In this document: positions 1 through 64,000 of the stretch, piece by piece | Layout of the letters: each line of letters starts with the position of its first letter | How positions within the stretch are numbered: position 1 is the first letter of the stretch | Assembly: GCA_963733375.1 (NCBI GenBank) | Contig: CAVTDB010000026.1 | Location: 320,001 to 384,000 of the forward strand | DNA length: 64,000 nt | Source: Nitrospirota bacterium | Lineage (GTDB): Bacteria; Nitrospirota; JACRHJ01 | Direction: 5' to 3' | Translations under genes and position numbers: made by a program | The notes under the pieces: generated by a model | Database searches by the model: none | Told to the model about the DNA's origin: nothing | The model's input: the letters and a program-made list of their open reading frames with translations, nothing else

Positions 1-701
1 GGAAGATAAAGGCCCGCCTTGGCGTGGTCCCGCAGGAGAACAACCTGGACCCGGACCTCTCGGTCATAGAGAACCTCCGGGTCTATGCGAGGTACTTCGA
101 CATCCCGAAGGCGGAGGCCCAGAGGCGCGCGGAGTCCCTTTTGGAGATGATGTCGCTTTCGGATAAAAAGGACGAGAAAATAACCAAGCTCTCCGGCGGG
201 ATGAAAAGACGGCTGATGGTCGCGCGCGCGCTGATAAACGAATCGGACCTTATAATGCTGGACGAGCCGACTACGGGGCTCGACCCCCAGGCGAGGCACT
301 TGATCTGGCAGAAGCTCCGGGCATTGAAGCGCGAGGGGCGGACGATGGTCCTGACGACTCACTACATGGAAGAGGCGGCGCATCTGTGCGACAGGATCGT
401 GGTGATGGACCAGGGGAAAATACTCGCACTCGGAACGCCCGCGGAGCTTATCGATACTTACGCGAAGGGGAGCGTGGTCGAGCTGCCGATCCCGGCAGGG
501 GGCGTGGAAGAAGTCATTCAGGACCTGTCGGGCGCGGATTACGAATATGAAATATCGGGAGACACCCTTTTTATCAAAAGCGCGAAAAGCGACGAGGTCC
601 TTGCGAAGCTCACGCGGTTTATACAAGGCGGGTTCGTGCACAGGCAGGCTACGCTTGAGGATGTTTTTCTGAAGCTTACCGGGAGGGAGCTACGGGAGTG
701 A
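1..701 (+). CDS. ABC transporter ATP-binding protein (NodI/DrrA-like), 5' end outside window
   Basis: LSGGMKRR signature, LIMLDEPTTGLD Walker B, TTH switch. Frame is open to the window edge and Walker A lies upstream. Confidence 0.9.
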   Translation, partial: KIKARLGVVPQENNLDPDLSVIENLRVYARYFDIPKAEAQRRAESLLEMMSLSDKKDEKITKLSGGMKRRLMVARALINESDLIMLDEPTTGLDPQARHLIWQKLRALKREGRTMVLTTHYMEEAAHLCDRIVVMDQGKILALGTPAELIDTYAKGSVVELPIPAGGVEEVIQDLSGADYEYEISGDTLFIKSAKSDEVLAKLTRFIQGGFVHRQATLEDVFLKLTGRELRE

Positions 702-1480
702 ATGATTTTTTCTCGTGCCCGCAGGTCGGACGCCGCGCGTTCAAGGTCTGGCAAAGGAATAAGGACGCCTGGCTTAAGTTCTACAAGGCCAGCATGGTCG
801 GCAACCTCGCGGAACCGATTTTATTCCTGGTCGCTTTCGGCCTGGGGCTGGGCAAATTCATCAGGAACGTCGAGGGCGTCCCGTATATACAGTTCATAGC
901 GCCGGGCCTTGTAATCGCGGCCGCGATGAACGCGGCGTCTTTCGAGTGCACCTTCGGCTCCTTCACGAGGATGAGCACGCAAAAATCCTATGACGCGATC
1001 ATAGTTACTCCGGTAAACATCGACGAGGTCGCGGCGGGCGACATACTATGGGGCGCGACGAAGGGTTTTATCTCCGCGGCCGTGATGCTCCCCGTACTTA
1101 TGGCTTTCGGCCTGATGAGCTCTCCCTGGCTTATCCTCTCGCCCGTGCTGTACGTACTCATGAGCCTGATGTTCGCGTCGATGGCGCTTATCGTTACCGC
1201 GTTCGTACCGTCTTACGATTATTACGCGTATTATTTCAGCCTCGTCATATCGCCGATGTTCTTCTTCTCCGGCATATTCTTCCCGCTCTCGTCCATGCCG
1301 CCGTGGGTCCTGAAAATCGCGTGGTTTACCCCGCTGATACACGCGGTGAACGTGTCGCGCGCGCTTGCCACGGGACACCTGTACGTGGGCCTGGTCTGGG
1401 ACATTCTCTGGATGGTCGTCTTCACCTTCATCTGCTCCTGGACCGCGATTAAATTCATACGGAGAAGGCTTATCAAGTAA
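698..1480 (+). CDS. ABC-2 type permease (NodJ-like)
   Basis: About 6 hydrophobic segments, YIQFIAPGL and FFFSGIFFPL motifs, GTGA overlap with the ATPase gene. Confidence 0.9.
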   Translation: MNDFFSCPQVGRRAFKVWQRNKDAWLKFYKASMVGNLAEPILFLVAFGLGLGKFIRNVEGVPYIQFIAPGLVIAAAMNAASFECTFGSFTRMSTQKSYDAIIVTPVNIDEVAAGDILWGATKGFISAAVMLPVLMAFGLMSSPWLILSPVLYVLMSLMFASMALIVTAFVPSYDYYAYYFSLVISPMFFFSGIFFPLSSMPPWVLKIAWFTPLIHAVNVSRALATGHLYVGLVWDILWMVVFTFICSWTAIKFIRRRLIK

Positions 1481-1493
1481 TGAAGGGAGTCTT

Positions 1494-1733
1494 ATGAAGC
1501 GAAGAGACATGTTTTTTGCCGCCGTCATAATCGTGATAATAGTTTTTCTGGTTTACTTGAGCACAATCGGCAGAAAGGCTCCCGCGATACCCGGGGACGC
1601 GGCGCATGTAAAAATCACCGACCAGCGCGCATGCCTGGACTGTCACGCGCCGGGCAAGGTCAGTCCCTTAAAGCAGGACCACCCGCCGAAGGAAATGTGT
1701 TTCGAGTGCCATAAACGCGGCGGCAGCAGATGA
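1494..1733 (+). CDS. small membrane-anchored diheme c-type cytochrome (79 aa)
   Basis: N-terminal TM helix, two CxxCH motifs (CLDCH, CFECH), two further His as possible distal ligands. GGGAG RBS precedes ATG 1494. Confidence 0.8.
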   Translation: MKRRDMFFAAVIIVIIVFLVYLSTIGRKAPAIPGDAAHVKITDQRACLDCHAPGKVSPLKQDHPPKEMCFECHKRGGSR

Positions 1734-1736
1734 TTT

Positions 1737-1765
1737 TTGACACTGACATTACGCGGTGATACGAT
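1737..1765 (+). promoter_or_regulatory. sigma70-type promoter
   Basis: TTGACA (1737-1742), 17 bp spacer, TGa-TACGAT (1760-1765), upstream of the MBL hydrolase gene. Confidence 0.55.
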
Positions 1766-1782
1766 ATAAAAAGGATTATCAC

Positions 1783-1815
1783 CCTCTCCCCGTAGTGGGA
1801 GAGTGCAGGGAGAGG
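1783..1815. repeat. REP-like palindromic element
   Basis: cctctccccgtagtgggagagtgcagggagagg hairpin. Near-identical copy at 39659-39690. Confidence 0.6.
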
Positions 1816-1832
1816 TGGGAATGGAGGTTACG

Positions 1833-2454
1833 ATGATGCTTGACCAGATGAAATGGCTGGGCCACGACACTTTCAAGATAGAGTCGGGCGGCAAGGTTAT
1901 ATATACGGACCCGTTCCAGCTCAAGGAGGGACTGCCGAAGGCGGACCTTATCCTCATCACGCATGAGCATTACGACCACTGCTCGCCGGACGACGTAAAG
2001 AAGATAACAAAGGACGGCACGGTAATCGTCGCGCCGGGGGACTGCGAAGGGAAACTTACGGGAAACGTCCGGACGGTCAAACCGGGCGACAGGTTGACGG
2101 AGATGGGCGTGGATATAGAGGCCGTCGCGGCGTACAACACCAACAAACAGTTCCATCCCAAGTTCCAGAGCTGGGTCGGGTATATATTCACACGTGGAAG
2201 GCAAAAGGATATATCTGGCGGGCGATACCGACCGCATCCCGGAGATGAAAGGCTTCCGGTGCGACATCGCGCTCCTGCCGGTATCCGGGACATATGTAAT
2301 GACGGCGGAGGAGGCCGCGAAGGCCGCGGAGGACATAAACCCGGAGGTCGCGGTGCCGATGCATTATGCGTCGATTGTAGGCACCGAGGACGATGCGGAG
2401 AAGTTCAAAAAACTGTACAAGGGGAAGACGCACGTCTTCAAGAGGGCCGCATGA
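1833..2454 (+). CDS. MBL-fold metallo-hydrolase (indel near 2190)
   Basis: KWLGH, THEHYDH, YLAGDT and VPMHY motifs, split across ORFs 1803 and 2194. Confidence 0.85.
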
Positions 2455-3007
2455 ACCTGTATTACGCCTCGATAGACCTTCCCACCGGCCCCGCTTTCGC
2501 GGCGGCCACCGAGGATGGTCTTTGTAAACTGGACTTAAATCCGCCGTCGTTCGGAGAGTTCATGGAGGAGGTGGAGGCGGAGTTCGCATGAAGCCTGTCG
2601 AGGACGGACGGCCATTCCAGGCGCTCTGGCGTGAATTGAAATCATATTTTGCGGGTGAGCCGGTCTCATTCACCCAGAAGCTGGACCTGCGCGGGACGGA
2701 CTTTCAAAAGACTGTCTGGCGGGAACTCCTGAAAATTCCCTACGGCAACGTCCGCTCGTATAAGTGGCTCGCAGCTCAGGCCGGGAACCCGAACGCCGCG
2801 AGGGCGGTAGGAAACGCGCTGAACGGCAATAAAATCCCCGTAATCATCCCCTGTCATCGGATAATCGAGTCCTCGGGCGGTCTCGGCGGGTTCGGAGGCG
2901 GGATAGAGCTGAAGAAGAGGCTCCTTCAACTGGAAGGGGTCCTCCCGGCTTGTCATTCCGAGCGCAGCGAAAAGTCGCGGCGGCTTAGAATTTCTTTACC
3001 TGCCTGA
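2451..3007 (+). CDS. ogt: methylated-DNA--protein-cysteine methyltransferase (indel near 2587)
   Basis: GTDFQ..VW..L..IPYG, ARAVG and active-site IPCHRI. The N-terminal part lies in another frame from ATG 2451. Confidence 0.88.
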
Positions 3008-3440
3008 GCGCCTCATAGACCACTATCCCCACGCACGTGGAGAGGTTCAGGCTCCTGACTTCCCCGAACATAGGGATGGTCAGTGAAGACTCGGCGTGCG
3101 TTTTTAACAGTTCTTCCGGCAGGCCCCTGGTCTCCGGACCGAAAACCAGGGCGTCGCCGTCTTTATATTGCGCCTCGGTATAAGGCCTTGTCACCTTGGT
3201 GCTGAAGTAGAAGAAGCGGGAGCCGGGAAGCCCCTGGTAAACCTCGTCAAGCGAGTCGTGCACGGTGAGCTTCACGTGCGGCCAGTAGTCCAGCCCGGCG
3301 CGTTTTAGGTAGCGGTCCGAAAGAGAGAACCCGAGCGGCCCGACCAAGTGAAGATAGCAGTCCGCGGCGGCGGAGAGCCTGGCGATGTTCCCGGTGTTCC
3401 CTGCGATTTCAGGCTGATATAGTACGATGTGCAAAGGCAT
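2985..3440 (-). CDS. trmL: tRNA (cytidine34-2'-O)-methyltransferase
   Basis: IVLYQPEIAGNTGNIAR, RAGLDYW, FGPETRGLP and RSLNLS SPOUT motifs. Confidence 0.93.
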   Translation of the reverse strand: MPLHIVLYQPEIAGNTGNIARLSAAADCYLHLVGPLGFSLSDRYLKRAGLDYWPHVKLTVHDSLDEVYQGLPGSRFFYFSTKVTRPYTEAQYKDGDALVFGPETRGLPEELLKTHAESSLTIPMFGEVRSLNLSTCVGIVVYEALRQVKKF

Positions 3441-3458
3441 GGGGCAGTATAACATTTT

Positions 3459-4314
3459 ATGCGCGATATTAAAATACACCTGCTCCTTTTTGTCCTGACG
3501 GTCTTCTCGACGCTGATCGCCGGCTCGTATTTCATCGCTGAGTACGACCTCTTAAGCGAGTTCCCGAAGCACCTGCTGCATGGGCTTGCGGTAGGAGTCC
3601 CGTTCGCCATGCCGCTGATGCTGATACTCGGCGGGCACGAGATGGCGCACTACGTGAACTCGCGCCGGCACAAAGTCATTGCGACTCTTCCGTACTTCAT
3701 CCCGTTCCCGAACCTCTTCGGGACGCTGGGCGCGGTAATAAAGATGAAGTCGCGCATACGGGACAAGTCCGCGCTGATAGATATCGGAGCGTCCGGCCCC
3801 ATCGTCGGTTTCATCCTGTCGGTGGTCGTCTGCTCTATCGGGCTTTCCATGTCCCATATAGTACCGGCGCATCCTTCGTCTTCCGGCGAGACGGTCCTTG
3901 GCGGCTCTTTGCTGTATAACTTCCTGATGAGCATATTCATCAAGGGCGATTTCCACACGCATGCGGTGGACCTGCACCCGGTGGCTGTGGCAGGCTGGGT
4001 GGGGCTATTTGTAACGTCGATAAACCTGATGCCCGTCGGCCAGCTGGACGGCGGGCATATCTCCTACGCCTTCTTCCCCAAGAGGCACAGGCTTATTTCC
4101 AAAATCTTCGTCGTCGCCCTCATCGCACTGGGTTTTGTATTCCCCGGCTGGTTTATCTGGGGGATCCTGCTCCTTTTTCGTCCTCGGCACGAAGCACCCG
4201 CCGGTCGAGAACCCTTACGAGCCGCTGGACTGGAAAAGGAGAGCCATCGGAATTTTTTCATTCCTGATTTTCATCGCCACGTTCACGCCGGTGCCTATCG
4301 TCATAACGCCGTAA
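3459..4314 (+). CDS. site-2 protease family (M50) membrane metalloprotease (indel near 4175)
   Basis: HEMAH and NLMPVGQLDGGH motifs. The shifted frame gives a plausible hydrophobic C-terminus ending at TAA 4314. Confidence 0.88.
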
Positions 4315-4401
4315 ACATCATTTTCGCAGGCCGGAATGGAGATTGGAAAGTCCTGCCAACCAGCGGGTAGGCACTAAAGTCTTGACAGTGAGACCCCGGA
4401 T

Positions 4402-4806
4402 GTGATAAATACGGCTAGTCTAAACAACTCCGCCACTTCACTGCAGCCCCGTTTTATGACCATACAAAAGTATCAATGGCACCGGAAGGTAACGCTGGGA
4501 TGGCTTCGCATAGCGCTTGCCATGATGGTTGTAAGTTCACATTATAACCTATATGGCCACATCTTTAACGCTGCATATAAACAACTTCATTTCACCGGAA
4601 AAATAATCTTTGCCGGGGACGGATGCCTTGCGGTGAGAGGCTTTTTCGTGCTCAGCGGATTTCTCGTCTCCTATATCCTCGAAAAGCGCTACCCAAGTAA
4701 TTCCGTGCATGACTTTTTTCATTTCACACTTTCCAGATATTTACGGATATACCCCTTATTTTTGATATTGCTCTTTGTTTGCCTGACCACAATAGTCACG
4801 CCTTGA
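4402..4806 (+). pseudogene. truncated acyltransferase-3 (OafA-like) remnant
   Basis: LRIALAMMVVSSH, AVRGFFVLSGF and RYLRIYP motifs cover only the N-terminal third. No continuation before the next promoter. AT-richer than its neighbours. Confidence 0.65.
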
Positions 4807-4822
4807 TTTTTCTCTCTTTCTC

Positions 4823-4880
4823 TTGACATTCCCGGACTCACCTTGTTATTATACGTAAGCTATTTTACGTAAACTATTTT
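4823..4880 (+). promoter_or_regulatory. sigma70 promoter of the PKS operon plus candidate operator
   Basis: TTGACA 4823-4828 and extended -10 TGtTATTAT (4844-4852), followed by tandem 14-bp repeats tacgtaagctattt / tacgtaaactattt (4852-4879). Confidence 0.65.
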
Positions 4881-4917
4881 AAGCCGTAATATGAGCCTTC
4901 TCGAAAGGGGGAGTGGC

Positions 4918-5478
4918 GTGGCAGGCTTTAATACCACGATGTCGAAAGAGGTGCTTCTTCTGGGACTCCTGAAGAGGAAGCCCATGTACGGCTATGAGAT
5001 AAAGCAGCTCGTGGACGAGGAACTCGTCCATGTCGCGCCCATCACCTCCGGCTCGCTGTATCATAACCTCAAAATCCTGGAAAAACGCGGCCTTGTGACC
5101 AAGAGCGTCCTCAAGGACACCGCGCACCCCGAAAAGCAGATTTACCATATCACGGACGAGGGCGTCCGCACCTTCGACAGCCTCCTTCAGGAGAACATTA
5201 CGAACTTCGAGCGTCCGCACCTGGCGCTTGACATATCCTTCTATTTCTTAAGGGAATCGGATGCGGGGCAGTTCCTTGATCAGCTCCGGGAACTCAGGGT
5301 ACGGCTTAAGGAGTATCACGCTGAAGCGGAGAGGTTTAAGGACGAACTGGCATCGAAGGGCGCGCCGGAAAATATGCTTTTCATCCCCGCGCATTACCTC
5401 GCGCACTCGGAGGCGGAGATAAAGTTTCTGGAAGGAATAATCGGCAGACTTGAGGCCGGAAGGGAAGGGGCTGCATGA
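4918..5478 (+). CDS. PadR-family transcriptional regulator
   Basis: LLGLLKRKPMYGYEIK, SGSLYHNLKILEKRGLV and IYHITDEG winged-helix motifs. Start is GTG 4918 or ATG 4939. Confidence 0.9.
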   Translation: MAGFNTTMSKEVLLLGLLKRKPMYGYEIKQLVDEELVHVAPITSGSLYHNLKILEKRGLVTKSVLKDTAHPEKQIYHITDEGVRTFDSLLQENITNFERPHLALDISFYFLRESDAGQFLDQLRELRVRLKEYHAEAERFKDELASKGAPENMLFIPAHYLAHSEAEIKFLEGIIGRLEAGREGAA

Positions 5479-6884
5479 AGTTCGAACTGGCCTGCAACTG
5501 GGACCCGGCGCTCCTTGAAGGTCTTGAAGGCGCCCCGAAGGTGGAGCTGTTCGGCGGCATTCCCGGAAGCCTTATCGCGGGGGGCAGGGCGTCGTTCGTC
5601 GCCCCGGAAGTGACGGAAGCCGACGCCGAAAAATACATCGCCGCCGCACGCGAAGCCGGGCATTCTTTCAATTTCCTCCTGAACGCCTCCTGCCTCGATA
5701 ACAGGGAGTACAGAAAGGACGAGTTCGAGAAGATACTCCGCCATGTAGAATGGGTGCAGGCGACCTCCGCGGACTGGGTGACGGTCACAATCCCCTACCT
5801 CCTGCAGATAATCAAAAAACATTATCCGTCATTGAAGCTCGTCGTTTCTTCCTGGGCGAGGGTGGAGAGCGTACGGAAGGCCCAGTACTGGGAGGAGATG
5901 GGCGCGGACGCTATCGTTTTGTCCGAGGAGATAAACCGCGATTTTAAAACCCTGGCGGCCATTCGCAGGGCGGTAAAATGCAAGCTTATCCTCATCGCCA
6001 ACCCCGGCTGCCTGTACGGATGCCCGCGCTCTTTCTACCACGCGAACGTCATGACACACGGCTCCCAGGGCAATCATTCCTCCGAAGGCTTCCTGGTTGA
6101 CCACTGCTATTTCTCCTGCACGAAGGACAAGATAAAAAACCCGACGGAGCTGATAAAGATACGCTGGATACGCCCCGAGGACGTGGAAGATTACGAGATG
6201 ATCGGCATTGACTGCCTCAAGATTATAGACCGGTACAAGACCACCGGGACGCTGCTTTCCTACCTGAAGGCATATACCGGCGGGCGGTTTGACGGGAACC
6301 TGGTGGAGCTTTTGAACCTTCCCCGCAAGAAGGCGTTCCTGCCCGCGAATGTAAAGTATCTCCTGAGGGATGAATATATAAATACGTCTAAATTAATGGA
6401 GTTCGCGGACATCACGGATTACCCGGTGACGGAAGGTCTGGTCCTGGATAACTCGAGGGTCCCGTCGAACTTCTTAAGCTTCTTCAAGACCAAGGACTGC
6501 GCGACGAGCGACTGCGAAGAGTGCGGGTACTGCGCCCTGATTGCCAAGAGGGCGCTTACGGTGGACAAGGCGCTGACGGGGGAGGCGGCGGGGAGGTACG
6601 AGGCGCTTTTGGAGTCGCTCGTTTCCGGTGAGATTTACCGGGAAGAGCCGGAGCCGGCGGCTGGCGAATGGGACGCCGAAGCGGTGACGGCGCACAAAAA
6701 ACTCCTTGATTTCGTGCCCGCGGTTTTCCGTTCGACCGCCGGGAAAAAAGTGTCCGCGGAGGTAAATGTCTTAAGCGGCGGGAAAGTAGGCCCGGACGAT
6801 ATTTACGCCGCATGGCGGAGGGCGACGCCCGCGCCGTTTAAGAAGATGGTAGAGGACAAGATCGCGGAGCTGAAGAATTGCTGA
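5475..6884 (+). CDS. peptidase U32-family Fe-S protein with C-terminal DUF2621/PCP_red-like domain
   Basis: FNFLLNASC, EINRDF..L..IR, ANPGCLYGCP...H, WIRPEDV..Y, KI.DR. Extra CxxxxCxxCxxC motif, then a helical domain from W at 6669. Confidence 0.8.
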   Translation: MKFELACNWDPALLEGLEGAPKVELFGGIPGSLIAGGRASFVAPEVTEADAEKYIAAAREAGHSFNFLLNASCLDNREYRKDEFEKILRHVEWVQATSADWVTVTIPYLLQIIKKHYPSLKLVVSSWARVESVRKAQYWEEMGADAIVLSEEINRDFKTLAAIRRAVKCKLILIANPGCLYGCPRSFYHANVMTHGSQGNHSSEGFLVDHCYFSCTKDKIKNPTELIKIRWIRPEDVEDYEMIGIDCLKIIDRYKTTGTLLSYLKAYTGGRFDGNLVELLNLPRKKAFLPANVKYLLRDEYINTSKLMEFADITDYPVTEGLVLDNSRVPSNFLSFFKTKDCATSDCEECGYCALIAKRALTVDKALTGEAAGRYEALLESLVSGEIYREEPEPAAGEWDAEAVTAHKKLLDFVPAVFRSTAGKKVSAEVNVLSGGKVGPDDIYAAWRRATPAPFKKMVEDKIAELKNC

Positions 6885-7396
6885 ACCACCACTTCGTGGA
6901 GATAAAGGCGCCCTTGGAGAGGATATTCGAAGAAATCATCCTCTGGGGTGAAAGCAAGTGGTGGCCTGATGAATCGCCCATGAAGTACAGCCGCGAAGAA
7001 AAGGGAGAGATAAAGGTCGGCACAAGATTCCATCAGAAAGTGCATAGGCCGTTCGCGCCGGAATGGGACGTCGAGGTAACCTCCATCGTCCCCGGACGCG
7101 AGGTCTCGAGGAAATTCATCAACGGGATGTTCAGGGGCACGGACAAGGTATATATAATCCCCAACCGCGGGTTCAACGAGGTCCATTTCCTGATGGACTA
7201 CGAAATAGTCGGGAATTTAAACCGCATCTTGTGGGCGCGCGTTTACCGGCGGATGCATGACGATAATATAAAACTGATTCTGCGCGCGCTGAAGGCGAGC
7301 CTTGAGGGCGAGGAAGTCTCGAAGCAAGAGGATTGGCTTTCTCCTGAAGAGCAGGACAGGAGACGTTTCTTCAAATCATTAATAAGGAGACATTAG
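6878..7396 (+). CDS. SRPBCC/START-fold protein (polyketide cyclase 2-like)
   Basis: VEIKAPLERIF..W..WWP start, VGTRF, C-terminal helix. Overlaps the U32 gene. Confidence 0.7.
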   Translation: MLNHHFVEIKAPLERIFEEIILWGESKWWPDESPMKYSREEKGEIKVGTRFHQKVHRPFAPEWDVEVTSIVPGREVSRKFINGMFRGTDKVYIIPNRGFNEVHFLMDYEIVGNLNRILWARVYRRMHDDNIKLILRALKASLEGEEVSKQEDWLSPEEQDRRRFFKSLIRRH

Positions 7397-7639
7397 ATGG
7401 ACTGGGAGACTGGGGCGCGGACGAAATTTGAAAAAATGATATCTATGATCCCATTTTTTCAGCGGAAGATGGCGGAGAGACTGGCGGGGAAGAAGGCGGA
7501 AGAATACGCGCAGGAACGCGGCGCGGCGCAAGTCGAAGAGCACCATATAGTAGCCGCGTTGATTGCCGAGACCCCGGCGCCGTTTCAGAGCAGTATGCGG
7601 GACACGGCCAGGACCGCGGGATTCGATATGCCGTCGTAA
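7397..7639 (+). CDS. stand-alone DUF2621/PCP_red-like small helical protein
   Basis: W...A...FEK...IP...R..A...AE..A.ERG...V...ETPAPF, homologous to the C-termini of the U32 and radical SAM proteins. Confidence 0.75.
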   Translation: MDWETGARTKFEKMISMIPFFQRKMAERLAGKKAEEYAQERGAAQVEEHHIVAALIAETPAPFQSSMRDTARTAGFDMPS

Positions 7640-7755
7640 CTCTCCTTTTTGCCACTCCTTAAGAAGGGGCAGAGGAGGATGGATTTGGTCTTAAATATCA
7701 ATAAATTTTTTCCTTAATCCCCCTCTTGGGTTAAGAGGGGGACAGAGGGGGCGTT
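7640..7755. repeat. intergenic C/G-run palindromes (REP-like)
   Basis: ccccctctt-gggtt-aagaggggg hairpin at 7719-7741 and a weaker one near 7655-7669. Confidence 0.45.
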
Positions 7756-7758
7756 ACT

Positions 7759-9625
7759 ATAAATTCCCGGATTTTATATATAGATTTATCTTCCGGGACT
7801 TCCGAAATAAAGGACATTCCGGAAAGCCTCCTGCGCAAATATATCGGCGGGCGGGGGATAAACAGCGCGCTGCTCTTTGAGAATACAAAAAAAGGCCTGG
7901 ACCCTTTAAGCCCGGAGAACCCGTTGATATTCGGCGCCGGCCTGCTGACCGGAATGCCGGGGCCGTCCTCCGCGAGACTGACCATCACCGGCAAGAGCCC
8001 GGAGAGCGGTCTTTTAGGCGACGCGAATATCGGAGGAGAGTTCGGATGCGCTTTAGCCTCCACGGGCGTCAGGCATCTGTTCATCACGGGGAAAGCAAAG
8101 CGGCCCGTTTACCTGCTTATTAAAAAAAATGGCGACGGGACATCCGCCGAAATAAAGGAAGCGTCGCATATCTGGGGCATGGACACAGTTCGAAGCGCAG
8201 GAGGTTATAAAAGAGGAGCATGGCGATAATGCGCATGTCGCCTGCATAGGCCCGGCCGGCGAGAACCTTGTCCGCTTCGCCTGCGTCATGCACGGCAGAA
8301 AGAACGCCGCGGGCCGCACCGGGATGGGCTGTCTGATGGGGGCCAAAAATTTAAAAGCGGTTGTGGCGGTAGACGCCGGGAAGGTCAAGCCGCACGACCC
8401 GGACGGTTTCGCGGCCCTTACCCATGAAATAAATTCGAAGCTCCGGACGGAATTCCTTACGCAGGACTTGGCGCGCTTCGGGACGGCGCATCTATATAAC
8501 GTAATAAATACGAACATCGAGATGGGCCGGACATATAACGGCCTCTCGACGAAAATGAAAGAGCCGGGTGACCTTGGCCCGGAGACGCTGGAAGCCCGGT
8601 ATTATTCGGGCAAACGCGGCTGCAGGCACTGCGCGGTAGCGTGCAGGCACTCGTATAAGATAACCGAAGGAAAACATGCCGGGCTGACAGGCGAAGGCCC
8701 GGAATACGGCATCATGGGACATATGGGGCCGGTGCTCGGGATAAACTCCGCCGAGGCGGTGCTCATGTTGAACGACAGGCTTAACCGCCTCGGTATAGAC
8801 GCAAGCTCCGCCGGCAACATAATAGCGTGGGCGATAGAATTATATAAAGAGGGTTTTATCGGAGACGCCGAGACCGGCGGGATGAAGCTGGACTGGAACG
8901 ACCCGGAGACGGCCGCCTTGCTTCTGGACGATATTGCATACAGAAGAGGGTTTGGAGACGTCCTGGCGGACGGCGCATCGGAGGCGTCGGCTAAGTTCGG
9001 AGATGACTCGGCCGGGCGCATGATCTGGGTGAAGGGCCTTCCGCAGTCGGACCCGGTAGACCTCCGGTTCATCAAGGCGTTCGCCCTTGGCGTCTCCACC
9101 GCGACCCGCGGCGCGGACCACCTTCGAAGCCGCTGCCCCTGGGAGGCGTTCGAATTCGATAAGGAATTTCTGGCGGGAATTTATGGCGGGCCGGTGGAGC
9201 CGGACCCGCTGAAATATGGCGGCAAGGGCCGGGTGGTCTGGTGGTGGGAAAGCTATCTCGCGCTCTTCGACGCGCTGGGGCTGTGCAAGCTCCTGGCCTT
9301 CCACACCTTGCCGGAGCCGGGCGTATTCGGCTTCGATGTATTCAGCGACTTAGTCAGGACGGGCAGCGGGATGGAGATAACGCCGGAGGAGATATTCGCG
9401 GCGGGACACGCTGTAACGGACGTGGAGCGCAGGTTCATCTGCCGCGAGGGCGTGGGACGAAAAGACGATTACCCGCCCATGAGGTATTTCGAGCCGCTTA
9501 TATGGCAGGACGGGCTGGACGACGAATCGCGGACGATGAAGCTCGACCGGGTATTGTACGACGGTATGCTGGACGAGTATTACGCCTGCCACGGCTGGGA
9601 CGTGAAAACAGGAAAACCTTATTAA
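7759..9625 (+). CDS. aldehyde:ferredoxin oxidoreductase family (W/Mo-pterin) protein (indel near 8188)
   Basis: RILYIDLS, YIGGRG, LDPLSPENPLIFGAG, KSP, CIGPAGENLVRFA, GRTGMG..MGAKNLKA, CxxCxxxC, EGPEY, RGADH, DALGLC, MLDEYY..GWD. Confidence 0.9.
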
Positions 9626-9708
9626 CCACGGATTATGCGGGTCGGGCTGATTTTAAAACCTGAAAATAGTTCTAACATTTAATCGGCTGAATCTGGTTTT
9701 AGGAAAAT

Positions 9709-10708
9709 ATGAAGATAGCGGTAATAGGCGCGGGGGCAATCGGGTGCGTGGCGGGGGCGCTTCTCCATGAGAAGGGCCACGCGGTTACCCTTGTTAGCCG
9801 CGACCCGCGCCAGGTCCGGGCGATTAACCGCGAAGGCCTGTCGCTTGACGGCATTTCGGCAAGGAATAATTTTGTCATATATGCCGCAAGGTCGCTGGAG
9901 TTCATTCCCGACCTGGCGCTCCTCGCGGTAAAGACGCAGGACCTGGAGACGGCATGCAACCAGATTGCGGGCATGGGCGATTTCCCGGCGCTGACGATGC
10001 AGAACGGCCTGATGGCCGACGAGATAGCCGGAAGCATCCTTGGCAGGGAGCGGATCATTTCGTCGGTCGTCATGTTCGGGGCGACATATAAAGAGCCGGG
10101 GCATGTAACGTATAACTTTCCCGGCGGCCTCGTTATAGGCAAGGCGTTCGGCCCGGACGGCGGCGGCATCGTAGAGAAGGCGAAGAATATGATGTCCGGG
10201 TCTTTAGAGGTGCGCGTAGCCGAAAACATCCAGGCCATGCACCGCGCGAAGCTGATACTGAACTTAAATAACGCGCTTGCCTGCGTACTGGGGAAGAGCC
10301 TGCAGGATACGTTTTCGGATAAACGGTATGTGCATATTGGGGCTGTCGATGATGCGCGAAGCATGGGAGGTTTTCGAATCCAGCGGGATGGAGATGGCCG
10401 ACCTCCCGAACCTGCCTCTGGAGAAATTGAAATCTCTGCTATACGCCCCGGAGGAAGTAGGGGCGCAGATTTACGGCAATATCATGCGGGGCCTTTCCCA
10501 CCTCCCCCTTCTCGGCTCCGTCCTGCAGAGCGTCATGCGGGGCCGCGCGTCGGAGGTGGATTATTTAAACGGCGAAGTCGCGAGGGCGGCTGGGAAGATG
10601 GGGCGGGAGGCAAAGTTGAATTCAAAGGCGGCGGAGCTGGTCAAGGAAATCGAAAATATAAATCAATTTCTATCAATCGAAGAGATGCTAGCGAGGTTCG
10701 GCTTATGA
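9709..10708 (+). CDS. ketopantoate reductase (PanE/ApbA) family oxidoreductase (indel near 10330)
   Basis: IAVIGAGAIG, LAVK, MQNG, KL..N..N. The shifted frame has GS.LQS..RGR.SEVDYLNGEV. Confidence 0.85.
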
Positions 10709-10968
10709 TGGAGTTTCCGGGTTTTCTGCTGACGGTGGACAGTCTTCAAAAAGAATGTTTCAAGGGATATAAAGTGGGTGATTCTTTTGAGGTAAAGGAC
10801 TTCGTGACGCCGCCCGACGGCTTCTGCGCCGGGGCGTATCATTCGCTCTTCCCGGTCATTTATGCCTGGACATTCGGCGCGGAATTCCCTTTCAAGGACG
10901 GGGAAGGGTGCGTCAGGACGACATGCCCGGACGGCGGGAAACTGACGTTCAAGGTGAGGAAATTATAA
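10705..10968 (+). CDS. TIGR04076-like small Cys-containing protein 1
   Basis: C..GYKVGD.F, P.GFC..AYH.LFP, FGA.FP, TCPDG...F. Confidence 0.75.
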   Translation: MMEFPGFLLTVDSLQKECFKGYKVGDSFEVKDFVTPPDGFCAGAYHSLFPVIYAWTFGAEFPFKDGEGCVRTTCPDGGKLTFKVRKL

Positions 10969-11237
10969 TGGCTAATCCCAAAAAAATGGTCATATCGGTC
11001 GAGGAAGTTTCCGGGCCGTGTTTTTATAAATACGAGCAGGGACAGGAGGTGGAGGTCCTGGGACTTCGGACGCCGGAAGGTTTCTGCGGCGCGGCGTACC
11101 ATACGCTGTTCCCCGTGCTCTTCGCCCTGAACTTCGGCGCGAAGTACCCCTTCATGGAAGACCCGAATTCCATCAACACCGTGACCTGCCCGGACGGCGG
11201 GTACGTGCGGTTCAAGGTCAGGAGGGTGGAGGGTTGA
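10968..11237 (+). CDS. TIGR04076-like small Cys-containing protein 2 (paralog)
   Basis: Same C...GFC..AYH.LFP...TCPDG pattern. TAATG overlap with copy 1. Confidence 0.75.
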   Translation: MANPKKMVISVEEVSGPCFYKYEQGQEVEVLGLRTPEGFCGAAYHTLFPVLFALNFGAKYPFMEDPNSINTVTCPDGGYVRFKVRRVEG

Positions 11238-12491
11238 ATCTCCGCAGGGTCGTCATAACAGGCCTGGGCGTCATCGCGCCGGGAGGCATCGGTAAAGACG
11301 CCTTCTGGGATTCCATGATAAACGCGCGGACGCAGACCGGGCTTATTACCGCATTCGATACCTCCGGGTTCCTTTCGAAGGTCGCGGCGGAAGTGAAGGG
11401 GTTCAACCCTGCCGCCTTCGGCATCTCATATGAAGAGGCCTCGGGGATGGACCGCTATCTGCAGTTCGCCCTGGCCGGGGCGAAACTGGCCGTGGAGGAC
11501 GCCGGGCTGGAATTCGGCGGCCTGGACGGAGAAAAGTGCGGAGTGGCGCTGGCTAACGCCATATGCGGGACGAAATGGATGGAGGAGGAGTTCCTGCGCG
11601 TTACCGGCAACGGACATGGGCCGATCGACCCGGCCCTCGCGTCGCCGTATCTGTACGATGCGTCCATATTCAATTCTCCCGCCAACTTCATAGCCGCGCG
11701 CTATGGCTTGAAAGGCGGGGCGTGCGTCATATCCACCGGCTGCACGGCCGGGACGGACTCGGTCGCCTATGCGTATGAAAATATCCAACTCGGTTTATGC
11801 GACATGATGATAACCGGCGCGTCCGAGGCCCCGATTACGCCGATAGCCCTTGCCGCATTCGACGTGATAAAGGCGCTCTCGAAGCATAACGACGAGCCCG
11901 GGGCGGCGTCCCGTCCTTTCGACAGGACGAGGAACGGGTTTGTCCTGGCCGAGGGCGCGGGGATACTGGTACTGGAGGAATACGGGCACGCGGTGAAGCG
12001 CGGAGCGAAGATATACGCGGAGATAGCGGGTTTCGGCTCCACGTCCAACGCATTTCACATGACGGATCTGCCGAAGGACGGCGAAGCCCTGGCCCGGTCA
12101 ATAAAAATGGCTATGGACGAGGCGCGGGTCAATGCCGACGACGTGGATTACATAAGCTCTCATGGAAGCTCCACGGAACAGAACGACGTCTTCGAGACGA
12201 ACGCGATAAAGACGGCGCTTGGGGAACATGCCTGGCGGGTGCCTGTCAGTTCCATTAAGATCCATGATAGGACATCCGCTTTCCGCGGCGAACTCCATCG
12301 AGCTTGCGCTTTCGGCGATGGTGATGGAGCGGGGCGTAATCCCGCCGACAGTGAATTACCGTGAGCCGGACCCTGCATGCGACTTCGATTATGTGCCAAA
12401 CGTGGCGCGGGATAAAAAGGTGGACGTGGTGATAAAAACGAGCAGCGGGTTCTCCGGGATCCATTCGTCAATGGTCTTGAGGCGGGCATGA
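11234..12491 (+). CDS. type II PKS ketosynthase alpha (indel near 12258)
   Basis: RRVVITGLGV.APGG.G, STGCTAG active Cys, SRPFDRTRNGFVL.EG, NAFHMT, SHGSST.QND, VPVSSIKSMIGH, CD.DYVP..AR. This is the aromatic KS-alpha pattern rather than FabF. Confidence 0.92.
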
Positions 12492-13694
12492 GACGCGCGG
12501 TCATAACAGGCATAGGGGTGGTAAGTCCGGCGGGCAACTCGCCTGAAGAATTATTCGACAGGCTCTCCTCGGGCGAGGGCTTCACGGGCGAGATCAGCCG
12601 CTTCGACGCTTCGCGCTACCCGTCGCGTCATGCGGGGCTGGTACATGATCCCGGCGGGGAAGAGATATTTTCCAAGAGGCTCCTTAAGAAGCTGGACAGG
12701 TTCTCGCACATGGCGCTCTCCGCCTCCGACGGGGCGATTCAAAGACAGCGGGATAAACCTGGACGCCGAGGACAAAAACCGGGTCGGGATAGCCTTCGGC
12801 AACGCCCTGGGCGGCTGGTCGTTCGCGGAGGAGGAACTGCGGGACCTCTGGACTCACGGCCTTCGTGAAGTCAGCCCGTACCAGGCGACCGCATGGTTCC
12901 CGGCGGCGCCGCAGGGCCAGATATCCATTTTCTACGGTATAAAGGGTTTTTCCAAGACCATAATCTCCGACATCGCCAGTTCGCATCTCGCTATCGCTTA
13001 CGCCGCGCGTGCCATTCAAACGGGCAAGGCGGACGTGATGTTAGCTGGCGGCACCGAAGCGCCGGTATCGCCTTACGCGCTTCTGTGCTGCAACACCTCC
13101 GGGGAGCTTAGCCTGACCGGGAGCTACAGGCCCTTCAGCAAGGGCCGCGACGGGTATATAATCGGCGAAGGGGCGGCCGTACTCGTCATCGAAGAGATGG
13201 AAAAGGCGGTCGCGAGGGGGGCCAGGATATACGCGGAGGTAAAGGGTTTTGGGCACACAAGCGACGGGATGCACCCGACAATGCCTGATCCGTCAGGCGA
13301 CGGCATGGCCCGCGCCATCGGACTAGCGATGCGGCAGGCCGCTGTCTCTCCATCCGAAATCGGGATGGCTATCCCATCCGCGAATGCGGGGAAAGAAGCC
13401 GATTTATCCGAGGGAAGGGCCCTTTTAAAAATCTTCGGAAACAGGGCTTCTGAACTGCCGATTTATTCGCCGAAGCCGCAGACGGGGAATTTACTGGGGG
13501 CGTCCGGCGCGCTCGATACGGCGTTTGCCTGCATGGCGCTTGGCAGAGGTGAGACGCCGACCCTCAAGGTAATTGATCCGGAATTTGATTTCTTTGACGG
13601 CGGCGGAAAAAAGAAGATCGATAAGCGGGATATCATTATAAATTCCATCGGGCGTGGCGGGGTAAACGCCTGCCTTTTAATCGGAAAGCCTTAA
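12488..13694 (+). CDS. type II PKS chain length factor (KS-beta) (indel near 12738)
   Basis: KS paralog without the catalytic Cys or the two His. GGW.FAE.EL..LW..G...VSPYQ..AWF.AA.QGQISI and KPQTGNL.G..GALD motifs. Confidence 0.9.
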
Positions 13695-13708
13695 GGTAAG
13701 GGGTAAAG

Positions 13709-13946
13709 ATGACGGTAGAAGAGAGGGTCGAAAAAGTTTTCGAGGAAATAGGCATAGACAAAGCTGAACTTCGTCCGGAAGTCGACTTTGAAAAGCGATC
13801 TCGGGATTGACTCGACGGAGATGGTGGAACTGATGGTCGCGCTGGAAAAAGAATTCTCGGCCAAAATCCCCAACGGCGTGATAAACGGCGGGAGCACGGT
13901 CCGCGAGATAATCGACTATTTTCTAACCGTGGCGGCCAGGTCTTGA
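13709..13946 (+). CDS. acyl carrier protein (not in ORF track; +1 indel near 13779)
   Basis: MTVEERVEKVFEEIGID... then in the shifted frame STLKSDLGIDSTEMVELMVALEKEF..KIP......TVREII, carrying the phosphopantetheine Ser motif. Confidence 0.88.
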
Positions 13947-14713
13947 AAATAATCGACCTGAGCACCCCGATAGACGACCTGGCGCCGGAGCCTTTTCCGG
14001 TACAGGTGACCCGGATTGGCCATGAGGAGGGTGCGGAGAGGGTAGGGGAGAAATTTCCCGGAGAGAAGAAAATCGGCGGCGATACTTTCCCCGGCGGGAT
14101 GTTCCTGTCCCATGAAACCGTCCAGGCGTCGGTGCACTGCGGGACGCATGTGGACGCGCCGTGGCATTTCGGGCCGGAGTCGGAAGGACGGCCGGCGAAG
14201 AAGATAGACGAGGTCCCACTTGAATGGTGCTATGGGGACGGTTTTGTAATTGACATGAGGGCCCTGCCGCCGGGCGGAGAGATAAAGCCGGAGGACGTGA
14301 GGCGGGGCTTGAGAGAGATCAATTACCAGCCGAAACCGGGCGACATCGCGCTTATCAGGACCGGGGCGGACAGCTATTTCGGCACAAAGGAATATTTTCT
14401 GAAATTCGCGGGCCTGAATGTCGATGCGGCGGAATATTTATTCGGTCTTGGAATCAGGACCATCGGGACCGACGCGCCGGGCCTGGACAGGCCTTTTATG
14501 GATATGGTCGCGGATTATCAAACGACGGCGGACAACTCGAAACTCTGGCCGGTACACATGCTGGGAAGAAAAAAAGAATACTGTCATATAGAGAGGCTCG
14601 CAAACCTTGGCGCGCTCCCGAGGGCGCACGGATTCAAGTTCGCCTGTTTCCCGGTAAAGATAAAAAACGCGGGCGCGGCATGGGCACGCGCCGTGGCTAT
14701 ATTCGAGGACTAA
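13943..14713 (+). CDS. polyketide second/third-ring cyclase (kynurenine formamidase-like cyclase family)
   Basis: IIDLS, HCGTHVDAPWHF, IDEVPLEW..G.G, IGTDA..LDRP, EYCHIERLANL. DpsY/OxyN/ZhuJ-type by motif and position. Confidence 0.85.
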   Translation: MKIIDLSTPIDDLAPEPFPVQVTRIGHEEGAERVGEKFPGEKKIGGDTFPGGMFLSHETVQASVHCGTHVDAPWHFGPESEGRPAKKIDEVPLEWCYGDGFVIDMRALPPGGEIKPEDVRRGLREINYQPKPGDIALIRTGADSYFGTKEYFLKFAGLNVDAAEYLFGLGIRTIGTDAPGLDRPFMDMVADYQTTADNSKLWPVHMLGRKKEYCHIERLANLGALPRAHGFKFACFPVKIKNAGAAWARAVAIFED

Positions 14714-14723
14714 AGGAAAAATA

Positions 14724-15152
14724 ATGGCACACACCAAAAATTCCATATTCATAAACGCGCCTTATGGGAGCGTGTTCGACATTACGAACGACATCGAGCG
14801 CTGGCCCGAGCTTTTCGACGAGTATTCGGACGCGAAAATCCTTTCGCGCGAAGGAAACAAAATAACCTTCCAACTTACCAACAAGGAAGGGAAGTCCTGG
14901 CGCTCCAGCCGCATCCTGGACAAGCCCGGGCATAAATGCTCCGCGAAACGCGAGGAGCCGATGTTCCCGTTCAAATACATGGACCTCCTCTGGACATACG
15001 TCGAGAAAGACGGCGGGGTGGAGATGACCTGGGAGCAGGACTTCTCCATGGACGAAAAAGCGCCGGTGGACGATAAGACGGCCGAGGCCCGCATAAACGA
15101 GCACTCGAAGAAGAACATGCAGAGGATAAAAGAAATAATCGAGGGAATATGA
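14724..15152 (+). CDS. monodomain aromatase/cyclase (TcmN/WhiE-ORFVI-like)
   Basis: HT.NSI.I.AP...FD.TNDIERWPELF.EY, W.S.R, PF.YM...W.Y, M.W.QDF.M...AP.DD, IN..S..M..IK. Confidence 0.9.
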   Translation: MAHTKNSIFINAPYGSVFDITNDIERWPELFDEYSDAKILSREGNKITFQLTNKEGKSWRSSRILDKPGHKCSAKREEPMFPFKYMDLLWTYVEKDGGVEMTWEQDFSMDEKAPVDDKTAEARINEHSKKNMQRIKEIIEGI

Positions 15153-15875
15153 AGATACTTGGCATCTGCGGGACGCACAAGAGGGGGAAGCAGAAATCCG
15201 CCAGCGATTATTTTCTGCGCAAGGCCCTTGAGGCCGCCGAAGAAAAAGGGGCCGAGTCGGAAGTTATCCGCCTGATAAATTACAACGTGAAGCCATGCCT
15301 CGCGTGCAACCGCTGCCTCTGCGGCCTTACCTGCCCTTTGCTCGAAGACAAGGACGACGACGGGAAGCTCATTTTCGATAAAATGTCGGAGTCGGACGCG
15401 TTTATTTTTTCGTCCCCGGTCTATGCCTATCAACAGCCCGCGATAGTCATGAACCTTTTGCACAGGACCCGCCCCTTGCACGAGCAGGAGCGTTCGGAGA
15501 TATGGGGGACGACTATCACCGCATACCCGAAAAACCCTTTCAAGGGCGCCCCGGTGGGCAACCTCGCGGTAGGCGCGGCGCTCGGGATGGAGGGTGCGCT
15601 CTATTACCTGTTCCATTACCTGAAGGCGATGACGGCGACTTCTGTCGCGTGCGCGGGGATCGCTCTGATGGACGCGGAGATGAGGAACCTCTGCATGGTG
15701 GGAAAGCGTTTCGCGATGGAGCATCCCGGTTTTAAAACACTGCTGGACAAGCCGATGCCGTCTTACGAGGAGAATAAACCCGCCAGCAATGATGGCGCGT
15801 GCGGTGGGCGAGCAGGTGTTCGACGTGTGGAATTCGGAGCTTTTTCAAACGATAAAAGAAGTGCTGAGATATTGA
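15149..15875 (+). CDS. iron-sulfur flavoprotein / flavodoxin-fold FMN reductase (indel near 15783)
   Basis: MKILGICG, CLACNRC..(x5)C, D..I.SSPVY. The corrected frame ends at TGA 15875. Confidence 0.8.
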
Positions 15876-16853
15876 TGATATTCGACTCTCATTTCCATCT
15901 GTTGCCGGATGAGGTAATCAAGCACGCCTCGTTCTACAACGACTCCTGGGGCGGTATGGACGGCCATCTTCGTGCAATGGACGAGGCCGGTGTCTCGCGC
16001 GCGCTTATCTCTTATCCGACTACCGATTTTCATCTGAAGGCCGCCCTTGCGGAAACGGATGCGGCGCGGGTATATAACGGGGCGGTGAAGGAAATAGCCG
16101 AGCGGTCGGCGGGACGGATTTCGTGGCTTGGGTCAGTGCCCTTGACAGGGCCTGACGAGATGGTCTCTCTGGGCGAAGAGGCATTGGCGCAAGGCGCGCG
16201 CGGGTTTACCATGCCGACGAACAGCGGCGGGATATATCCGGACGACCCGCGGTTCCTGCCTTTTTTCGAGAAGGCCGAAGGGTGGGGAGCGCCGATATTT
16301 TTTCATCCCACCACGCTTACTCCGTTCGGGTCCGAGAGAGCTGCGCCACCCGCTGATAACGCCCGTGTTCCAGTACGCGTTCGATACCACGCTCTGCCTC
16401 GCCAGGGTTATCGACTGCGGCCTGCTGAAAAAGTTCCCCCGGTTGAAGCTTGTGTTCGCGAGCTTCGCGGGCGTGATGCCGTTTCTTGCGGGCAGATACG
16501 GCAGGACGTACAAGATGCTCCTTGGCCGGGGGATAGTGAAGGACATGGGCGAGGAGCCGGGTGAGACGTTGAAGAAAATTTACGTGGACACTTCCGGCAC
16601 GGCGGACGTAAAGATGCTGGAGCTGGCGATAGATATATTCGGCGAGGACAGGGTGCTGTGGGGAAGCGATTTCCCGGCGAACCGTGAGATAAAGGCGTCG
16701 ATAGACGCCGTTAACGCTCTAAGTTTGAAGCCGCCTTCCAAACAAAAAATTTTGCACGAGAATTTAGATAAGCCTTGCTCGGTTTTTAACCCCGGTTTTC
16801 TTTGGTTACTTTCTTTTACCCAAAAGAAAGTAACGAAAGGTTTTGAATGTTAA
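15875..16853 (+). CDS. amidohydrolase-2 family protein, probable aromatic-acid decarboxylase/hydrolase (indel near 16337)
   Basis: DSHFH metal motif, MDEAGV..A, FFHP, KFP.LK, YVDTS, DRVLWGSDFP. Confidence 0.8.
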
Positions 16854-18052
16854 TAATAAAAAGGTTTTGATCTTCGGCGCGGGGATCGCGGGTCTTTCGA
16901 CGGCCTATTACCTGCGGAAGGAAGGCTGCCAGCCGGTCGTCTACGAGAAGAGGCCGGATGCGGGCGGACGGTTCGCGACGCTGGAATATGAAGGGGTATA
17001 TATAAATAAAGGCGCGATGATGTTCGCGCCGGCGCTGAACCCGCACTTTACGGAACTGATCAGGGAACTGGGCGTGTCGCACGAGCTTATCAGGCTTAAA
17101 AAATTTGCCCTCCAGATAGGCGATGAAATCACCGGCCTGGATTCCTGGTCCATGTTCAGGAGCGGCTTTTTTACTTTTTCCGAGTACATGCAGTGGAGGC
17201 GGCTGAAGAAGTTTATAAAGGGCCTGGACTTCCGATCTTGAGAGCTGGGACCCGAAGCTTCAGGAGCTTCATTCGATTTCGCTGGAAGAGTTCTGCGTCC
17301 GCGAGATGGGCTATTCGCAAAAGATGCTGGACTACATCGTCCAGCCGTTCTCCAGCTTCGGGTATATCGACCCGCCGCACATTGCCGCGGACCATGGGCT
17401 GTTCCTGTTCGCATACGGCGATTCGCCCGTGCGCGTCCCGCACAAGGGGATGGCGGAGGTGGCGGCCGAGCTTGTCCGGAGGATGCCGGGCGTCGTAAAG
17501 ACGGGGTATAAGGTAGAGAGGGTAAAGAAAAATGCATCAGGGACTTTTGATGTAAACCTTAAGGGGCCGGAGGGAGCGCCTTTGAAGGAGACGGCGGACT
17601 GCGTGGTGTTCGCCACCGGCCAGGAGAGCCTCGGCAAGGTGATGCCGGAGATAACGGTGGACGTGAAATCCACTAAGACGCGCGGAGTGATATTCGAGTC
17701 CCGCACCCCCCGGTACGGCAAATACGACGTCCTGCTTTTTTCCAAATATAAAAACCGCCACGGCATACACGGCGGAGAGATGAAACACCTGCCTGACGGC
17801 AGGACCATCGCCGGGATGTTCATGTACAGGCCGGACGCGGACATCGAGGCCGTGTTCGGGAAATATAAAGAACTGCCGAAGGTCGGCTGGTCTCCGGCGA
17901 TAACGCTCATCCCGCCGGGGAGCAGGACGAGAGGCATCGAGACAGAGGTTCCGGGCGCATTCCTGGCCGGAGATTTCTACCGGCTTCCGTGCATCGAGTC
18001 ATGCGTTTACACCGCGAAAAAAACGGTGCAGGCGATAAAGGGGCTTGCCTGA
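16843..18052 (+). CDS. FAD-dependent oxidoreductase (amine oxidase/HemY-like fold; indels near 17235-17290)
   Basis: GAGIAGL.TAYYL, YEK...AGGR, KGMAEV..EL, C-terminal FLAGD......IESCV.TA. Confidence 0.78.
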
Positions 18053-18054
18053 CA

Positions 18055-19416
18055 ATGTCATATGACGCGGTAATAATCGGCGCCGGTCTTGGCGGGCTTT
18101 CCGCCGGAGCGTATCTTTCGCGCGCCGGGAAAAAAGTGCTGGTGCTGGAGAAGATGTCCGAGCCGGGCGGGCGATGCCGGACGGTGGAGCTTATGGGGCA
18201 CCGCTTCGACATCGGCGCGGACTATTTCGGCAAAAAATTACTCGGCGTATTCTCGGAGCTTGGGAAGAGAAAAGAGCTGGAGCCGGTATGGTTCAAGGTG
18301 CGGGCGAATTGCGCGGGTTCCTCCATGACCATCCCGCCGGGCCTGCATACGCCTAAGGACCTTCGCGGCATGGGGATGGGGACGAAGGATATCGGCCGCT
18401 TCGGCCTTAATATGGGCGGGCAGATATTATTCAACCGCTTCAGGAAAATCTCCAATTACAAAGAACTGATAAACAGGATTACCGACAACCCGAGCCTCCG
18501 GGAGATACTGAATGTCGGCGCGTTCTTCTCCGGGAACGAACCTGAAAACATGCCGTCTCACTGGTTTAACCTGGTCTTCGGCAGGACGTATGGATACGAC
18601 AGGCCGTTCATACCCAGGGCCGGTGCGGGGAGGCTGCCGGAGCTTCTGGCCGACGTCATCCGCGAGAGCGGCGGCGGCATAGTCTATAACGCGCAGCCGA
18701 AAAAGATAATGATAAGCGACGGCAAGGCGAAGGGCGTCCTGCTGGACGGCAGGGAGATAGAGGCGGAGAACGTCATAAGCGGGACGGGCATTTTGCAGAC
18801 CGTGCACTCACTCGCGGGCAAGGAATATTTCCCGCAGGGGTTCCTGAACACGCTGGGCTACTACAAAGAGGGTTTTTGCATGGCGAGCGTGTTCACGGTG
18901 TTCAAGAGGAGCGCGAAAATTACTCCGGGCGTGCACCTCTACGCGATGTTCCCGAAAAGTGTCGGCGGGATGTTCAGGACCCTGAAAGACGGCTCCTTTC
19001 CGCAAGATAACATGTATGTCATCTCCGTCCCCGGCGCGGCGCACGACAGCGGCGGGGAGCATCTTGCCGGCACCATAAAGTTCCTCGTGCCCAAGGGCAT
19101 TATCGCAAGAGAGGCTATCGAGGCCGAGGCCGGGAAAGTAATGGCTAAAATGGATTCGCTGATTCCGGGCTTCCGGGAGAGCGTAATAGAGAGCAGGCTA
19201 TACACGCCGATGGACTATGCGGTTAATTTCGGTTTTGTCAGTTCCGTCTCGCCTGTCGCCGAGAGCGTGCATTACGAGAAGATGGATACAAATACGCCGG
19301 TCAAGGGATTATACTGCGTAGGCTCCACGGTGCTTCCGGCAGGCGGCTGTGCCGCGTCGTCGGTGCTGTCCGGCAGGGCCGCCGCGAGACTTATAATAAA
19401 GAATGGCGGAAGTTAA
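18055..19416 (+). CDS. phytoene desaturase-family FAD/NAD(P) oxidoreductase
   Basis: YDAVIIGAGLGGL.A..L...GKKVLVLEK...PGG, FD.GA, L.....GG.I, TP.D, TPVKGLYCVG....GG......SGR.AA. Confidence 0.85.
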   Translation: MSYDAVIIGAGLGGLSAGAYLSRAGKKVLVLEKMSEPGGRCRTVELMGHRFDIGADYFGKKLLGVFSELGKRKELEPVWFKVRANCAGSSMTIPPGLHTPKDLRGMGMGTKDIGRFGLNMGGQILFNRFRKISNYKELINRITDNPSLREILNVGAFFSGNEPENMPSHWFNLVFGRTYGYDRPFIPRAGAGRLPELLADVIRESGGGIVYNAQPKKIMISDGKAKGVLLDGREIEAENVISGTGILQTVHSLAGKEYFPQGFLNTLGYYKEGFCMASVFTVFKRSAKITPGVHLYAMFPKSVGGMFRTLKDGSFPQDNMYVISVPGAAHDSGGEHLAGTIKFLVPKGIIAREAIEAEAGKVMAKMDSLIPGFRESVIESRLYTPMDYAVNFGFVSSVSPVAESVHYEKMDTNTPVKGLYCVGSTVLPAGGCAASSVLSGRAAARLIIKNGGS

Positions 19417-19489
19417 AATCTCGAAAGGAGGCGAATGGGGTTAGCCGAGTTTTTATTTATTAACCTGATTATCTGACAGGAGGAATGCA

Positions 19490-20080
19490 ATGAAAAAAAT
19501 GCTTTTAATAATGGCCGTCGTCGCACTTTTGATACCTGTTAATGCCTTAGCCGGGTCGAGTGGCCCGGGAGTCCTCGACAAAGAGAACGTGATGACGGAC
19601 AAGAGCCTCGCGAAGTACAAGAGCATCGGGATCAAGATATTCTCCACGGACAACATAGAGTACAATAACGTGGACGACGAGGAGAAGCAGAGAGATGAAG
19701 GGCTACCTGAAGGGACTGGCAGGAGATGCTCGCAAGGACCTGTGAAGAACGAGCTTAACGGGGACAGGGTCACCGCCTTTATAATCGATCCGGACGGCAA
19801 GAACGCCGGCAAGGCGGACATGATAATCGAAGGGCGAGTTATCGCAGATAAACATGGGAAGCGCATTCAGCAGGATGGTTCTGGGGGATGGGCGCCGGCG
19901 GGCGGGGGTCACCGTGAAGGGCAAGCTGATAGACGCCAGGACCGGCAAGGAACTCGCGACAGTTCGAGCACGAAAGCACGTCCGGACTCCAGGGCGGCGA
20001 CAAATGGTCGATGGTGGCAAACAGGGTTAAGGCCACGGGCGACAAGATAGACTGAGTTCGTAGAGAAACTGAGCAGATAA
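19490..20080 (+). CDS. exported protein, DUF4410-like (several indels)
   Basis: AGGAGG RBS and signal peptide MKKMLLIMAVVALLIPVNALA. Stitched frames give IIEG....INMGS..SR...GMGAG...VTVKGKLIDA.TGK.LA. Confidence 0.55.
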
Positions 20081-20116
20081 AGGCCGCACAAGTCCCGGCA
20101 TTCTGGAGTATAAGGT

Positions 20117-21679
20117 TTGCGAACTTTTGTATCCGTGAACAGGGAGACCGAGCCTTTCACCGCGGCCCCGCTCGGCCTTGCGCTCGTCGCTCAAGCGCTC
20201 CGCCTTGCGGGGCACGACGTGCATGCGCTCGACCTCCTTTTCGCGGAAGACCCGGAAGCTGAGCTGAAGCAGGCAATCAGTTCTCTCTCTCCGGATTTCA
20301 TAGGCGTCTCGATTCGGAACATCGAGTCTTCCAGCCGTTTTCTCCTGCCGGATTACAAGGAAGTCATCGGGCTGATAAAGCGGGAGACGGAGGCCCCTGT
20401 CGCTTTGGGGGGGCCGGGATATTCCATCATGCCGAAGGCCGCCCTTCAATATCTGGGAGCGGATTACGGGATAGCCGGAGAGGGAGAAGTGGCCATGCCG
20501 ATGCTTGCGGACGCGCTTTCCGGGAAGACGCCTTTCTCGAAGGTACCCGGCCTTTGCCGGTTCGAAGGCGGCTCCTATATCCAGAACCCGGCAAGTCCGC
20601 TCAGCCTTGATACGCTCGGCCTGCCCGCGTGGGAGTTCTTCCCGGCCGAAAATTACGACATGATAGGGGTCCAGTCTAAACGCGGCTGTTCCTTCTCGTG
20701 CGTCTATTGCACCTATCCGGGGCTGGAAGGAAGAGAAATGCGCCTGCGGCCCCCGGAGGAAGTGGCGCGCGAGATGAGCGGCGCGATAGACGCCGGACTG
20801 ACGGCCCCTTTTTATTTCGTGGACAATATATTCAATAATCCGCCCGGCCACGCCGCCGCCGTATGCGATGAAATAATTAAACGCGGGATTAAAGCTTCCT
20901 GGGGATGCCTTGCAAGCCCCGTCGGACTGGACGGCAGGCTCCTTGATAAGATGAAGCGGGCGGGGTGCGAGAGCGTGGAGGTGGGCGCGGACTCCCTGTC
21001 CGACAGGATGCTCTCAAAGCTCGGTAAGAAGTTCGGGAAGGACGAGGCCGTGAACGCCGTCCGGGCCGCGAAGGAGGCGGGGCTGATGAGCCTCGTGTTC
21101 CTGCTCCTGGGCGGGCCGGGCGAGGACGGGGATTCGCTTAAAGAGACCTTCGACGCCCTTGAGGAGCTGCAGCCGGATAAAGTGTTCGCCGTCGCCGGAG
21201 TGCGGATATATCCGGGCACGCCCCTTGCCCGCATAGCCGAAAATGAGAAATTGATTTCGCCCGAAGACCCGCTTATGGAGCCAAAGTTTTACGTCTCGGA
21301 CAAGCTGGGCGACGGCCTTTATTCCATCGCGGGGGAATATTTCAAGACTCATCCGGACTGGGTCTGCTATCCCGCCAATGGTATTTTACAGGGAATGCAT
21401 CCGAAAGGTATCAGTTCGGGAAGGGGTCTTCATTCACAACCGAAGGATGCCCTGTGGGACGATTTCGCATTGGAGGTGTTCGAGAAAGTCCTGCTGGAGG
21501 TCCCGGCGCTCCTTCGGCCTATTGCGCGCAAGGCCATCCGGAAAAAGGCGCAAGGGGCGGTAAAATCCGGGTCGGTAAAAGCCTCCGACGTAAAGGACGC
21601 TTTTCTCTCCGAGACGCCCCGGCCTTTTCAGGGGCCGATGAGGGAAGCCTTAAGGAAACTGGGGCTGGCCGATGGTTAA
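20117..21679 (+). CDS. B12-binding radical SAM protein with C-terminal DUF2621/PCP_red-like domain
   Basis: PLGL..A..L...GHDV..LD and PDFIGVSIRNI (cobalamin domain), KRGCSFSCVYC, FVDNIFN, RIYPGTPL. Helical tail from W at 21455. Confidence 0.9.
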   Translation: MRTFVSVNRETEPFTAAPLGLALVAQALRLAGHDVHALDLLFAEDPEAELKQAISSLSPDFIGVSIRNIESSSRFLLPDYKEVIGLIKRETEAPVALGGPGYSIMPKAALQYLGADYGIAGEGEVAMPMLADALSGKTPFSKVPGLCRFEGGSYIQNPASPLSLDTLGLPAWEFFPAENYDMIGVQSKRGCSFSCVYCTYPGLEGREMRLRPPEEVAREMSGAIDAGLTAPFYFVDNIFNNPPGHAAAVCDEIIKRGIKASWGCLASPVGLDGRLLDKMKRAGCESVEVGADSLSDRMLSKLGKKFGKDEAVNAVRAAKEAGLMSLVFLLLGGPGEDGDSLKETFDALEELQPDKVFAVAGVRIYPGTPLARIAENEKLISPEDPLMEPKFYVSDKLGDGLYSIAGEYFKTHPDWVCYPANGILQGMHPKGISSGRGLHSQPKDALWDDFALEVFEKVLLEVPALLRPIARKAIRKKAQGAVKSGSVKASDVKDAFLSETPRPFQGPMREALRKLGLADG

Positions 21680-22572
21680 AGGGACTCATTCATACCGGCT
21701 GGACAAGCACTCTATCTACTGGTGGATCTCCTGGGGGGCGAGGTATATCCCGACCCCTCTCGCCAACTTGATAGGGGACAGGATCGCCGACTGGCTATTC
21801 TATTATAAATCCGAAAATATCGTCCCCGAGCAGGTAAGGAACCTGGACCACGTCCTGGGCCCGGACGTCCCGCATCGGGAAAAGTTCAAAACCGTGCGGA
21901 AACTCTGGCGCAGCCACGGGAGATTTCTGCTGGACCTCTTCCGTTTCGAGCGGATGAGCGACGCCGAGATAGCCTCGCGCGTGCCGGAATTTTTAGGCCT
22001 GGACAATATTCAAAAAGCGGTCGAGGACGGGAAGGGCGCGATAATCTTGACCGCACACATAGGCCATTGGGAGCTGGGCGGGATACTGCTGAAATACCTC
22101 GGGTTCAAGTTAAACGTCGTCCAGCACCTCTACGACTCGGAGGAGCAGAACCGCCTTTTAGACAGGAACAAGGATATCAGGGGGATAAAAATTATCTCCA
22201 CCAACGACCCCGCCGGGTTTGCCCTGAGCGCGTATAACGCCCTGAAAAGAAATGAACTCGTGGCGATTCAGGGGGACAGGGACTTAAGCAGGTCCGGCAT
22301 CAGGGTGGATTTCTTCGGGAAACCGGCGGCGTTCCCCAGGGGGCCGGCGCTTCTGGCCATGAAAACCGGCGTGCCGCTTATACCCGCGTTCACGATAATG
22401 GGAAAGGACGGCAAATACCATCCCGTCGCGGAGCCGCCGATAGAGATGACGGCTACCGGGGACACTGACGCAGGACCTGCGGGTAAACATAAGGAAAATC
22501 GCCGCTGTATTTGAAAAATACGTGCGCAGCCACCCTGAGCAGTGGTTCAATTTTTATTATTTTTGGGATTAA
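21672..22572 (+). CDS. lipid acyltransferase (LpxL/HtrB-like LPLAT; indel near 22470)
   Basis: TAHIGHWE (Hx4E), QGDR, VDFFGK.A.FP.GPA.LA. Corrected C-terminus is HPEQWFNFYYFWD. Confidence 0.85.
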
Positions 22573-22643
22573 TCCTTGACTTAGTGCCCCTTGTTTTGTC
22601 AAAATTACGTACTCTGCAATCGTAGTGGGAGGTTGAAGCGGCA

Positions 22644-24036
22644 ATGAGTTATTATGAGCAGTTGCGAAATTATACTATTACGCAGGCGGCGGACGCCTTG
22701 CTGGGGATTCTCGGCAACAGTTCAGACGAAAATGTCATCCGGTTCACCTACCTGGCCGAAAAATTCGCCAAAAAAGAGAAGTACGTCAAGGCGATAAGGG
22801 AGATCCGGAAGATGTTCATGGACGGCCACCCGAGTCTGCAGGTGGCGAAGAAGATAATCCGGGAGACCCACCCGAACGTCCGCAAGAGGCTGGTGAAGAC
22901 GTTCATAGTCGGCCAGTTGCTGGTAGGCACGAACAAGCGGAAGGCGTTTCAGGACGAAGGGGGCGGTTTCTATCCGCCCGGCCTGTATGTCATCTCGCCC
23001 TCGATGCGCTGCAACTTGAACTGCTTCGGCTGCTACGCCGGCAGCTATAAAAAGACCGAAGAACTGTCGTTCGATGAAGTTGACGGCGTCATAAACCAGA
23101 TGAAGGAGATGGGCGTTTACTTCTGCGTCGTCTCCGGCGGAGAGCCGTTCTTCCGGAAGGACCTGCTGGAAATTTTCGAAAAGCACCACGACGTTGCGTT
23201 CCTGGTTTTCACCCACGGCGGACTTTTAGACGAGACGCTTGTAAAGAAGGTGGCCGAACTTGGCAACGTCCTGCCCTGCATAAGCCTTGAAGGGTTCGAG
23301 GAGGAGACCGACCTCCGGCGCGGCAAGGGGCATTTTAAAAAGGTCATGCACGCCATGGACCTCCTGAAAGAAGCGGGGGTGCTGTTCGGCTTCTCCTGCA
23401 CCGCTACCCGCAAGAACTTCGAGACCATCACCTCGGACAAGCTACTATGACCTTATGATCGAAAAGGGCTGCTCGGTGGGCTGGTTCTTCTCGTACATAC
23501 CCATAGGCAGGGAGCCGAACATCGACCTTATGCCCACGCCCCAGCAGAGAAGCACGCTCCGGGAGACGGTCTGGCGCGTCCGGCGGACGAAGCCGATACT
23601 GCTTGCTGATTTCTGGAACGACGGGCACGTCGTGGGCGGGTGCATCGCCGGCGGTAGGAAATACCTGCACATAAACGCGCACGGCGATATCGAACCCTGC
23701 GTGTTCTGCCATTTCGCCGTGGACAACATCAGGAGCACGACGATAAAAGAAGCGCTGATGTCGTCGTTCTTCAAGATGATACGCGCGCGGCAGAAGACCA
23801 ACCCGAACATGCTGACTCCGTGCATGATGATAGACAAGCCGGAGTTCGTCCGCGAATCGGTCCTGGCATCCGGGGCGCGGCCCACGCATGAGGGCGCGGA
23901 GAAGATACTGACCGACCTGGCGCCGGACCTGGACAAATACTCCGAGGAGTACTGCCGGCTCGCGGACAAGGCATGGGAGAAGATTAAGGCTGAGAAGGAA
24001 GCGTCTGAAGAGGCGTGCACGGAAGTGGAGCGGTAG
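22644..24036 (+). CDS. radical SAM protein with SPASM/twitch-like C-terminus (indel near 23445)
   Basis: CNLNCFGC, SGGEP, GCIAGGR.YLHINA.GDIEPCVF. A promoter-like TTGACT lies upstream at 22576. Confidence 0.85.
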
Positions 24037-24043
24037 GAAAAAA

Positions 24044-24119
24044 TGGTGCCGAGGCGCAGAATCGAACTGCGGACACGAGGCTTTTCAGGCCTCTGCTCTA
24101 CCAACTGAGCTACCTCGGC
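24044..24119 (-). tRNA. tRNA-Phe (GAA)
   Basis: Reverse complement GCCGAGGTAGCTCAGTTGGTAGAGCAGAGGCCTGAAAAGCCTCGTGTCCGCAGTTCGATTCTGCGCCTCGGCACCA forms a cloverleaf with GAA anticodon and encoded CCA. Confidence 0.97.
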
Positions 24120-24130
24120 ACGAGGCCAAT

Positions 24131-24160
24131 AAATTAACAGAGCGTCCGACGGTTTGTCAA
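24131..24160 (-). promoter_or_regulatory. promoter of tRNA-Phe
   Basis: Minus strand TTGACA, 18 bp spacer, TGtTAATTT. Confidence 0.5.
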
Positions 24161-24216
24161 GATAAAATTATAGCAGAACGCGGGACTTTTAAAAGGCTGT
24201 ACAATTCGTCCCCGCA

Positions 24217-24989
24217 ATGAGCGCCACATACTTGAGGTATTTTTTGAAGCAGATTTCCGGAAGGCCCACGTCCCTGAAGCCCGCGCCATTTAGGTTCTGT
24301 CCGGGTTGCAGCCACGGCACTCTGCACAGGATGATCGCCCAGGCGATAGACGATTTGGGGATGCGCGAAAAGACCATCGGCATCGCGCCCGTCGGATGCG
24401 CCGTATTCGCATACGACTATTTTAATTTCGATATGCTCGAAGTCGCCCACGGACGGCCCCCGGCGGCATGCACCGGGATGAAGCGCGTCCTCCCCGACAG
24501 GCTGATATTCAGCTACCAGGGGGACGGGGACCTCGCCGCCATCGGGACCGCGGAGATTATCCACGCCGCAAACCGGGGCGAGAACTTCACGGTCATATTC
24601 GTGAACAACGCGACATACGGGATGACCGGCGGCCAGATGGCCCCCACGACGCTCATCAACCAGAAGACTACCACGACCCCAAGGGGCAGAAAACCCGAAG
24701 AGGACGGATATCCCTTGCGGGCGGCGGAGATGATAGCGACGCTTGAAGCGCCGTATTACGTGGAGCGCACCGCGATAGACTCGAAGAAAAACGTCTCAAG
24801 ACGAAGAACGCCATAAGGAAGGCCTTCGAGTACCAGCTTGCGGGCAAGGGTTTTACTTTTGTCGAGGTCCTCTCGCTGTGCCCGACGAACTGGGGGATGG
24901 AGCCCCTGAAGGCGATGGAATGGGTGGCCGGGCCGATGCAGGATGTTTTCCCGGTGAAAGTATTCAAAGACGGCGGGAAACATCTGTGA
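24217..24989 (+). CDS. 2-oxoacid:ferredoxin oxidoreductase beta (TPP-binding) subunit (indel near 24797)
   Basis: FCPGC.HG, PVGC, AHGR, YQGDGDL, NNATYGMTGGQMAPTT, CPTNW. Confidence 0.9.
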
Positions 24990-25522
24990 AAAGCGACGTA
25001 TTGATCGCGGGCTTCGGCGGCCAGGGAGTCCTGCTGGCGGGCAAGCTCCTGGCATGGGCCGGGATGCTGGGCGGGAAGCATGTGACATGGTTCCCTTCAT
25101 ACGGCGCGGAGATGCGCGGCGGCACCGCCAACTGCACCGTCATAATATCCGATGAAGAGATCGGCTCTCCGGTGGTGGACAGCCCCGGCGCGCTTATCGC
25201 CATGAACGAGGCCTCCGCCGTCAAGTTCTCCGATAAGGTCATACGCGGCGGGTTCATAATCCTGAATTCCTCTCTCGTCAAGACGGTCGTCAAGAGGCCG
25301 GGCAGAAAGGTATTCAAGGTGTCCGCGAACGAGATCGCGGAGGAAATAGGGAACCCGCGCGTGGTCAATATGGTCCTGCTGGGCGCATACCTGAAGGTCT
25401 CCGGCGCGGCCTCCATCGGCCATGTAACGAAGGCCCTCGAAGAATCGCTCCCGCCCAGGAACAGGCATCTCCTTCCCGCGAACATATCCGCGCTCGAAAA
25501 AGGTTTTTCCCAGGTCTGCTGA
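24986..25522 (+). CDS. 2-oxoacid:ferredoxin oxidoreductase gamma subunit
   Basis: IAGFGGQG, PSYGAEMRGGTANC, NMVLLGA. Confidence 0.92.
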   Translation: MKSDVLIAGFGGQGVLLAGKLLAWAGMLGGKHVTWFPSYGAEMRGGTANCTVIISDEEIGSPVVDSPGALIAMNEASAVKFSDKVIRGGFIILNSSLVKTVVKRPGRKVFKVSANEIAEEIGNPRVVNMVLLGAYLKVSGAASIGHVTKALEESLPPRNRHLLPANISALEKGFSQVC

Positions 25523-25980
25523 TGATACGAAAAGCGCGAATCCAGGACGTAAAAATCATAAAGGACCTGGTCAACCGCTACGCCGAAAAGGGAGAGATGC
25601 TCCCCAGGGCGCTTGGCGAGCTGTACGACTCCGTCCGCGATTTCAGCGTCTATGAAAAAGACGGAAAGGTCATAGGCGTAGCCGCGCTCCATATCGGGTG
25701 GGAGGGCTTAGGCGAACTGCGGTCGGTGGCGGTCGCGCCGGAGCATATCGGGGAAGGCATAGGAAAAAAACTGGTCCAGGCCTGCATGGAAGAGGCGGCA
25801 AAGATGGGGGTCAGGGAAGTCTTCGTCCTCACGTACGTCCAGGAATTTTTCGATAAAATCGGGTTTCGTACGGCCAACAGAAACGACCTCCCGCAGAAGG
25901 TATGGACCGAGTGCCGGAACAAGTGCGTAAAATATCCCGACGAGTGCAACGAGACAGCGATGACCCTGAAACTCGATTGA
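25522..25980 (+). CDS. GNAT acetyltransferase (short ArgA-like N-acetylglutamate synthase)
   Basis: MIRKA, MLPR, ELRSVAV..G.GIG, VFVLTY..FF...GF, LPQKVW.EC..C. Confidence 0.8.
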   Translation: MIRKARIQDVKIIKDLVNRYAEKGEMLPRALGELYDSVRDFSVYEKDGKVIGVAALHIGWEGLGELRSVAVAPEHIGEGIGKKLVQACMEEAAKMGVREVFVLTYVQEFFDKIGFRTANRNDLPQKVWTECRNKCVKYPDECNETAMTLKLD

Positions 25981-27102
25981 TGAAGGCCGGGCTTTATTTC
26001 CACGTCCCTTTCTGCGTCCGCAAGTGCCGTTACTGCTCCTTCAATTCCATCCCGTTCGATAAAGAAACCGCGAAAAAATATGTCCTGGCCATCTGCAAAG
26101 AGATGCGGATGCGGGGCGTCGGGATAGACCCCTTAAGCGTTTACGTCGGCGGCGGCACGCCCACGGTACTGCCGATGGAAAGCCTCCGTCTCCTGCTGGA
26201 GGGTATCGGAGAGTGTTTCAATCCGCCGGGCGGCATGGAATTAACCGTTGAGGCGAACCCCGGGACTTTGGGGCGGATCGATTTTTCCGCGCTTCGGGCG
26301 CTCGGGGTGAACAGGGTAAGCCTGGGCGCGCAGTCGTTCGACCCGGAGGAGCTTCGGACCCTGGGGCAGGATACACGGCCCGGGTGAGATAAAGCGGGCC
26401 GTGGAAGGCCTGCGGGCGTCCGGGATAGATAACATCAGCCTCGACCTCATCTACTCGCTTCCGGGGCAGGGCCTTAACGGGTGGCTAAGTTCGCTCGATG
26501 AAGCCATCAGCCTCTCACCCGAACACATCTCCCTCTACGATCTGTCCATCGAGGAGGGGACCGAGTTTCACGCGATGCAGAAGGCCGGACGGTTGACCCT
26601 TCCGCCGGAGACGGTGCAGGTGGAGATGTATCTCGCGGCGGTAAGCCGGCTTTCGGAAGCCGGATACGCGCGTTACGAGATTTCCAATTTCGCCCGCCCC
26701 GGCCATGAGTGCGTGCATAACCTCAACTACTGGTCCGCGGGCGATTTTATCGGTTTCGGCGCGGGCGCGCACTCGCGGACTGATGGCCATGCCGTCTGGA
26801 ATATCCCGGATGTCGCGCGGTATATCGAAAGGCTTGAAAAGGGAGAAGACGCGGCGGAGTCCTCGGAAGTCCTGACGCCCGGGGAACGGGAGCGGGAGTT
26901 TCTGATGCTTGGCTTAAGGAAGAGCGGCGGGTTTTCGCTGGAAGAATACGGGACGAAGTTCGGGAAGGATTTTCTGGATGAATATGGTGCAATAGCCATG
27001 AAGATGGCGGATGCGGGATATATGGTCATAAGCGAAGGCAAAGCCTGCCTGACGATGCGCGGAGTCCTTGCGTCAAACCGGGTAATTACGGAGTTTTTCT
27101 AA
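25980..27102 (+). CDS. hemW: radical SAM heme chaperone (indel near 26368)
   Basis: YFHVPFCVRKCRYCSFN, GGGTPT, EANP, YEISNFA, HNLNYW. Confidence 0.88.
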
Positions 27103-27181
27103 GAATTTTTTTGTTTACAGCGTCATGGCCGTAGTGCTATATTATGGCACTTTAAAAGGGTGAGCATCAAGGAGGCGATTT

Positions 27182-29514
27182 TTGGTTTTTCCCCGCACCA
27201 GAAAATTTCTGTTTCTAACCATTTCCATTCTCCTCTTAGCCACAGCTCTCCCGGTTTTCGCAGCCGATGAAGGGACCAAGGATAACTGATATCCAGATAG
27301 CGGGGAACAAGAAGGTCGAGACCGATACCCTCCGCTCGAAGATGTCTATTAAAGTCGGGGACCCTTTTATCCCGTCCAAGGTCCGCCAGGACGTGGAGAG
27401 CCTCTACCGGATGGGATATTTCAGCGATATAAAGGTGGACGCGGAAGGTTATCAGGGGGGACTCAGGCTGACGTTCAACGTCGTCGAGCGGCCGATTCTC
27501 GCGTCGTTCAATTTCGAGGGGAACGAAAAACTTGAGAGCACGAAACTGAGGGAGAAGGTAAACCTCACGGCTTATTCCATATATAACCCGTCGCTGGTGG
27601 AAGAGAACGCGGAGAAGCTCCGGCTTTTCTACCAGGACGAGGGATATTACAACGCGCAGGTCCTCCCGGTAATAAAAGAGACCAAGAGGGACGTGCGGGT
27701 AATATACCAGATAAAAGAGGGCGATAAGGTACGTATAGATAAAGTTACCTTTGTCGGGAACGAAAAGATCAGCACCAAAAAAATAAAGAAGGTCATTTCC
27801 ACCAAAAAATACATCCCGCTGTGGTCCTGGGTTATGAAGACCGGGACGTATAAGGTGTTAGACCTCTCCCAGGACATCGAGAGGATAAAAGGCCTTTATT
27901 ACAACAACGGCTACATCCAGATAAACGTCGGCGAGCCCAAGGTGGACCTGTCCGCGGACAAGAAAAGCCTCTCCATCACCATACCCATCCATGAGGGCGA
28001 CCAGTTCCGCTACGGCACGATAGAAGTCTCCGGCAACAAGGTCTTTACCGACAAAGAGCTGATGGCCAAGGTCAAGAGCAAGCCGGGCGAGATCATGAAC
28101 CGGGACCTGATGAAAGACGACGTAGTCGCCCTTACCGACATGTACGGCTCAAAGGGTTATGCGTTCGCCTCGATCTCCCCGGTCATCAAGCCGGACACCG
28201 AGAAGAAGCTGGTCGACGTTACGCTGGAGGCAAGCGAGGGCGACCAGATATTCGTGAACAGGATAAACATCTCCGGGAACGTAAAGACGCGGGACAAGGT
28301 AATCCGGCGCGAGCTTAAGTTCGACGAGGGCGAGATATACGATACCACCAGCCTGAAAACGGAGCTACGACAGGCTCAAGAACCTGGACTTCTTCGAGGA
28401 CGTGCAGATCGTCCCCGAGAGGAAGGCCGAGAAGGACACGGTGGACTTGAACGTCAAGGTGAAGGAGAAATCCACCGGCTCCTTCAGCATCGGCGGCGGG
28501 TACAGCACGATAGACAGGCTGGTCGGGATAGGCGAGATCACGCAGAACAACTTCCTGGGGCTGGGCGAAATGCTTAAGTTCAAGGGAGAGTTCGGCGCGC
28601 GCACGCAGGACTTCAACTTAAGCTTTCTGGAGCCGTGGCTCCTTGACAGGCCCGTATCGCTCCGCATCGACCTCTTTAAAGAGCAAAGGACTTATACCGG
28701 CTATTCCGACAAATCCACCGGCGCGAGCCTGAGCCTTGGCCGCCGCTTCTGGGATTACTGGGGTATAACCGGCTCCTATTCCTGGTCGGACGAGAGCTAT
28801 TTCGACGTGGTGGACTCAATCTCGACCAACCCTCTCTTCCTGCAGAGCGAGGAATTCAAGACCACCGGCAAAGTCGGGCTCAATTTCTCACGGGACAGCA
28901 GGGACAACTACCTGGACCCCAGGCGGGGAAGCAACAACTCGATATACGCCGAGTACGCCGCGACAGCTCTTGGCGGCGATAACGCATTTTATAAGGTAAT
29001 AGGCGACAGCACCTGGTACTTCCCGTTCTTCTTCGACACCGCGTTCTCCATCCACGGCAGGGCCGGATATGCCGCGGGATTGCAGGGGCGCCCGCTCCCG
29101 TTGAACGAGAGGTTCTTTGTCGGCGGCATGGGCACCGTGCGGGGCCTGGACTGGGGCACCGCCGGCCCGCGTTTCCCGATTCGTGAAGCTGGAACAAAAT
29201 AACCGGCGCAACCGTGCCAATATCGGATAACGGCGACCCGAAGGGCGGCAGTAAAGGAGTTAGTATTCAACGGCGAATATACTTTCCCGCTGTTCGCCGC
29301 CGTAAAACTCAGGGGCGTGACGTTCGTGGACGCCGGAAGGGCTTTCGACGACAACGAGGGTTTCGATTTAAGCAAGCTGACATATACCGCCGGCGCCGGT
29401 TTAAGATGGACTTCTCCAATGGGGCTTATCAGGCTCGAGTATGGATACGTCCTGAACAGGAAGCAGGATGAGAGATCTGGTAAATTTGAATTTTCCATGG
29501 GGTCGATGTTTTAA
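27182..29514 (+). CDS. bamA: outer membrane protein assembly factor (several indels)
   Basis: POTRA repeats (GN..., LY..GYF, GN.KTRD.VIRRE), VRG motif, SP.G.IRLEYG, C-terminal Phe. AAGGAGG RBS and signal peptide from TTG 27182. Confidence 0.92.
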
Positions 29515-29517
29515 AAA

Positions 29518-30075
29518 ATGGAGGTCAAGAGGATGAGGAAGATAATAGTGGCAGCAACCGCGGCGCTTGTCCTTGCGGCAATGTTCTGCAGTGTGTCGTC
29601 CGCGGCTGAGATTAAACTGGGATATATAAACCTCCGCAAGGTGCAGGCGGATTCAAAAGCGGGTAAGGACGCGCTGAAGACTCTGGAGAACCTGGTCAAA
29701 GACAAGCAGACCCAGATAGAGCAGCGGAAGAACGAGATGCAGAAGATGCAGGAAGAGCTGGATAAGCAATCCGCCGTGATATCCGCGGACGAGAGGCGCC
29801 GCAGGCAGGACAAGATCCAGAGGGCGTACAAGGACTACCAGAGGTTCGGCTCCGATTCCGAAGATGAACTGTCCAAGAAGAAAGAGGAGATGGCGAACAG
29901 GATGTTCGACGAAGTCGCCGCCGTCATCGAGAAGTTCGGCAAGGAAGAGGGCTATACCCTCATCCTCGACCGTTCGGTAGTGCTGTACGCCCCGGAGGCG
30001 GTGGACATTACGGACAAGATAATCAAGGCTTACGACGACACCAAAGAAACCAACGTAAGCAAACCTAAAAAGTAA
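29518..30075 (+). CDS. skp: OmpH/Skp periplasmic chaperone
   Basis: Signal peptide, KLGYIN, coiled coil, GYTLILD...VLY.....DIT. Follows bamA. Confidence 0.9.
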   Translation: MEVKRMRKIIVAATAALVLAAMFCSVSSAAEIKLGYINLRKVQADSKAGKDALKTLENLVKDKQTQIEQRKNEMQKMQEELDKQSAVISADERRRRQDKIQRAYKDYQRFGSDSEDELSKKKEEMANRMFDEVAAVIEKFGKEEGYTLILDRSVVLYAPEAVDITDKIIKAYDDTKETNVSKPKK

Positions 30076-31103
30076 TGGACAGGACACTTCAAGAACTAGC
30101 CGGCCTCGCGGGGGCCGATCTCGAAGGTGACGGCCAGGTCCGGATAAAGGGCGTTGCCAGCTTAAAAGGGGCGGGACCCGGCGAGATTACCTTCATTGCC
30201 AGCATGAAGCATGCGAAGGAATTGACCGACACCCGCGCCTCCGCGGTCATAGCCGCGCCGGGAGTGGACGTCGGCGGCAGGCCCTGCCTCCGCACGAAGA
30301 ACCCATATCTGGCCTTCGCTAAACTGCTGACTTTCTTCGCCCCGAAGACTGAAGTTCCAAAGGGCGTCATGGACGGCGCACACGTCAGCCGGGAAGCGTC
30401 GATCGGACTGGACGCGGCCATTTACTCCAACGTGTTCGTAGAGGCGGGCGCGAAAATCGGCGACCGGACCGTCCTTTATCCGGGAGTCTATGTCGGAAAA
30501 GGCTCGTCGGTAGGCGCGGACTGCATAATCTATCCCAACGTGGTCATCCGCGAAAACGTGAGGATAGGCGACCGGGTGATACTCCACGGCGGGGTAGTCA
30601 TCGGCGCGGACGGCTTCGGCTACGCGACGGACGCCGGAAAGCGCTTCAAAATCCCGCAGATAGGCGGAGTCGTTATCGAAGACGACGTGGAGATAGGCGC
30701 GAACTCGACTGTCGACCGGGGCACGCTGGGGGATACCGTCATCGGGCGCGGGACCAAGATAGACAACCTCGTCCAGATCGGGCACAACGTCCTAGTCGGC
30801 GAGGATACGATAATGGTCGCCCAGGTCGGCGTATCCGGCAGCACGCAAGTGGGGCGCCGCGTGATAATCGGGGGCCAGACGGGCCTGGTGGGCCATATAA
30901 AGATAGGGGACGGCGCGCAGATCGGCGCGAAGTCGGGCGTGATGAACGACGTGGAGGCGGGGCAGGTCTATAGCGGCTCGCCGGCGGTGCCGCACATGGA
31001 CTGGCTCAAGATGCAGGCCGCGCTCAGGAAGCTGCCGGAGTTTCGGAAGAAGATATTGGAGCTTGAGAAGAAGCTGGAAAAAAATATGCGGACGGAGGGC
31101 TAA
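30075..31103 (+). CDS. lpxD: UDP-3-O-acylglucosamine N-acyltransferase
   Basis: Hexapeptide repeats, [24 protein letters not shown]. Confidence 0.96.
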
Positions 31104-31531
31104 TGCTGGACATCATCGAGATTCAGAAGATACTGCCGCATCGCTACCCCTTCCTGTACGTGGACAGGGTGCTTGAGGTCGAGCCGGGCAAGAGGTTGGT
31201 CGCCATAAAAAACGTCTCCTTCGACGAGCATTTCTTCCAGGGGCATTTCCCCGGAAAGCCGATAATGCCGGGCGTGCTGATTGTCGAGGCGTTGGCGCAG
31301 GCGTCGGGGATACTGGTCCACAAGACCGTGGAGTCCGACGACAATATGGTCTACTTCATGAGCATAGACAAGGTAAAGTTCAGAAAGCCGGTCGTCCCCG
31401 GCGACCAGCTCGTGCTCGAAGTGGAACCGCTCCAGGTCAGGGGCAAGGTGTATAAGTTCAAAGGCGAGGCCAAGGTCGACGGCAAGGTCGTCTGCGAGGC
31501 CGAGTTCATGGCCATGACCGCGAAGGAATAG
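31103..31531 (+). CDS. fabZ: 3-hydroxyacyl-ACP dehydratase
   Basis: [30 protein letters not shown]. Confidence 0.97.
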
Positions 31532-31540
31532 GGTCTTTTC

Positions 31541-32317
31541 ATGCAAAATATACATCCGACCGCGTTAGTGCATCCCGGGGCGGTCCTGGCCCCGGACGTC
31601 GTCGTGGGGCCTTATGCCGTCATAGAAGACGACGTGACGATAGGCGCAAGGTCGAAAATCGGCGCCCATGCCGTAATAAGGCAATACGTCGAGATAGGCG
31701 AGGACAACGAGATATACCAGTCCGCCTCCATCGGCGAAATCCCGCAGGACTTGAAGTTCGGCGGCGAGAAGTCCAGGCTCATTATCGGGAACAGGAACCG
31801 GATACGCGAGTTTACCACGATTAACCGGGGCACCGAAGGCGGCGGCGGCGCGACGGTAATAGGCGACGACTGCTTTATAATGGTCTATGCCCACATCCCG
31901 CACGACTGCCATATCGGAAACCATGTCATAATCGCGAACTCCGTGCAGATAGGCGGGCATGTCCATATAGAGGAACATGCCATCATAGGCGGGCTTACCG
32001 GACTCCATCAGTTCGTGAGGATCGGCGCGCACAGCATGGTAGGCGCATGCTCCGCCGTCTCGCAGGACGTGCCGCCGTTTATGAACGCGACCGGCAACAG
32101 GGCCACGCTGCGCGGCCTGAATATCATCGGCCTTTCGCGCAGAGGCTTTTCAAAAGAGACCATATCCGCGCTGAAGAAGGCGTATCAGATACTGTTTCGG
32201 AGCGGCCTTACGGTAAAGGACGCCGTGGAGAAAGCCTCCGCCGGTTACGGTAATTTCCCGGAAGTGAAGACGCTCCTCGAATTCGTCGCCTCGTCCGAAC
32301 GGGGCGTCTGCAGGTGA
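31541..32317 (+). CDS. lpxA: acyl-ACP--UDP-GlcNAc(3N) acyltransferase
   Basis: IHPTA, PQDLK, IREFTTINRGT, HI.HDC, HQF.RIG. Confidence 0.96.
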   Translation: MQNIHPTALVHPGAVLAPDVVVGPYAVIEDDVTIGARSKIGAHAVIRQYVEIGEDNEIYQSASIGEIPQDLKFGGEKSRLIIGNRNRIREFTTINRGTEGGGGATVIGDDCFIMVYAHIPHDCHIGNHVIIANSVQIGGHVHIEEHAIIGGLTGLHQFVRIGAHSMVGACSAVSQDVPPFMNATGNRATLRGLNIIGLSRRGFSKETISALKKAYQILFRSGLTVKDAVEKASAGYGNFPEVKTLLEFVASSERGVCR

Positions 32318-33133
32318 CGGCGGAGATGGAGAAGCTGGGCATAATCGCGGGGAACGGGAAGTTCCCCTTAATTTTGGCCGGTAACGCGAAGGCTGAAGGG
32401 CTTTATGTCGTCGTCTGCGCGCTCTCGGAGGAGGCGGACACCGCTCATCGAAGAGCTGGCGGACAGCGTGCACTGGCTCTCGATAACACAGCTCGGGAAG
32501 CTGATAAAGACTTTTCAGAAAGAGGGCGTCACCAAAGCCGTCATGGCCGGACAGGTAATCAAGCGCAGGATGTACACGTCGGACCTCTTGAAGCTCGACC
32601 TGACCGCCGCAAGGCTCTGGGCGTCGCTCCCGGACAAGAAGGGTGAATCAATCCTGCGCGCCGTCGCCGACGAACTGGAAAAAAACGGCATCACGCTCCT
32701 TGATTCCACTCTCTACATGAAGCCCTTCCTGGCGGAGCCCGGGGTGATGACGAAATCCAAGCCGACGAAGCATCAGGCCGCGGACGTCGAGTTCGGTCTT
32801 CGGATGGCGAAGGTGGTCGCGGAGCACGACATCGGCCAGAGCGTCGCGGTGAAGGACTTATCCGTCGTCGCCGTCGAGGCCGTGGAAGGGACGGACAACT
32901 GCATCAGGCGCGCGGGCGAACTGGGCAAAGACGGCATAGTCATAGTGAAGGTGAGCAAGAAGGACCACGACATGCGCTTCGACGTCCCGGTAGTCGGGAT
33001 GCGGACGCTTGAGGCGATGCGGGACAGCAAGGCGAGCGTACTGGCAATCGAGGCCGGGAAGACGCTGATGCTTGAGAAGCAGGAACTATTAGCCGGCGCG
33101 GATAAATCCGGCATCTGCATAATGGGAATATAG
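32314..33133 (+). CDS. lpxI: UDP-2,3-diacylglucosamine diphosphatase (indel near 32440)
   Basis: LGIIAGNG.FP, DIGQ, AVEAVEGTD, DMRFDVP. Confidence 0.9.
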
Positions 33134-34080
33134 TGGAAAAAATAAAAGTAGGCGTAGTCGGCGTGGGATACCTTGGCAGGCACCACGCGAGGATATATTC
33201 GGAACTTCCCCAGGCCGAGCTGGTCGGGGTCTGCGACGTGAACGCGGAGCAGGCAAAAGAAATTGCTAAGTCACGCGAAGACCGTCCCGTTCGCTTCCCA
33301 TGAGGAGCTGATAGGGAAGGTGCAGGCGGTATCTATCTCCGCGCCGACCGTCCACCACTACGGATTGCGAAAGATTTTCTTTCCGCCGGGGTGGACGTGC
33401 TCCTGGAGAAGCCCATGACCGTGACGGTGGAGGAGGCGGACGAGCTGGTAAATCTGGCCAGAGAAAAGAACTGCATACTTCAGGTCGGGCATCTCGAACG
33501 TTTCAATTCAGCCGTGACCAAGATGGTGGAGCTTACCACGACGCCGAAGTTCATCGAGTGCAACAGGCTGTCCCCGTTCCCGGACAGGTCGACGGACGTG
33601 GACGTGGTGCTCGACCTCATGATACACGACATAGACATCATACTCTCGTTAGTTGGCTCGCCCGTTAAATCCATCCATGCCGTCGGCATCCCCGTCATAT
33701 CGAAGAACGTCGATATAGCGAACGCCAGGATGGAATTCGAGTCCGGCTGCGTCGCCAACGTGACCTCCAGCAGGATATCGCTGAAGAAGGAACGCAAAAT
33801 CCGGCTCTTTCAGCCGGATACTTATATATCGCTCAACTATCAGGACCAGGAGATATACGCCTATCACCGCATCCCCAACAAGAAGGACCCGGAAGGGAAG
33901 CCCGATATTGTCGGGGGTAAAGTGAAGGTAAAAAAAGAGGAGCCCCTGAAGGCGGAGCTGGAGGCATTCCTCGAATGCGTAGCCTCGCGTACAAAACCGC
34001 TGGTATCGGGAGTGGAGGGCAGGGAGGCGCTGAAAGTCGCCATGCTCGTACAGGAAGAGATAAGGAGCCATACGGTCTAA
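33133..34080 (+). CDS. gnnA: Gfo/Idh/MocA oxidoreductase, probable UDP-GlcNAc 3-dehydrogenase (indels near 33270 and 33360)
   Basis: VGVVGVGYLG..HAR, LLEKP, QVGHLERFN, LDLMIHDID. Lies between lpxA/lpxI and lpxB. Confidence 0.7.
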
Positions 34081-34084
34081 GACT

Positions 34085-35212
34085 ATGAAAATACCGATGG
34101 TCGATTTAAAGGCCCAGTATATCTCGCTTAAAGACGAACTGGACGCAAAGCTGCAGGAGGTCCTGCTTGCGACGCAGTTCATCCTGGGGCCGAACGTGCA
34201 GGCGCTTGAAAAAGAGGTCGCGGAATATATCGGGACGAAGCACGCCGTCGCCTGCGCCTCCGGCACGGACGCCCTGCACCTGGCGCTCACTCGCCTCGGG
34301 GATAAAGGCCGGGGACGAGGTAATCACGACCCCGTTCACGTTCATCGCCACGGCGGAGGCTATATCTTACATAGGGGCGAAACCGGTATTCGCGGACATC
34401 GCTCCCGATACCTGGAACATAGACCCGGAAGAGATAAAGAAAAAAATTACCTCCCGGACGAAGGCGGTCATACCCGTGCACCTGTTCGGCCACCCGGCGG
34501 AGATGGGGAGCATCCTGGAAATCGCGAACGCCCACGGGCTGAAGGTGATAGAGGACTGCGCGCAGAGCTTCGGGGCCGGATACAAGTTCGTCAGGACCGG
34601 CTCTTTCGCGGATGCGGGCTGTTTTTCGTTTTTCCCCAGCAAGAACCTCGGCTGCTACGGCGACGGCGGGATGGTCACCACGGACAGCGACAATATTGCC
34701 GGAGAGCTTCGGGCGCTGCGGAACCACGGGAGCAAGACGCGGTACTACCATGACACGGTGGGATACAACAGCCGCCTGGACGAGATACAGGCCGCGATAC
34801 TCCGGGTGAAGCTCCCGAAGATAGACAGGTACAACAGCCTGCGCCGCGAGCGGGCCGCGCAGTATAATGAATTGCTTGCGACGCAGGACGGGATTGACCT
34901 CCCGGTCGAGAAAAACGGATATTATCACGTATACCACCAGTACACGATACTCGCGGACAGAAGAGACGAGATACTACGCACGCCCTGGCGGAAAAGGATA
35001 TCGCGTCCGCTATATATTATCCCGTCCCGCTCCACCTGCAGAAATCCTACAGCGGCCTGGGATATAAAGAAGGCGACTTCCCGGTCTCGGAAAACCTCTC
35101 AAAGCGCGTTCTGTCCCTGCCGATTTACCCGGAACTTAAACCGGCGGACGTCGATTTGATCTCAGAGACTATAAGGGCTACTCTTTCGTGTCCCGCGAAA
35201 AAAAGATCCTGA
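34085..35212 (+). CDS. gnnB: DegT/DnrJ PLP aminotransferase, probable GnnB (indels near 34290 and 34980)
   Basis: IPMVDL..QY, SGTDAL, EDCAQ, SFFPSKNLG.YGDGG, NSRLDEIQAA. Confidence 0.7.
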
Positions 35213-36329
35213 TCATCGCCGGAGAGGCATCCGGCGACCTGCATGGCGGAAACCTAGCCAAGGCGCTCCTGGCCCTCAGGCCGGACCTTAGCATCTCCGG
35301 CATGGGCGGGAAGATGATGCGGGATGCGGGGGTAAATACCCTCCAGGATATATCGCGCCTTGCAGTCGTCGGGATATGGGAGGTGCTGACCCACCTCAAG
35401 GATATAAAGGCCGCGTTCAACCTCATGGAGGAGACGATAATCAGGGAGCGGCCAGACGCCCTCGTCCTGATAGACTACCCGGACTTCAACCTGCGGATGG
35501 CCAAAAAGGCCAGGGCCGCCGGGGTGAAGGTCGTTTATTATGTCAGCCCGCAGGTATGGGCGTGGCGCAAGGGGCGAGGATAAAAAACATAGCGAAAGTC
35601 GTGGATAGGATGCTCGTGGTCTTTCCTTTCGAGGAGGCGCTTTACCGGGAGGCGGGCGTGAAATGCTCTTTCGTGGGGCACCCGCTTCTGGATGAAGAGA
35701 CCGAGACCAGGCCGAAGGATGTGCTTGCACAAAAATTCGGCCTCGACCCGCAAAAGCCCATACTCGGAATCCTGCCCGGCAGCAGAAAAAAAGAGCTGCA
35801 CTTCCACCTGCCGGTGATGTTGAAGGCGTTTTCCCGGATAAAGGCTAAAATGCCGGATGTCCAGGCGGTAATACCGCTCGCGCCGACCCTTTCCCCCGAT
35901 GATTTCAGGGAGTACCTGGCAGGTTATGAAGACGTGCGGCTTATAAGCGACGACGCGCCGGGGGTGATGACGGTTATGGACGCCGCGATGGTAGCCTCCG
36001 GGACGGCGACTCTCCAGACCGCCCTCAAGGGAAAACCGATGGTGATAATCTATAAATTATCCCCGGTTACTTACTGGCTGGGGAAAATGCTTATATCGGT
36101 GCCGTTCATCGGGATGCCGAACCTTATCGCGGGACATGAGGCCGTGCCGGAGCTGATACAGGACGAGGCGAGCCCGGAGAGGATAAGTTCCTTGATTTTA
36201 AAGATGTTTTATGATAAAGCATATTACGGCGATATTGTCCGGAACCTGGCGTTAGTGAGCGAGAAGCTGGGTGGTCCGGGAGCCTCGGAAAGGGCGGCCC
36301 TGGAAGTGCTTGAAGAGGCCGGGATATAG
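35188..36329 (+). CDS. lpxB: lipid-A-disaccharide synthase (indel near 35575)
   Basis: AGEASGDLHG, IDYPDFNL, YVSPQVWAWR, FVGHPL, LPGSR, SGTATL. Confidence 0.95.
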
Positions 36330-36341
36330 ACTGGAGTATAG

Positions 36342-38097
36342 ATGAAACTGCTTGCAAGGCTTTGGCCTTATTTAAAAAAATATCTCAATGTGACAGCCCT
36401 CGCGGTTGTCTGCACGCTGATAGTATCCGGCACGAGCGGTGCGACCGCATGGCTGGTAAAGCCCGTCCTGGACGATATTTTCGTCAAGGCCGATACCACC
36501 AAACTTGCCCCGTTGTCGTTCGCGGTGTTCGGCGTATATCTGATAAAAAACGTTTTCACGTATTTCCAGTCCTACCTCACGCAGATACGCGTCATTCAAT
36601 ATAATAAGGGATATCCGTAACGACCTTTACACCCACATGGTCTATCTCCCGCTCAAGGAATATCAGGCGACCAATACCGGCAGAATGATTTCCCATGTCA
36701 TAAACGACGTGGGGGCCTTAAGCCGTCTGGCCGGAAGCCTGGTGAAGGACACGCTCCAGCAGTCGTTCACCATCGTGGGGCTGGTCGTTGTGATCTTCTG
36801 GAGGGACTGGAAGCTCGCAACTATCGCCATGATAATAATGCCGCTTATGGGATTTTTAATTTCCAAGTACGGCAAGAAGACGCGCAAGCTGAGCGGCAAG
36901 TCCCAGGAGTCCATCGCCGGAATCATGACTACCCTCCAGGAGAGCTTCACCGGCAGCAGGATTGTGAAGGCATTCACGATGGAGGACCGGGAAGACAAGA
37001 AGTTCATGGAGGAGCACGAGAGATTTACAAAACTCCAGATAAAGAACGCCAAAATAAACAGCCTGCTCTCCCCATCCCTGGATTTGCTGGGCGGGCTTAC
37101 CATGGCGATTATAATCTTTTACGGCGGCCACAAGGTAACCACTCATGCAATGACGCCCGGCGGGTTCTTTTCCTTTACGGCGGCGCTTTTTATGTTGTAC
37201 GGCCCGGTAAAAACGCTGGGCGGCCTGCATAACAACCTTCAGACGGCCGTATCCGCCACCGAGAGAATTTTCAAGGTATTCGATACCGCAAACGAGAGGG
37301 ATGCGATGTCCAGGGGCATTTCCGGCCCTGACGGGATAAAGGACAATATCCAGTACCGCGGAGTGAGCTTCAAGTACAACGAAAAAGAGGACTACGTCCT
37401 GAAGGATGTGGACCTTACCATAAAAAAGGGCGAGATAGTCGCGGTCGTAGGGGCGTCCGGCGGCGGAAAGACAACATTGGTAAACCTTCTCCCGCGCTTC
37501 TACGAGGTTCAGGAAGGCGCGATATTGATCGACGGCCAGGACACAAAGGGCTTTCAGTTAAAGACGCTCCGTCAGAACATCGCGGTAGTGACCCAGGATA
37601 CGATATTGTTCAACGACACCATCCGCAACAATATCGCCTACGGCAAGGAAGAGTTTACGCAGGAGATGGTCGCCGCTGCGGCGCGCGCCGCCCATGCGGA
37701 CATATTCATAGAAAAGTTCCCGAAAAAGTACAATACGATAATCGGCGAGAAGGGGTTCCGGCTCTCCGGCGGCGAGAAGCAGAGGATTTCGATTGCGCGC
37801 GCCATCTTGAAGAACAGCCCGATACTCATCCTGGACGAGGCCACATCGAGCCTCGATACCGAATCGGAGAGGATCGTCCAGCAGGCCCTTGAGAACCTCA
37901 TGAAGAACAGGACGACGCTTGTGATAGCCCACAGGCTCTCCACGATAATAAACGCGGACAAGATAGTCGTAATAAGCGGCGGCAGGATAACCGACATAGG
38001 AAAGCATTCCGAACTCCTGTCAACAAGCCGCATCTACAAGCGGCTGTACGATATGCAGTTCGGGAAGCTTACGGCTGAGAATGTCGAAACGCTCTGA
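36342..38097 (+). CDS. msbA: lipid A ABC flippase (indel near 36590)
   Basis: TMD plus GASGGGKT, LSGGEKQR and ILDEATS. Sits in the lipid A operon. Confidence 0.88.
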
Positions 38098-38724
38098 TAA
38101 ATTACTGATATTCGCCGGCCCGCTTCTGGGCGCGGTCTTACTGAAGCTTTTAAGGCTCACGCTGCGCCTTAAGGTGATAAACCGTCCGCCGAAAGACACG
38201 CAGCTTATATTCTCCTTCTGGCACGGCAGGATACTCCTGATGCCTTTCATGAAGCTCGCCCGCCCGTCCTCCGTGATGGTCAGCAGGCACAAGGACGGGG
38301 AGCTTATAGCCAGGCTGGTAAAATATTTCGGCATTGCCTCATCGCGCGGCTCAACCACCCGCGGCGGCATCTCGGCGCTGAAGGAGCTGATAAAACTCGC
38401 CCGCGAAGGATTCAGCATCGCGTTCACACCCGACGGCCCCAGGGGCCCCAGGTACGTCGTCCAGCCGGGAGTAATCCAGGCGGCGAAGGCGACCGGCCTC
38501 CCGATATATCCCCTTACATATTCCGCACGCAAAAAAAAACTTTAAAATCCTGGGATAGCTTCATCATCCCTTATCCGTTCACACAGGCCGTCGCGATCTG
38601 GGGAGAGCCGCTATACGTCCCGCGCGACGCCGATAAGGATACGGCGGAAGCCCTCCGGGCCGAGTTGGAGAGGCGGATGCGCGAATTGAAGGACAAGGCG
38701 GATAACTGGTGGGGGCCCAAGTGA
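38081..38724 (+). CDS. DUF374/LpxJ-like lipid A acyltransferase (indel in A-run near 38535)
   Basis: FWHGR, S.H.DGE, RGS..RGG, TPDGPRGP, SWD.F.IP.PF. Confidence 0.85.
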
Positions 38725-40056
38725 TATTTTTCCTCTACGGAATCCTGCTCTACGTCTTCGCGCTTTTTTATTTCCCCTACATGCTCATCTCGCTCATGGC
38801 GAAGGGGAAAAAGAGGGCGGGGATAGGCCAGCGGTTCGGCTTTTTCAAGACGGGTTTTTTTAACCAGAAAAAAGGAAAGCGCGTCTGGTTCCACGCGGTG
38901 TCCGTCGGCGAGACGGTTGCGGCGGCCCCGCTCGTCATCCGGCTTAAGCAAGCATACCCGGATACGGAGATTTATTTCTCCACCGTCACCGAGACCGGCA
39001 ATAATATCGCGCATGAGAAGCTTGGGGACGTCGCTAAAATTTTTTTCTTTCCCTTCGATTTCGCCAGTCGTCGTCCGGCGCGTAATCGGGCAGATGTCTC
39101 CGGACTTGTTCGTGGTGGTGGAGACGGAGATATGGCCGAACCTGCTCCATGCACTGCACGATAAAAAAATCCCGTCACTCATCGTCAACGGCCGCATCTC
39201 GCCCCGCTCGTTTAAAGGGTACAGCAGGTTCGGGTTCTTCTTCCGGCGCGTGCTCCCGCTGGTCAGCCGCTTCCTGATGCAGAGCGAGATGGACGCCGAG
39301 CGGATAATCCAGCTTGGCGCGCCGCCGGAGAGGGTATCCGTCGCTGGCAATATCAAGTTCGACCAGGCGATAGTCGCTGGCAAGCCCGCCGCGACACGGG
39401 CGGCACTTGGCATCCCCGAGGGCGCGAAGGTATTCATCGCCGGGAGCACCCACCAGGGCGAAGAGGACGAGGCGCTTAAGGCATATAAAAAACTGCTTAT
39501 GGATTTTCCGGACATGGTGATGGTTCTGGCCCCCAGGCACCCGGAGCGTTTCGCGGCGGCGGAGGAGTCGGTAAAGCGGGCGGGATTTCGTGCAGGAGGA
39601 AAGCACCCTCACCCCCGGCCCCTCTCCCAGTGGCGGGCGAGGGGAGGCAAGCTTCACACCTCTCCCCTGGTGGGAGAGGGCAGGGAGAGGGGGATAGTCC
39701 TGCTCCTCGACACTATGGGCGAACTGGCCGGGACATATGCCGTGGGCGATATAAACTTCGTCGGCGGAAGTTGGGCCGAGGTCGGCGGGCACAATATCCT
39801 GGAACCCGCCTCCTTCGGCAAGCCCGTCTTCTTCGGCCCGGTGATGCACAATTTCCGAGACATCAGCCGGATACTCAAGGACTGCGGCGCGGGCATAGAA
39901 GTCCAGGATGGCGAAGAACTCGCAACCGAGGCGGCAAAGCTCCTGCGCGACCCCGCAAGATATGCGGCCTTAGGCAAGGCCGCGCTGGAAGCTATAGAGA
40001 AAAACAAAGGCGCGCTGGCGAAGGATTTGAGGGCGGTGGAGGAGTTATTGAGTTAA
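38721..40056 (+). CDS. waaA: Kdo transferase (indel near 39062)
   Basis: WFHAVSVGE, ETEIWPN, NGRIS, GNIKFD, AGSTH.GE, APRHPER, DTMGEL, GGHNILEPA. Confidence 0.94.
39604..39693. repeat. palindromic repeat element embedded in-frame in waaA
   Basis: Hairpins cccctctccc..gggcgagggg and ctctccc-ctggt-gggagag. The second matches the intergenic element at 1783-1815. Confidence 0.7.
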
Positions 40057-40105
40057 TTAAGAAAAAAGGAGTCATTACAAATTTTATTTACACGAGGTTT
40101 TAAAA

Positions 40106-40900
40106 ATGGAAGAAAACGAGATTAAAGAATTAATCGCTAAAAAAATTACTGAGTCCAAACTTGAAGTCTCGGAAAAAAGACTTCATTTTGTAATGTGGTT
40201 AGGCGGTGCGATAATAGCCGTCTTTGGAGTTATCATTCCCCTGTGGCAGTCAAATCATGCTTCCGAAAGAGTAGATGCTGCTTTAGATAGAATGAAATTA
40301 GAGAATCGTCAAGCGTTACAGGATTTTCGTGATGATTCTCGTGCGGACAGAGAATCATTGGATAAGGCTACACTATCTATTCGGGAAGAAGTTAGTAAAC
40401 AGATGGATAGTCAAACATCTCAAATTAGTAATACTGGTGTCAGAGTTGACAATGCCATCCAAGATATGCATAAACAATTCAAAGAATTAGCTGGTGCTCA
40501 GAGCAGGAAACCAATTCTGGAATGTTTTACAAACGGAGCAAGTCTTGAAGGTGCAGTACTAAGGTGGTCATTAACCAATCAAAATAAATTTAGGATAAAT
40601 ATAAAAAATACCGGGGATGCCCCCGCAAACAATGTAATGATACGTATATATTCAAATATACCTGGTAATTATTACCTCAATGGCTGGTCCCAAATCGCTG
40701 TCCCAGACGAGCCAACGTATACTCAAGCGTTTGACAGTGATTATCGAGCATTTTCTTTAGATCCAAAAGAATCTCAGATATTAGATTTAGATATTGGGGG
40801 CGATTTAAAGAGCGGCAATTATCCTGCGCTCATAAAAATATTTTACGGGCAACCCGAACCGATGAAATATTCATTTACAATTAACATCAGCGATAAATGA
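40106..40900 (+). CDS. hypothetical AT-rich membrane protein (TM + coiled coil + beta-sandwich-like domain)
   Basis: Intact 264-aa ORF with GAGG RBS, one TM segment and INIKNTGDAPANNV motif. Confidence 0.7.
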   Translation: MEENEIKELIAKKITESKLEVSEKRLHFVMWLGGAIIAVFGVIIPLWQSNHASERVDAALDRMKLENRQALQDFRDDSRADRESLDKATLSIREEVSKQMDSQTSQISNTGVRVDNAIQDMHKQFKELAGAQSRKPILECFTNGASLEGAVLRWSLTNQNKFRINIKNTGDAPANNVMIRIYSNIPGNYYLNGWSQIAVPDEPTYTQAFDSDYRAFSLDPKESQILDLDIGGDLKSGNYPALIKIFYGQPEPMKYSFTINISDK

Positions 40901-41995
40901 ACCTCTCTCCTAACCTCCTCGCATCCCTGAAAGGCGAAGCCCCGACTGCCACCGTGGCTATACCTTCTATATCCCGCGAGCGTAATCTACGGCATGGGCG
41001 CGGGGCTGAAGGCGGGGCTGTACACAAGCGGGATAATTAAGCCGAAGCGACTGCCGTGCAAGGTCATAAGCGTCGGCAACATCACCGCCGGGGGGACGGG
41101 CAAGACGCCGATGGTCATAAACATCGTGCGGAGGCTGGAGGGAAAAGGAATCAGGACGGCGGTCCTGACGCGCGGATACAAGGGCATGTCCGAGGGCAAG
41201 GTGCGGGTGGTATCGGACGGCCTGGGGAACATCCTGCCGCCCGGTGAGGCGGGGGACGAGCCGGTGCTTATGGCCGCAGCCTGCCGGGCGTGCCGGTGGT
41301 GATGGGGAGCGACAGGTACGATGCGGGAAAGCTGGCCTGGGAGCGCTTCCACCCGCAGGCGATGGTCCTCGACGACGGCTTCCAGCACGTCCGGCTGCAC
41401 CGGGACCTCAACATACTCCTGATGGATGCGGCGCACCCGTTCGGGAACGGCCATACCATCCCGACGGGATATCTCCGCGAGCCAAAAAGCGGGGTGAAAA
41501 GGGCGGATTTCATCATTTTTACGGGGTCCGGCAACGTGCATCCGGATGCGGAAAAAGAGGTTAAATCATTCGCCATATCAGGCACTTCAATGGCTAATGC
41601 AGGATATTTCCCAGTAAGCTTTTACAATATAAAATCACGCGAGGAAATACCCGCCGAAACTCTTCGCCGCAAAGAGGATATTCGCCTTCTGCGGGATCGC
41701 CAATCCGGGGTCTTTTTCATTGATTTTACATAAACTTAATGCTAAAATCACCGGGTCGGAGGAGTTCCCGGACCACCATTCCTATTCTTTGGAAGACGTG
41801 GCTTTTCTACAGGGAAAAGCGGCCGAATCCGGCGCGGAAGTGCTTGTAACTACTGAGAAAGACGCCGTGAAGCTCGAAGGGCTCGCCCAGGCGGGGACAC
41901 AAATTTACGCATTAAAGGCCGGCCTGGAAATTTATAACGGCTCGGAATTACTGGATATTTCGTTGAACCGGGTCTTCGAAGGTCAGGATGGGTAA
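40897..41995 (+). CDS. lpxK: tetraacyldisaccharide 4'-kinase (several indels)
   Basis: [48 protein letters not shown]. Confidence 0.92.
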
Positions 41996-42930
41996 GAAAA
42001 AAAACAAAGGAAACAAGAAGTTAGCGTGGCTTTTCGAGTACTGGTTAACCGTGGCCGTGGGCGGGGTTATAAACCTTCTTCCGTACTCGCTGGCATACAG
42101 GATGGGCGGGATTCTCGGTTCGGCCGTATTCAAAATTGATAAACGACATCAAACTGTTACGCTGGATAACTTAAGAAACAGCTTTAAGGATAAGAGCGAG
42201 GAAGAGATCCACGAAATTGCAAGGTCGGTTTTTCAAAATTTCGGCAAATCCGCAATCGAGTTCATAAGGTCGGAGAGATTTTTCAAAGACGGCATCGAGA
42301 AAAATTTCAGGATAATCAACATCGAAGCCTACGACCGGGCGCTCTCGAAAGGCAAGGGCTTGCTGCTTTTGACTGGCCACTGCGGAAGCTGGGAGCTTCT
42401 GGCCCTTGCGCAGTCGGTAAGGAAGCCGCCGTTCGGCGTGGTCGCGCGTCCGATGGACAACCCGTACATGGAAGAACTGGTCACAAAAATCCGCACCCGC
42501 TACGGGAACTTCATGATCGGTAAAAAATGGGGTCTACGGGAGATACTGAAAACGGTGTCCGAGGGCGGGACCGTGGGGATACTCCTCGACCAGAACGTGG
42601 CCCGCAAGGAAGGCGTTTTCGTGGACTTTTTCGGCAGGCCGGCCTGCACGAACAAAGGCCTGGCGTTAATAGCCGCGCGGACCAAGGCCCCGGTAATTAC
42701 CGCTTTTATAAGGCGGGTTGAACAGCGGGCTGCACGAGATACATATTGGAGATGAGTTGCCTCTTCTGGATACCGGCGACAAAGAGGCGGACATAATCGC
42801 GAATACGCAGGCATACACGAAGGCCATCGAAAATTTCATAAGGCAATATCCGGACCAGTGGTTCTGGGTGCACAGGCGGTGGAAGACGAGGCCCTTGGAG
42901 GCGCCGGCGGAGTATCCCGACAATGCGTGA
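41988..42930 (+). CDS. lipid A late acyltransferase (LpxL-like; indel near 42718)
   Basis: TGHCGSWE, LLDQ, VDFFG, YPDQWFWVHRRWK. Confidence 0.88.
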
Positions 42931-43948
42931 AAAGGTCCTCGTCCGAGCGACGAACTGGGTGGGCGACTTGGTCATGGCTACCCCGGCCCTGGCGGGTATA
43001 CGGAAAAGCTATCCGGAGGCCGAGATTACGGCTCTCGTGCGCCCTCCGCTGGATTTACTGCTTTTGGGAAACCCGGCGGTTGACCACGTCCTGCGGCTCG
43101 ACCGTAAGGGGAAGCACTCCGGCCCGCGCGGCTTGGCCAGCGCCGTCATGGAGATCAGGAAGCAAAAATTCAAGACCGCCATCCTCCTTCAAAATGCGTT
43201 CGAGGCGGCGCTTATCACGTTTATCGCCAATATCCCCGAGCGGATGGGGTACCGGACGGACGGCAGGGGAATACTCCTTACGAAGGGCGTAAAGGTATCG
43301 GCCGAGACGAAGAAAAAACATCAGGTTTTTTATTATCTCGACCTGCTCGAAAAACTGGGACTGAAAACAGCCGGTCACTATCCGAAACTTTACCTGTCGA
43401 AGGATGAGATAAATTCGGCACGGGAGCTTTTAAACTCACTCGATATAAAAAGAGGAGACACCGTAGTCGGCATAAACCCCGGTGCGCAGTACGGTGTCGC
43501 CAAAAAATGGCGCCCGGAGCGGTTCGGGCAGGTCGCCGATAAGCTGGCGAAGCATGCGGGCGCTAAAATAATCATCTTCGGCGGGCCAGCGGAACTGGAT
43601 ACCGCGAATGCGGTCCAGTCCTCGATGCGCGGGGGGGCGGTGAACCTTGCCGGGAAGACGGACCTCCGGGGTCTGATGGCGCTCATTAAAGCCTGCTCGC
43701 TGTTCATCACGAACGATACCGGACCGATGCATATCGCGTCGGCGCTGGACGTCCCGACGCTTGCGATATTCGGTTCGACGGACCCTGTGGCGACCGGGCC
43801 ATTGAATAAAAAATTCGCGGTCGTCCGGGAGCCGGTAACATGCAGCCCATGCTTTAAGAGGACCTGCCCGCATAAGCACTACAATTGCCTTGAGCGTGTG
43901 AGCGCGGCAAAGGTCCTGAAGACGGCGGAAGAGATGCTCGGCCTGTGA
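42923..43948 (+). CDS. waaF: LPS heptosyltransferase II
   Basis: NWVGDLVM, NPGA.YG.AK.W, NLAGKT.L, TNDTGPMH. Confidence 0.88.
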   Translation: MREKVLVRATNWVGDLVMATPALAGIRKSYPEAEITALVRPPLDLLLLGNPAVDHVLRLDRKGKHSGPRGLASAVMEIRKQKFKTAILLQNAFEAALITFIANIPERMGYRTDGRGILLTKGVKVSAETKKKHQVFYYLDLLEKLGLKTAGHYPKLYLSKDEINSARELLNSLDIKRGDTVVGINPGAQYGVAKKWRPERFGQVADKLAKHAGAKIIIFGGPAELDTANAVQSSMRGGAVNLAGKTDLRGLMALIKACSLFITNDTGPMHIASALDVPTLAIFGSTDPVATGPLNKKFAVVREPVTCSPCFKRTCPHKHYNCLERVSAAKVLKTAEEMLGL

Positions 43949-43952
43949 ATGG

Positions 43953-44010
43953 CCGTCATTCCTGCGAAGGCGGGAATCCAGGAATTTGTACGTTGTCATT
44001 CTGAGAGCGC
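43953..44010. repeat. GTCATTCC-type REP palindrome(s) at the left edge of an AT-rich insertion
   Basis: cgtcattcctgcgaaggcgggaatcca hairpin, then a second gtcattctgag half-site. A related sequence tgtcattccgagcgcagcg lies at 2951-2969. Confidence 0.6.
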
Positions 44011-44021
44011 CCGATAGGGAA

Positions 44022-44933
44022 ATGATGGACATTAAAATTGCATACAAAACAGAATATGGGGCGATGGTGCAAGGTAAAGCCGAAGACATATTAAATTCCG
44101 AAGCTGCTAAAAAATATCATAAGAAAGTTCAATTGATTTTTACGTCCCCCCCCTTTCCTTTAAATAGAAAAAAGAAATATGGTAATGAACAGGGTGAAGA
44201 ATATATAAAATGGTTTGCGAACTTTGCTCAAATTTTTAAAAAATTTTTAAAGGATGATGGATCTGTCGTTATTGAGATGGGCAATGCATGGGAGCCTGGT
44301 AAACCAGAAATGTCTACATTAGCCTTGAGAGCTCTTCTTGAATTCCTTGATAAGGGCAAATTTCACCTTTGCCAGCAATTCATTTGCCATAATCCAGCCC
44401 GTTTGCCGTCGCCCGCACAATGGGTGAATGTCGATAGAATTAGAGTAAAAGATTCTTTTACTCATATTTGGTGGATGTCACCTTCTGTACGACCACATGC
44501 TGATAATAGAAAAATTCTCAAAGAATATAGCCCCTCGATGTTAAAGCTACTGTCGTCACAAAAATATAATTCCGGTGCCCGACCATCTGAACATCATATT
44601 GGCAAGACATCTTTTCTTACAAATAATAATGGGGCAATTCCATCGAATGTTCTTACATTTTCAAACACGGTAGCCAGTGATTCCTATCAAAGGTATTGTC
44701 GTGAAAAAGGACTTCAATCACATCCGGCGCGTATGCCCGCCGGTCTGCCTGATTTTTTTATTAAATTTTTAACAAATCAAAAAAATCTAGTGATAGATCC
44801 ATTTGGAGGAAGTAACACAACTGGCGCTATAGCGGAAAGATTAAAAAGAAGATGGATTTCTATAGAACCGCAAGAAGAATATATTTTAGGGTTTAAAGGG
44901 CGCTTTAATTCATCCATAATTGAGGAATCCTAA
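44022..44933 (+). CDS. N4-cytosine DNA methyltransferase, beta class (M.PvuII-like)
   Basis: TSPPF catalytic motif precedes the DPFGGSNTTG SAM motif. NPARLPSP..WVN..RIRVKD and HPAR.P..LP.FFI as recalled for M.PvuII. AT-rich. Confidence 0.88.
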   Translation: MMDIKIAYKTEYGAMVQGKAEDILNSEAAKKYHKKVQLIFTSPPFPLNRKKKYGNEQGEEYIKWFANFAQIFKKFLKDDGSVVIEMGNAWEPGKPEMSTLALRALLEFLDKGKFHLCQQFICHNPARLPSPAQWVNVDRIRVKDSFTHIWWMSPSVRPHADNRKILKEYSPSMLKLLSSQKYNSGARPSEHHIGKTSFLTNNNGAIPSNVLTFSNTVASDSYQRYCREKGLQSHPARMPAGLPDFFIKFLTNQKNLVIDPFGGSNTTGAIAERLKRRWISIEPQEEYILGFKGRFNSSIIEES

Positions 44934-47207
44934 ATGACTTTAACTGAGTTTTATCAGGCGTTGCAAGATGCCTACAGTGTTGAGCAAGTGGAGGAAGCCA
45001 TTAAATCATTTGAAATGGCTCATATGGAGGCTGTGCAATGGGTGCCAGTGGGAAATCGGGAAAATAACAGAGGAACTATAGATGTTTCAGCGGATCCGGG
45101 GAGGTCATTAGTTGAGCGGTTAACAAACGGAATCGATGCCGTTCTAGAATCTGAATTTGAAAAACATAACGGCATTCCAGATTCTAGAAGCCCTAAAGAG
45201 GCGGCGTTTAATTGGTTAAATATTCCTCTTAATGGATTACACGAATTAACAACTCAACAACGACGGATTTTATCCCAAAATGTAATGATACGTATGTTGC
45301 CAGGGGAGGGAAAAGACAGTAGATTAATTGAGGTATTAGACCGTGGCGTAGGTTTAAAACCTGAGCAAATGTCGGAGACTATTTTAAGCCTGAATGCTAA
45401 TAATAAAATTCAAAAATATTATTTAGCCGGTACTTATGGTCAAGGTGGATCAAGCACTTTTTCCGTATCAAAATATACTTTAATAGCGAGTCATTATAAT
45501 AATTATCCAGCCGTGGGCTTTACGCTAGTTCGTTATCTGGATTTGCCTCCGGAACAATATAAAACTGGGCATTACGTTTATTTAACTTTAAATAATTCAA
45601 TCTTACAGATAGAATTTCCTTCGGGACAAGTACCAACTGGAACTCTAGTAAAACATTTTGGATTTGATCTAACAAAATACCCATCTCCTATTGGTCCGAA
45701 CAGTGTCTACGGTTTGTTGAACCAAGTCCTATTTGATCCAATCATTCCGATATGGTTCGATAACCAGGTTCATAATTGGCGTCGAGTTATAAAAGGATCA
45801 AGGAATGCTTTGAATGGTGCTATCGACGAAGGTGATGAAAATAAAAAAGGACCCACGCTAGATCACAATGTTCCATTGTTTTATATTTCATTAGGAGATT
45901 ATGGCAGAATAGGAATCGAATATTGGGTATTAGAAAAACCGAATCAAAATAATAAAAGGCCATCCGCCGCTTTTGTAAATCCAAATAAACCTATAATTCT
46001 AACCCTTTATGGTCAGAATCATGCGGAGTTACCATTAAGTATAATAAAAAAAGATGCAGAATTACCTTACCTATCGCAAAGATTAATATGCCATATAGAC
46101 TGTAATTCTCTTTCTCCACAAGCGAAAAGGCTATTATTCAGTTCAACACGTGAAGATGCAAGACGTGGAGCGGTCTATGAAATGATAGAACAGGAACTGC
46201 TAAAAGCATTAAAATCGGACGATGAATTAACGCGGCTGAATAAGGAAGCTAGAGAAAAAGATGTAGTCGAAAAAGATGCAACTGCTCTTCAGCAAATGCG
46301 TAAGGAAGTTTCGCGTCTTTTACATTTATATGGGGTAAGCGTTTCAGAGACGACAGGTAGAGAAATTAAAGGTGAGGGACCGGAAGCGGGAAAACCAAAA
46401 AAACCACGACAGCCTAAGCCCCCTTTGGAACCAATAGAAATTAATGAACCTCCGACTTATATAAAAATAAAATGGGCGGGTGATACTATAGAATTTTATC
46501 CCGGACAACGAAGATATATCCGGATAGAAACGGATGCGAATAGCAATTATCATAATCCTAACAATCCATCTGAGTCCCGGCTAAATATTATAGTTAGCGA
46601 TGCATCGATAAAATTATGTGGTTCCACATTTCTTCAAAGCGGACGGATGAGAATGATTTTCGAAGCCAATCAGGCCGCCACAATAGGGAGCAATGGAGTA
46701 ATCAGAGTAGAATTAATGCGTCAAGGATTGCCAATATTATCCGACGAAAAAGAGTTTGAAATAGTAGTAATGCCACAAGTTACAGCAAGTAATCAACAAT
46801 CTACCGTGCCTCAATTTGAGATTCATCCTGTGAGTCCGGAAGATGATTTATGGATGACGCTTGATTGGCCGGACAATACTGATTTGGTTGCTTCGTCGGC
46901 TTTAATGGACAATGGCAGATTAAACATATATTATTCTACTGTGTTTCCAACGTATAAAAATCAATTATCTACTTTTGAAAGGCGTGACCCAACAATTGCC
47001 AATTCTTTCACAAATAGATATGAAATATGGTTAGCAGTGCATTCATTACTTTATTTTCAAGATCAGGAATCTTCTGAGCAGAAAGATTCAGACGGAGCCA
47101 TAGAAATAGCTGAAATTAAAGAACGTCAAGAACGTTGCAGAATAGCAAGGATGGCTGTCCTTTTTGCCTCTAGAGAAATTCAGCTTCCTGCAATGGTAGA
47201 CGATTAA
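44934..47207 (+). CDS. GHKL (MORC/MutL/Hsp90-like) ATPase domain protein
   Basis: Bergerat motifs LVERLTNGIDA, VLDRGVG and GTYGQGG. Intact 757-aa AT-rich ORF abutting the MTase stop codon. Confidence 0.75.
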   Translation: MTLTEFYQALQDAYSVEQVEEAIKSFEMAHMEAVQWVPVGNRENNRGTIDVSADPGRSLVERLTNGIDAVLESEFEKHNGIPDSRSPKEAAFNWLNIPLNGLHELTTQQRRILSQNVMIRMLPGEGKDSRLIEVLDRGVGLKPEQMSETILSLNANNKIQKYYLAGTYGQGGSSTFSVSKYTLIASHYNNYPAVGFTLVRYLDLPPEQYKTGHYVYLTLNNSILQIEFPSGQVPTGTLVKHFGFDLTKYPSPIGPNSVYGLLNQVLFDPIIPIWFDNQVHNWRRVIKGSRNALNGAIDEGDENKKGPTLDHNVPLFYISLGDYGRIGIEYWVLEKPNQNNKRPSAAFVNPNKPIILTLYGQNHAELPLSIIKKDAELPYLSQRLICHIDCNSLSPQAKRLLFSSTREDARRGAVYEMIEQELLKALKSDDELTRLNKEAREKDVVEKDATALQQMRKEVSRLLHLYGVSVSETTGREIKGEGPEAGKPKKPRQPKPPLEPIEINEPPTYIKIKWAGDTIEFYPGQRRYIRIETDANSNYHNPNNPSESRLNIIVSDASIKLCGSTFLQSGRMRMIFEANQAATIGSNGVIRVELMRQGLPILSDEKEFEIVVMPQVTASNQQSTVPQFEIHPVSPEDDLWMTLDWPDNTDLVASSALMDNGRLNIYYSTVFPTYKNQLSTFERRDPTIANSFTNRYEIWLAVHSLLYFQDQESSEQKDSDGAIEIAEIKERQERCRIARMAVLFASREIQLPAMVDD

Positions 47208-47209
47208 TT

Positions 47210-47779
47210 ATGACTTCACGCGCGGTATTCCTTGACCGGGACGGGACGATAAACGAGGAGATCGGATACCTGTCCGACCCTGAGCAGGTCGCGCTGATAC
47301 CGGGCGCGGCGGAGGCGCTCGTCCGGCTGAAAAGTGCCGGGTTTATGCTGGTAGTCGTCAGCAACCAGTCCGGGGTGGCGAGGGGGCTTTTTACGGAGGA
47401 TGAGCTGCATAAGGTCAACCTGAAGCTCTCAAACCTTCTGGAGCAAAAAGGGGCTTCGGTCGACGCGTATTATTTCTGTCCGCACCACCCGCGCCACGGC
47501 GAGATGCTTGAGTGCGAATGCAGGAAGCCGAAAACCGGGATGGCCGTAAGCGCCTCGGAGAAGTTCGGCATAGACCTCTCGCGCTCGTACTTCGTGGGGG
47601 ACAAGGCCACGGACATAGAGCTTGGCGTAAACGCCGGGGGGAAGACGGTGCTCGTCCTGACGGGCTTCGGCAACGGAGAAAAGGCCCTGCTTAAAGAGAA
47701 GGGGATAGAGCCGGACATGGTCTCGGCGAACCTCCCGGAGGCGGCTGATTGGATAATCGGCGACTCAAAAAAGTCCTGA
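47210..47779 (+). CDS. gmhB: heptose 1,7-bisphosphate phosphatase
   Basis: FLDRDGTIN, NQSGVARG, CPHHP, C.CRKP..GM, VGDK. Confidence 0.93.
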   Translation: MTSRAVFLDRDGTINEEIGYLSDPEQVALIPGAAEALVRLKSAGFMLVVVSNQSGVARGLFTEDELHKVNLKLSNLLEQKGASVDAYYFCPHHPRHGEMLECECRKPKTGMAVSASEKFGIDLSRSYFVGDKATDIELGVNAGGKTVLVLTGFGNGEKALLKEKGIEPDMVSANLPEAADWIIGDSKKS

Positions 47780-48807
47780 TAATAAAGCCGAGTTCGCTGG
47801 GGGATATAATCCATGCCCTGCCGGTCGCGGCGGCGCTGAAAAAGGCGGTACCCGGGGTCCGGGTGGACTGGGCGGTCTTTAAGGCGTATGAGCCGGTACT
47901 CAGCGGCCATCCCGCGATAACAAACGTTATCGCCTTCGACAGGTCGAAGAGCGGGTGCGGCGAACTGTCGAGGTTTATAAAGGCGCTGAGGGCCGAGGAG
48001 TACGACGCGGCGATAGACCTCCAGGGGCTTCTCCGGAGCGGGATTATAATTTTTGCGTGCAGGGCCGGGGAGAAAATCGGCCTCCGGAACGCGCGGGAGG
48101 GCGCTCATTTTTTTTATAATAAAAAAATCCCCGTGCCGGACCCTGAAATGCACGCCGTGGACCGCTACCTTCTCACTTTAGGGGCTTTCGGCATTCCGGC
48201 GCCCGAGACGCCGGAATTCAATATCCCGGCCGGCCGGGAAGACTTAATCGAGGCGGGCCGCGTTTTAAAAGACGCGGGCATAAACGAAGGCGAGGAATTC
48301 ATAGCTATCGCGCCCTCGGCGAGATGGATTACCAAGCGGTGGCCCGCGGAAAATTTCGTCCGCCTCGCCCTGGCGCTTAAGGAAAGAAAGGGGCTGAAAT
48401 ACATCTTTATCGGGAGCGCGGATGAAGCGGGCGTGATGTCCGCATTTGAAGACCGTGCGGGCCGTGAGAGCCTCGCTTTCGGAAAGACGTCTCTGAAAGG
48501 CCTTGCGGCGTTACTCGGCAAAGCAAGGCTTATGATAACCAACGACTCCGGTCCAATGCACATTGCGGCGGCAGTCGGTACGGACGTGCTGGCGATATTC
48601 GGCCCGACAATTCCGGAACGCACAGGCCCTTATGGAAGCGGCCACAGGGTAATCACCTCCGGCGCGCCCTGCGCTCCGTGTTTAAGGAAGGAATGCACGG
48701 ACACAAAACGCGATATGCGGTGCATGAAGGAGATTACGGTCGAAGACGTCCTCCATACGGCGGAGGAGATGCTGGAGGGAAAAGATGATAAGCAAGGAAC
48801 TGCTTGA
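47749..48807 (+). CDS. waaC: LPS heptosyltransferase (GT9, WaaC-like)
   Basis: IIKPSSLGDIIH.LP, IDLQGLLRS, HAVDR, NDSGPMH, FGPT. Confidence 0.75.
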   Translation: MDNRRLKKVLIIKPSSLGDIIHALPVAAALKKAVPGVRVDWAVFKAYEPVLSGHPAITNVIAFDRSKSGCGELSRFIKALRAEEYDAAIDLQGLLRSGIIIFACRAGEKIGLRNAREGAHFFYNKKIPVPDPEMHAVDRYLLTLGAFGIPAPETPEFNIPAGREDLIEAGRVLKDAGINEGEEFIAIAPSARWITKRWPAENFVRLALALKERKGLKYIFIGSADEAGVMSAFEDRAGRESLAFGKTSLKGLAALLGKARLMITNDSGPMHIAAAVGTDVLAIFGPTIPERTGPYGSGHRVITSGAPCAPCLRKECTDTKRDMRCMKEITVEDVLHTAEEMLEGKDDKQGTA

Positions 48808-48952
48808 AATCCTGGCATGCCCGAAGTGCAAGGGAGATATCCGGCTGACCGAAAACGGCGACGGCCTTGTCTGCGATGCGTGCAAGCTGAAATACCCGGT
48901 AAAAGACGGCATACCCGTGATGCTAATCGACGAGGCGGAGAAGCTTTCATAA
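48785..48952 (+). CDS. Trm112-family (UPF0434) small protein, not in ORF track
   Basis: MISKELLEILACPKCKG...LVC..C...YPVKDGIPVMLIDEA. Confidence 0.9.
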   Translation: MISKELLEILACPKCKGDIRLTENGDGLVCDACKLKYPVKDGIPVMLIDEAEKLS

Positions 48953-49709
48953 ATGACCGCCCTGTCAGTCGTCGTCATCACGCTGAACGAAGAAAAAAAT
49001 ATCAGGGAGGCGCTTGACAGCGCGTCTTTCGCGGACGAGGTGGTGGTGCTGGACTCCTTCAGCACGGATGGGACGCCGGAAATTTGCAGGGGGTTCACGG
49101 ATAAGGTCTTTCAGGAAGAGTGGCGCGGTTTCTCCGGCCAGAAACAGCGGGCGGTAGATCTGGCCGGAAACGATTGGGTATTCATCCTGGACGCGGACGA
49201 GCGGATAACGCCCGGTCTTGCCGAGAGAGATAAAGAGGCTTATGGAGGCCGGGCCGGATAAGCCCGGATATTACTGCCCGCGCAGGAACCACTTCATGGG
49301 CAGGGAGATAAGACACGGCGGCTGGTATCCGGACTACTCCGTCCGCCTTTTCGACAGGAGGCGGGGACGGTTTAAAGAGCGGGCCGTGCATGAAGCCGTG
49401 AAGCTGGACGGGGAGGCAGGGTATTTAAAAAACCCCATGCTCCATTTCACCTACGACAGCGTTTCGGATTACCTCCGGAGGATGGATAAATACTCGACCC
49501 TCGCTGCACAGGAGTTGAGGAAGGGCGGCCGGAAGGCAAGTATTGCCGATATGATTTTCAGGCCGCAAGGAACTTTTTTGAAGATGTTCTTCCTGAAGAG
49601 GGGCTTCCTGGACGGGATATACGGGTTTCTGCTTGCGGGGCTGTACTCTTTTTACGTTTTTTCAAAATACGCGAAGCTCCTTGAAATGCAGCTGAAAGAT
49701 AAGAAGTAG
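48953..49709 (+). CDS. GT2 glycosyltransferase (KdtX/WaaE-like; indel near 49225)
   Basis: LSVVVITLNEE, DSFSTD.T, LDADE, GGWYPD, VHE. Confidence 0.88.
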
Positions 49710-49712
49710 CCG

Positions 49713-50776
49713 ATGGGCAAGGTCAAGCTGGAAAAGGCAAAGAGGGTCCTGGTCATAAAGCTCAGGCATATCGGAGACGTCCTGATGATGACCCCGATGC
49801 TTCGCGCACTGAAAGACGCCATGCCGGAGGCTGAAATAACCGCCGTGGTCCCTGACGGGATGGAGGACCTGCTGGCATCCAACCCCTGCGTCAATGAAGT
49901 CCTCACGTTCACCAAGGGGAGCGGGTTGATGAAGGATTTAAGTCTCCTGAAATCGCTCCGTGACAAAAAATTTGACATCGCGATTAACATGACCGAAGGC
50001 GACAGGGGCGCCGTAATGTGCCTGGCTTCCGGGGCGAAGATAAGGATTGGAGCGGACCCGAAAGGAAAAGGCTTTTGGGGCAAGGGCCGGCTTTTCACCA
50101 GCCTCGTCCCCCAGATATGGGACAGGCACCGGGCGCTGATGGACCTGGAGATGGTCGGACCGCTTGGAATCGAGCCGGCAAATCAGAAGCTGGAGCTTTA
50201 TACATCCAGAAATGACGACGAATATGTCCGGGGACTGCTCGCGGACCAGGGGATAAAGGATGACGAGCCGATAGCCACGGTGCATCCGACCTCCCGCTGG
50301 CTGTTCAAGTGCTGGAACGATAAATCAGTCGCCAAAGTTATCGATTACCTTCAGGCAAAGGGTCTAAGGGTGATAATGACCTCCGGTCCGGACAAAAAAG
50401 AGACGGAGAAGGCGACGCATATCGCATCACTTGCCAAGGCACTCCGCCCATAGACTTAACCGGCCTTTTGACCCTGGGGCAGCTCGCTTCGCTCCTTAAG
50501 ATGAGCAGGCTGTTCTTCGGAGTGGATTCCGCGCCGATGCACATGGCGGCGGCGGTCGGGACGCCGGTAGTCGCACTTTTCGGACCATCGGACTACAAGG
50601 TCTGGGCGCCGTTTACGGATAAGGCGCGCGTGGTGATGAAGAAGGATATGTTTCCCTGCCTGCCATGCCGGAAGGACGGCTGCGGCGGGAGCAAAAAAAG
50701 CGACTGCCTGGAAGCCATAACGGTGCAGGAGGTCGTCTGTGCGATAGAAGAACTGCTGGGGTCATGGGACAAGTGA
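49713..50776 (+). CDS. waaQ: LPS heptosyltransferase III-like GT9 (indel near 50447)
   Basis: VIKLRHIGDVL..TP, HPTSRWLFKCW, GVDSAPMH.AAA. Confidence 0.75.
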
Positions 50777-51889
50777 TAAACGTCTTAAGCCTTTTTGCAA
50801 CTATGCCGGTCGGAGGGGCGGAGATATTCTGGCTGAACGTCCTGCAGAAGATCGACCGCTCCCGGTTCAACCCGATCACCTGCTGCATTGCCGACAAGGG
50901 GATAATCGGGGAGAGAATAGAGGCGCTGGGTTTCGAAGTCATTGCGCTCGGCCGGATGAAGAAAAAGAGCTTTGACATGGGCGCTGTCAGAGAAATAAAA
51001 AAGATCATTTGCCGAACGTAAAATAAACATACTCCACATGCACCTCTATCATGCGGGACTGTACGGCAGGATCGCGGCCATGCTCTCGCCTCCCGCCGTC
51101 AGGCCAAAATGCGTGCTCCAGGTCCAGAACGTCTATTCGAAACTGAAGCCTCACCGGGTCCTGATGAACAGGTTCCTTGCTCATTCTACCGACGCCGTCA
51201 TCGCGGTATCCGAGCCGGTAAAAAAAGACGTCGTAAGCACGATAAATTCCAGCCGGAGAAAGTCGCGGTAATACCGAACTGTATCGATTACGAGAGGATG
51301 CAGACCGGCCTGACGATGGAAGAGGCCAGGGAGCGGCTTGGGCTTTCAAAAAAGGGGGTCCTGATCGGTACGGTCGGACGTTTAGTCGAGGCGAAAGGAC
51401 AGTCGTATCTGATCGAAGCCTTGTCAATCCTTAAAAAACAAGGGACCGAGGCCAAAGCCATGCTTATAGGCGGCGGCAGGCTTGAAGGGGCGTTGAAGGA
51501 ACACGCATCTTCGCTGGGAATAGCGGACGATATAATCTTCATGGGAGAGAGGCACGACATGCCTGTCCTTTACAGGGCCATGGACCTGTACGTTATGCCC
51601 TCCCTGTGGGAAGGGGCGCCCCTTTCCCTGCTGGACGCCATGGCGGCGGGCGTGCCCTCTGTCGTGACCTCCGTGGGCGGAATGCCTGAGCAGCTTAGAC
51701 GAAGGCTCCTGCGGGATGATAGTGCCTCCGGGCGACCCGGCGGCGCTTGCCGGGGCGATATCCGGCCTTATCGGGGATGACGCGCTTATGAAAGGGTACT
51801 CCTCCCGCGCCAAGGCGCGCGCCAGTGAATACTATGGGAGCGCGAGCGTCACTAAAAAAGTCGAAGAGATTTATCTAAGCCTCCGATGA
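50764..51889 (+). CDS. GT4 glycosyltransferase (several indels)
   Basis: GGAE, IAVS..V, VGRL..KG, PSLWEG.P...LDAMAAG. Confidence 0.85.
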
Positions 51890-52893
51890 AAAAATTCGAT
51901 ATAGCTTTCGTAGTCCATAAGAAAGAGGACCCCAACAGCCGCCTCAGGATATATCCGGTCGCCCATGAAATGCGCAAAAGAGGCTGGCGCTGCGATGTCC
52001 GCGACGTGCCCAGGAGTTTAATGGGCAGGGTGCGCCTTTTCCTGCAACTCACGAGGACTGACGTCATCGTGTTGCACAAAAAGCTTTTCAACCCGCTCGA
52101 AGTGCGCCTGTTGAAGGCCCTCCGGAAGAGGATAATATTCGATTTTGACGATGCGATAATGTATACGGAGGCCAGGCGCAACCAGCCGATGACCGATAAA
52201 TTCACCGGCCGGTTCAGGAAGATAATGGAGATATCGGAAGCAGCCGTGGCCGGGAACGAGTACCTGGCAAACGAGGCGAAAAAGCACTGCCGGAGGGTAG
52301 AGATAATGACGACTCCGGTAGACGTAAAATTATATACTCCAGCCGCGCCGGAGAATAAAAAGAACGAAGTGGTGATAGGCTGGATAGGCCTGCCGGGAAA
52401 CCTTTTCTACCTCGATGCCCTGGCCCCGGTATTTCAAAACCTCGCCCGGAAATTTCCCGACATAGCCCTTTCAGTCGTATGCAGCGATTTCCCCGATATT
52501 GAAGGGGTCAAGATAAATAAAAGAGTCTGGAGCATAGAGAGCGAGCTGGAGTTCCTGCGCGAGATGGATATCGGGCTTATGCCGCTGACTGACGATATAT
52601 GGAGCAGGGGCAAGTGCGGGTTCAAGATACTCCAGTATTTCTCGGTGGGCGTGCCGGTGGTGGCATCCCCCGTGGGCATAAACAGCGACATCGTGGAACA
52701 CGGCGTGAACGGGTTCCTTGCCGGAACGAATGAGGAATGGGAGTCGAGCCTGGCTGAGCTGATTGCCGATGCCTCGCTTAGAAAAAAGATGGGGGCCGAA
52801 GGACGGAAGACGGTTGCGGAAAGATACTCCCGCGAAGGCTACCTGAAAAGATATGTATCCCTGATTGAAGAGGTCGTTACCGCCTCTTCCTGA
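51886..52893 (+). CDS. GT4-like glycosyltransferase
   Basis: FDFDDAI, IGWIG, DIGLMPL, GKCGFK.LQY, PVVASPVG. Confidence 0.88.
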   Translation: MKKFDIAFVVHKKEDPNSRLRIYPVAHEMRKRGWRCDVRDVPRSLMGRVRLFLQLTRTDVIVLHKKLFNPLEVRLLKALRKRIIFDFDDAIMYTEARRNQPMTDKFTGRFRKIMEISEAAVAGNEYLANEAKKHCRRVEIMTTPVDVKLYTPAAPENKKNEVVIGWIGLPGNLFYLDALAPVFQNLARKFPDIALSVVCSDFPDIEGVKINKRVWSIESELEFLREMDIGLMPLTDDIWSRGKCGFKILQYFSVGVPVVASPVGINSDIVEHGVNGFLAGTNEEWESSLAELIADASLRKKMGAEGRKTVAERYSREGYLKRYVSLIEEVVTASS

Positions 52894-54064
52894 ATGAATC
52901 TCTCAGCGGATCGCGGACGTATTTCCGGAAAGACTGCTCGAATGCCTTGAGGTGAGTTTTAAGGCGCACCCGAAAGATCTTTGAAATATCCAGGAAACAG
53001 GAAATCAATCTAATATTTGCCGGCAGCTTTTTCGCCTTTCCGTCAATAGCGCCTGCCGCTTCGCTGAATATCTCGTAGAACCTGTCCGCCGTCGCCTCCT
53101 TATCATAATTTGCCCTGACGTACCGGTGCGCGTTCTTTTTTATGGATTCCCTGAGAATTTCATCGTCTATTAATTTCTTCATGGCCCGATACCACGCCTC
53201 GTCGGTGTTTTGCACAACCAGGCCCGTTTTGCCATCCGAAACGCAGTTCGAGTAGACATCCACATTTGAATAAATCCCCGCGATGTCGCACGCGCCGTAA
53301 TCCCTGAACTTCGTGTTTGTCTTTGACTGGTGGAACAGGTCGTCCTTCAAGGGGGCCAATCCTATATCGAAATTTTCCGCATACAGCCGCCTGATGTATG
53401 TAAGATAATCCATCTTTTGGGCATAGCTCACTCCGGGAATACCTTCTAGCTCAGCGGGCCTGAACCCCCACAGGTCCATCTCCACCCGTCCAGCGTATTC
53501 AGTTAATATCTTTATCAGGGCGGGCAGGAACAGTTTTGAGAGGATGTCGTTCCCGAAACGCGACGTGGCGTAGATTATGCGGATCTTATTTTTTTTATCG
53601 CGCCTTCTCTCGACGCCGCTGAAGGTGGAAAAATCTATGCCCCCCGGAAGCATCTTTATCACGTTCGGGTTAAGCTGGGAGGCTCGTTCTACCATCGGTT
53701 CCGAGTATACAAGGACAATGTCGGACTTCCGCATATAACGCGAATGGGCATCCAGCAGGAGGGCGTCCATCGGCCCTTTTTCGGAAGATGCCAACTCAAA
53801 AAAATTATCGTCCACGGAATAGATGACCAACTTTCCGGCAAGCTTCGAGAAGTGCAGCAGCTTCAATATGGCGGGAGATGAGTTCCTGAAGAAGAATATG
53901 ACGTCATGTCCGACGATGTCGGACATTAATGCATGTTCCTCCATTTTTACGCTGAAAGACAGCGTACCCCTGGACTTTAATATCTCGAACGGCTGCTGGA
54001 TATTAATAACGAATGGGGCGTCCACGGCCGGGACGATGCAGAGGACCTTTAACTTGTTCGTCAT
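52877..54064 (-). CDS. glycosyltransferase (GT-B fold)
   Basis: Y.VDDNFF, FDIGLAPL....F..SKT..KF.DY, V.DG.TG. Confidence 0.8.
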   Translation of the reverse strand: MTNKLKVLCIVPAVDAPFVINIQQPFEILKSRGTLSFSVKMEEHALMSDIVGHDVIFFFRNSSPAILKLLHFSKLAGKLVIYSVDDNFFELASSEKGPMDALLLDAHSRYMRKSDIVLVYSEPMVERASQLNPNVIKMLPGGIDFSTFSGVERRRDKKNKIRIIYATSRFGNDILSKLFLPALIKILTEYAGRVEMDLWGFRPAELEGIPGVSYAQKMDYLTYIRRLYAENFDIGLAPLKDDLFHQSKTNTKFRDYGACDIAGIYSNVDVYSNCVSDGKTGLVVQNTDEAWYRAMKKLIDDEILRESIKKNAHRYVRANYDKEATADRFYEIFSEAAGAIDGKAKKLPANIRLISCFLDISKIFRVRLKTHLKAFEQSFRKYVRDPLRDSFRKRR

Positions 54065-54071
54065 ATAGCGC

Positions 54072-54992
54072 TTAATGACTGGAAGGCGCAATCTTCTCTA
54101 AGATAATCCTTAAGCATTTATTTCGACCCAACATGGTTTTTAAATTCAAAATGGGTTTGGCATTCTGGTTTTTAATGAAATGGTTTAAATCCGAGCCCAA
54201 AAGAATTTCTTTTGACCAATAATGCAGTGAAGCAATTTCATTTTTAATTCTGGTAATTTCATTTTGAGCCAATTGCCGCTCTTGTTTTTTTTGTTCGTAC
54301 TCGGGATGATCCGACCTTAATTTGTGCATCACGGTGTTCGAGCCGTCCATCCGAATTTTATAGATGCAGGTAACATCGGGGCAGGTAGCCGGTTCAAAAT
54401 AAAAACCAAGCTTAAGCAGAAAGGCATAATCTTCGTACATTTTCATTGATTGCGAAAATGATAACAGGGATTTATCATTAATTTTAGATCTATCTATAAG
54501 CAGCGTATTAATGGGGATATAATTATTGTTCCATAATTTTAAATATGAAAATTTTTTATGTTTAAACTTATGCTCTTTCTCAATTATATATCCATCCCTC
54601 TCTATATCTATGCAAACTTGCGAATATGCCCAGGTTCTACCGGTTTCTGATATTGTTTTTACAAGTTTGGCTAAATGGTTTGGATAAATAACGTCGTCAT
54701 CATCCAGAAAACAGATATACCTGCCGCCCGAATTCTCGATGCCGATATTTAAGTTTTTACCCCTTTCGTCTTTATCGGTCGGATTCTGTATTATCTTGAA
54801 CTCCAGCCCGGGATAGATATTTTTAAAATATTTCAGTTTATTGAAATATTCCGTATCCGTCCCCTGATAAACGAGGACAATCTGTTTATGTTCATAACTG
54901 TTGCAGAAAATACTGAAGATTGAACGCTCCAGGTAATCGAACCTGCCATCAATGGTCCGGAGTATAATGGAGACGGTTTTATTTTCATTCAT
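54072..54992 (-). CDS. GT2 glycosyltransferase
   Basis: VSIILRT, N.GIE...GRYICFLDDDD, EDY. AT-rich. Confidence 0.85.
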   Translation of the reverse strand: MNENKTVSIILRTIDGRFDYLERSIFSIFCNSYEHKQIVLVYQGTDTEYFNKLKYFKNIYPGLEFKIIQNPTDKDERGKNLNIGIENSGGRYICFLDDDDVIYPNHLAKLVKTISETGRTWAYSQVCIDIERDGYIIEKEHKFKHKKFSYLKLWNNNYIPINTLLIDRSKINDKSLLSFSQSMKMYEDYAFLLKLGFYFEPATCPDVTCIYKIRMDGSNTVMHKLRSDHPEYEQKKQERQLAQNEITRIKNEIASLHYWSKEILLGSDLNHFIKNQNAKPILNLKTMLGRNKCLRIILEKIAPSSH

Positions 54993-54998
54993 ATCGTT

Positions 54999-55858
54999 TT
55001 ACCATCTGACGGCGCTGAAATAAAATTCCGTTTTAAAGTCCATGAATTTCCGCGCCTTAAATTGCTTGTGCTCGTCCGTTTTAGCCTTAATTTCCCGGTC
55101 AAGTCCGCTAATCTCTTCCCTGGTTAGAAGCTTACGCAATTTTTTTAGAGAGAAAGTTTTAAAATCCGAACTCTTATACTTGCATCCAAGCTTATAAGCC
55201 GAGGTGAGCATATGCTTCCTGACGTCTCTTGCGGCTTCGTCCACGAAATGAAAGAACAGCGCGTCCTGGACCGTGTAACAGTCATAGCCCAGAAGCTTGG
55301 TCCTCCACGAGATATCGACGTCTTCCATGTACATGAAGAAAAATTCATCGAAGCCGCTCAGTCTTTCAAAAACAGCTTTTGGGAACATAAGGCAGCATCC
55401 GGAACACCAGGCCGTTTGGCCTGTCGCCGGATCGTATAACTTGGGATGCTCGACCGGGAACTGTCTTGCCTCAAAAATCCCGTGGTCGTCTTTTTTTTCG
55501 CGAAGGAGACCATTTCGTTCAGCATGTTCCCGTGCGGTATCCCGTCCGGGTTTGCGCAGAGGTAATAATCGAAATCTCCATCCTGTTTCGCTTTAGCGAA
55601 AATCTTATTGTGCCCGGCGCCGAAACCGATGTTGGGTGAGCTTATTAAGGATATTCTGTCTATAAAATCAGGATCGAGATTCTTCTTCAGCGTGCTTTCT
55701 ATTTCTTCTATCTGGCGACCCTCGTCGTTATCTAAAAGGACTATGTTTAAATCAAAATCATCACCGATAGAAACCGTCTGTTGCGAGAACATCGCAAGGT
55801 TCTTGAGCAGCAGGTCGAGGTCGTTCCGGTATATTACGATCCCAACGATTATTTTCAT
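54999..55858 (-). CDS. GT2 glycosyltransferase (WbbL-like; indel near 55495)
   Basis: LDND, NIGFGAGHN, NPD, GFDE.FFMY.EDVD.SWR. Confidence 0.82.
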
Positions 55859-55864
55859 TCATCC

Positions 55865-56731
55865 TCAGATTGTATAACCAAATTTTTGAAAAACAGCTTC
55901 ATCTTTTTTTAGAATGCTCAGCATTTCATCGTCAAGCCAGTTGGCCCAATCTCCAATTTTGCCTTTCCTGAAAGTAACCGAATTTTTATTAAAAGACTTG
56001 AGTGCTATTTCTTTCAATTTGCTTTCGTCAAAGGAGAGTCCAAGATGCCCTGAAATATGCCCTAAAGTTTCGGATTGTTTTTCGTCGCTTCCTCCACCTT
56101 GGCTTCCAACTAAGTCTTCAAATTTTATCATCAGGCACGAGCTCTCATTTAGCCATGGCATGAATATATTATAAATTTCGGCGATGCTACGCATCCTTTC
56201 CGGGACGCCGTTTATGCAGGCGATAAAGCGCTCGCGTTCGCTCAGGCCGGTAAAATGAGCGTGCAATGCAGCTTCGGGTTTTTTAAGTAAATAAAAAGCT
56301 TTTGATACCGCTACATCCCTCGGGTCCCGCACAATCAGGATGTGGGAAAATTTATTTTTCCTTAAAAGTTTGTCGAAGTCCTCATCAAAGCTTTTGTGGC
56401 CAACCACATATCGCCCCTTTTTCAAAGACTTCATCTTTTGCTCAATTTCTTCCATCGTCAACAGACGATGGGAGGGGACGTTATTGATTTCAGGATGGTT
56501 GATCTGCCCCGCATGCTTGAAACCCATATTATTGATGACCTTGGCTAATAAATGCGTCCCTGATTTCGGGATGCTGTTCACTAAAAGCTTTGGATAAAAA
56601 TTGTTTCGATAAAGTGAATGTATCGTTTTTTTAACTGGATAAACCAGGCTCCTCTTGAGGGATATTTCCAGCTTCTTTAACGGACCCGTCCCCGGCAGCG
56701 GTGTTTCTTTCATATCATGGACGCCTTTCAT
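55865..56731 (-). CDS. PAPS-dependent sulfotransferase-domain protein
   Basis: NSIPKSGTHLL (5'-PSB), RDPRD..VS (3'-PB), KFEDL, FRKG..GDW. Confidence 0.85.
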   Translation of the reverse strand: MKGVHDMKETPLPGTGPLKKLEISLKRSLVYPVKKTIHSLYRNNFYPKLLVNSIPKSGTHLLAKVINNMGFKHAGQINHPEINNVPSHRLLTMEEIEQKMKSLKKGRYVVGHKSFDEDFDKLLRKNKFSHILIVRDPRDVAVSKAFYLLKKPEAALHAHFTGLSERERFIACINGVPERMRSIAEIYNIFMPWLNESSCLMIKFEDLVGSQGGGSDEKQSETLGHISGHLGLSFDESKLKEIALKSFNKNSVTFRKGKIGDWANWLDDEMLSILKKDEAVFQKFGYTI

Positions 56732-56736
56732 CCGAC

Positions 56737-58500
56737 TCAGATGGTATAACCAAATTTTTTAAAGATAGCTTCATCCTTTTTTAAAATGCTCAGCATTTCA
56801 TCATCCAGCCAGTTAGCCCAATCTCCAATCTGACCTTTACGAAAGGTTAGAGACTGTACATTGAAAGATTTAAATGCTGTTTTTTTAAATTCGCTTTCTT
56901 TAAGTGATGTCCCGATATGCTTTATAATACTCCTCAACGCTTCTAATTGCTTGTTATCGCTTCCGCCGCCGCGAATTCCAATTAAATCTTCGAATTTTAC
57001 TATCATACAGCCTTCTTCATCCTGCCATGGCAGAAATTTTTCATATATTTCCGCGACGCTTGAAATCGCGTACTGTTCTTTGCTGTTAATTTCATCCTTT
57101 ATGCCTTTTATGGCGGCAATAAAACGCTCTCTATGGCTCAAGCGGTTATAATATGAAAAAAGCGAATGTGACGGTGTTTTCGTTATATAAAAAGCTTTGG
57201 ATACCACAACATCTCTTGGATCGCGCACAATTAAAAACTGAGAAACCCCATGCTTTTTAATTTGACTGTTAAACTCTTTGTCATAATGCCTGTGGCCTAC
57301 TATATATTCCTTTTTTTTGAGAGAATTTAATTTGTTTTCAGTCTCTTCCAACGTCATCCAGGGACGTATTTCACCGCTGGGAGTAATCTTAAAACCCAGA
57401 TTCAGGAATATCTGGGCTAATAAATGTGTGCCGGATTTAGGTATGCTGTTGCAGAATATTTTTGGAGAAGGATCCAATAGGTTTTTTATCGGATGAACAA
57501 TTTTTATCCTGATGTTTTTCTCCAGTTTCTTCAATGATGGCATGTATATTAACCGTGACTCGTATTTCGCTATAGCGCGTTCCTTTTCCGCTATGGCGAG
57601 CTTTTTTTCCGCTATGGCGCGTTCTCTTTCCGTTATTAATTCTATTACATCCTTGTTATAAAAAATTTTGTCATTCAGGTCAAAGAAGCGATTCCTGATA
57701 TTGTCAATCTCGGACAGTTCCTCGCCGCTGGCCGCCTCTTTGCCCACAAGACCTTTCAATAGTTCGTAATATTTTAAGATATCCTCTGACAGGACTTTGT
57801 TTACAGAGGCAGGGTCCTGGTTATGATGTTTCAGCCCGGAGTCCAGGAACTGCGAAATCTCTTCTCCGCAGTCTTCATAACTTTTGGGGAACTTGATATT
57901 TAATGTCCGTGAGATGCCGTTTATGGTATTTGCGGTGTCCTTCAGAAGGCCGTCATAGGTTATGAATACACGGGGATATTTTCTGCTGTGTAATTCTGCG
58001 TCGAGCATGTATGTCATCCACAGCAGCAGCGATTTCTCCAGGGTAAACCCGTCTCTGGTTTTTAATGAATTAGCTATTTCCAACGGGTTTCTGAGAGGGA
58101 TGATAAAGAAAGGCTTAACCCCAAGCTCTTCAAATACTTCGGACCATAACGGAAGCAGCCTGCACAGGCGGGGGTCTTTGATGCTGGTTATTCCGGAATC
58201 TTCAAAATTGGTTTTTATTACCGCTGATATTTCTTTTCTGTATTCATTGATGCCGCTTCTCTTCCACCAATTTTCCGGTAAGGCATATAAACTATCCCAT
58301 GAAGAGAGCAGGCCGCTGAATATTCTGTCATTCAGATTGACTATATCGAGGAGTTCAAAAAAACCTTTTTGATTATCGAAGCTCGGCTTGATAAAACCTG
58401 AGCCTCCCGTGCCGATTTCTACACTAAAAGCATTTAAAACCCCCATCAGGGCCGACGTCCCGCTTCTGTGCATCCCTAAAACTATTAAACATTTTTTCAT
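56737..58500 (-). CDS. two-domain sulfotransferase-family protein with coiled-coil linker
   Basis: N domain LGMHRSGTS, KDPRL, RNPLE...SL. Linker with 7-aa repeats. C domain NSIPKSGTHLL, RDPRD, FRKG..GDW. Confidence 0.82.
   Translation of the reverse strand: MKKCLIVLGMHRSGTSALMGVLNAFSVEIGTGGSGFIKPSFDNQKGFFELLDIVNLNDRIFSGLLSSWDSLYALPENWWKRSGINEYRKEISAVIKTNFEDSGITSIKDPRLCRLLPLWSEVFEELGVKPFFIIPLRNPLEIANSLKTRDGFTLEKSLLLWMTYMLDAELHSRKYPRVFITYDGLLKDTANTINGISRTLNIKFPKSYEDCGEEISQFLDSGLKHHNQDPASVNKVLSEDILKYYELLKGLVGKEAASGEELSEIDNIRNRFFDLNDKIFYNKDVIELITERERAIAEKKLAIAEKERAIAKYESRLIYMPSLKKLEKNIRIKIVHPIKNLLDPSPKIFCNSIPKSGTHLLAQIFLNLGFKITPSGEIRPWMTLEETENKLNSLKKKEYIVGHRHYDKEFNSQIKKHGVSQFLIVRDPRDVVVSKAFYITKTPSHSLFSYYNRLSHRERFIAAIKGIKDEINSKEQYAISSVAEIYEKFLPWQDEEGCMIVKFEDLIGIRGGGSDNKQLEALRSIIKHIGTSLKESEFKKTAFKSFNVQSLTFRKGQIGDWANWLDDEMLSILKKDEAIFKKFGYTI
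57566..57632 (-). repeat. about three imperfect 21-bp tandem repeats (ERAIAEK-type heptads)
   Basis: ttccgctatggcg recurs at 21-bp spacing and encodes ERERAIAEKKLAIAEKERAIAK. Confidence 0.75.
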
Positions 58501-58665
58501 TAAATCAATTCCGATGCCGGTTTTTCGCTTCTGGCGCGCCCTTATTTTACCAAAATAGAGCGGTAAATAATAGCATAATTTTTAATTATATTAAAGGCAT
58601 AATTCAATACCGCCACGGCAGAGAAACCTTGACAATCAAGGCGAAATGGAGTAACAACTTCCGGC

Positions 58666-59772
58666 ATGAATGAAAAATTCCGCATACTTCATACCGAAGC
58701 CTCCATAGGCTGGGGAGGCCAGGAGATACGCATCTTAAGCGAGATGCTGGGGATGAAGGGGAGGGGGCATGAACTCGCCCTGGCCGCGCCGGTCCATTCC
58801 AAAATTTATAACAGGGCGTCCGCCGCCGGGATAAAGGTATTCGGCATAAATTTCGACAAGCAGGGCCTTCTGGTTACCGCGCCCGCGCTCGTGAGAGTTA
58901 TAAAATCTGAGAAAGTCCAGCTTTTAAACACGCACAGTTCCCGGGACAGCTGGTCCGGGGGCATAGCGGGAAGGCTCGCCGGCATAAAGATCATCCGTAC
59001 CAGGCATATTTCCTCAAAATTAAAATCCGGCCCGTTTACCAAGCTCATCTACGGCCCATTGAACGACGCCGTAGTCACTACCGGCAATTTTATCAAGGAA
59101 CAGCTTGTCCGGGAGATCGGCCTCTCCCCCCGGAAAATATTTTCAATACCCACGGGGATAGACGTTGCCGTCTTTGCGGATGCGGACGGTGAAAAAGTGC
59201 GCCGGGAGTTCGGCATAGGCGAAGGAGAGCCGGTAATCGGGATCGCCGCGGCGCTTCGGAGCTGGAAGGGACATGTATATATCCTGCGCGCGATGCCGGA
59301 GGTGCTCCGGCGTTTCCCGAAGGCGAGGCTTTTAATCGCGGGCGAGGGGGATATGGCCCCCGGGCTGGACGCTCTGTCCAAACGGCTGAAAATACGGGAA
59401 TCGGTAATCCTTGCGGGGCACAGGGAGGACGTTCCGGAAATAATAGCCGCATTCGACGTTTCCGTGATGGCCTCATACGCATCGGAGGGTATCCCTCAGT
59501 TCGCCCTGCAGTCGATGGCGGCCGGTAAACCCCTGGTCGGCACAGCCGTCGGCGGCATACCGGAAGTGGTGAGGGACGGGGTCAACGGCTATATCGTGCC
59601 TCCCAAGGACTCCGGAGCGCTCGCGGATGCGATATTGAAGCTTCTGTCGGACCCGGATAAGGCGCGCGGGATGGGTCTTCTCGGGCAAAAGATGGCGCTG
59701 GAAGGCCACACGAAGGAGAGGATGCTGGACGATATGGAGGCACTATACCGGAAGGCGCTGGGATGCGAATAG
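58666..59772 (+). CDS. GT4 glycosyltransferase
   Basis: ILHTEAS.GWGGQE.R, NTHSS.DSW, KGH, EG.PQ...Q.MA.G.P. Confidence 0.9.
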   Translation: MNEKFRILHTEASIGWGGQEIRILSEMLGMKGRGHELALAAPVHSKIYNRASAAGIKVFGINFDKQGLLVTAPALVRVIKSEKVQLLNTHSSRDSWSGGIAGRLAGIKIIRTRHISSKLKSGPFTKLIYGPLNDAVVTTGNFIKEQLVREIGLSPRKIFSIPTGIDVAVFADADGEKVRREFGIGEGEPVIGIAAALRSWKGHVYILRAMPEVLRRFPKARLLIAGEGDMAPGLDALSKRLKIRESVILAGHREDVPEIIAAFDVSVMASYASEGIPQFALQSMAAGKPLVGTAVGGIPEVVRDGVNGYIVPPKDSGALADAILKLLSDPDKARGMGLLGQKMALEGHTKERMLDDMEALYRKALGCE

Positions 59773-60884
59773 CTATCGCGTCCATCCGCTTCGACAGAAA
59801 AGGCGGGAGCGAGAGGCGCACGTGGAATCTGGCCAGGGGACTCGTGGAGGCCGGGTCATGACGTCTCCATATTTGCGGCAGACGTGGAGGACGCCGGATT
59901 TCGATGCGGAGGTAAATATTAGTCACGGTTATGGCGGGGCCTTCTTTTTTGAAGGTGTCGAGCTTCAGAAACAACCTCCTGCGGATGCTCTCCGGCAGGA
60001 ACGACATAGACCTGGTGCATAACCAGATAAGGCCGTTCACCGACGGGGTGGTAACGGTCGGCGGCGGATGCCATGCCGAGTACCTGGAAAGGATGGGACA
60101 ACGTTTCGCTTTCCTGAACCCGCTGCACCGGGTCATCCTGAAGATGGAAAAGGAGCGTTACCGGCCGGGCGGCTGCAAAGCGGTCATAACCAACTCCGAA
60201 TTCTCCAAAAATGGTCTTCTCAGGCACTATCCTATCCCGCCGGAGAAGGTTTTCGTGGCGTATAACGGTGTTGACCTTATGAAATTCAACCCGGTCAATA
60301 TCAGGCTGAAAAGGCATGAGGCCCGGCAAAAATATGGTTTTAACGACGAGCCGGTCGCGCTTTTCATAGGGGCCGGGTTTAGAAGGAAGGGGCTCCAGAC
60401 GGCCATCAAGGCGCTGTGGTACGCGAAGGATATGGAGGGCAGTATCAGCGATTTGAAGCTGCTGGTGGCGGGAAAAGACGACCCGAAGCCCTTCCTCAAG
60501 CTGGCGGGAAAACTGGGAGTAGCCGACAGGCTGGTTTTTACCGGCCATGTGAAGGACCCTGAATCTCTTTACGGCGCGTCGGATATTTATGTCCTGCCGA
60601 CCAGGTACGACCCGTTTTCCAACTCCTGCCTGGAGGCCATGGCGTCCGGCCTGCCAGTAATAACCACCTCCCAGAACGGCGTGGCGGAGGTTATGGAAGA
60701 CGGGGTAGACGGCTTCGTGCTGAACGACCCGGAGGATGCGGCGGGGCTTGCGGCTGCGCTTCAGTACCTCTCATGCGAAAAGGCGCGGGAAGAAACGGGC
60801 AAAAAGGCCAGAGAAAAGGCGGAAAACTTCACCTGGGAAAAAACTCTCCACAAGACGCTTGAGGTTTACGAGAAAGTAATATAA
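59763..60884 (+). CDS. GT4 glycosyltransferase (WaaG-like; indels near 59820-59915)
   Basis: GGSER, YNGVD, G.GF.RKGL, PTRYDPFSN.CLEAMASGLP. Confidence 0.85.
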
Positions 60885-60922
60885 AATAACATATTTTATC
60901 ATGCCCCTCGGGAGAGAACTTT

Positions 60923-61910
60923 TTGGACAAAAAAAGCCTTCTTGGACACCTGGAGCGGTTTAAATCGGCTGATATCCTGGTCGTCGGCGATATCATACTC
61001 GACCAGTTCGTATGGGGCAAGGTGTCTCGAATCTCGCCCGAGGCGCCTGTCCCGGTCGTGGAAATAAACCATGAATCCATAATGCTTGGCGGCGCGGCCA
61101 ACGTCCTTAGCAACATAGTATCTCTTGGCGGCAATGCGAGGATCTGCGGCGACCGTCGGCAGCGACGAGATGGGCCGCAGGGTAATCCATGAGCTGCGGC
61201 TTAAAAAGATAGATACGGACGGAATAATCGTGGATAACTGCCGCCCCACTACCGTAAAGACGCGGGTAATAGCGCACAGCCAGCAGGTAGTCCGGTTCGA
61301 CCGCGAGAGCAAGGGCGACATTGCCTGCGCCTCGGAGGATATAATCCTGGACTACCTGAAAGCCCGCCATCATTCCTTCTCCGGGATCATCATATCCGAT
61401 TACGCCAAGGGAGTCGTCACGAAGAAGCTTGTCGCGGGTATCGTGAAGATAGCCAAAGAGAGGAAAATACCCGTCGCGGTAGACCCGAAGGTGGGACATT
61501 TCGATTACTATAAAAACGTGACGGTGGTGACGCCGAATAATCTAGAGGCATCGCAGGCGGCGGGGTTCGAGATAACCGACGAAATTTCTCTTGCCGCCGC
61601 CGGAAAAAAACTCATCGAAAAGCTAAAGAGCGAGGCGGTGCTCATCACCCGCGGCGAGCATGGGATGAGCCTCTTCCGAAACGGCGGAAAAGCGGTGCAC
61701 ATACCGACCGTGGCCAAGGAAGTATACGACGTTACCGGCGCCGGGGATACCGTCATTGCGGTATTGATGCTGGCCCTGTCGACGGGCGCGGACATGCACG
61801 AAGCGGCAGTGATTGCCAACCATGCGGCGGGCATAGTCGTGGGCGAAGTGGGGACGGCGACAGTGAAACCGGAGCAGCTGAAAAAGACGATAAAGCAGGC
61901 GGTGATATGA
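60923..61910 (+). CDS. rfaE1: D-glycero-beta-D-manno-heptose-7-phosphate kinase (indel near 61150)
   Basis: VVGD..LD....G...RISPEAPVPV, GGAANV, SDYAKG, TPN..EA, VYDVTGAGDTV. Confidence 0.92.
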
Positions 61911-62859
61911 AGATACTTGTTACGGGCGGCGCGGGCTTCATCGGGTCTACCGTCTCGGAAAAGCTCCTTGCGCGCGGTGACGAGGTAGTAGTCATCGACT
62001 GTTTCGACGAGTTCTACGACCCCCGCATAAAGAGGAACAACATTCAAACGGCCCTCAAAAACCAGTCGTATAAACTGGTCGAGGGCGATATACGGGACCT
62101 GGAACTGCTGAAGACGCTTTTTAAAAGGGAAAAATTTGACCGGGTATTCCATCTTGCGGCGCGGGCGGGAGTGCGGCCGTCTATTATCGACCCGCTCCTG
62201 TACGAGGACGTGAATTTCCGGGGCACCATGAACCTGCTGGAGGCGGCAAAGGAGAACAACCTGCCGGGCTTTATCTTCGCCTCGTCTTCGTCCGTCTATG
62301 GAACCAATAAAAAGGTACCTTTTTCCGAAACTGACAACGTCGACAATCCCGTGTCTCCCTATGCGGCTACAAAAAAAGCCTGCGAGCTTATATGCCACAC
62401 GTACCATTACCTCTATAACCTTAATATTTCATGCCTCCGGTTCTTCACCGTCTACGGACCGCGGCAGAGGCCGGAGATGGCCATACACAAGTTCACCCGT
62501 CTCATCGACCAGGGGAAACCTGTCCCCATGTTCGGAGACGGCATCTCCCGCAGGGACTACACATATATAGACGACATCGCCGACGGCGTGCTGAAGGCGA
62601 TAGATCATAACGCGGAATTTGAAATATTTAATATCGGCGAATCACGGACTACGGAACTGAGAAGGCTGATCGAACTCATAGAGAACAGCCTCGGCAAGAA
62701 GGCGGATATAGAGCAGCTTCCGGACCAGCCGGGCGACGTCCAGGTCACTTACGCCGACATTACCAAATCGAAAAAGATACTCGGATACGACCCCCGGACC
62801 CAGGTAGAGGAGGGCGTGCGGAAATTCGTCGAATGGTACATCTTAAACAGGGAGGCCCT

Positions 62860-62863
<4 letters not shown>
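61907..62863 (+). CDS. NAD-dependent epimerase (UDP-glucuronate 4-epimerase-like)
   Basis: [42 protein letters not shown]. Confidence 0.9.

Positions 62864-64000
<1,137 letters not shown>

Follow-up and report, generated by a model that had tools for sequence, protein, structure and literature searches.

Clostrubin (clr, Clostridium) is a product of an aromatic type II polyketide synthase (PKS) in an anaerobe, the same type of PKS as that considered here. We know of no U32, AOR or B12-radical SAM set described for the clr cluster, whereas all three are present in the locus reported here (compared by description). In the den, ant and pcy clusters, which come from Gram-negative or anaerobic hosts, KS, CLF and ACP genes are followed by genes for TcmN-type SRPBCC and PF04199 ('OxyN-type') cyclases and no ABM or FAD monooxygenase is encoded in the cluster; the present locus resembles them in each respect. 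Clostrubin is also named in PMC7693217. The locus differs from the tetracenomycin and WhiE (Streptomyces spore pigment) systems in host phylum and tailoring set and lacks TcmI, TcmJ, cupin and ABM oxygenase genes. KS–CLF pairs of both Nitrospirota and Omnitrophota were already included in a 2023 catalogue, none of them characterised; with a core that is common in Omnitrophota (see below), this weakens the statement of a first-pass annotation that few examples exist in anaerobes. No close match to a characterised cluster was found among the sources searched. The reading preferred here, which we regard as fairly likely, is that one operon directs the synthesis of one aromatic type II polyketide, accessory genes included; such an operon could reveal how aromatic polyketides are finished without oxygen.

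The locus was analysed within a window of 64 000 nucleotides (the whole stretch of DNA examined). Gene content was assigned by Pfam, NCBIfam and PDB searches and by comparison with an intact sister locus. The operon comprises 20 co-oriented genes on the forward strand (4891–22514), from a PadR-family regulator (4891–5478; PF03551, 63 bits) to an LpxL-type acyltransferase. Of the 19 gene junctions in the intact sister locus, 12 overlap or have no gap between the genes, and no intergenic gap exceeds 119 nt, in keeping with the original description of about 20 co-oriented, mostly overlapping genes. A promoter-like site (4823–4852, + strand; TTGACA-18-TATTAT with a TG extension, a consensus match only) lies upstream of the PadR gene and a weak terminator-like hairpin (22528–22547, + strand) follows the last gene. 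Both positions agree with the operon limits given in the first-pass annotation, although the scans barely exceeded their shuffled controls (15 promoter-like sites versus 9.7 ± 3.0 and 25 terminator-like sites versus 22.5 ± 4.0). A second promoter-like site was observed at 22576–22605, downstream of the hairpin.

The minimal PKS consists of KSα (11234–12491; PF00109 and PF02801), with a Cys-His-His active-site triad, a chain-length factor (CLF or KSβ; 12488–13694) and an acyl carrier protein (13709–13946; ACP models 48–53 bits on the intact copy) with the serine motif GIDST. In the CLF the active-site Cys is replaced by Ile, a difference from den, ant and pcy, and both His residues are lost, leaving it catalytically dead. 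It also lacks the Gln of decarboxylative priming (Ile, Ser or Arg is found there), which counts against the preferred reading, as does the higher PDB score of a CLF fragment for FabF (197 bits) than for act CLF (139 bits). The KSα scored 311 bits against act KS, 296 against AntD of the ant system and 264 against the best FabF, and its top matches in a plasmid search were Streptomyces type II PKS KSα proteins (47.6–52.9% identity; FabF ≤41%). In a tree of 34 rows, with Streptomyces references taken from uncharacterised plasmid clusters labelled by RefSeq annotation only and with aryl-polyene, Ant, Den and Clr references left out, the KSα and CLF clades were sister to Streptomyces KSα (100/98) and Streptomyces CLF (99/99), respectively, and FabF, FabB and highly reducing KS fell outside both.

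A monodomain SRPBCC protein of 142 residues (14724–15152) matched the aromatase/cyclases TcmN (PDB entry 2REZ; 117 bits, E = 5.5e-33) and WhiE (PDB entry 3TVR; 108 bits). It follows the gene for a PF04199 cyclase-family protein (13943–14713; 109 bits) with an HxGTHxDxPxH motif; the single domain and this gene order differ from den, ant and pcy, compared by description. The PF04199 protein has its closest plasmid homologues among generic members of the cyclase family that are not associated with PKS genes, which counts against the preferred reading. The clade positions together with the TcmN-type cyclase support assignment to the predicted aromatic type II class, as first proposed, and the set of KSα, dead CLF, ACP, monodomain TcmN/WhiE-type cyclase and PF04199 cyclase represents the 'ancestral' non-actinomycete architecture.

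A B12-binding radical SAM enzyme is encoded at 20117–21679 (PF02310 and PF04055; CxxxCxxC motif). Its C-terminal PCP_red-like domain of about 70 residues is homologous (32–38% identity) to a separate 80-residue protein (7397–7639; PF08369, 25.4 bits, below the cutoff of 32.5), the gene for which is kept beside the core in both Nitrospirota and Omnitrophota. The enzyme scored 336 bits against TIGR04072 ('lipid biosynthesis B12-binding/radical SAM protein'), under the cutoff of 360. It could be argued from this match that the locus encodes no aromatic product but a divergent FabF pair within a 'ladderane-type' or unusual fatty-acid or lipid pathway of the Kuenenia or Desulfotalea kind, since Rattray 2009 (PMC2649909) describes comparable B12-radical SAM genes beside two amine-oxidase or phytoene-desaturase-like genes and a KS paralogue with a lost active site, PMC9902471 reports 'ladderane' clusters (antiSMASH-style calls) in Omnitrophota from genome mining, and an LpxL-type acyltransferase is present in the operon. 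The strong TcmN/WhiE match, the placement of KSα and CLF inside type II PKS lineages and the lack in the operon of a dehydratase, an enoyl reductase and a FabG-type ketoreductase (the FabZ/FabG/FabI set) make such a pathway very improbable.

Beyond the predicted aromatic PKS, the operon adds U32, AOR, TIGR04076, Isf, B12-radical SAM and CrtI-like genes to what is described for den, ant and pcy. The U32-family Fe–S protein (5475–6884; 469 residues, PF01136, 45 bits), which overlaps PadR by 4 nt, had the U32 protein 5D88 as its best fold match (E = 1.8e-10) and matches no named U32 at the equivalog level (25 bits against the TrhP model, cutoff 534). According to PMC6747719 and PMC10990095, U32 proteins hydroxylate without O2 in the pathways of ubiquinone and RNA. 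In UbiT–UbiU–UbiV, which hydroxylates ubiquinone precursors independently of O2, a U32 Fe–S protein has, as here, a small protein that binds lipids or ligands beside it, and the substrate is aromatic (presumed for the operon). The single U32 protein of the operon, with two groups of four invariant cysteines (C179/183/211/215 and C342/347/350/353), differs from the UbiU/V heterodimer; its spacing of CX3CX27CX3C, compared with the published CX6CX15CX3/4C, counts against the preferred reading, as does the low TrhP score. Its neighbour (6878–7396; 172 residues) is SRPBCC-like, whereas UbiT is an SCP2 protein; the assignment comes from Atlas features (0.95 to SRPBCC/polyketide-cyclase clusters), with no Pfam match. 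In each of the two Nitrospirota families, and also in a paralogous locus, this gene comes after U32.

The AOR-family tungsto/molybdopterin oxidoreductase (7759–9625; AFOR_N and AFOR_C) carries a CxxCxxxC motif and is closer to 1AOR (286 bits) than to BamB (149 bits). An ApbA/PanE-like NAD(P)H reductase (9709–10708; PF02558, 104 bits; for the intact copy, TIGR00745 at 147.8 bits) is encoded before two TIGR04076 proteins (10705–10968, 45.5 bits; 10908–11237, 51.5 bits, with a likely ATG start near 10968); in the second of these, C18, C40, H45 and C74 are invariant across 12 sequences. In Omnitrophota, the ApbA-like gene is conserved immediately before KSα. Downstream of the cyclases are an Isf-like FMN reductase (15149–15875; PF03358, 67.9 bits, CxxCxxCxC motif), an Amidohydro_2 protein (15827–16853, limits approximate; PF04909) with the decarboxylases LigW (71.9 bits), IDCase and ACMSD as its best PDB matches, and two FAD flavoproteins of the amine-oxidase/CrtI family: flavoprotein 1 (16843–18052; PF01593 and PF13450), with all NCBIfam matches below cutoff (best, protoporphyrinogen oxidase, 54 bits), and flavoprotein 2 (17989–19416; PF01593, 69.7 bits; crtI_fam 96 bits, below the cutoff of 238). 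The first-pass annotation had listed the U32, AOR, Fe–S flavoprotein, TIGR04076 and B12-radical SAM components correctly and had missed both FAD flavoproteins, the ApbA-like reductase, the decarboxylase-like protein and a DUF4410-like protein.

The oversight of the two flavoproteins weakens its description of the tailoring set as apparently oxygen-independent. The amine-oxidase/CrtI and protoporphyrinogen oxidase families both have some O2-using members, so these flavoproteins, or oxygenases encoded elsewhere, might oxidize the polyketide micro-oxically while the Fe–S and radical enzymes carry out other steps. A COX1-family (haem-copper) oxidase is encoded in all five genomes examined and cytochrome bd in two of the five, and the cluster for dendrubin, from a true anaerobe, is likewise free of oxidase genes, which its authors place elsewhere in the genome (PMC7693217). 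A requirement for O2 is nevertheless judged distinctly doubtful. As the first-pass annotation had stated, no ABM, P450, adh_short or transporter family was found among the 20 products and no FAD_binding_3-type monooxygenase is encoded in the operon; dsrAB is present in 5/5 genomes and the locus-bearing sequencing runs are labelled peat, wetland or soil. AOR, B12-radical SAM, U32 and Isf-type enzymes all belong to classes that are sensitive to oxygen. The host is an uncultured sulfur-cycling Nitrospirota bacterium of peat and wetland, and is diderm given the bamA, skp, lpxD/A/I and heptosyltransferase genes in the window; of the earlier 'Gram-negative probable anaerobe', the first part stands and strict anaerobiosis is left unsupported, in view of the oxidases.

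The core (B12-radical SAM, PCP_red-like, ApbA-like, KS, CLF, ACP, PF04199 cyclase, TcmN-like cyclase and Amidohydro_2) recurred in 73 of the 301 Omnitrophota genomes that were sampled and in 11 of 401 from Nitrospirota. The full 20-gene set occurs in all four loci that span the operon, from three genera of the home family; a fifth, cut upstream, holds the genes from AOR to LpxL. Home-family synteny extends more than 15 kb past the operon and, downstream, takes in bamA and the genes for lipid A, so that conservation within this family proves little. It is also among the arguments for a composite locus in which only the core makes a polyketide and the U32/SRPBCC, AOR/TIGR04076/Isf and CrtI-like/DUF4410/LpxL genes are neighbouring redox or envelope-lipid modules on a shared transcript. 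The Omnitrophota loci examined keep the B12-radical SAM, PCP_red, ApbA, KS, CLF, ACP and cyclase genes (also TcmN-like and Amidohydro_2 where the contig extends far enough), but they lack U32, AOR, TIGR04076, Isf and LpxL, which counts against the preferred reading, and acyl-CoA ligase, SDR and MFS transporter genes occur instead; U32 was not found in any of three Omnitrophota genomes searched. A paralogous module of methyltransferase, U32, SRPBCC and KS genes is present elsewhere in the genome, and the TIGR04076 model weakly resembles the N-terminal domain of XdhC/CoxI (Z = 6.9 and 6.6), which would make these proteins AOR cofactor helpers and not tailoring enzymes.

What renders a composite locus unlikely is a second Nitrospirota family. 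One of its contigs carries two B12-radical SAM, two amine-oxidase-like, U32 and SRPBCC genes, a second carries PCP_red, AOR, ApbA, two TIGR04076, KS, CLF, ACP, cyclase, TcmN-like and Isf genes, and a third spans the genes from U32 through AOR; a flavoprotein 2 orthologue lies upstream of U32. Linkage of the U32, SRPBCC, AOR, TIGR04076, Isf and CrtI-like genes to the core thus survives rearrangement, which argues for one pathway. The B12-radical SAM genes in this cluster are of another type, the TIGR04072-like orthologue being on a separate contig. U32 orthologues also follow KSα among 41 relatives: 11 carry U32, nine of these with a KSα orthologue, and of the other two one genome is 65% complete and one has a KSα fragment. 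Start and stop codons overlap throughout the operon.

On the single-pathway reading, an unreduced poly-β-ketone would be folded to a polycyclic phenol, from which the Amidohydro_2 enzyme, a putative decarboxylase by its resemblance to LigW, IDCase and ACMSD, would remove a carboxyl group. C-methylation or another radical modification of the product may be carried out by the B12-radical SAM enzyme and its PCP_red-like helper. By analogy with UbiU/V and UbiT, we infer that the U32 protein and its SRPBCC carrier could hydroxylate the ring without O2. The AOR, TIGR04076, Isf-like and CrtI-like proteins would provide redox steps linked to ferredoxin or flavin, such as dehydrogenation and the interconversion of acid and aldehyde.

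In the home family only, the LpxL/HtrB-family paralogue (21672–22514; PF03279, 127 bits), the gene for which overlaps that of the B12-radical SAM enzyme by 8 nt, may attach either the product or an acyl chain to a lipid of the envelope. Three LpxL-family genes were found in each of four cluster-bearing genomes examined and one in a cluster-free genome. The DUF4410-like protein (19490–20050; signal peptide, Atlas 0.94 to DUF4410 clusters) is 54% identical to the copy in the sister genome, with flanks at 97–98%. Neither gene occurs in the second Nitrospirota family's cluster, nor does either occur in those Omnitrophota loci that were examined. The earlier proposal that the product is retained in the envelope is accordingly reduced to a conjecture for the home family, drawn from these two genes (the DUF4410 protein being periplasmic) and the adjacent LPS genes.

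Single-base insertions disrupt at least eight genes in the window: AOR (8187), ApbA (10328), KSα (about 12262), CLF (about 12738), ACP (13783), Amidohydro_2 (16338 and near its end), CrtI-like flavoprotein 1 (about 17234) and LpxL (C-terminus shifted at 22472). Taken at face value these would make the operon a decaying string of pseudogenes, which is scarcely credible: bamA is split in the window as well and the source is a metagenome-assembled genome of 81% completeness. Every operon gene is intact in the sister genome (97–99% protein identity) and the extra bases at 10328, 12261, 12740, 16338 and 17233/17234 are missing from contigs of independent metagenome runs; the frameshifts are therefore attributed to assembly errors and the operon should be functional. 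The AOR start codon is ATA in the window and ATG in relatives.

The 20 genes running from the PadR regulator gene to that of the LpxL-type acyltransferase lie in one orientation at 4891–22514, and the GC content across them (0.525–0.586) is similar to that of the flanks. The source genome (G000) is a 2.39-Mb metagenome-assembled genome of 26 contigs that is 81% complete. In the window the AOR, ApbA, KSalpha, CLF, ACP, Amidohydro_2 and first CrtI-like genes and the end of the LpxL gene are split by single extra bases. Every operon gene is intact in the locus of a sister species (L018 in genome G002), and protein identity to the window is 97–99% for nearly all of them. Alignment of the two loci gave 37 indel events in 4796–22517, mostly one-base insertions in the window outside homopolymers. 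The bases at 10328, 12261, 12740, 16338 and 17233/17234 are absent from contigs of four independent peat or wetland runs (95–99% alike), and the essential gene bamA (27240–29199) is also split. Pseudogenisation of the operon, which the split genes could have signified, was rejected on the intact G002 copies, the indel pattern, the independent contigs and the split bamA, and the frameshifts were therefore read as assembly errors. Protein analyses used the G002 copies in place of the split window genes. The AOR start (7759–7761) is ATA in the window, with ATG (MNHKILYI...) at this position in the third species of the genus and in two other genera; since G002 also has ATA, this is not an assembly error but a rare start codon or the loss of one.

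The Cys-His-His triad of KSalpha is present in all nine KSalpha sequences of the Nitrospirota and Omnitrophota clade. CLF adjoins KSalpha with a 4 nt overlap; its catalytic Cys is replaced by Ile in the home family (that of G000 and G002), by Ser in a second Nitrospirota family and by Arg in Omnitrophota, and both His residues are lost. The ACP matches ACP models and carries the phosphopantetheine serine motif GIDST. Among PDB sequences, KSalpha scored 311 bits against the actinorhodin KS, 296 against Photorhabdus AntD, 264 against the best FabF and 150 against the Iga11-type highly reducing KS (6KXD). A search of 72 556 plasmids returned 838 matching records, the top ones all being Streptomyces type II PKS KSalpha (47.6–52.9% identity) adjoining genes annotated as ketosynthase chain-length factor, TcmI cyclase and aromatase/cyclase, with FabF appearing from 41% downwards.

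A maximum-likelihood tree (LG+G4) was calculated from 34 rows that included no aryl-polyene, Ant, Den or Clr references; its Streptomyces references were uncharacterised plasmid-borne clusters, labelled by annotation only, instead of the named act, tcm and whiE. The nine clade KSalpha were sister to five Streptomyces KSalpha (support 100/98) and the seven clade CLF to five Streptomyces CLF (99/99). FabF of E. coli and B. cereus, the genome's own FabF-like protein, FabB, a Streptomyces highly reducing KS pair and two other KS fell outside the type II PKS clades. KSalpha and CLF thus group with type II PKS rather than with FabF, as the first-pass annotation had proposed. An aryl-polyene or highly reducing synthase was weighed on the position of the Streptomyces highly reducing pair outside the clade, the 150 bits to 6KXD and the absence of dehydratase and SDR genes from the operon, in a tree that held no aryl-polyene reference. 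Judged from sequence, the synthase is very likely an aromatic type II PKS, predicted to give an aromatic polyketide. The minimal PKS would build an unreduced chain. Gln at the CLF active-site position denotes decarboxylative priming; it occurs in none of the seven clade CLFs and in three of the five Streptomyces reference CLFs, and is hence not universal.

Other ketosynthase genes occur in the same genome. A KS and an inactive KS-like partner (G000:C8:38370–40617, loci L004 and L005), the latter having Asp in place of the Cys and lacking both His residues, lie on a long branch of uncertain position in the tree. At 20–24 kb upstream of the window (G000:C26:296324–300380) are a 744-residue ORF with a ketosynthase domain and a cytochrome bd subunit I gene split by a stop.

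The 142-residue SRPBCC protein matched TcmN ARO/CYC (2REZ) over residues 2–140 with 117 bits (E = 5.5e-33) and WhiE ARO/CYC with 108 bits; aromatase/cyclases of the TcmN/WhiE type fold unreduced chains. The PF04199 protein carries the motif HxGTHxDxPxH. It had been labelled an OxyN/DpsY-like cyclase, a name that is valid at family level but no closer, since the plasmid proteins most similar to it (41–49% identity) are generic members of the cyclase family. The Amidohydro_2 protein is similar to the non-oxidative aromatic decarboxylases LigW, IDCase, ACMSD and gamma-resorcylate decarboxylase. Folding of the chain to a polycyclic phenol would fall to the TcmN-like and PF04199 proteins, and its decarboxylation to the Amidohydro_2 protein. 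The gene order KS, CLF, ACP, PF04199, TcmN agrees with the 'ancestral' non-actinomycete architecture of den, ant and pcy, as described in excerpts of PMC7693217.

Profile searches of the 20-gene operon found no P450, ABM, FAD_binding_3-type monooxygenase, SDR or transporter, which bears out the earlier observation that oxygenase-type genes are missing. The AOR-family enzyme has AFOR_N and AFOR_C domains and the cluster motif CxxCxxxC; a function as a BamB-type ring reductase was rejected, as it scored 286 bits against 1AOR and 149 against the benzoyl-CoA reductase BamB. The ApbA-like reductase reaches the TIGR00745 subfamily cut-off (147.8 versus 141.35). The FMN_red protein (PF03358, 67.9 bits) matched none of the NCBIfam models and contains CxxCxxCxC, as CLACNRCLC, at residue 50; this compact four-Cys motif is a feature of iron–sulfur flavoproteins (Isf). 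Neither of two amine-oxidase/CrtI-family flavoproteins attains any equivalog cut-off. The B12-radical SAM enzyme scored 336.1 bits against TIGR04072 (lipid-biosynthesis B12/radical SAM), under the curated cut-off of 360. Its last ∼70 residues (21460–21676) are homologous to the free-standing 80-residue PCP_red-like protein (7397–7639; 32–38% identity), the gene for which directly follows a B12-radical SAM gene in Omnitrophota.

In the TIGR04076 pair (10705–11237) four residues (Cys, Cys, His, Cys) are invariant; the pair gave neither a PDB sequence match nor a Foldseek match at E ≤ 0.001. The best matches of the confidently predicted model (pLDDT 84) in VIA-align were middling and were to N-terminal domains of the XdhC/CoxI family (3ON5 and 2WE7; Z = 6.9 and 6.6), a family of molybdenum-cofactor insertion factors. 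Given this structural likeness and the role of that family, the pair may assist AOR as a cofactor helper. The B12-radical SAM enzyme would methylate or otherwise modify the product, and AOR, Isf, TIGR04076 and the flavoproteins would perform low-potential redox steps.

The U32 protein scored 45 bits against PF01136 (cut-off 22.4) over profile positions 2–95 of 233. The top fold match of its AlphaFold model (pLDDT 63, with a confident N-terminal barrel) was the U32 protein 5D88 (E = 1.8e-10, TM score 0.68 on the target), with an E value four orders of magnitude better than those of generic TIM barrels. It is no equivalog of a characterised U32 protein: the TrhP model gave 25.2 bits against a cut-off of 534 and no named U32 model was reached. 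Two four-Cys groups, spaced CX3CX27CX3C and CX4CX2CX2C, are invariant in seven orthologues and one paralogue; this spacing differs from the [4Fe–4S] motif CX6CX15CX3/4C given for U32 proteins in excerpts of PMC6747719. By Atlas features (0.95), the 172-residue product of the gene following U32 resembles SRPBCC proteins. A complex prediction for the two (alignments A1 and A2) scored 0.00, the mark being 0.32, and is evidence neither way. By analogy with UbiU/V and UbiT (PMC6747719; PMC10990095), U32 with SRPBCC as a carrier would hydroxylate the product without O2, and U32 is on this basis a possible, if tentative, pathway hydroxylase. The U32–SRPBCC pairing recurs in a second module elsewhere in the genome (G000:C1:∼21500–24300; intact copy L066, 8835–12597), which consists of genes for a UbiE-like methyltransferase, a U32 paralogue (37–47% identity), an SRPBCC protein and a FabF-like KS. 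In G004, a relative, the U32 paralogue is preceded at a distance of ∼1.2 kb by a B12-radical SAM paralogue.

Conservation of the operon within the home family is weak evidence for a shared function, because collinearity there runs more than 15 kb past the operon on the downstream side; more distant comparisons are informative. In the second Nitrospirota family KSalpha is 63–65% identical. Two B12-radical SAM genes, two amine-oxidase-like genes, U32 and SRPBCC share one contig; a second carries PCP_red, AOR, ApbA, two TIGR04076 genes, KSalpha, CLF, ACP, cyclase, TcmN-like and Isf genes followed by unrelated signalling genes; and on a third U32, SRPBCC, PCP_red and AOR are linked. The same enzyme classes have thus been kept with the core despite the changed order. 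U32 orthologues were found in 11 of 41 relatives, nine of which also carry a KSalpha orthologue; of the remaining two, one genome is 65% complete and the other contains a fragment of KSalpha. The two genomes with KSalpha and no U32 orthologue are fragmented and 88% and 75% complete.

The four longer Omnitrophota loci keep the B12-radical SAM, PCP_red, ApbA, KSalpha, CLF, ACP and cyclase genes, with TcmN-like and Amidohydro_2 genes in the two that reach far enough, and additionally hold genes for an acyl-CoA ligase, an SDR and an MFS transporter. Co-conservation of the accessory genes with the PKS therefore stands in part: it is seen in the second Nitrospirota family and in the tracking of U32 with KSalpha, but the U32 query used found nothing in three of three of these Omnitrophota genomes. 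On balance, the accessory enzymes probably serve the same pathway as the PKS. In one Omnitrophota locus (L031, 840–18512) the cluster is preceded by genes for an acyl-CoA ligase, an MTA phosphorylase, an MtnA-like isomerase, an aldolase–SCP2 fusion and an aldehyde dehydrogenase, with the MFS transporter and SDR genes inside it.

Of the 401 Nitrospirota genomes sampled, 11 carry a KSalpha orthologue; they represent two families and five of 162 genera. Among the 301 Omnitrophota genomes sampled the figure is 73, and one of the family's proteins is labelled Syntrophaceae. A 2023 catalogue (PMC10132072) includes uncharacterised KS–CLF pairs of Nitrospirae and Candidatus Omnitrophica, and PMC9902471 reports 'ladderane' clusters in Omnitrophota from genome mining; the latter may be the present PKS family under another label. 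Literature searches on type II or aromatic polyketides in Nitrospirota, Thermodesulfovibrionia and Omnitrophota, on O2-independent aromatic polyketides and on TIGR04076 turned up the cluster in the catalogue listing alone, and neither the accessory set nor a product; supplementary tables (e.g. of PMC10132072) may list these loci.

It is still unsettled how aromatic polyketides are oxidized and methylated in anaerobes. The dendrubin cluster, which comes from a strict anaerobe, is described in PMC7693217 as having no oxidase or methyltransferase genes. The operon supplies candidates (U32 with SRPBCC, B12-radical SAM, AOR and Isf) that lie beside an aromatic PKS and are kept together across two families, and this makes the question of anaerobic tailoring testable. 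The fullest reading would make U32 and SRPBCC an O2-independent hydroxylase which, with B12-radical SAM methylation, the pterin-dependent AOR, the Isf-like flavoprotein and the CrtI-like dehydrogenases, would make up the first complete 'anaerobic tailoring' kit known for type II polyketides, with a quinone-like, envelope-associated redox molecule as its product; taken as a whole this is rather unlikely. The core synthase of such a kit is a common Omnitrophota trait. If true, the reading would extend what U32 proteins are known to do, most of their subfamilies being without a function, and would give a first hint at the role of a synthase that about one in four of the sampled Omnitrophota species carry.

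The host is Gram-negative, as previously proposed: it is diderm, and the window carries bamA, skp, lpxD, lpxA, lpxI and heptosyltransferase genes. It had also been called a probable anaerobe. All five home-family genomes contain dsrA and dsrB, which fits, but all five also contain a COX1-family haem-copper oxidase and two of them cytochrome bd, so that 'anaerobe or microaerophile' is the better wording. MqnA/MqnD-family genes likewise occur in all five, so the PKS is not the sole possible quinone source and its role as a menaquinone replacement was dropped.

Retention of the product in the envelope, as the first-pass annotation suggested, is doubtful. Three LpxL-family genes are present in each of the four cluster-bearing genomes examined and one in the single family member without the cluster, and the operon LpxL is thus an extra copy; the paralogue is absent from the second-family cluster and the Omnitrophota loci examined. 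LpxL may join the product to an envelope lipid, in the home family only. The DUF4410-like protein bears a signal peptide. Its gene (19436–20121) is 54% identical to the G002 copy, compared with 97–98% for flanking genes, and copies across the home family are 46% to 90% identical to that of G002, which may represent two allele types; from sequence comparison the divergence looks like allelic replacement or diversifying selection.

On the 3' side of the operon, a segment that is syntenic in three genera (22644–27099) encodes a split radical SAM/SPASM protein, a GNAT protein, a HemN-like radical SAM protein and the TPP-binding and POR-gamma subunits of a 2-oxoacid:ferredoxin oxidoreductase. It is followed by a large outer-membrane/LPS locus (27240–43948 and 47749–48807) with bamA, skp, lpxD, fabZ, lpxA, lpxI, GFO/IDH, DegT, an MsbA-like ABC protein gene, another LpxL gene (about 41988–42888) and two heptosyltransferase genes. 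Between the heptosyltransferase genes lies a low-GC insert (43986–47207; 0.38) encoding a DNA methylase and a 757-residue protein without a Pfam family, which may be a restriction–modification island. A further low-GC block on the reverse strand (52877–58500; 0.40–0.41), with glycosyltransferases and two sulfotransferase-domain proteins, is likely to serve a variable surface polysaccharide.

Follow-up and report, generated by a model that had tools for sequence, protein, structure and literature searches.

An open reading frame (ORF) at the head of a polyketide synthase cluster in the window, the whole 64,000-nucleotide stretch of DNA from an anaerobic Nitrospirota bacterium analysed here, encodes a cysteine-rich protein that sequence comparison assigns to a large clade, as yet uncharacterised, that is sister to the U32 'oxidases'. 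The cluster itself is, as judged from its genes, a genuine aromatic type II polyketide synthase (PKS) locus. From its gene context, we tentatively propose that the U32-like protein is a ring hydroxylase or oxidase that works without O2 and probably depends on prephenate; we regard this reading as plausible if somewhat short of probable.

How strict anaerobes add extra oxygen to aromatic polyketides is an open question, and dendrubin is an instance of it: a strict anaerobe makes these anthraquinones from a cluster without an oxygenase gene (PMC7693217, in its accessible part). Fe-S proteins of the U32 family have been proposed as hydroxylases (PMC10990095 and PMC6747719, in their accessible parts), with prephenate as the oxygen donor in UbiU/UbiV-dependent hydroxylation (PMC10990095, accessible part). 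The known functions of U32 oxidases concern only ubiquinone and two RNA bases (PMC11574389), and direct hydroxylase activity of UbiU/UbiV is so far without in vitro demonstration (PMC10990095, accessible part; PMC11574389). Our literature search found no paper linking U32 proteins to polyketides.

The U32-like protein, its cysteines and its family

The protein is laid out as a TIM barrel, a Cys-rich middle and a C-terminal four-helix tail (approximately residues 398–461), and this tail is related by homology to a paralogous 80-amino-acid protein encoded downstream. The original prediction had pointed to three cysteine motifs, and the open frame and family-wide conservation establish that both the ORF and all three motifs are real. 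GCLYGC holds C179 and C183 and is followed by H189 and H195, HCYFSC holds C211 and C215, and CATSDCEECGYC holds C342, C347, C350 and C353. Conservation was counted in an alignment of 91 members of the U32-like family. Among the barrel cysteines, C179, C183 and C215 are each present in 91/91 members and C73 in 89/91, and a second set with the spacing CX4CX2CX2C is retained almost as strictly (C342, C350 and C353 in 90/91 each, C347 in 88/91). Because these eight cysteines are each conserved in 88 to 91 of the 91 members, their occurrence is not a matter of chance. H189 and H195 are each retained in 90/91 members, and C211, the 'HC' cysteine of HCYFSC, in just 51/91. C73 was not listed in the original prediction and is nearly invariant.

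The four strongly conserved barrel cysteines could hold a [4Fe-4S] cluster. U32 Fe-S oxidases carry the motif CX6CX15CX3/4C, with CXnCX12CX3C as the UbiV variant (PMC6747719, accessible part). The U32-like ORF does not show the canonical motif and reads C179-x3-C183-x27-C211-x3-C215 (CX3CX27CX3C). C179 occupies the position of the first canonical U32 cysteine, directly past the last aligned strand.

Pfam, hhalign and the predicted fold agree in identifying a Cys-rich protein of the U32 superfamily, as had been predicted. The match to Pfam Peptidase_U32 (PF01136) passes the gathering threshold (45 bits, cut-off 22.4) and covers ORF residues 85–179 only, corresponding to profile positions 2–95 of 233; relatives from the same clade match the profile up to positions 2–231 (e.g. 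L068). Comparison with E. coli TrhP, UbiU and RlhA by hhalign yields 97.3% probability over aligned residues 45–176 only, and identity to E. coli UbiU, UbiV, TrhP and RlhA is just 14–17%. The AF2 model (pLDDT 86.6) predicts a TIM-barrel fold like that of the solved U32 domain. Its top Foldseek match is the U32 structure 5D88 (E 1.8e-10, TM-target 0.73), followed by generic TIM barrels at E ~5e-5, and 5D88 (MK0906) is also the best sequence match in the PDB (E 1.7e-11).

In a tree of 52 rows the ORF falls into a separate clade of 36 rows (SH-aLRT 99, branch length 1.92), and a 95-row tree gives the same split between this clade and the known groups, both being 'quick' trees with long branches. 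In neither tree does the ORF group with UbiU, UbiV, TrhP or RlhA, and the TrhP and RlhA groups hold members of their own from other Nitrospirota genomes. The sole NCBIfam match of the ORF is the TrhP model NF011996, at 24.3 bits against a cut-off of 534. Clustering with TrhP or RlhA, the outcome that the original prediction had named as fatal to it, is borne out neither by the trees nor by this score. The clade comprises 850 or more representatives, counted as 50%-identity clusters (850 at E<=1e-30), all from anaerobe MAGs, and the wider family comprises 3059 at E<=1e-3 with no studied member. Source annotations read 'collagenase-like PrtC family protease', and the Protein Atlas labels the ORF 'U32 family peptidase'.

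The type II polyketide synthase cluster

Table 1. Features of the cluster region, in window positions
Positions	Strand	Feature	Basis or remark
4823..4852	+	promoter-like site TTGACA-18 nt-TATTAT, with TG, ahead of the PadR gene	consensus match only
4891..5478	+	PadR-family regulator; stop overlaps the U32-like start	PF03551, E 2.7e-17
5475..6884	+	U32-like candidate Fe-S enzyme, 469 aa	ATG to TAA open frame
6878..7396	+	172-aa protein, predicted START/SRPBCC helix-grip fold	model and Foldseek
7397..7639	+	80-aa helical protein, weakly PCP_red/DUF2621-like	25 bits, cut-off 32.5
7711..7766		dispersed repeat with hairpin CCCCCTCTT..AAGAGGGGG, between the 80-aa and AFOR genes	
7759..9625	+	aldehyde:ferredoxin oxidoreductase (AFOR) family gene	broken by extra base at 8187
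9709..10708	+	ApbA/PanE-type NAD(P)H reductase	extra base at 10328
10702..11237	+	two small proteins of the TIGR04076 family, in tandem	
11255..12491	+	KS alpha with active-site Cys	extra base at 12263
12377..13694	+	KS beta/chain-length factor (CLF)	extra base at 12739
13709..13946	+	acyl carrier protein (ACP)	extra base at 13783
13943..14713	+	PF04199 'cyclase' family protein	E 2.6e-31
14724..15152	+	TcmN-type aromatase/cyclase (SRPBCC)	PDB profile: 2REZ TcmN, E 8.4e-45
15149..16769	+	FMN_red flavodoxin-like and Amidohydro_2 (decarboxylase-type) proteins	indels 15786–15789, 16338
16843..19416	+	two CrtI/amine-oxidase-like flavoenzymes	first broken at 17234
20117..21679	+	B12-binding radical SAM enzyme	nearest TIGR04072
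21672..22514	+	LpxL/PIM-type acyltransferase	
22644..24036	+	radical SAM/SPASM enzyme, split in the window	single 487-aa ORF in L010
25902..27102	+	HemN-like (class C) radical SAM enzyme, split in the window	

The U32-like gene is the first enzyme gene of the operon, in line with the original prediction: the PadR gene overlaps its start by 4 bases, and the promoter-like site upstream is the best of the region, with 11/12 matches. This PadR gene is syntenic in four related loci (L003, L004, L005 and L006). The stop of the U32-like gene is in turn overlapped by the start of the gene for the 172-amino-acid protein. The model of this small protein (pLDDT 85.6) matches PYL, Bet v 1 and TTHA0849 in Foldseek at E ~1e-7; Pfam and NCBIfam yield no family match for it, and a PDB profile search returned nothing below E 1.6. 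Its hhalign comparison with the TcmN-type cyclase of the cluster gives a 24-column N-terminal match at 4.9% probability.

The core of a type II PKS is present, comprising a KS alpha whose active site reads STGCTAG in the alignment, a CLF that lacks the catalytic Cys and His residues when aligned with KS alpha, an ACP and a dedicated aromatase/cyclase. The KS alpha orthologue in L003 is nearest to the actinorhodin KS (1TQY_A, 401 bits), ahead of 6SMO_B (374) and FabF (338). The polyketide context on which the original prediction was built therefore stands, with its actinorhodin-like KS alpha, CLF and TcmN-type cyclase, and so does the observation that an oxygenase is 'missing', since the ORFs scanned between 4891 and 27102 include no Pfam oxygenase family. 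Other possible O2-independent oxidants in the cluster are the AFOR-type enzyme, the radical SAM enzymes and the CrtI-like flavoenzymes. The B12-binding radical SAM enzyme scores 333.4 bits against TIGR04072 ('lipid biosynthesis B12-binding/radical SAM protein'), below the cut-off of 360.

Compared with genome G002 (97% identical), the cluster genes have seven breaks, each due to a single extra base, and the indels at 15786–15789 and 16338 run the FMN_red and Amidohydro_2 genes together. Pseudogenisation was considered and rejected, since the genes are intact in sister genomes (the cluster gene order, with all genes intact, is found in L003, where the AFOR gene encodes 647 amino acids, and in genomes G001, G002, G006 and G008), since indels of the same kind are spread along the window (97 in the parts aligned), and since one of them, the extra base at 8187/8188 in the AFOR gene, is missing from an independent metagenome contig. 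The frameshifts in the window look like assembly errors. Long collinear DNA matches to the window occur in 9 of 11 same-family genomes, and wherever a locus of its clade is long enough, the U32-like gene stays in synteny with the PKS. The dispersed repeat ahead of the AFOR gene is skipped in one metagenome contig.

Metatranscriptome run X20 contains short contigs that correspond to positions 7405–7646 and 9346–9600, with 6 and 3 differing letters, respectively, as well as a 34-base fragment inside the U32-like ORF. Two of its three records fall in the 95–99% band and one in the 90–95% band; RNA libraries can hold DNA. Run X23 gave no match to the window.

Neighbourhoods of relatives and competing explanations

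A relative with 32% identity lies inside a type II PKS cluster of Lachnospiraceae, a different phylum, and that cluster shares the SRPBCC, KS alpha, KS beta, HemN-like radical SAM, Amidohydro_2 and PF04199 cyclase genes. Elsewhere, relatives adjoin UbiD-, UbiA- or UbiE-like genes at some loci. For example, one member is found with UbiD, methyltransferases and a KS pair (L029), another with a UbiA prenyltransferase and a methyltransferase (L078), and three copies occur with an ABBA aromatic prenyltransferase (L066); homologues of the HemN-like radical SAM enzyme adjoin U32-like genes in L066, L068 and L078. The second paralogue of the lineage has the gene order UbiE-like methyltransferase, U32-like, Polyketide_cyc and KS, and because it adjoins a Polyketide_cyc gene, the pairing with an SRPBCC protein recurs. 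In P0180, a U32-like domain is naturally fused to a class I methyltransferase. KS genes are near the U32-like gene in just 8 of 79 loci.

A B12-dependent radical SAM enzyme is the neighbour seen most often: tblastn places it at 48 of 79 loci, and ORF clustering finds it in 53 of 80 sources (within 2.5 kb in 42 of these). Loci of Omnitrophota and Planctomycetota hold 3–6 such genes around tandem U32-like genes. The 964-amino-acid protein P0268 joins U32-like, DUF2621-like, B12-binding and radical SAM domains in a single natural fusion. Given these neighbours and this fusion, a role tied to radical SAM enzymes fits the pattern equally well: the U32-like protein may be a redox or accessory partner of radical SAM tailoring enzymes, chiefly B12-dependent ones. 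Instead of inserting oxygen, it could relay electrons through Fe-S centres or provide a second catalytic module for the same substrate. Its additional CX4CX2CX2C set resembles a cluster for electron transfer, and the window cluster has one radical SAM enzyme each of the B12, SPASM and HemN-like types. However, several subclades lack the B12-dependent enzyme in the DNA fetched, namely the six-member L029/L073/L052/L036/L034/L038 clade, L068 and the second paralogue in L124. In the window this enzyme is 13 kb off, whereas the SRPBCC-fold gene overlaps the U32-like gene, and two successive tailoring reactions on a shared substrate would also account for both neighbourhood and fusion. We consider the partner role unlikely overall, though it deserves serious attention.

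The stand-alone chorismate mutase genes found by U32-like genes at 13 of 79 loci link the family to prephenate, and could also mean that prephenate or chorismate is the main substrate, decarboxylated or rearranged into a non-acetate starter or building block for a PKS or lipid pathway. In 3 of 5 of those genomes the mutase comes in addition to a PheA-type copy, shikimate-pathway genes border some of these loci, and decarboxylation belongs to the mechanism proposed for U32 enzymes (PMC10990095, accessible part). We judge this explanation improbable, as the association is confined to one Thermodesulfobacteriota clade, no chorismate mutase occurs in the window cluster, L068 or the other polyketide-linked loci, and the gene overlapping the U32-like one encodes a fold that binds hydrophobic ligands, which speaks for a lipophilic substrate. 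The sole CM_2 match of the genome lies ~100 kb upstream of the cluster on the same contig. A housekeeping RNA hydroxylase of the TrhP/RlhA type that merely adjoins the cluster is close to refuted: TrhP supplies the sole NCBIfam match, but at a small fraction of its cut-off, both trees put the ORF outside these groups, and the ORF overlaps the PadR and SRPBCC-fold genes and keeps its synteny with the PKS. Very little credence can likewise be given to a collagenase-type peptidase. The Pfam family name and the source annotations speak for it, whereas the eight near-invariant cysteines, and a biosynthetic gene context in every subclade with no peptide or protease-related neighbours, speak against it; U32 proteins with Cys motifs are now treated as Fe-S oxidases (PMC6747719, accessible part; PMC11574389). 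In an ORF clustering, U32-like and radical SAM ORFs seemed similar to each other, an effect traced to single linkage and over-extended ORF calls and therefore rejected.

Proposed reaction and its relation to known systems

The original prediction had cast the protein as the replacement for the missing anthrone oxygenase or hydroxylase. Its premises held up, in that a Cys-rich U32 protein outside the TrhP and RlhA groups stands in a type II PKS cluster with no Pfam oxygenase among the ORFs scanned. The conserved linkage, the second PKS cluster in Lachnospiraceae, the recurrent SRPBCC pairing, the methyltransferase fusion and the chorismate mutases beside relatives also speak for a hydroxylase. 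The non-canonical Cys spacing and the low identity tell against it, as do the half-profile alignment, the long branch, the absence of a chorismate mutase from the cluster, the B12-dependent radical SAM neighbours, the small number of KS loci, the likeness of the back half of the cluster to lipid-type cassettes and the undemonstrated in vitro activity of UbiU/UbiV. In the hydroxylase reading that we favour, the TIM-barrel protein would probably carry two Fe-S clusters, one at the barrel on C73/C179/C183/C215 and the other on C342/C347/C350/C353. It would oxidise, without O2, an aromatic polyketide from the adjacent type II PKS, through ring hydroxylation or an oxygen insertion of the anthrone-to-quinone type. 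Because their genes overlap, we infer that the U32-like and START/SRPBCC-fold proteins bind each other, and this translationally coupled partner may present the hydrophobic intermediate, as UbiT serves UbiU/UbiV. Electrons would leave via the second cluster, and prephenate would donate the oxygen, on the model of UbiU/UbiV, TrhP and RlhA.

Since it is embedded in type II PKS clusters from two phyla, this U32-type enzyme is a specific and testable candidate for anaerobic oxygen insertion. If the proposal is true, prephenate-dependent hydroxylation would extend to secondary metabolism, and genome mining would gain a handle on anaerobic tailoring steps. The dedicated chorismate mutases and the methyltransferase and B12-radical SAM fusions provide several independent ways into the chemistry of the family. 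A broader and more doubtful reading is that the whole unrecognised U32 branch, with its two Cys sets, constitutes a general O2-free hydroxylase toolkit of strict anaerobes, fed by prephenate and working beside radical SAM methylases. Its substrates would be aromatic polyketides, quinone-like lipids and other lipophilic rings, the prephenate would sometimes come from a dedicated chorismate mutase, and in type II PKS clusters the branch would perform the missing anthrone-to-quinone or ring-hydroxylation step.

A close parallel to the hydroxylase reading is UbiU/UbiV (E. coli YhbU/YhbV), which functions in O2-independent hydroxylation of the ubiquinone ring. Both belong to the U32 superfamily, with four conserved cysteines near the barrel end, an aromatic lipophilic substrate is plausible for the U32-like protein as well, and a gene for a small hydrophobic-ligand-binding partner is adjacent in each case (UbiT there, the SRPBCC-fold protein here). 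The UbiD-, UbiA- and UbiE-like genes and the chorismate mutase beside relatives add to this likeness. In contrast, the U32-like protein is 14% identical, falls in a separate clade, is one subunit rather than a heterodimer pair, and has another Cys spacing, a further set of four cysteines and a helical tail; its partner has a START rather than an SCP2 fold, and its context is a type II PKS rather than ubi genes. TrhP (YegQ) and RlhA (YdcP), which are prephenate-dependent RNA hydroxylases, share the U32 barrel and include the only curated family matched. Unlike them, the U32-like ORF leaves the second half of the U32 profile unmatched and has no RNA-related gene context. Methanopyrus kandleri MK0906, the only solved U32 domain found and the best match by PDB sequence and fold, differs in having no Cys at the positions of C179 and C183 in the alignment, and 5D88 consists of the barrel only (247 residues).

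In aerobic type II PKS pathways, cofactor-free anthrone oxygenases of the ActVA-ORF6/TcmH type convert an anthrone or phenol to a quinone with O2. The step is the same as that proposed here, but these enzymes have an unrelated fold and depend on O2, and Pfam detected none of this family among the ORFs scanned in the cluster. Type II PKS clusters of anaerobes (dendrubin den, clostrubin) resemble the present one in having KS, CLF, ACP, a TcmN-type and a second cyclase, and no oxygenase gene (PMC7693217, accessible part). Unlike the den cluster, the present one adds AFOR, radical SAM, CrtI-like and LpxL-like genes, and the main text of PMC7693217, in its accessible part, makes no mention of a U32 or peptidase gene.

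The back half of the cluster resembles the lipid-type 'ladderane/PUHC' cassettes, and therefore the substrate could be a lipid-linked species. These FAS-like clusters (Kuenenia, Desulfotalea; TIGR04072 cassette) share a B12-dependent radical SAM enzyme nearest TIGR04072, another radical SAM enzyme, CrtI-like enzymes and a KS/CLF-like pair (PMC2649909; bioRxiv 10.64898/2026.05.19.726425), and a U32 gene is unmentioned in both papers. Unlike in those clusters, the present KS alpha is nearer to the act KS than to FabF, and a TcmN-type aromatase is present.

Sequence and placement of the U32-like protein

The U32-like protein was matched by the Pfam model Peptidase_U32 with 45 bits (cut-off 22.4) over residues 85-179 only, which cover the first 95 of the profile's 233 positions. 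In NCBIfam only the TrhP model was matched, with 24 bits versus a cut-off of 534. The U32 domain MK0906 (5D88) was the top match in a PDB sequence search (E 1.7e-11) and again the best Foldseek match (E 1.8e-10, TM-target 0.73), ahead of generic TIM barrels, for an AlphaFold2 model built from a 17-sequence alignment (mean pLDDT 86.6, pTM 0.84). Identity to E. coli UbiU, UbiV, TrhP and RlhA is 14-17%, and hhalign against the E. coli U32 proteins yielded a 97.3% homology probability for residues 45-176 only, ending just ahead of the Cys region.

A word-indexed search recovered 268 relatives among 8000 scored candidates. By length they form two classes: proteins of ~470-490 aa carry a C-terminal DUF2621/PCP_red-like tail, which those of ~390 aa lack. 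Relatives with a named source come from metagenome-assembled genomes (MAGs) of Nitrospirota and Thermodesulfobacteriota. Among 1.84 billion representatives, hmmsearch with a family profile detected 3059 proteins at E<=1e-3, a number that falls to 1763 at <=1e-10 and to 850 at <=1e-30. A scan of species genomes gave at least 608 candidate stretches, at least 571 of them confirmed; the best 80 of the at least 608 were used to assemble 79 loci, which represent Nitrospirota, Thermodesulfobacteriota, Omnitrophota, Planctomycetota, Bacillota, Chloroflexota, Spirochaetota and others.

In a 95-row tree, 91 family proteins are separated from the four E. coli U32 proteins. A 52-row tree was computed with a mixture model and also included canonical U32 genes of further Nitrospirota genomes. 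Here the family occupies its own clade of 36 rows (SH-aLRT 99, branch 1.92), and the groups of UbiV, UbiU, TrhP and RlhA lie outside this clade, as does a fifth group whose members are 312-347 aa long. The internal order of both trees is insecure because they come from 'quick' searches with long branches. The original prediction of an O2-free ring hydroxylase for a polyketide was open to the objection that the protein might cluster with TrhP or RlhA; since the family splits off in both trees, this objection fails.

The three Cys motifs named in that prediction (GCLYGC, HCYFSC and CATSDCEECGYC) are all present. Among 91 aligned family members, C179, C183 and C215 are invariant, C342, C350, C353, H189 and H195 are each kept in 90, C73 in 89, C347 in 88 and C211 in 51; in a chorismate-mutase-linked clade the C211 position is replaced by a Cys farther upstream. 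Whereas the available text of PMC6747719 gives the U32 motif as CX6CX15CX3/4C, with a UbiV variant whose first Cys lies far upstream, this ORF carries CX3CX27CX3C plus the upstream C73. A second set, CX4CX2CX2C, is family-specific. Judged from the sequence, two metal sites are plausible.

The polyketide synthase cluster and its relatives

Features of the window in and around the cluster
Feature	Position	Remark
Promoter-like site	4823-4852	upstream of PadR
PadR gene	4891-5478	3' end overlaps start of U32-like ORF
U32-like ORF	5475-6884 (+)	469 aa, unbroken frame
172-aa gene		start overlapped by end of U32-like ORF; no family match
80-aa helical protein		next after 172-aa gene; paralogue of the U32-like ORF's own tail
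Gap with dispersed hairpin repeat		between 80-aa gene and AFOR-family gene
AFOR-family gene, ApbA-type reductase, two TIGR04076 proteins		in that order after the gap
KS alpha, KS beta, ACP, PF04199 cyclase, TcmN-type ARO/CYC		in that order after TIGR04076 pair
FMN_red protein, Amidohydro_2 protein, two CrtI-like enzymes		in that order after ARO/CYC
B12-rSAM, LpxL-type acyltransferase, rSAM/SPASM enzyme		in that order after CrtI-like enzymes
POR-like pieces, GNAT, HemN-like rSAM		in that order after rSAM/SPASM enzyme
bamA, skp, lpxD, lpxA, lpxI, lpxB, msbA, kdtA, lpxL		downstream of HemN-like rSAM
Two ORFs	17306-18052; 19490-20050	no family match
Dispersed repeat, two copies	7711-7766; 16783-16847	~50-60 bases
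Segment skipped in one metagenome contig	7646-7739	
Outer-membrane/lipid A block	27267-48807	directly abuts PKS cluster
Low-GC island	44001-46000	0.38
Low-GC island	54001-58000	0.40-0.41

The polyketide synthase (PKS) of the window is a true type II system of the aromatic kind. A ketosynthase (KS) alpha orthologue scores 401 bits against the actinorhodin KS (1TQY_A), versus 374 against 6SMO_B and 338 against the best FabF, KS beta is without the catalytic Cys and His residues, and the ARO/CYC matches TcmN with E 8e-45. The 172-aa protein is predicted to adopt a START/SRPBCC helix-grip fold (pLDDT 85.6). No oxygenase families were found among the cluster ORFs scanned. The dendrubin cluster is reported to contain no oxidase or oxygenase gene, yet its products are anthraquinones (PMC7693217).

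Long collinear DNA matches to 5400-17400 are present in 9 of 11 same-family genomes; in the other two, G003 and G005, only ~630 bases of the KS region were matched, at 64-66% identity. Within the ORF's own clade of 8-9 members, a KS pair is found at each of the four loci whose downstream sequence reaches 6 kb or more (the window, L003, L006 and L010), and L009 shares the first genes up to its contig end. Outside this clade, a U32-like gene with 32% identity lies in another type II PKS cluster, at locus L068 from a Lachnospiraceae MAG, together with TetR, SRPBCC, KS alpha, KS beta, PPTase, an AlkD-HemN fusion, α/β-hydrolase, Amidohydro_2, cupin, CMD, a PF04199 cyclase and a radical SAM (rSAM) gene.

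Further loci combine U32-like genes with ring-tailoring types. L029 carries methyltransferases, UbiD, a KS pair, FMN_red and rSAM/SPASM; L078 carries a UbiA prenyltransferase, a UbiE-like methyltransferase, rSAM and FAS-type genes; and at a Pseudobacteroides locus (L066:22-20575) three U32-like genes in tandem are accompanied by HemN-like (two) and SPASM (three) rSAMs, two AlkD-like proteins, an ABBA aromatic prenyltransferase and a methyltransferase. A second paralogue of the clade, in genome G001 (L124:7394-11160), is 407 aa long and stands between a UbiE-like methyltransferase gene on one side and, on the other, genes for a Polyketide_cyc SRPBCC protein and then a FabF-like KS; in the window's genome (a MAG of 2.39 Mb, 81% complete) it is a 225-aa fragment next to a methyltransferase (G000:C1:23848-24039, L002).

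The L068 PKS cluster (L068:1-15603) adjoins a relaxase and a NikA-like gene, and its 874-aa fusion joins a DNA-alkylation-repair (AlkD-like) domain to a HemN-like rSAM. This cluster is possibly mobile and directed to a DNA-alkylating product with self-resistance.

Family-wide context and function

B12-rSAM genes are the commonest neighbours of U32-like genes, occurring at 48 of the 79 loci from the best 80 stretches by tblastn, and by ORF clustering in 53 of 80 sources (42 of those within 2.5 kb); KS genes lie nearby at only 8 of the 79. The closest curated model for these B12-rSAMs is BchE (230-250 bits, below the cut-off of 481), and for the window's copy TIGR04072 (333 bits versus 360). One 964-aa fusion unites U32-like, DUF2621-like, B12-binding and rSAM domains, and in a 628-aa fusion a U32-like domain is linked with a class I methyltransferase. 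A chorismate mutase adjoins the U32-like gene at 13 of the 79 loci. A Thermodesulfobacteriota clade of 25 members shares a conserved unit made up of the U32-like gene, a B12-rSAM gene, an ORF of 131 aa and the gene for a free-standing chorismate mutase of 94 aa. Of 5 genomes with chorismate-mutase-linked loci, 3 encode a second chorismate mutase, of PheA type, elsewhere; in the window's genome a single CM_2 match lies ~100 kb upstream of the cluster.

In UbiU/V-dependent hydroxylation the oxygen comes from prephenate, which is also required for TrhP and RlhA function, and the same authors propose that U32 proteins generally are prephenate-dependent hydroxylases, with in vitro activity not yet obtained (PMC10990095; PMC11574389). 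We tentatively favour an O2-independent ring hydroxylase or oxidase as the best-supported function of the U32-like protein, because dedicated chorismate mutases adjoin some members, neighbours include ring-tailoring types (decarboxylases, prenyltransferases, methyltransferases), SRPBCC proteins are repeatedly paired with U32-like genes, and members occur in a pair of unrelated type II PKS clusters without oxygenases. The strong B12-rSAM association and the B12-rSAM fusion would also fit a function linked to radical SAM chemistry, a possible but less probable alternative. An enzyme that consumes prephenate to provide a building block is less likely still, and activity as an RNA hydroxylase or, as the Pfam name would have it, a peptidase appears very improbable in either case.

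The true substrate may be a lipid-anchored aromatic polyketide, since the back half of the window cluster resembles 'ladderane/PUHC' lipid cassettes, whose two reports leave a U32 gene unmentioned (PMC2649909; bioRxiv 10.64898/2026.05.19.726425). The cluster-borne LpxL/PIM-type acyltransferase and the adjoining lipid A block likewise suggest that the product may be lipid-linked. The superfamily is already known, but novelty lies in the clade, the Cys architecture and the class of substrate proposed. A full-text literature search found no U32-polyketide link; in the papers retrieved, judged by title and abstract, 'U32' apparently does not denote the enzyme family, and in one abstract it is the name of an Amycolatopsis strain.

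In 11 sources (L043:5514-6128 and 10 others) an Fe/Mn superoxide-dismutase-like gene, odd for strict anaerobes, lies divergently beside the unit of U32-like, B12-rSAM and chorismate mutase genes. Omnitrophota/Planctomycetota loci of the L069, L059 and L079 type hold two or three U32-like genes among three to six B12-rSAM genes, along with a PMT_2 glycosyltransferase-like membrane protein and a GDSL lipase.

Integrity and other features of the window

Seven cluster genes of the window are frameshifted, the U32-like ORF not among them. Each break is one extra base versus the 97%-identical genome G002, and indels of the same type are distributed along the entire window. All cluster genes are unbroken in L003, G001, G002, G006 and G008, and an independent metagenome contig is missing the extra base at 8187/8188. 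The frameshifts appear to be insertion-type assembly errors, because the frames are intact in sister genomes. Single-base insertions versus G002 occur, for example, at 8187, 10328, 12263, 12739, 13783 and 16338, and further on at 22472, 27279, 34289, 49222 and 61152; many genes are broken.

One copy of the short dispersed repeat has a CCCCCTCTT/AAGAGGGGG hairpin, and such repeats, with 85-96% identity, are found at many sites in the window's genome and its relatives. The lipid A block also includes a DegT-type aminotransferase, DUF374 and heptosyltransferases. The two low-GC islands, set in ~0.56 elsewhere in the window, may be mobile or restriction-modification DNA; the first contains an N6_N4 DNA methylase and a 757-aa ORF without a family, and the second contains minus-strand ORFs.

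Contigs from two public peat-metagenome DNA runs, X1 and X2, cover 28 of 30 and 29 of 30 bins of 4800-9600 at 90-99% identity, and therefore close relatives of the window's organism live in peat.

Follow-up and report, generated by a model that had tools for sequence, protein, structure and literature searches.

Related domains and pathways

The PCP_red domain (PF08369) is the C-terminal domain of the DPOR subunit BchB/ChlB and of BchZ, and has been solved as 2kru and as the stand-alone protein Asr4154 (2l09). DUF2621 (PF11084) is uncharacterised, and no paper using the term was found in the literature searched. The RRE (PqqD-like) domains are small and non-catalytic, form either separate proteins or parts of larger ones, in many cases ahead of a radical SAM-SPASM enzyme, and are present on several tailoring enzymes per pathway. 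UbiU and UbiV are U32-family Fe-S hydroxylases which, with the SCP2 lipid-binding helper UbiT, take part in the O2-independent synthesis of ubiquinone. Finally, anammox bacteria have a putative ladderane cluster with amxACP, amxFabZ, two FabF, a PDH-like gene and a B12-radical SAM enzyme (PMC10139942).

Here we compare these systems with a Nitrospirota locus, found in a stretch of 64,000 nucleotides (the window), in which one small helical domain occurs three times. This domain has the N-terminal motif of PCP_red (W..eA...l..iP.f.R) and equals it in size, with a helical fold (56 of 62 residues aligned with 2l09, Z 6.3, rmsd 2.5), but the window copies score below the gathering threshold, are about 30 residues longer, with a fourth helix and a TPxPF motif, and are found on U32 and B12-radical SAM proteins or free, whereas PCP_red resides on a nitrogenase-like subunit; moreover, the window cluster has no tetrapyrrole pathway. 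The DUF2621 model is matched by 58 of the 71 members of the domain family, but only at positions ~50-137 of 139, so that its N-terminal third is absent. With the RRE domains the analogy would be one of logic only. These are winged helices and not four-helix bundles, Pfam scans of the three copies gave no match to PqqD, and the window cluster is based on ACP and KS, with no evident precursor peptide.

The locus resembles the UbiU/UbiV-UbiT system in placing a U32-family enzyme alongside small accessory ligand-binding proteins, and the relatives P0045 and P0096 fuse U32, the helical domain and SCP2 in one chain. The window U32 protein differs in that its best NCBIfam match is TrhP, at only 24 bits, and in possessing an extra Cys-rich region besides the helical tail; the window cluster lacks ubiquinone genes. 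With the ladderane cluster of PMC10139942 the window shares a core in which an ACP and paired FabF enzymes are joined by phytoene-desaturase-like flavoproteins and a TIGR04072-like B12-radical SAM enzyme, but the window enzyme reaches 333 of the 360 bits that TIGR04072 requires, FabZ was not seen in the window cluster, and U32, cyclase, SRPBCC, AOR and rSAM-SPASM genes are additionally present. That article contains no mention of 'U32', and the Planctomycetes U32 loci examined had no copy of the helical domain.

Organization of the gene cluster

The cluster is a conserved Nitrospirota locus of ~18 kb for a fatty-acid- or polyketide-like product, with a KS pair, an ACP, a cyclase, two SRPBCC proteins, two desaturase-like flavoproteins, U32, B12-radical SAM and radical SAM-SPASM enzymes and an acyltransferase, all on the + strand. 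The U32-family protein (5475..6884, 469 aa; Pfam Peptidase_U32 45 bits, cut-off 22.4) has, for its AF2 model, the U32 peptidase Mk0906 as best solved match (5d88, E 2.8e-9, TMt 0.72), and Cys73, Cys342, Cys350 and Cys353 are invariant and common to nine of its homologues. Copy 1 of the domain (6669..6884) is its C-terminal tail, modelled as helices 401-413, 416-433, 440-450 and 453-467 after a low-confidence linker at 392-394. The following gene (6878..7396) shares 7 nt with the end of the U32 gene, and the ATG of the free copy comes directly after its stop. It encodes a 172-aa protein of the SRPBCC family (polyketide-cyclase/START-like), without a match in the Pfam scan and assigned from its ESM Atlas neighbours (SRPBCC/Polyketide_cyc2 clusters at 0.95) and from its 15 homologues, one source-named 'SRPBCC family protein' and one carrying PF10604. 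Copy 2, a free-standing protein of 80 aa, is encoded at 7397..7639.

Many of the neighbouring genes are frameshifted in the window's assembly; both fusions themselves are intact. The aldehyde:ferredoxin oxidoreductase-family gene (7924..9625), with AFOR_N and AFOR_C in separate ORFs, is in a same-genus genome an intact ORF of 556 aa, closest to AOR 9mqx/1aor (E 1e-69 to 1e-70). A PanE/ApbA-like reductase and two small TIGR04076-family proteins (9709..11237, frames disturbed) are separate genes in that genome, of 332, 87 and 109 aa. There, too, the two FabF-like ketosynthases (11234..13694, each frameshifted in the window) are intact, with 418 and 401 aa, as is the 78-aa acyl carrier protein, split in the window by a frameshift into two short ORFs which jointly give an ACP with the LGIDS motif (13709..13946). 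Then come the cyclase (PF04199) and the second SRPBCC/polyketide-cyclase protein (13943..15152), an FMN-reductase-like flavoprotein and an amidohydrolase (15149..16853), fused or frameshifted in the window and two genes in the relative, and two phytoene-desaturase-like flavoproteins, the first of them frameshifted (16843..19416). The protein encoded at 19490..20050 has no family match in domain scans, an N-terminus resembling, on visual inspection, a signal peptide and a 201-aa counterpart in the same-genus relative.

The B12-binding radical SAM enzyme (20117..21679, 520 aa; B12-binding 64.5 bits, Radical_SAM 67.8 bits) has TIGR04072 rSAM_ladder_B12 as best NCBIfam match (333.4 bits over residues 4-416, cut-off 360) and carries copy 3 as its C-terminal tail (21455..21679). 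An LpxL/lysophospholipid-type acyltransferase (21672..22514; Lip_A_acyltrans 127 bits) overlaps its stop, and a radical SAM-SPASM enzyme, frameshifted in the window but undisturbed in the relative (463 aa), follows (22644..24036). The ~110-aa N-terminal extension of the latter was considered as a fourth copy and rejected (hhalign probability of 0.2 against the family).

Homology and conservation of the three copies

The translations of the three segments are exactly the strings quoted in the sequence-only reading, which had proposed one domain used three times, and this proposal is borne out. Pairwise BLASTP gave 20/67 identical residues for the U32 tail and the free copy (E 1e-7), 20/69 for the two tails (E 5e-8) and 23/74 for the free copy and the radical SAM tail (E 1e-11), which amounts to about 30% identity. 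The motif first noticed by eye, W-x3-A...K...hP-x3-R-x2-A...TPxPF, agrees with the 14 invariant columns of the three-way alignment (W3 A7 K13 P19 R23 A26 K32 K33 V46 A54 T59 P60 P62 F63). Among 16 candidates scored in the window's 2.39-Mb genome, a profile of the three copies recovered only the same three sites at E <= 1 (E 2e-39, 6e-35 and 4e-33), with no fourth copy. On these comparisons the three segments are homologous, paralogous copies of one domain, and their similarity is far above chance expectation.

The fusions did not arise through misassembly. The trio, consisting of a tail on a ~475-aa U32 protein, a free protein of 80-100 aa and a tail on a ~520-aa B12-radical SAM protein, was found in all 4 genomes of a second family and in 9 of the 11 of the window's own. 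The many frameshifts of the assembly could have spoken for false fusions or a chance resemblance, but this scarcely credible explanation is refuted by the pairwise E-values, by the same fusions, in uninterrupted frames of corresponding length, in 13 other genomes of the two families, and by the intact cluster of the same-genus genome. When 32 domain sequences were placed in a tree, the eight free copies from both Nitrospirota families formed one clade (96/99), and within the window's family the U32 tails (100/99) and the radical SAM tails (81/92) form one clade each. By this tree the three paralogue types are old, and the fusions both real and old. The whole gene order from U32 to rSAM-SPASM is collinear in related genomes; hence the region is one system from end to end, as had been supposed.

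Fold and superfamily

The sequence-only reading had likened the domain to PCP_red and DUF2621. At the superfamily level this likeness holds, with PCP_red matched by 35 of the 71 family members and DUF2621 by the 58 mentioned above (best E 6.7e-21), but the window copies themselves stay below both Pfam cut-offs: for PCP_red (32.5) the free copy reaches 25.4 bits (E 1.5e-5), the radical SAM tail 16.3 and the remaining copy none; for DUF2621 (27.7) the free copy reaches 17.8, one other copy 11.9 and the third none. In the ESM Atlas the free copy lies next to DUF2621-labelled clusters (0.94-0.95), and the family profile retrieved, among solved structures, 2l09 first (E 0.014), the histone-fold 1f1e second (E 0.055) and 2kru third (E 0.13). 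Judged by these profile matches, the domain is a member of the PCP_red/DUF2621 superfamily, known but uncharacterised.

As an AF2 monomer, the free copy folds into a compact bundle of four helices (pLDDT 97.2, pTM 0.86). Its best structural matches are AAA+ lids (Z 7-10), led by that of the Mg-chelatase ChlI/BchI 6l8d (Z 10.1, 78/80 residues, rmsd 2.5) and including that of 1g8p (Z 9.3), followed by the histone fold (Z about 6). However, identity to the ChlI/BchI lid is 12%, the domain carries no AAA+ ATPase core and such Z values are common for small helical bundles; both matches are generic and uninformative on function. The domain is a non-catalytic unit of ~75 residues and four helices. 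It is autonomous, since the monomer model is confident, 78 of 122 family representatives are free proteins of <=120 aa, and fused copies are placed at N- or C-termini, in U32 behind the low-confidence linker.

Fusion partners and genomic neighbourhoods

A survey of fusion partners and neighbourhoods, proposed with the first reading, extended the list beyond U32 and radical SAM: the domain is fused to U32, B12-rSAM, rSAM-SPASM, nitrogenase-like, NuoE/NuoF-like, PNPOx-like, HpaB, ABBA prenyltransferase, glyoxalase-fold, LicD and Usp proteins, and SCP2, ABBA prenyltransferase, U32+SCP2 and SRPBCC are among its fusions or neighbours. A 999-aa protein has the order domain, rSAM-SPASM, domain, prenyltransferase, SCP2-like region, with one copy ahead of each catalytic domain. 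A Thermoplasmata genome has adjacent prenyltransferase and rSAM-SPASM genes with a copy on each, at the facing gene ends and mutually closest relatives in the tree (100/99), and a free copy before a U32 gene. The domain occurs as two tandem copies on NuoE-like subunits and also on NuoF-like ones, in an operon with ferredoxin-type proteins. Some nitrogenase-like proteins carry canonical PCP_red and the window-type subfamily in tandem. The multi-copy sets of the Nitrospirota trio, the Thermoplasmata cluster and the NuoE/NuoF-like proteins are thus independent, in three unrelated settings. In each of the four Thermodesulfobacteriota genomes examined the domain occurs once, as the U32 tail, and the adjoining B12-radical SAM protein has no tail. 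U32 and B12-radical SAM genes are adjacent in many phyla and therefore the two enzymes probably cooperate.

Possible role of the domain

Our preferred explanation, to which we give a little less than an even chance, is that of a portable module which acts for each pathway enzyme as a recognition element or adaptor. Each enzyme in need would carry the module in cis or receive the free protein in trans, and the module would engage a common pathway component, preferably a hydrophobic intermediate or its carrier protein (ACP or an SRPBCC-type binder). The U32 family has an O2-independent Fe-S hydroxylase-type role, which the window protein would share by analogy; U32 and B12-radical SAM enzymes would then act on one lipid-like substrate, and a partner without a fused copy would be supplied by the free one. 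This proposal is guided by two analogies, the closure of the C-terminal BchB segment over protochlorophyllide and the RRE domains as a shared handle for several RiPP enzymes. It is favoured because the multi-copy sets are independent, the megaprotein has one copy per catalytic domain, as the Thermoplasmata cluster has one per enzyme, and single-copy genomes exist. Also in its favour are the homology of the three copies and their uniqueness in the genome, the real and old fusions, the superfamily membership, the autonomous fold and the hydrophobic-substrate context (SCP2, ABBA prenyltransferase, U32+SCP2, SRPBCC). Against it stand the NuoE-like, NuoF-like, Usp and nitrogenase-like carriers, for which a hydrophobic ligand is not expected, and the ~30% identity and old divergence of the three Nitrospirota paralogues, so that specialised roles fit better than a single shared ligand.

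We prefer the adaptor to two of the mechanisms suggested by the sequence-only reading, which had the two Fe-S enzymes assembled with each other, its main idea, or recruited to ACP-bound substrate or an electron donor. Of that reading, one domain, superfamily kinship and one system are retained, and the docking stays a proposal. That the copies associate into homo- or hetero-oligomers, assembling U32, B12-radical SAM and the partner of the free copy into a metabolon, appears unlikely: several copies per system in three unrelated settings, the facing, mutually closest Thermoplasmata copies and the probable cooperation of the adjacent U32 and B12-radical SAM enzymes all agree with it, but as a general role it is opposed by the Thermodesulfobacteriota, where only U32 has the tail, and by the megaprotein, which keeps two copies despite its covalently joined enzymes; the predicted monomer, moreover, is a closed bundle that would fold without a partner. 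Docking of an electron donor, in which the domain would tether low-potential donors (ferredoxin, flavodoxin, NuoE/F-type modules) to Fe-S enzymes in need of reduction, is less likely again. It fits most partners, which are Fe-S or flavin redox proteins (U32, B12-rSAM, rSAM-SPASM, nitrogenase-like, PNPOx-like, HpaB), the electron-transfer proteins carrying the domain themselves (NuoE-like 2Fe-2S and NuoF-like, with ferredoxin-type proteins in the operon) and the FMN-reductase-like flavoprotein and ferredoxin-dependent AOR of the window cluster, but not the ABBA prenyltransferases, glyoxalase-fold proteins, LicD and Usp, which require no electrons. No ferredoxin or flavodoxin of the window's cluster has a copy, and BchL, the electron donor of DPOR, binds to the body of BchNB, which also counts against it.

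On a par with donor docking in its low probability is an intramolecular cap or stabiliser, each copy packing on its own enzyme as a lid, solubility or regulatory element, with the free copy as a detached subunit of a neighbour. The single-copy genomes and the resemblance to AAA+ lids, which pack on their own ATPase core, would suit it, as would BchB, whose C-terminal helix covers the cavity of its own complex (PMC4071322). However, the placement varies (N- or C-terminal in prenyltransferases, N-terminal in rSAM-SPASM, C-terminal in U32 and B12-rSAM), the catalytic folds of the partners are very different and most family representatives are free, a combination unusual for an integral lid. Returning to the adaptor, the multi-copy sets in unrelated microbes suggest that the domain may be a portable adaptor for pathway enzymes.

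One domain in three proteins of the cluster

The sequence-only reading quoted three domain strings, which proved to be exact translations at 6669-6884, 7397-7639 and 21455-21679, and the homology that it had seen among them was confirmed by pairwise BLASTP (E-values of 1e-7, 5e-8 and 1e-11, with 29-31% identity across 67-74 residues). Their three-way alignment contains 14 invariant columns, among them W3, P19, R23 and T59-P60-x-P62-F63, and a profile made of the three copies hit no other place in the window's own genome (2.39 Mb, 81% complete). The first copy is the C-terminus of a 469-residue protein (5475-6884) which matches Peptidase_U32 with 45 bits, above the Pfam cut-off of 22.4, and whose U32 fold is supported by a structure match to 5d88 (E 2.8e-9, TMt 0.72). 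In this protein and eight homologues, Cys73 and a C342-x7-C350-x2-C353 motif lying beyond the Pfam U32 model are invariant; these cysteines may form an Fe-S cluster site. The second copy is a free ORF of 80 amino acids (7397-7639). The third is the C-terminus of a 520-residue protein (20117-21679) with B12-binding and Radical_SAM domains, for which TIGR04072 (rSAM_ladder_B12) is the top scorer among 43 families at 333.4 bits, below the NCBIfam cut-off of 360; this match stops at residue 416, ahead of the tail.

Gene order and integrity of the fusions

The cluster, about 18 kb long, begins with the tailed U32 gene, a gene for an SRPBCC-family protein of 172 amino acids (orf172) and the free copy, followed by an AOR-type tungsten or molybdenum oxidoreductase and a PanE-like reductase. 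Two TIGR04076-family small proteins (within 9709-11237) come next, directly upstream of two FabF-like ketosynthases, then an ACP, a cyclase, a second SRPBCC protein, an FMN-reductase-like protein, an amidohydrolase, two phytoene-desaturase-like flavoproteins and a protein whose N-terminus resembles a signal peptide by eye. The tailed B12-radical SAM enzyme, an LpxL-type acyltransferase and a radical SAM-SPASM enzyme close the cluster. Several other assignments were tried and rejected. The AOR-family gene is not a BamB-type benzoyl-CoA reductase, AOR being closest (E 1e-69 to 1e-70) and the BamB match covering residues 6-159 only (E 1e-29); orf172 is not a duplicate of the other SRPBCC gene, their similarity being undetectable (BLASTP E 1.4); and the N-terminal extension of about 110 residues of the radical SAM-SPASM enzyme does not hold a fourth copy (hhalign probability 0.2). 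Just downstream of the cluster, 24217-25522 encodes 2-oxoacid:ferredoxin oxidoreductase subunits (TPP_enzyme_C, POR), which might supply reduced ferredoxin locally. Further along the window, two low-GC stretches (44001-46000, GC 0.38, and 54001-58000, GC 0.41, against about 0.56 elsewhere) may be foreign islands.

Frameshifts abound in the window's assembly, where they split the AOR-family gene, PanE, both ketosynthases, the ACP, the amidohydrolase, one desaturase-like gene, the radical SAM-SPASM gene and HemN; relatives were therefore examined. The three-copy profile matches 15 of 41 genomes, the window's own counted: nine of the eleven others of the window's family, all four of a second Nitrospirota family and, weakly (E 0.004), one of 25 genomes from eleven further families. 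In the better-assembled relatives the trio is read in intact frames, the tailed U32 protein having 472-490 residues, the free copy 80-101 and the tailed B12-radical SAM enzyme, about 14 kb away, 515-544; in a genome of the same genus all the cluster genes are unbroken and their order is identical. The fusions are therefore genuine and the frameshifts belong to the window's assembly. At least nine split genes were counted between 7900 and 27100; those of the cluster are all unbroken in the same-genus genome, HemN being beyond the stretch compared, and the frameshifts are probably the mark of an indel-prone assembly, not of pseudogenes. The closest named loci are labelled as Nitrospirota MAGs, at 97%, 95% and 81% identity. 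The collinearity conserved in the relatives also supports the proposal that, through the domain, the two ends of the region form one system.

The core of this cluster resembles that of the putative ladderane cluster of anammox bacteria, as presented in passages of PMC10139942 and PMC13459092. The window's cluster differs by a radical SAM enzyme that scores below the TIGR04072 cut-off (333 versus 360 bits) and by its additional U32, cyclase, SRPBCC and AOR genes; the term U32 is absent from the main text of the anammox cluster paper PMC10139942.

Family and fold of the domain

The likeness to PCP_red (PF08369) and DUF2621 (PF11084), suggested from the sequence, holds at the level of the family, whereas the window's copies themselves fall below both gathering thresholds. 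For PCP_red (cut-off 32.5 bits), the free copy scores 25.4 and the radical SAM tail 16.3, and the U32 tail has no match; a whole-genome scan gave 24.4 and 15.9 bits. For DUF2621 (cut-off 27.7), the scores are 17.8, 11.9 and none, covering model positions 57-123 of 139, with 17.4 bits in the genome scan; an archaeal free copy reaches 38.7 bits, above the cut-off. A profile search at E <= 0.001 found only 122 relatives among 1.84 billion representatives, and 78 of these are free proteins no longer than 120 residues. We aligned 71 members, 69 free relatives and two tails, and four positions (W3, P19, R23 and P60) are near-invariant; as the members were recruited by a profile built from the window's copies, the family-level matches that follow are to be read with that caution. 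DUF2621 matches 58 of the 71 (best E 6.7e-21) and PCP_red 35 of them at E <= 0.01 (best 2.1e-11), and among 177,635 solved sequences the profile of this alignment finds Asr4154 (2l09) at E 0.014 and the BchB C-terminal domain (2kru) at E 0.13. Judged by these profile matches, the copies are members of the PCP_red/DUF2621 superfamily, in which they form a distinct subfamily.

The AlphaFold2 model of the free copy (pLDDT 97.2, pTM 0.86) presents four helices and a small two-stranded bridge, and the U32 tail is predicted to have the same four helices, preceded by a low-confidence linker. Structure searches returned first the lid domains of AAA+ proteins, with Z-scores of 10.1 and 9.3 for Mg-chelatase ChlI/BchI and 7-7.7 for others, then 2l09 at Z 6.3 (56 of 62 residues, rmsd 2.5) and histone folds at Z of about 6, values this low being common for helical bundles. 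With Foldseek, nothing in the PDB matched at E <= 0.001; histone H2B came on top (E 0.2), and 2l09 had a TMt of 0.63 and E 0.6. Neither 2kru nor any chain of DPOR, the enzyme of BchB/ChlB, was among the structure matches listed. Such an arrangement is frequent among small helical folds and tells little on function. The domain resembles AAA+ lids in fold, but its hosts in the window hold U32 or B12/radical SAM domains only. PCP_red sits in BchB/BchZ at the C-terminus of nitrogenase-like subunits, whereas here the carriers are a U32 protein, a B12-radical SAM enzyme and a free ORF. Among the Pfam matches of the three copies up to E 10, there is no PqqD/RRE model.

Partners in other organisms

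Among 44 longer representatives of the family, the partners include U32 proteins (9 with a Pfam match and 12 matching the window's U32 by phmmer, mostly C-terminal fragments), U32 plus SCP2, B12-radical SAM enzymes, radical SAM-SPASM enzymes with the domain at the N-terminus, LuxC plus radical SAM-SPASM, ABBA aromatic prenyltransferases with the domain at either end, PNPOx-like and glyoxalase-fold proteins, HpaB and LicD. Mid-length relatives of 174-348 residues were considered as new N-terminal-domain fusions and rejected, phmmer showing them to be C-terminal fragments of U32 proteins; orf172 matches none of these family members by phmmer.

In the Thermodesulfobacteriota group, matches at E <= 1e-5 occur in 16 of 301 genomes, and a single genome can hold as many as 8 copies. 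Here the domain is carried by nitrogenase-like subunits, with one or two C-terminal copies (where there are two, the second is a canonical PCP_red), by NuoE-like 2Fe-2S proteins, which have two in tandem at the N-terminus, and by NuoF-like proteins, DUF3108-like proteins, a Usp protein and a B12-radical SAM enzyme. The tandem NuoE-like arrangement was seen at four of the loci collected from genomes of this group (L136, 7273-9948; L117, L129 and L134), the last three also encoding a NuoF-like protein with one copy; the L136 operon also holds ferredoxin-type proteins and an FAD oxidoreductase. The nitrogenase-like context was seen only in phyla other than the window's. At two loci from non-phototrophic genomes (L137 and L138), D/K-type nitrogenase-like subunits end with a domain of the window's subfamily followed by a canonical PCP_red, with NifH-like and ferrochelatase/CbiX genes nearby.

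Multi-copy sets and ancestry

The module is carried by several components of one system in three independent settings: the Nitrospirota trio, the NuoE-like and NuoF-like proteins, and a Thermoplasmata genome. In the latter, a prenyltransferase with a C-terminal copy adjoins a radical SAM-SPASM enzyme with an N-terminal copy, this pair neighbors a radical SAM-SPASM-SCP2 protein, and a U32 gene of this genome has a free copy immediately before it. At a Thermoplasmata locus (L104, 6374-11547) we observed an ABBA prenyltransferase, three radical SAM-SPASM proteins, one of them with SCP2, and two domain copies. A metagenomic protein of 999 residues (P0142) unites these same kinds of parts in a single chain and presents, in order, the domain, radical SAM-SPASM, the domain again, a prenyltransferase and an SCP2-like region (20.1 bits, just below the cut-off); each catalytic domain thus has its own copy even when covalently joined to the other.

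A tree of the domain was calculated from 32 sequences (35 collected, 3 exact duplicates removed). The free copies from the two Nitrospirota families group in a single clade (96/99), and in the window's family the U32 tails (100/99) and the radical SAM tails (81/92) each form their own; the paralogy of the three types is therefore old. The copies on the archaeal prenyltransferase and SPASM enzymes are sisters (100/99), a placement in the tree that indicates a separate duplication.

From 80 U32 loci (L017-L096), collected with an alignment of three U32 sequences, 18 have the domain. The other 62 are tail-less relatives, commonly beside B12-radical SAM and ketosynthase genes (Omnitrophota, Planctomycetes, Desulfobulbales and others), and the partnership between U32 and B12-radical SAM proteins is therefore wider than the module; it appears to be widespread. 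The U32 subfamily adjoins up to five B12-radical SAM genes per locus, together with FabF-like ketosynthases (e.g., L039, L042, L045, L047, L032), in phyla that include Omnitrophota, Planctomycetes, Elusimicrobia, Desulfobulbales and DPANN archaea.

Possible roles of the module

The most economical reading, which we hold tentatively and with somewhat less than even confidence, is that the domain is a putative portable adaptor or recognition element, of which each enzyme has its own. Obligatory docking of one copy to another is argued against by the four Thermodesulfobacteriota genomes examined that have a tailed U32, all of which lack any further copy; in one of them the B12-radical SAM gene overlapping the tailed U32 has no tail itself. 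The P0142 protein also argues against such docking, as it keeps two copies though its enzymes are already joined. Docking restricted to an electron donor is argued against by the non-redox partners that carry the domain, and a fixed intramolecular lid by the variable placement of the domain and by its many free forms.

What a putative adaptor would recognize is most plausibly a hydrophobic intermediate or its carrier, in keeping with the SCP2, SRPBCC and prenyltransferase contexts; a hydrophobic ligand does not, however, agree with the NuoE/NuoF and Usp fusions. The divergence of the three Nitrospirota paralogues to about 30% identity was counted against the adaptor, and the predicted complex between the SRPBCC protein (alignment A5) and the free copy (alignment A2) counts neither way (ipSAE 0.01 and 0.01, mark 0.32). 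A broader proposal, which we consider unlikely, makes the PCP_red/DUF2621 module an RRE-like handle that anaerobes use generally in non-ribosomal small-molecule and lipid pathways. Such a handle would direct enzymes that are not related to each other (U32, B12-radical SAM, radical SAM-SPASM and ABBA prenyltransferase) to one carrier-bound hydrophobic intermediate, and the long-unexplained C-terminal domain of BchB/BchZ would be one specialized case.

Significance

The domain family is catalogued in Pfam but uncharacterized: a literature search found no relevant paper on PCP_red/PF08369 or DUF2621. The DPOR papers searched gave no useful passage on the role of the BchB C-terminal domain, and 'peptidase U32' was not found among the matches listed in the literature on radical SAM, cobalamin, gene clusters and lipids. 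As far as these searches go, the recurrent use of several copies of the domain on enzymes of the U32, radical SAM and prenyltransferase types is undescribed. Should the module be a structural cap only, the finding would still help to annotate a conserved Nitrospirota cluster. If it is a shared adaptor, it would suggest co-expressing the free domain with the notoriously insoluble 'ladderane-type' radical SAM enzymes, the production of one of which failed according to a passage of PMC10139942, and it would provide a handle for finding cooperating enzymes in cryptic anaerobic clusters. A shared adaptor would also explain how U32-type Fe-S enzymes are coupled with the B12-radical SAM enzymes that are their neighbors in many phyla.
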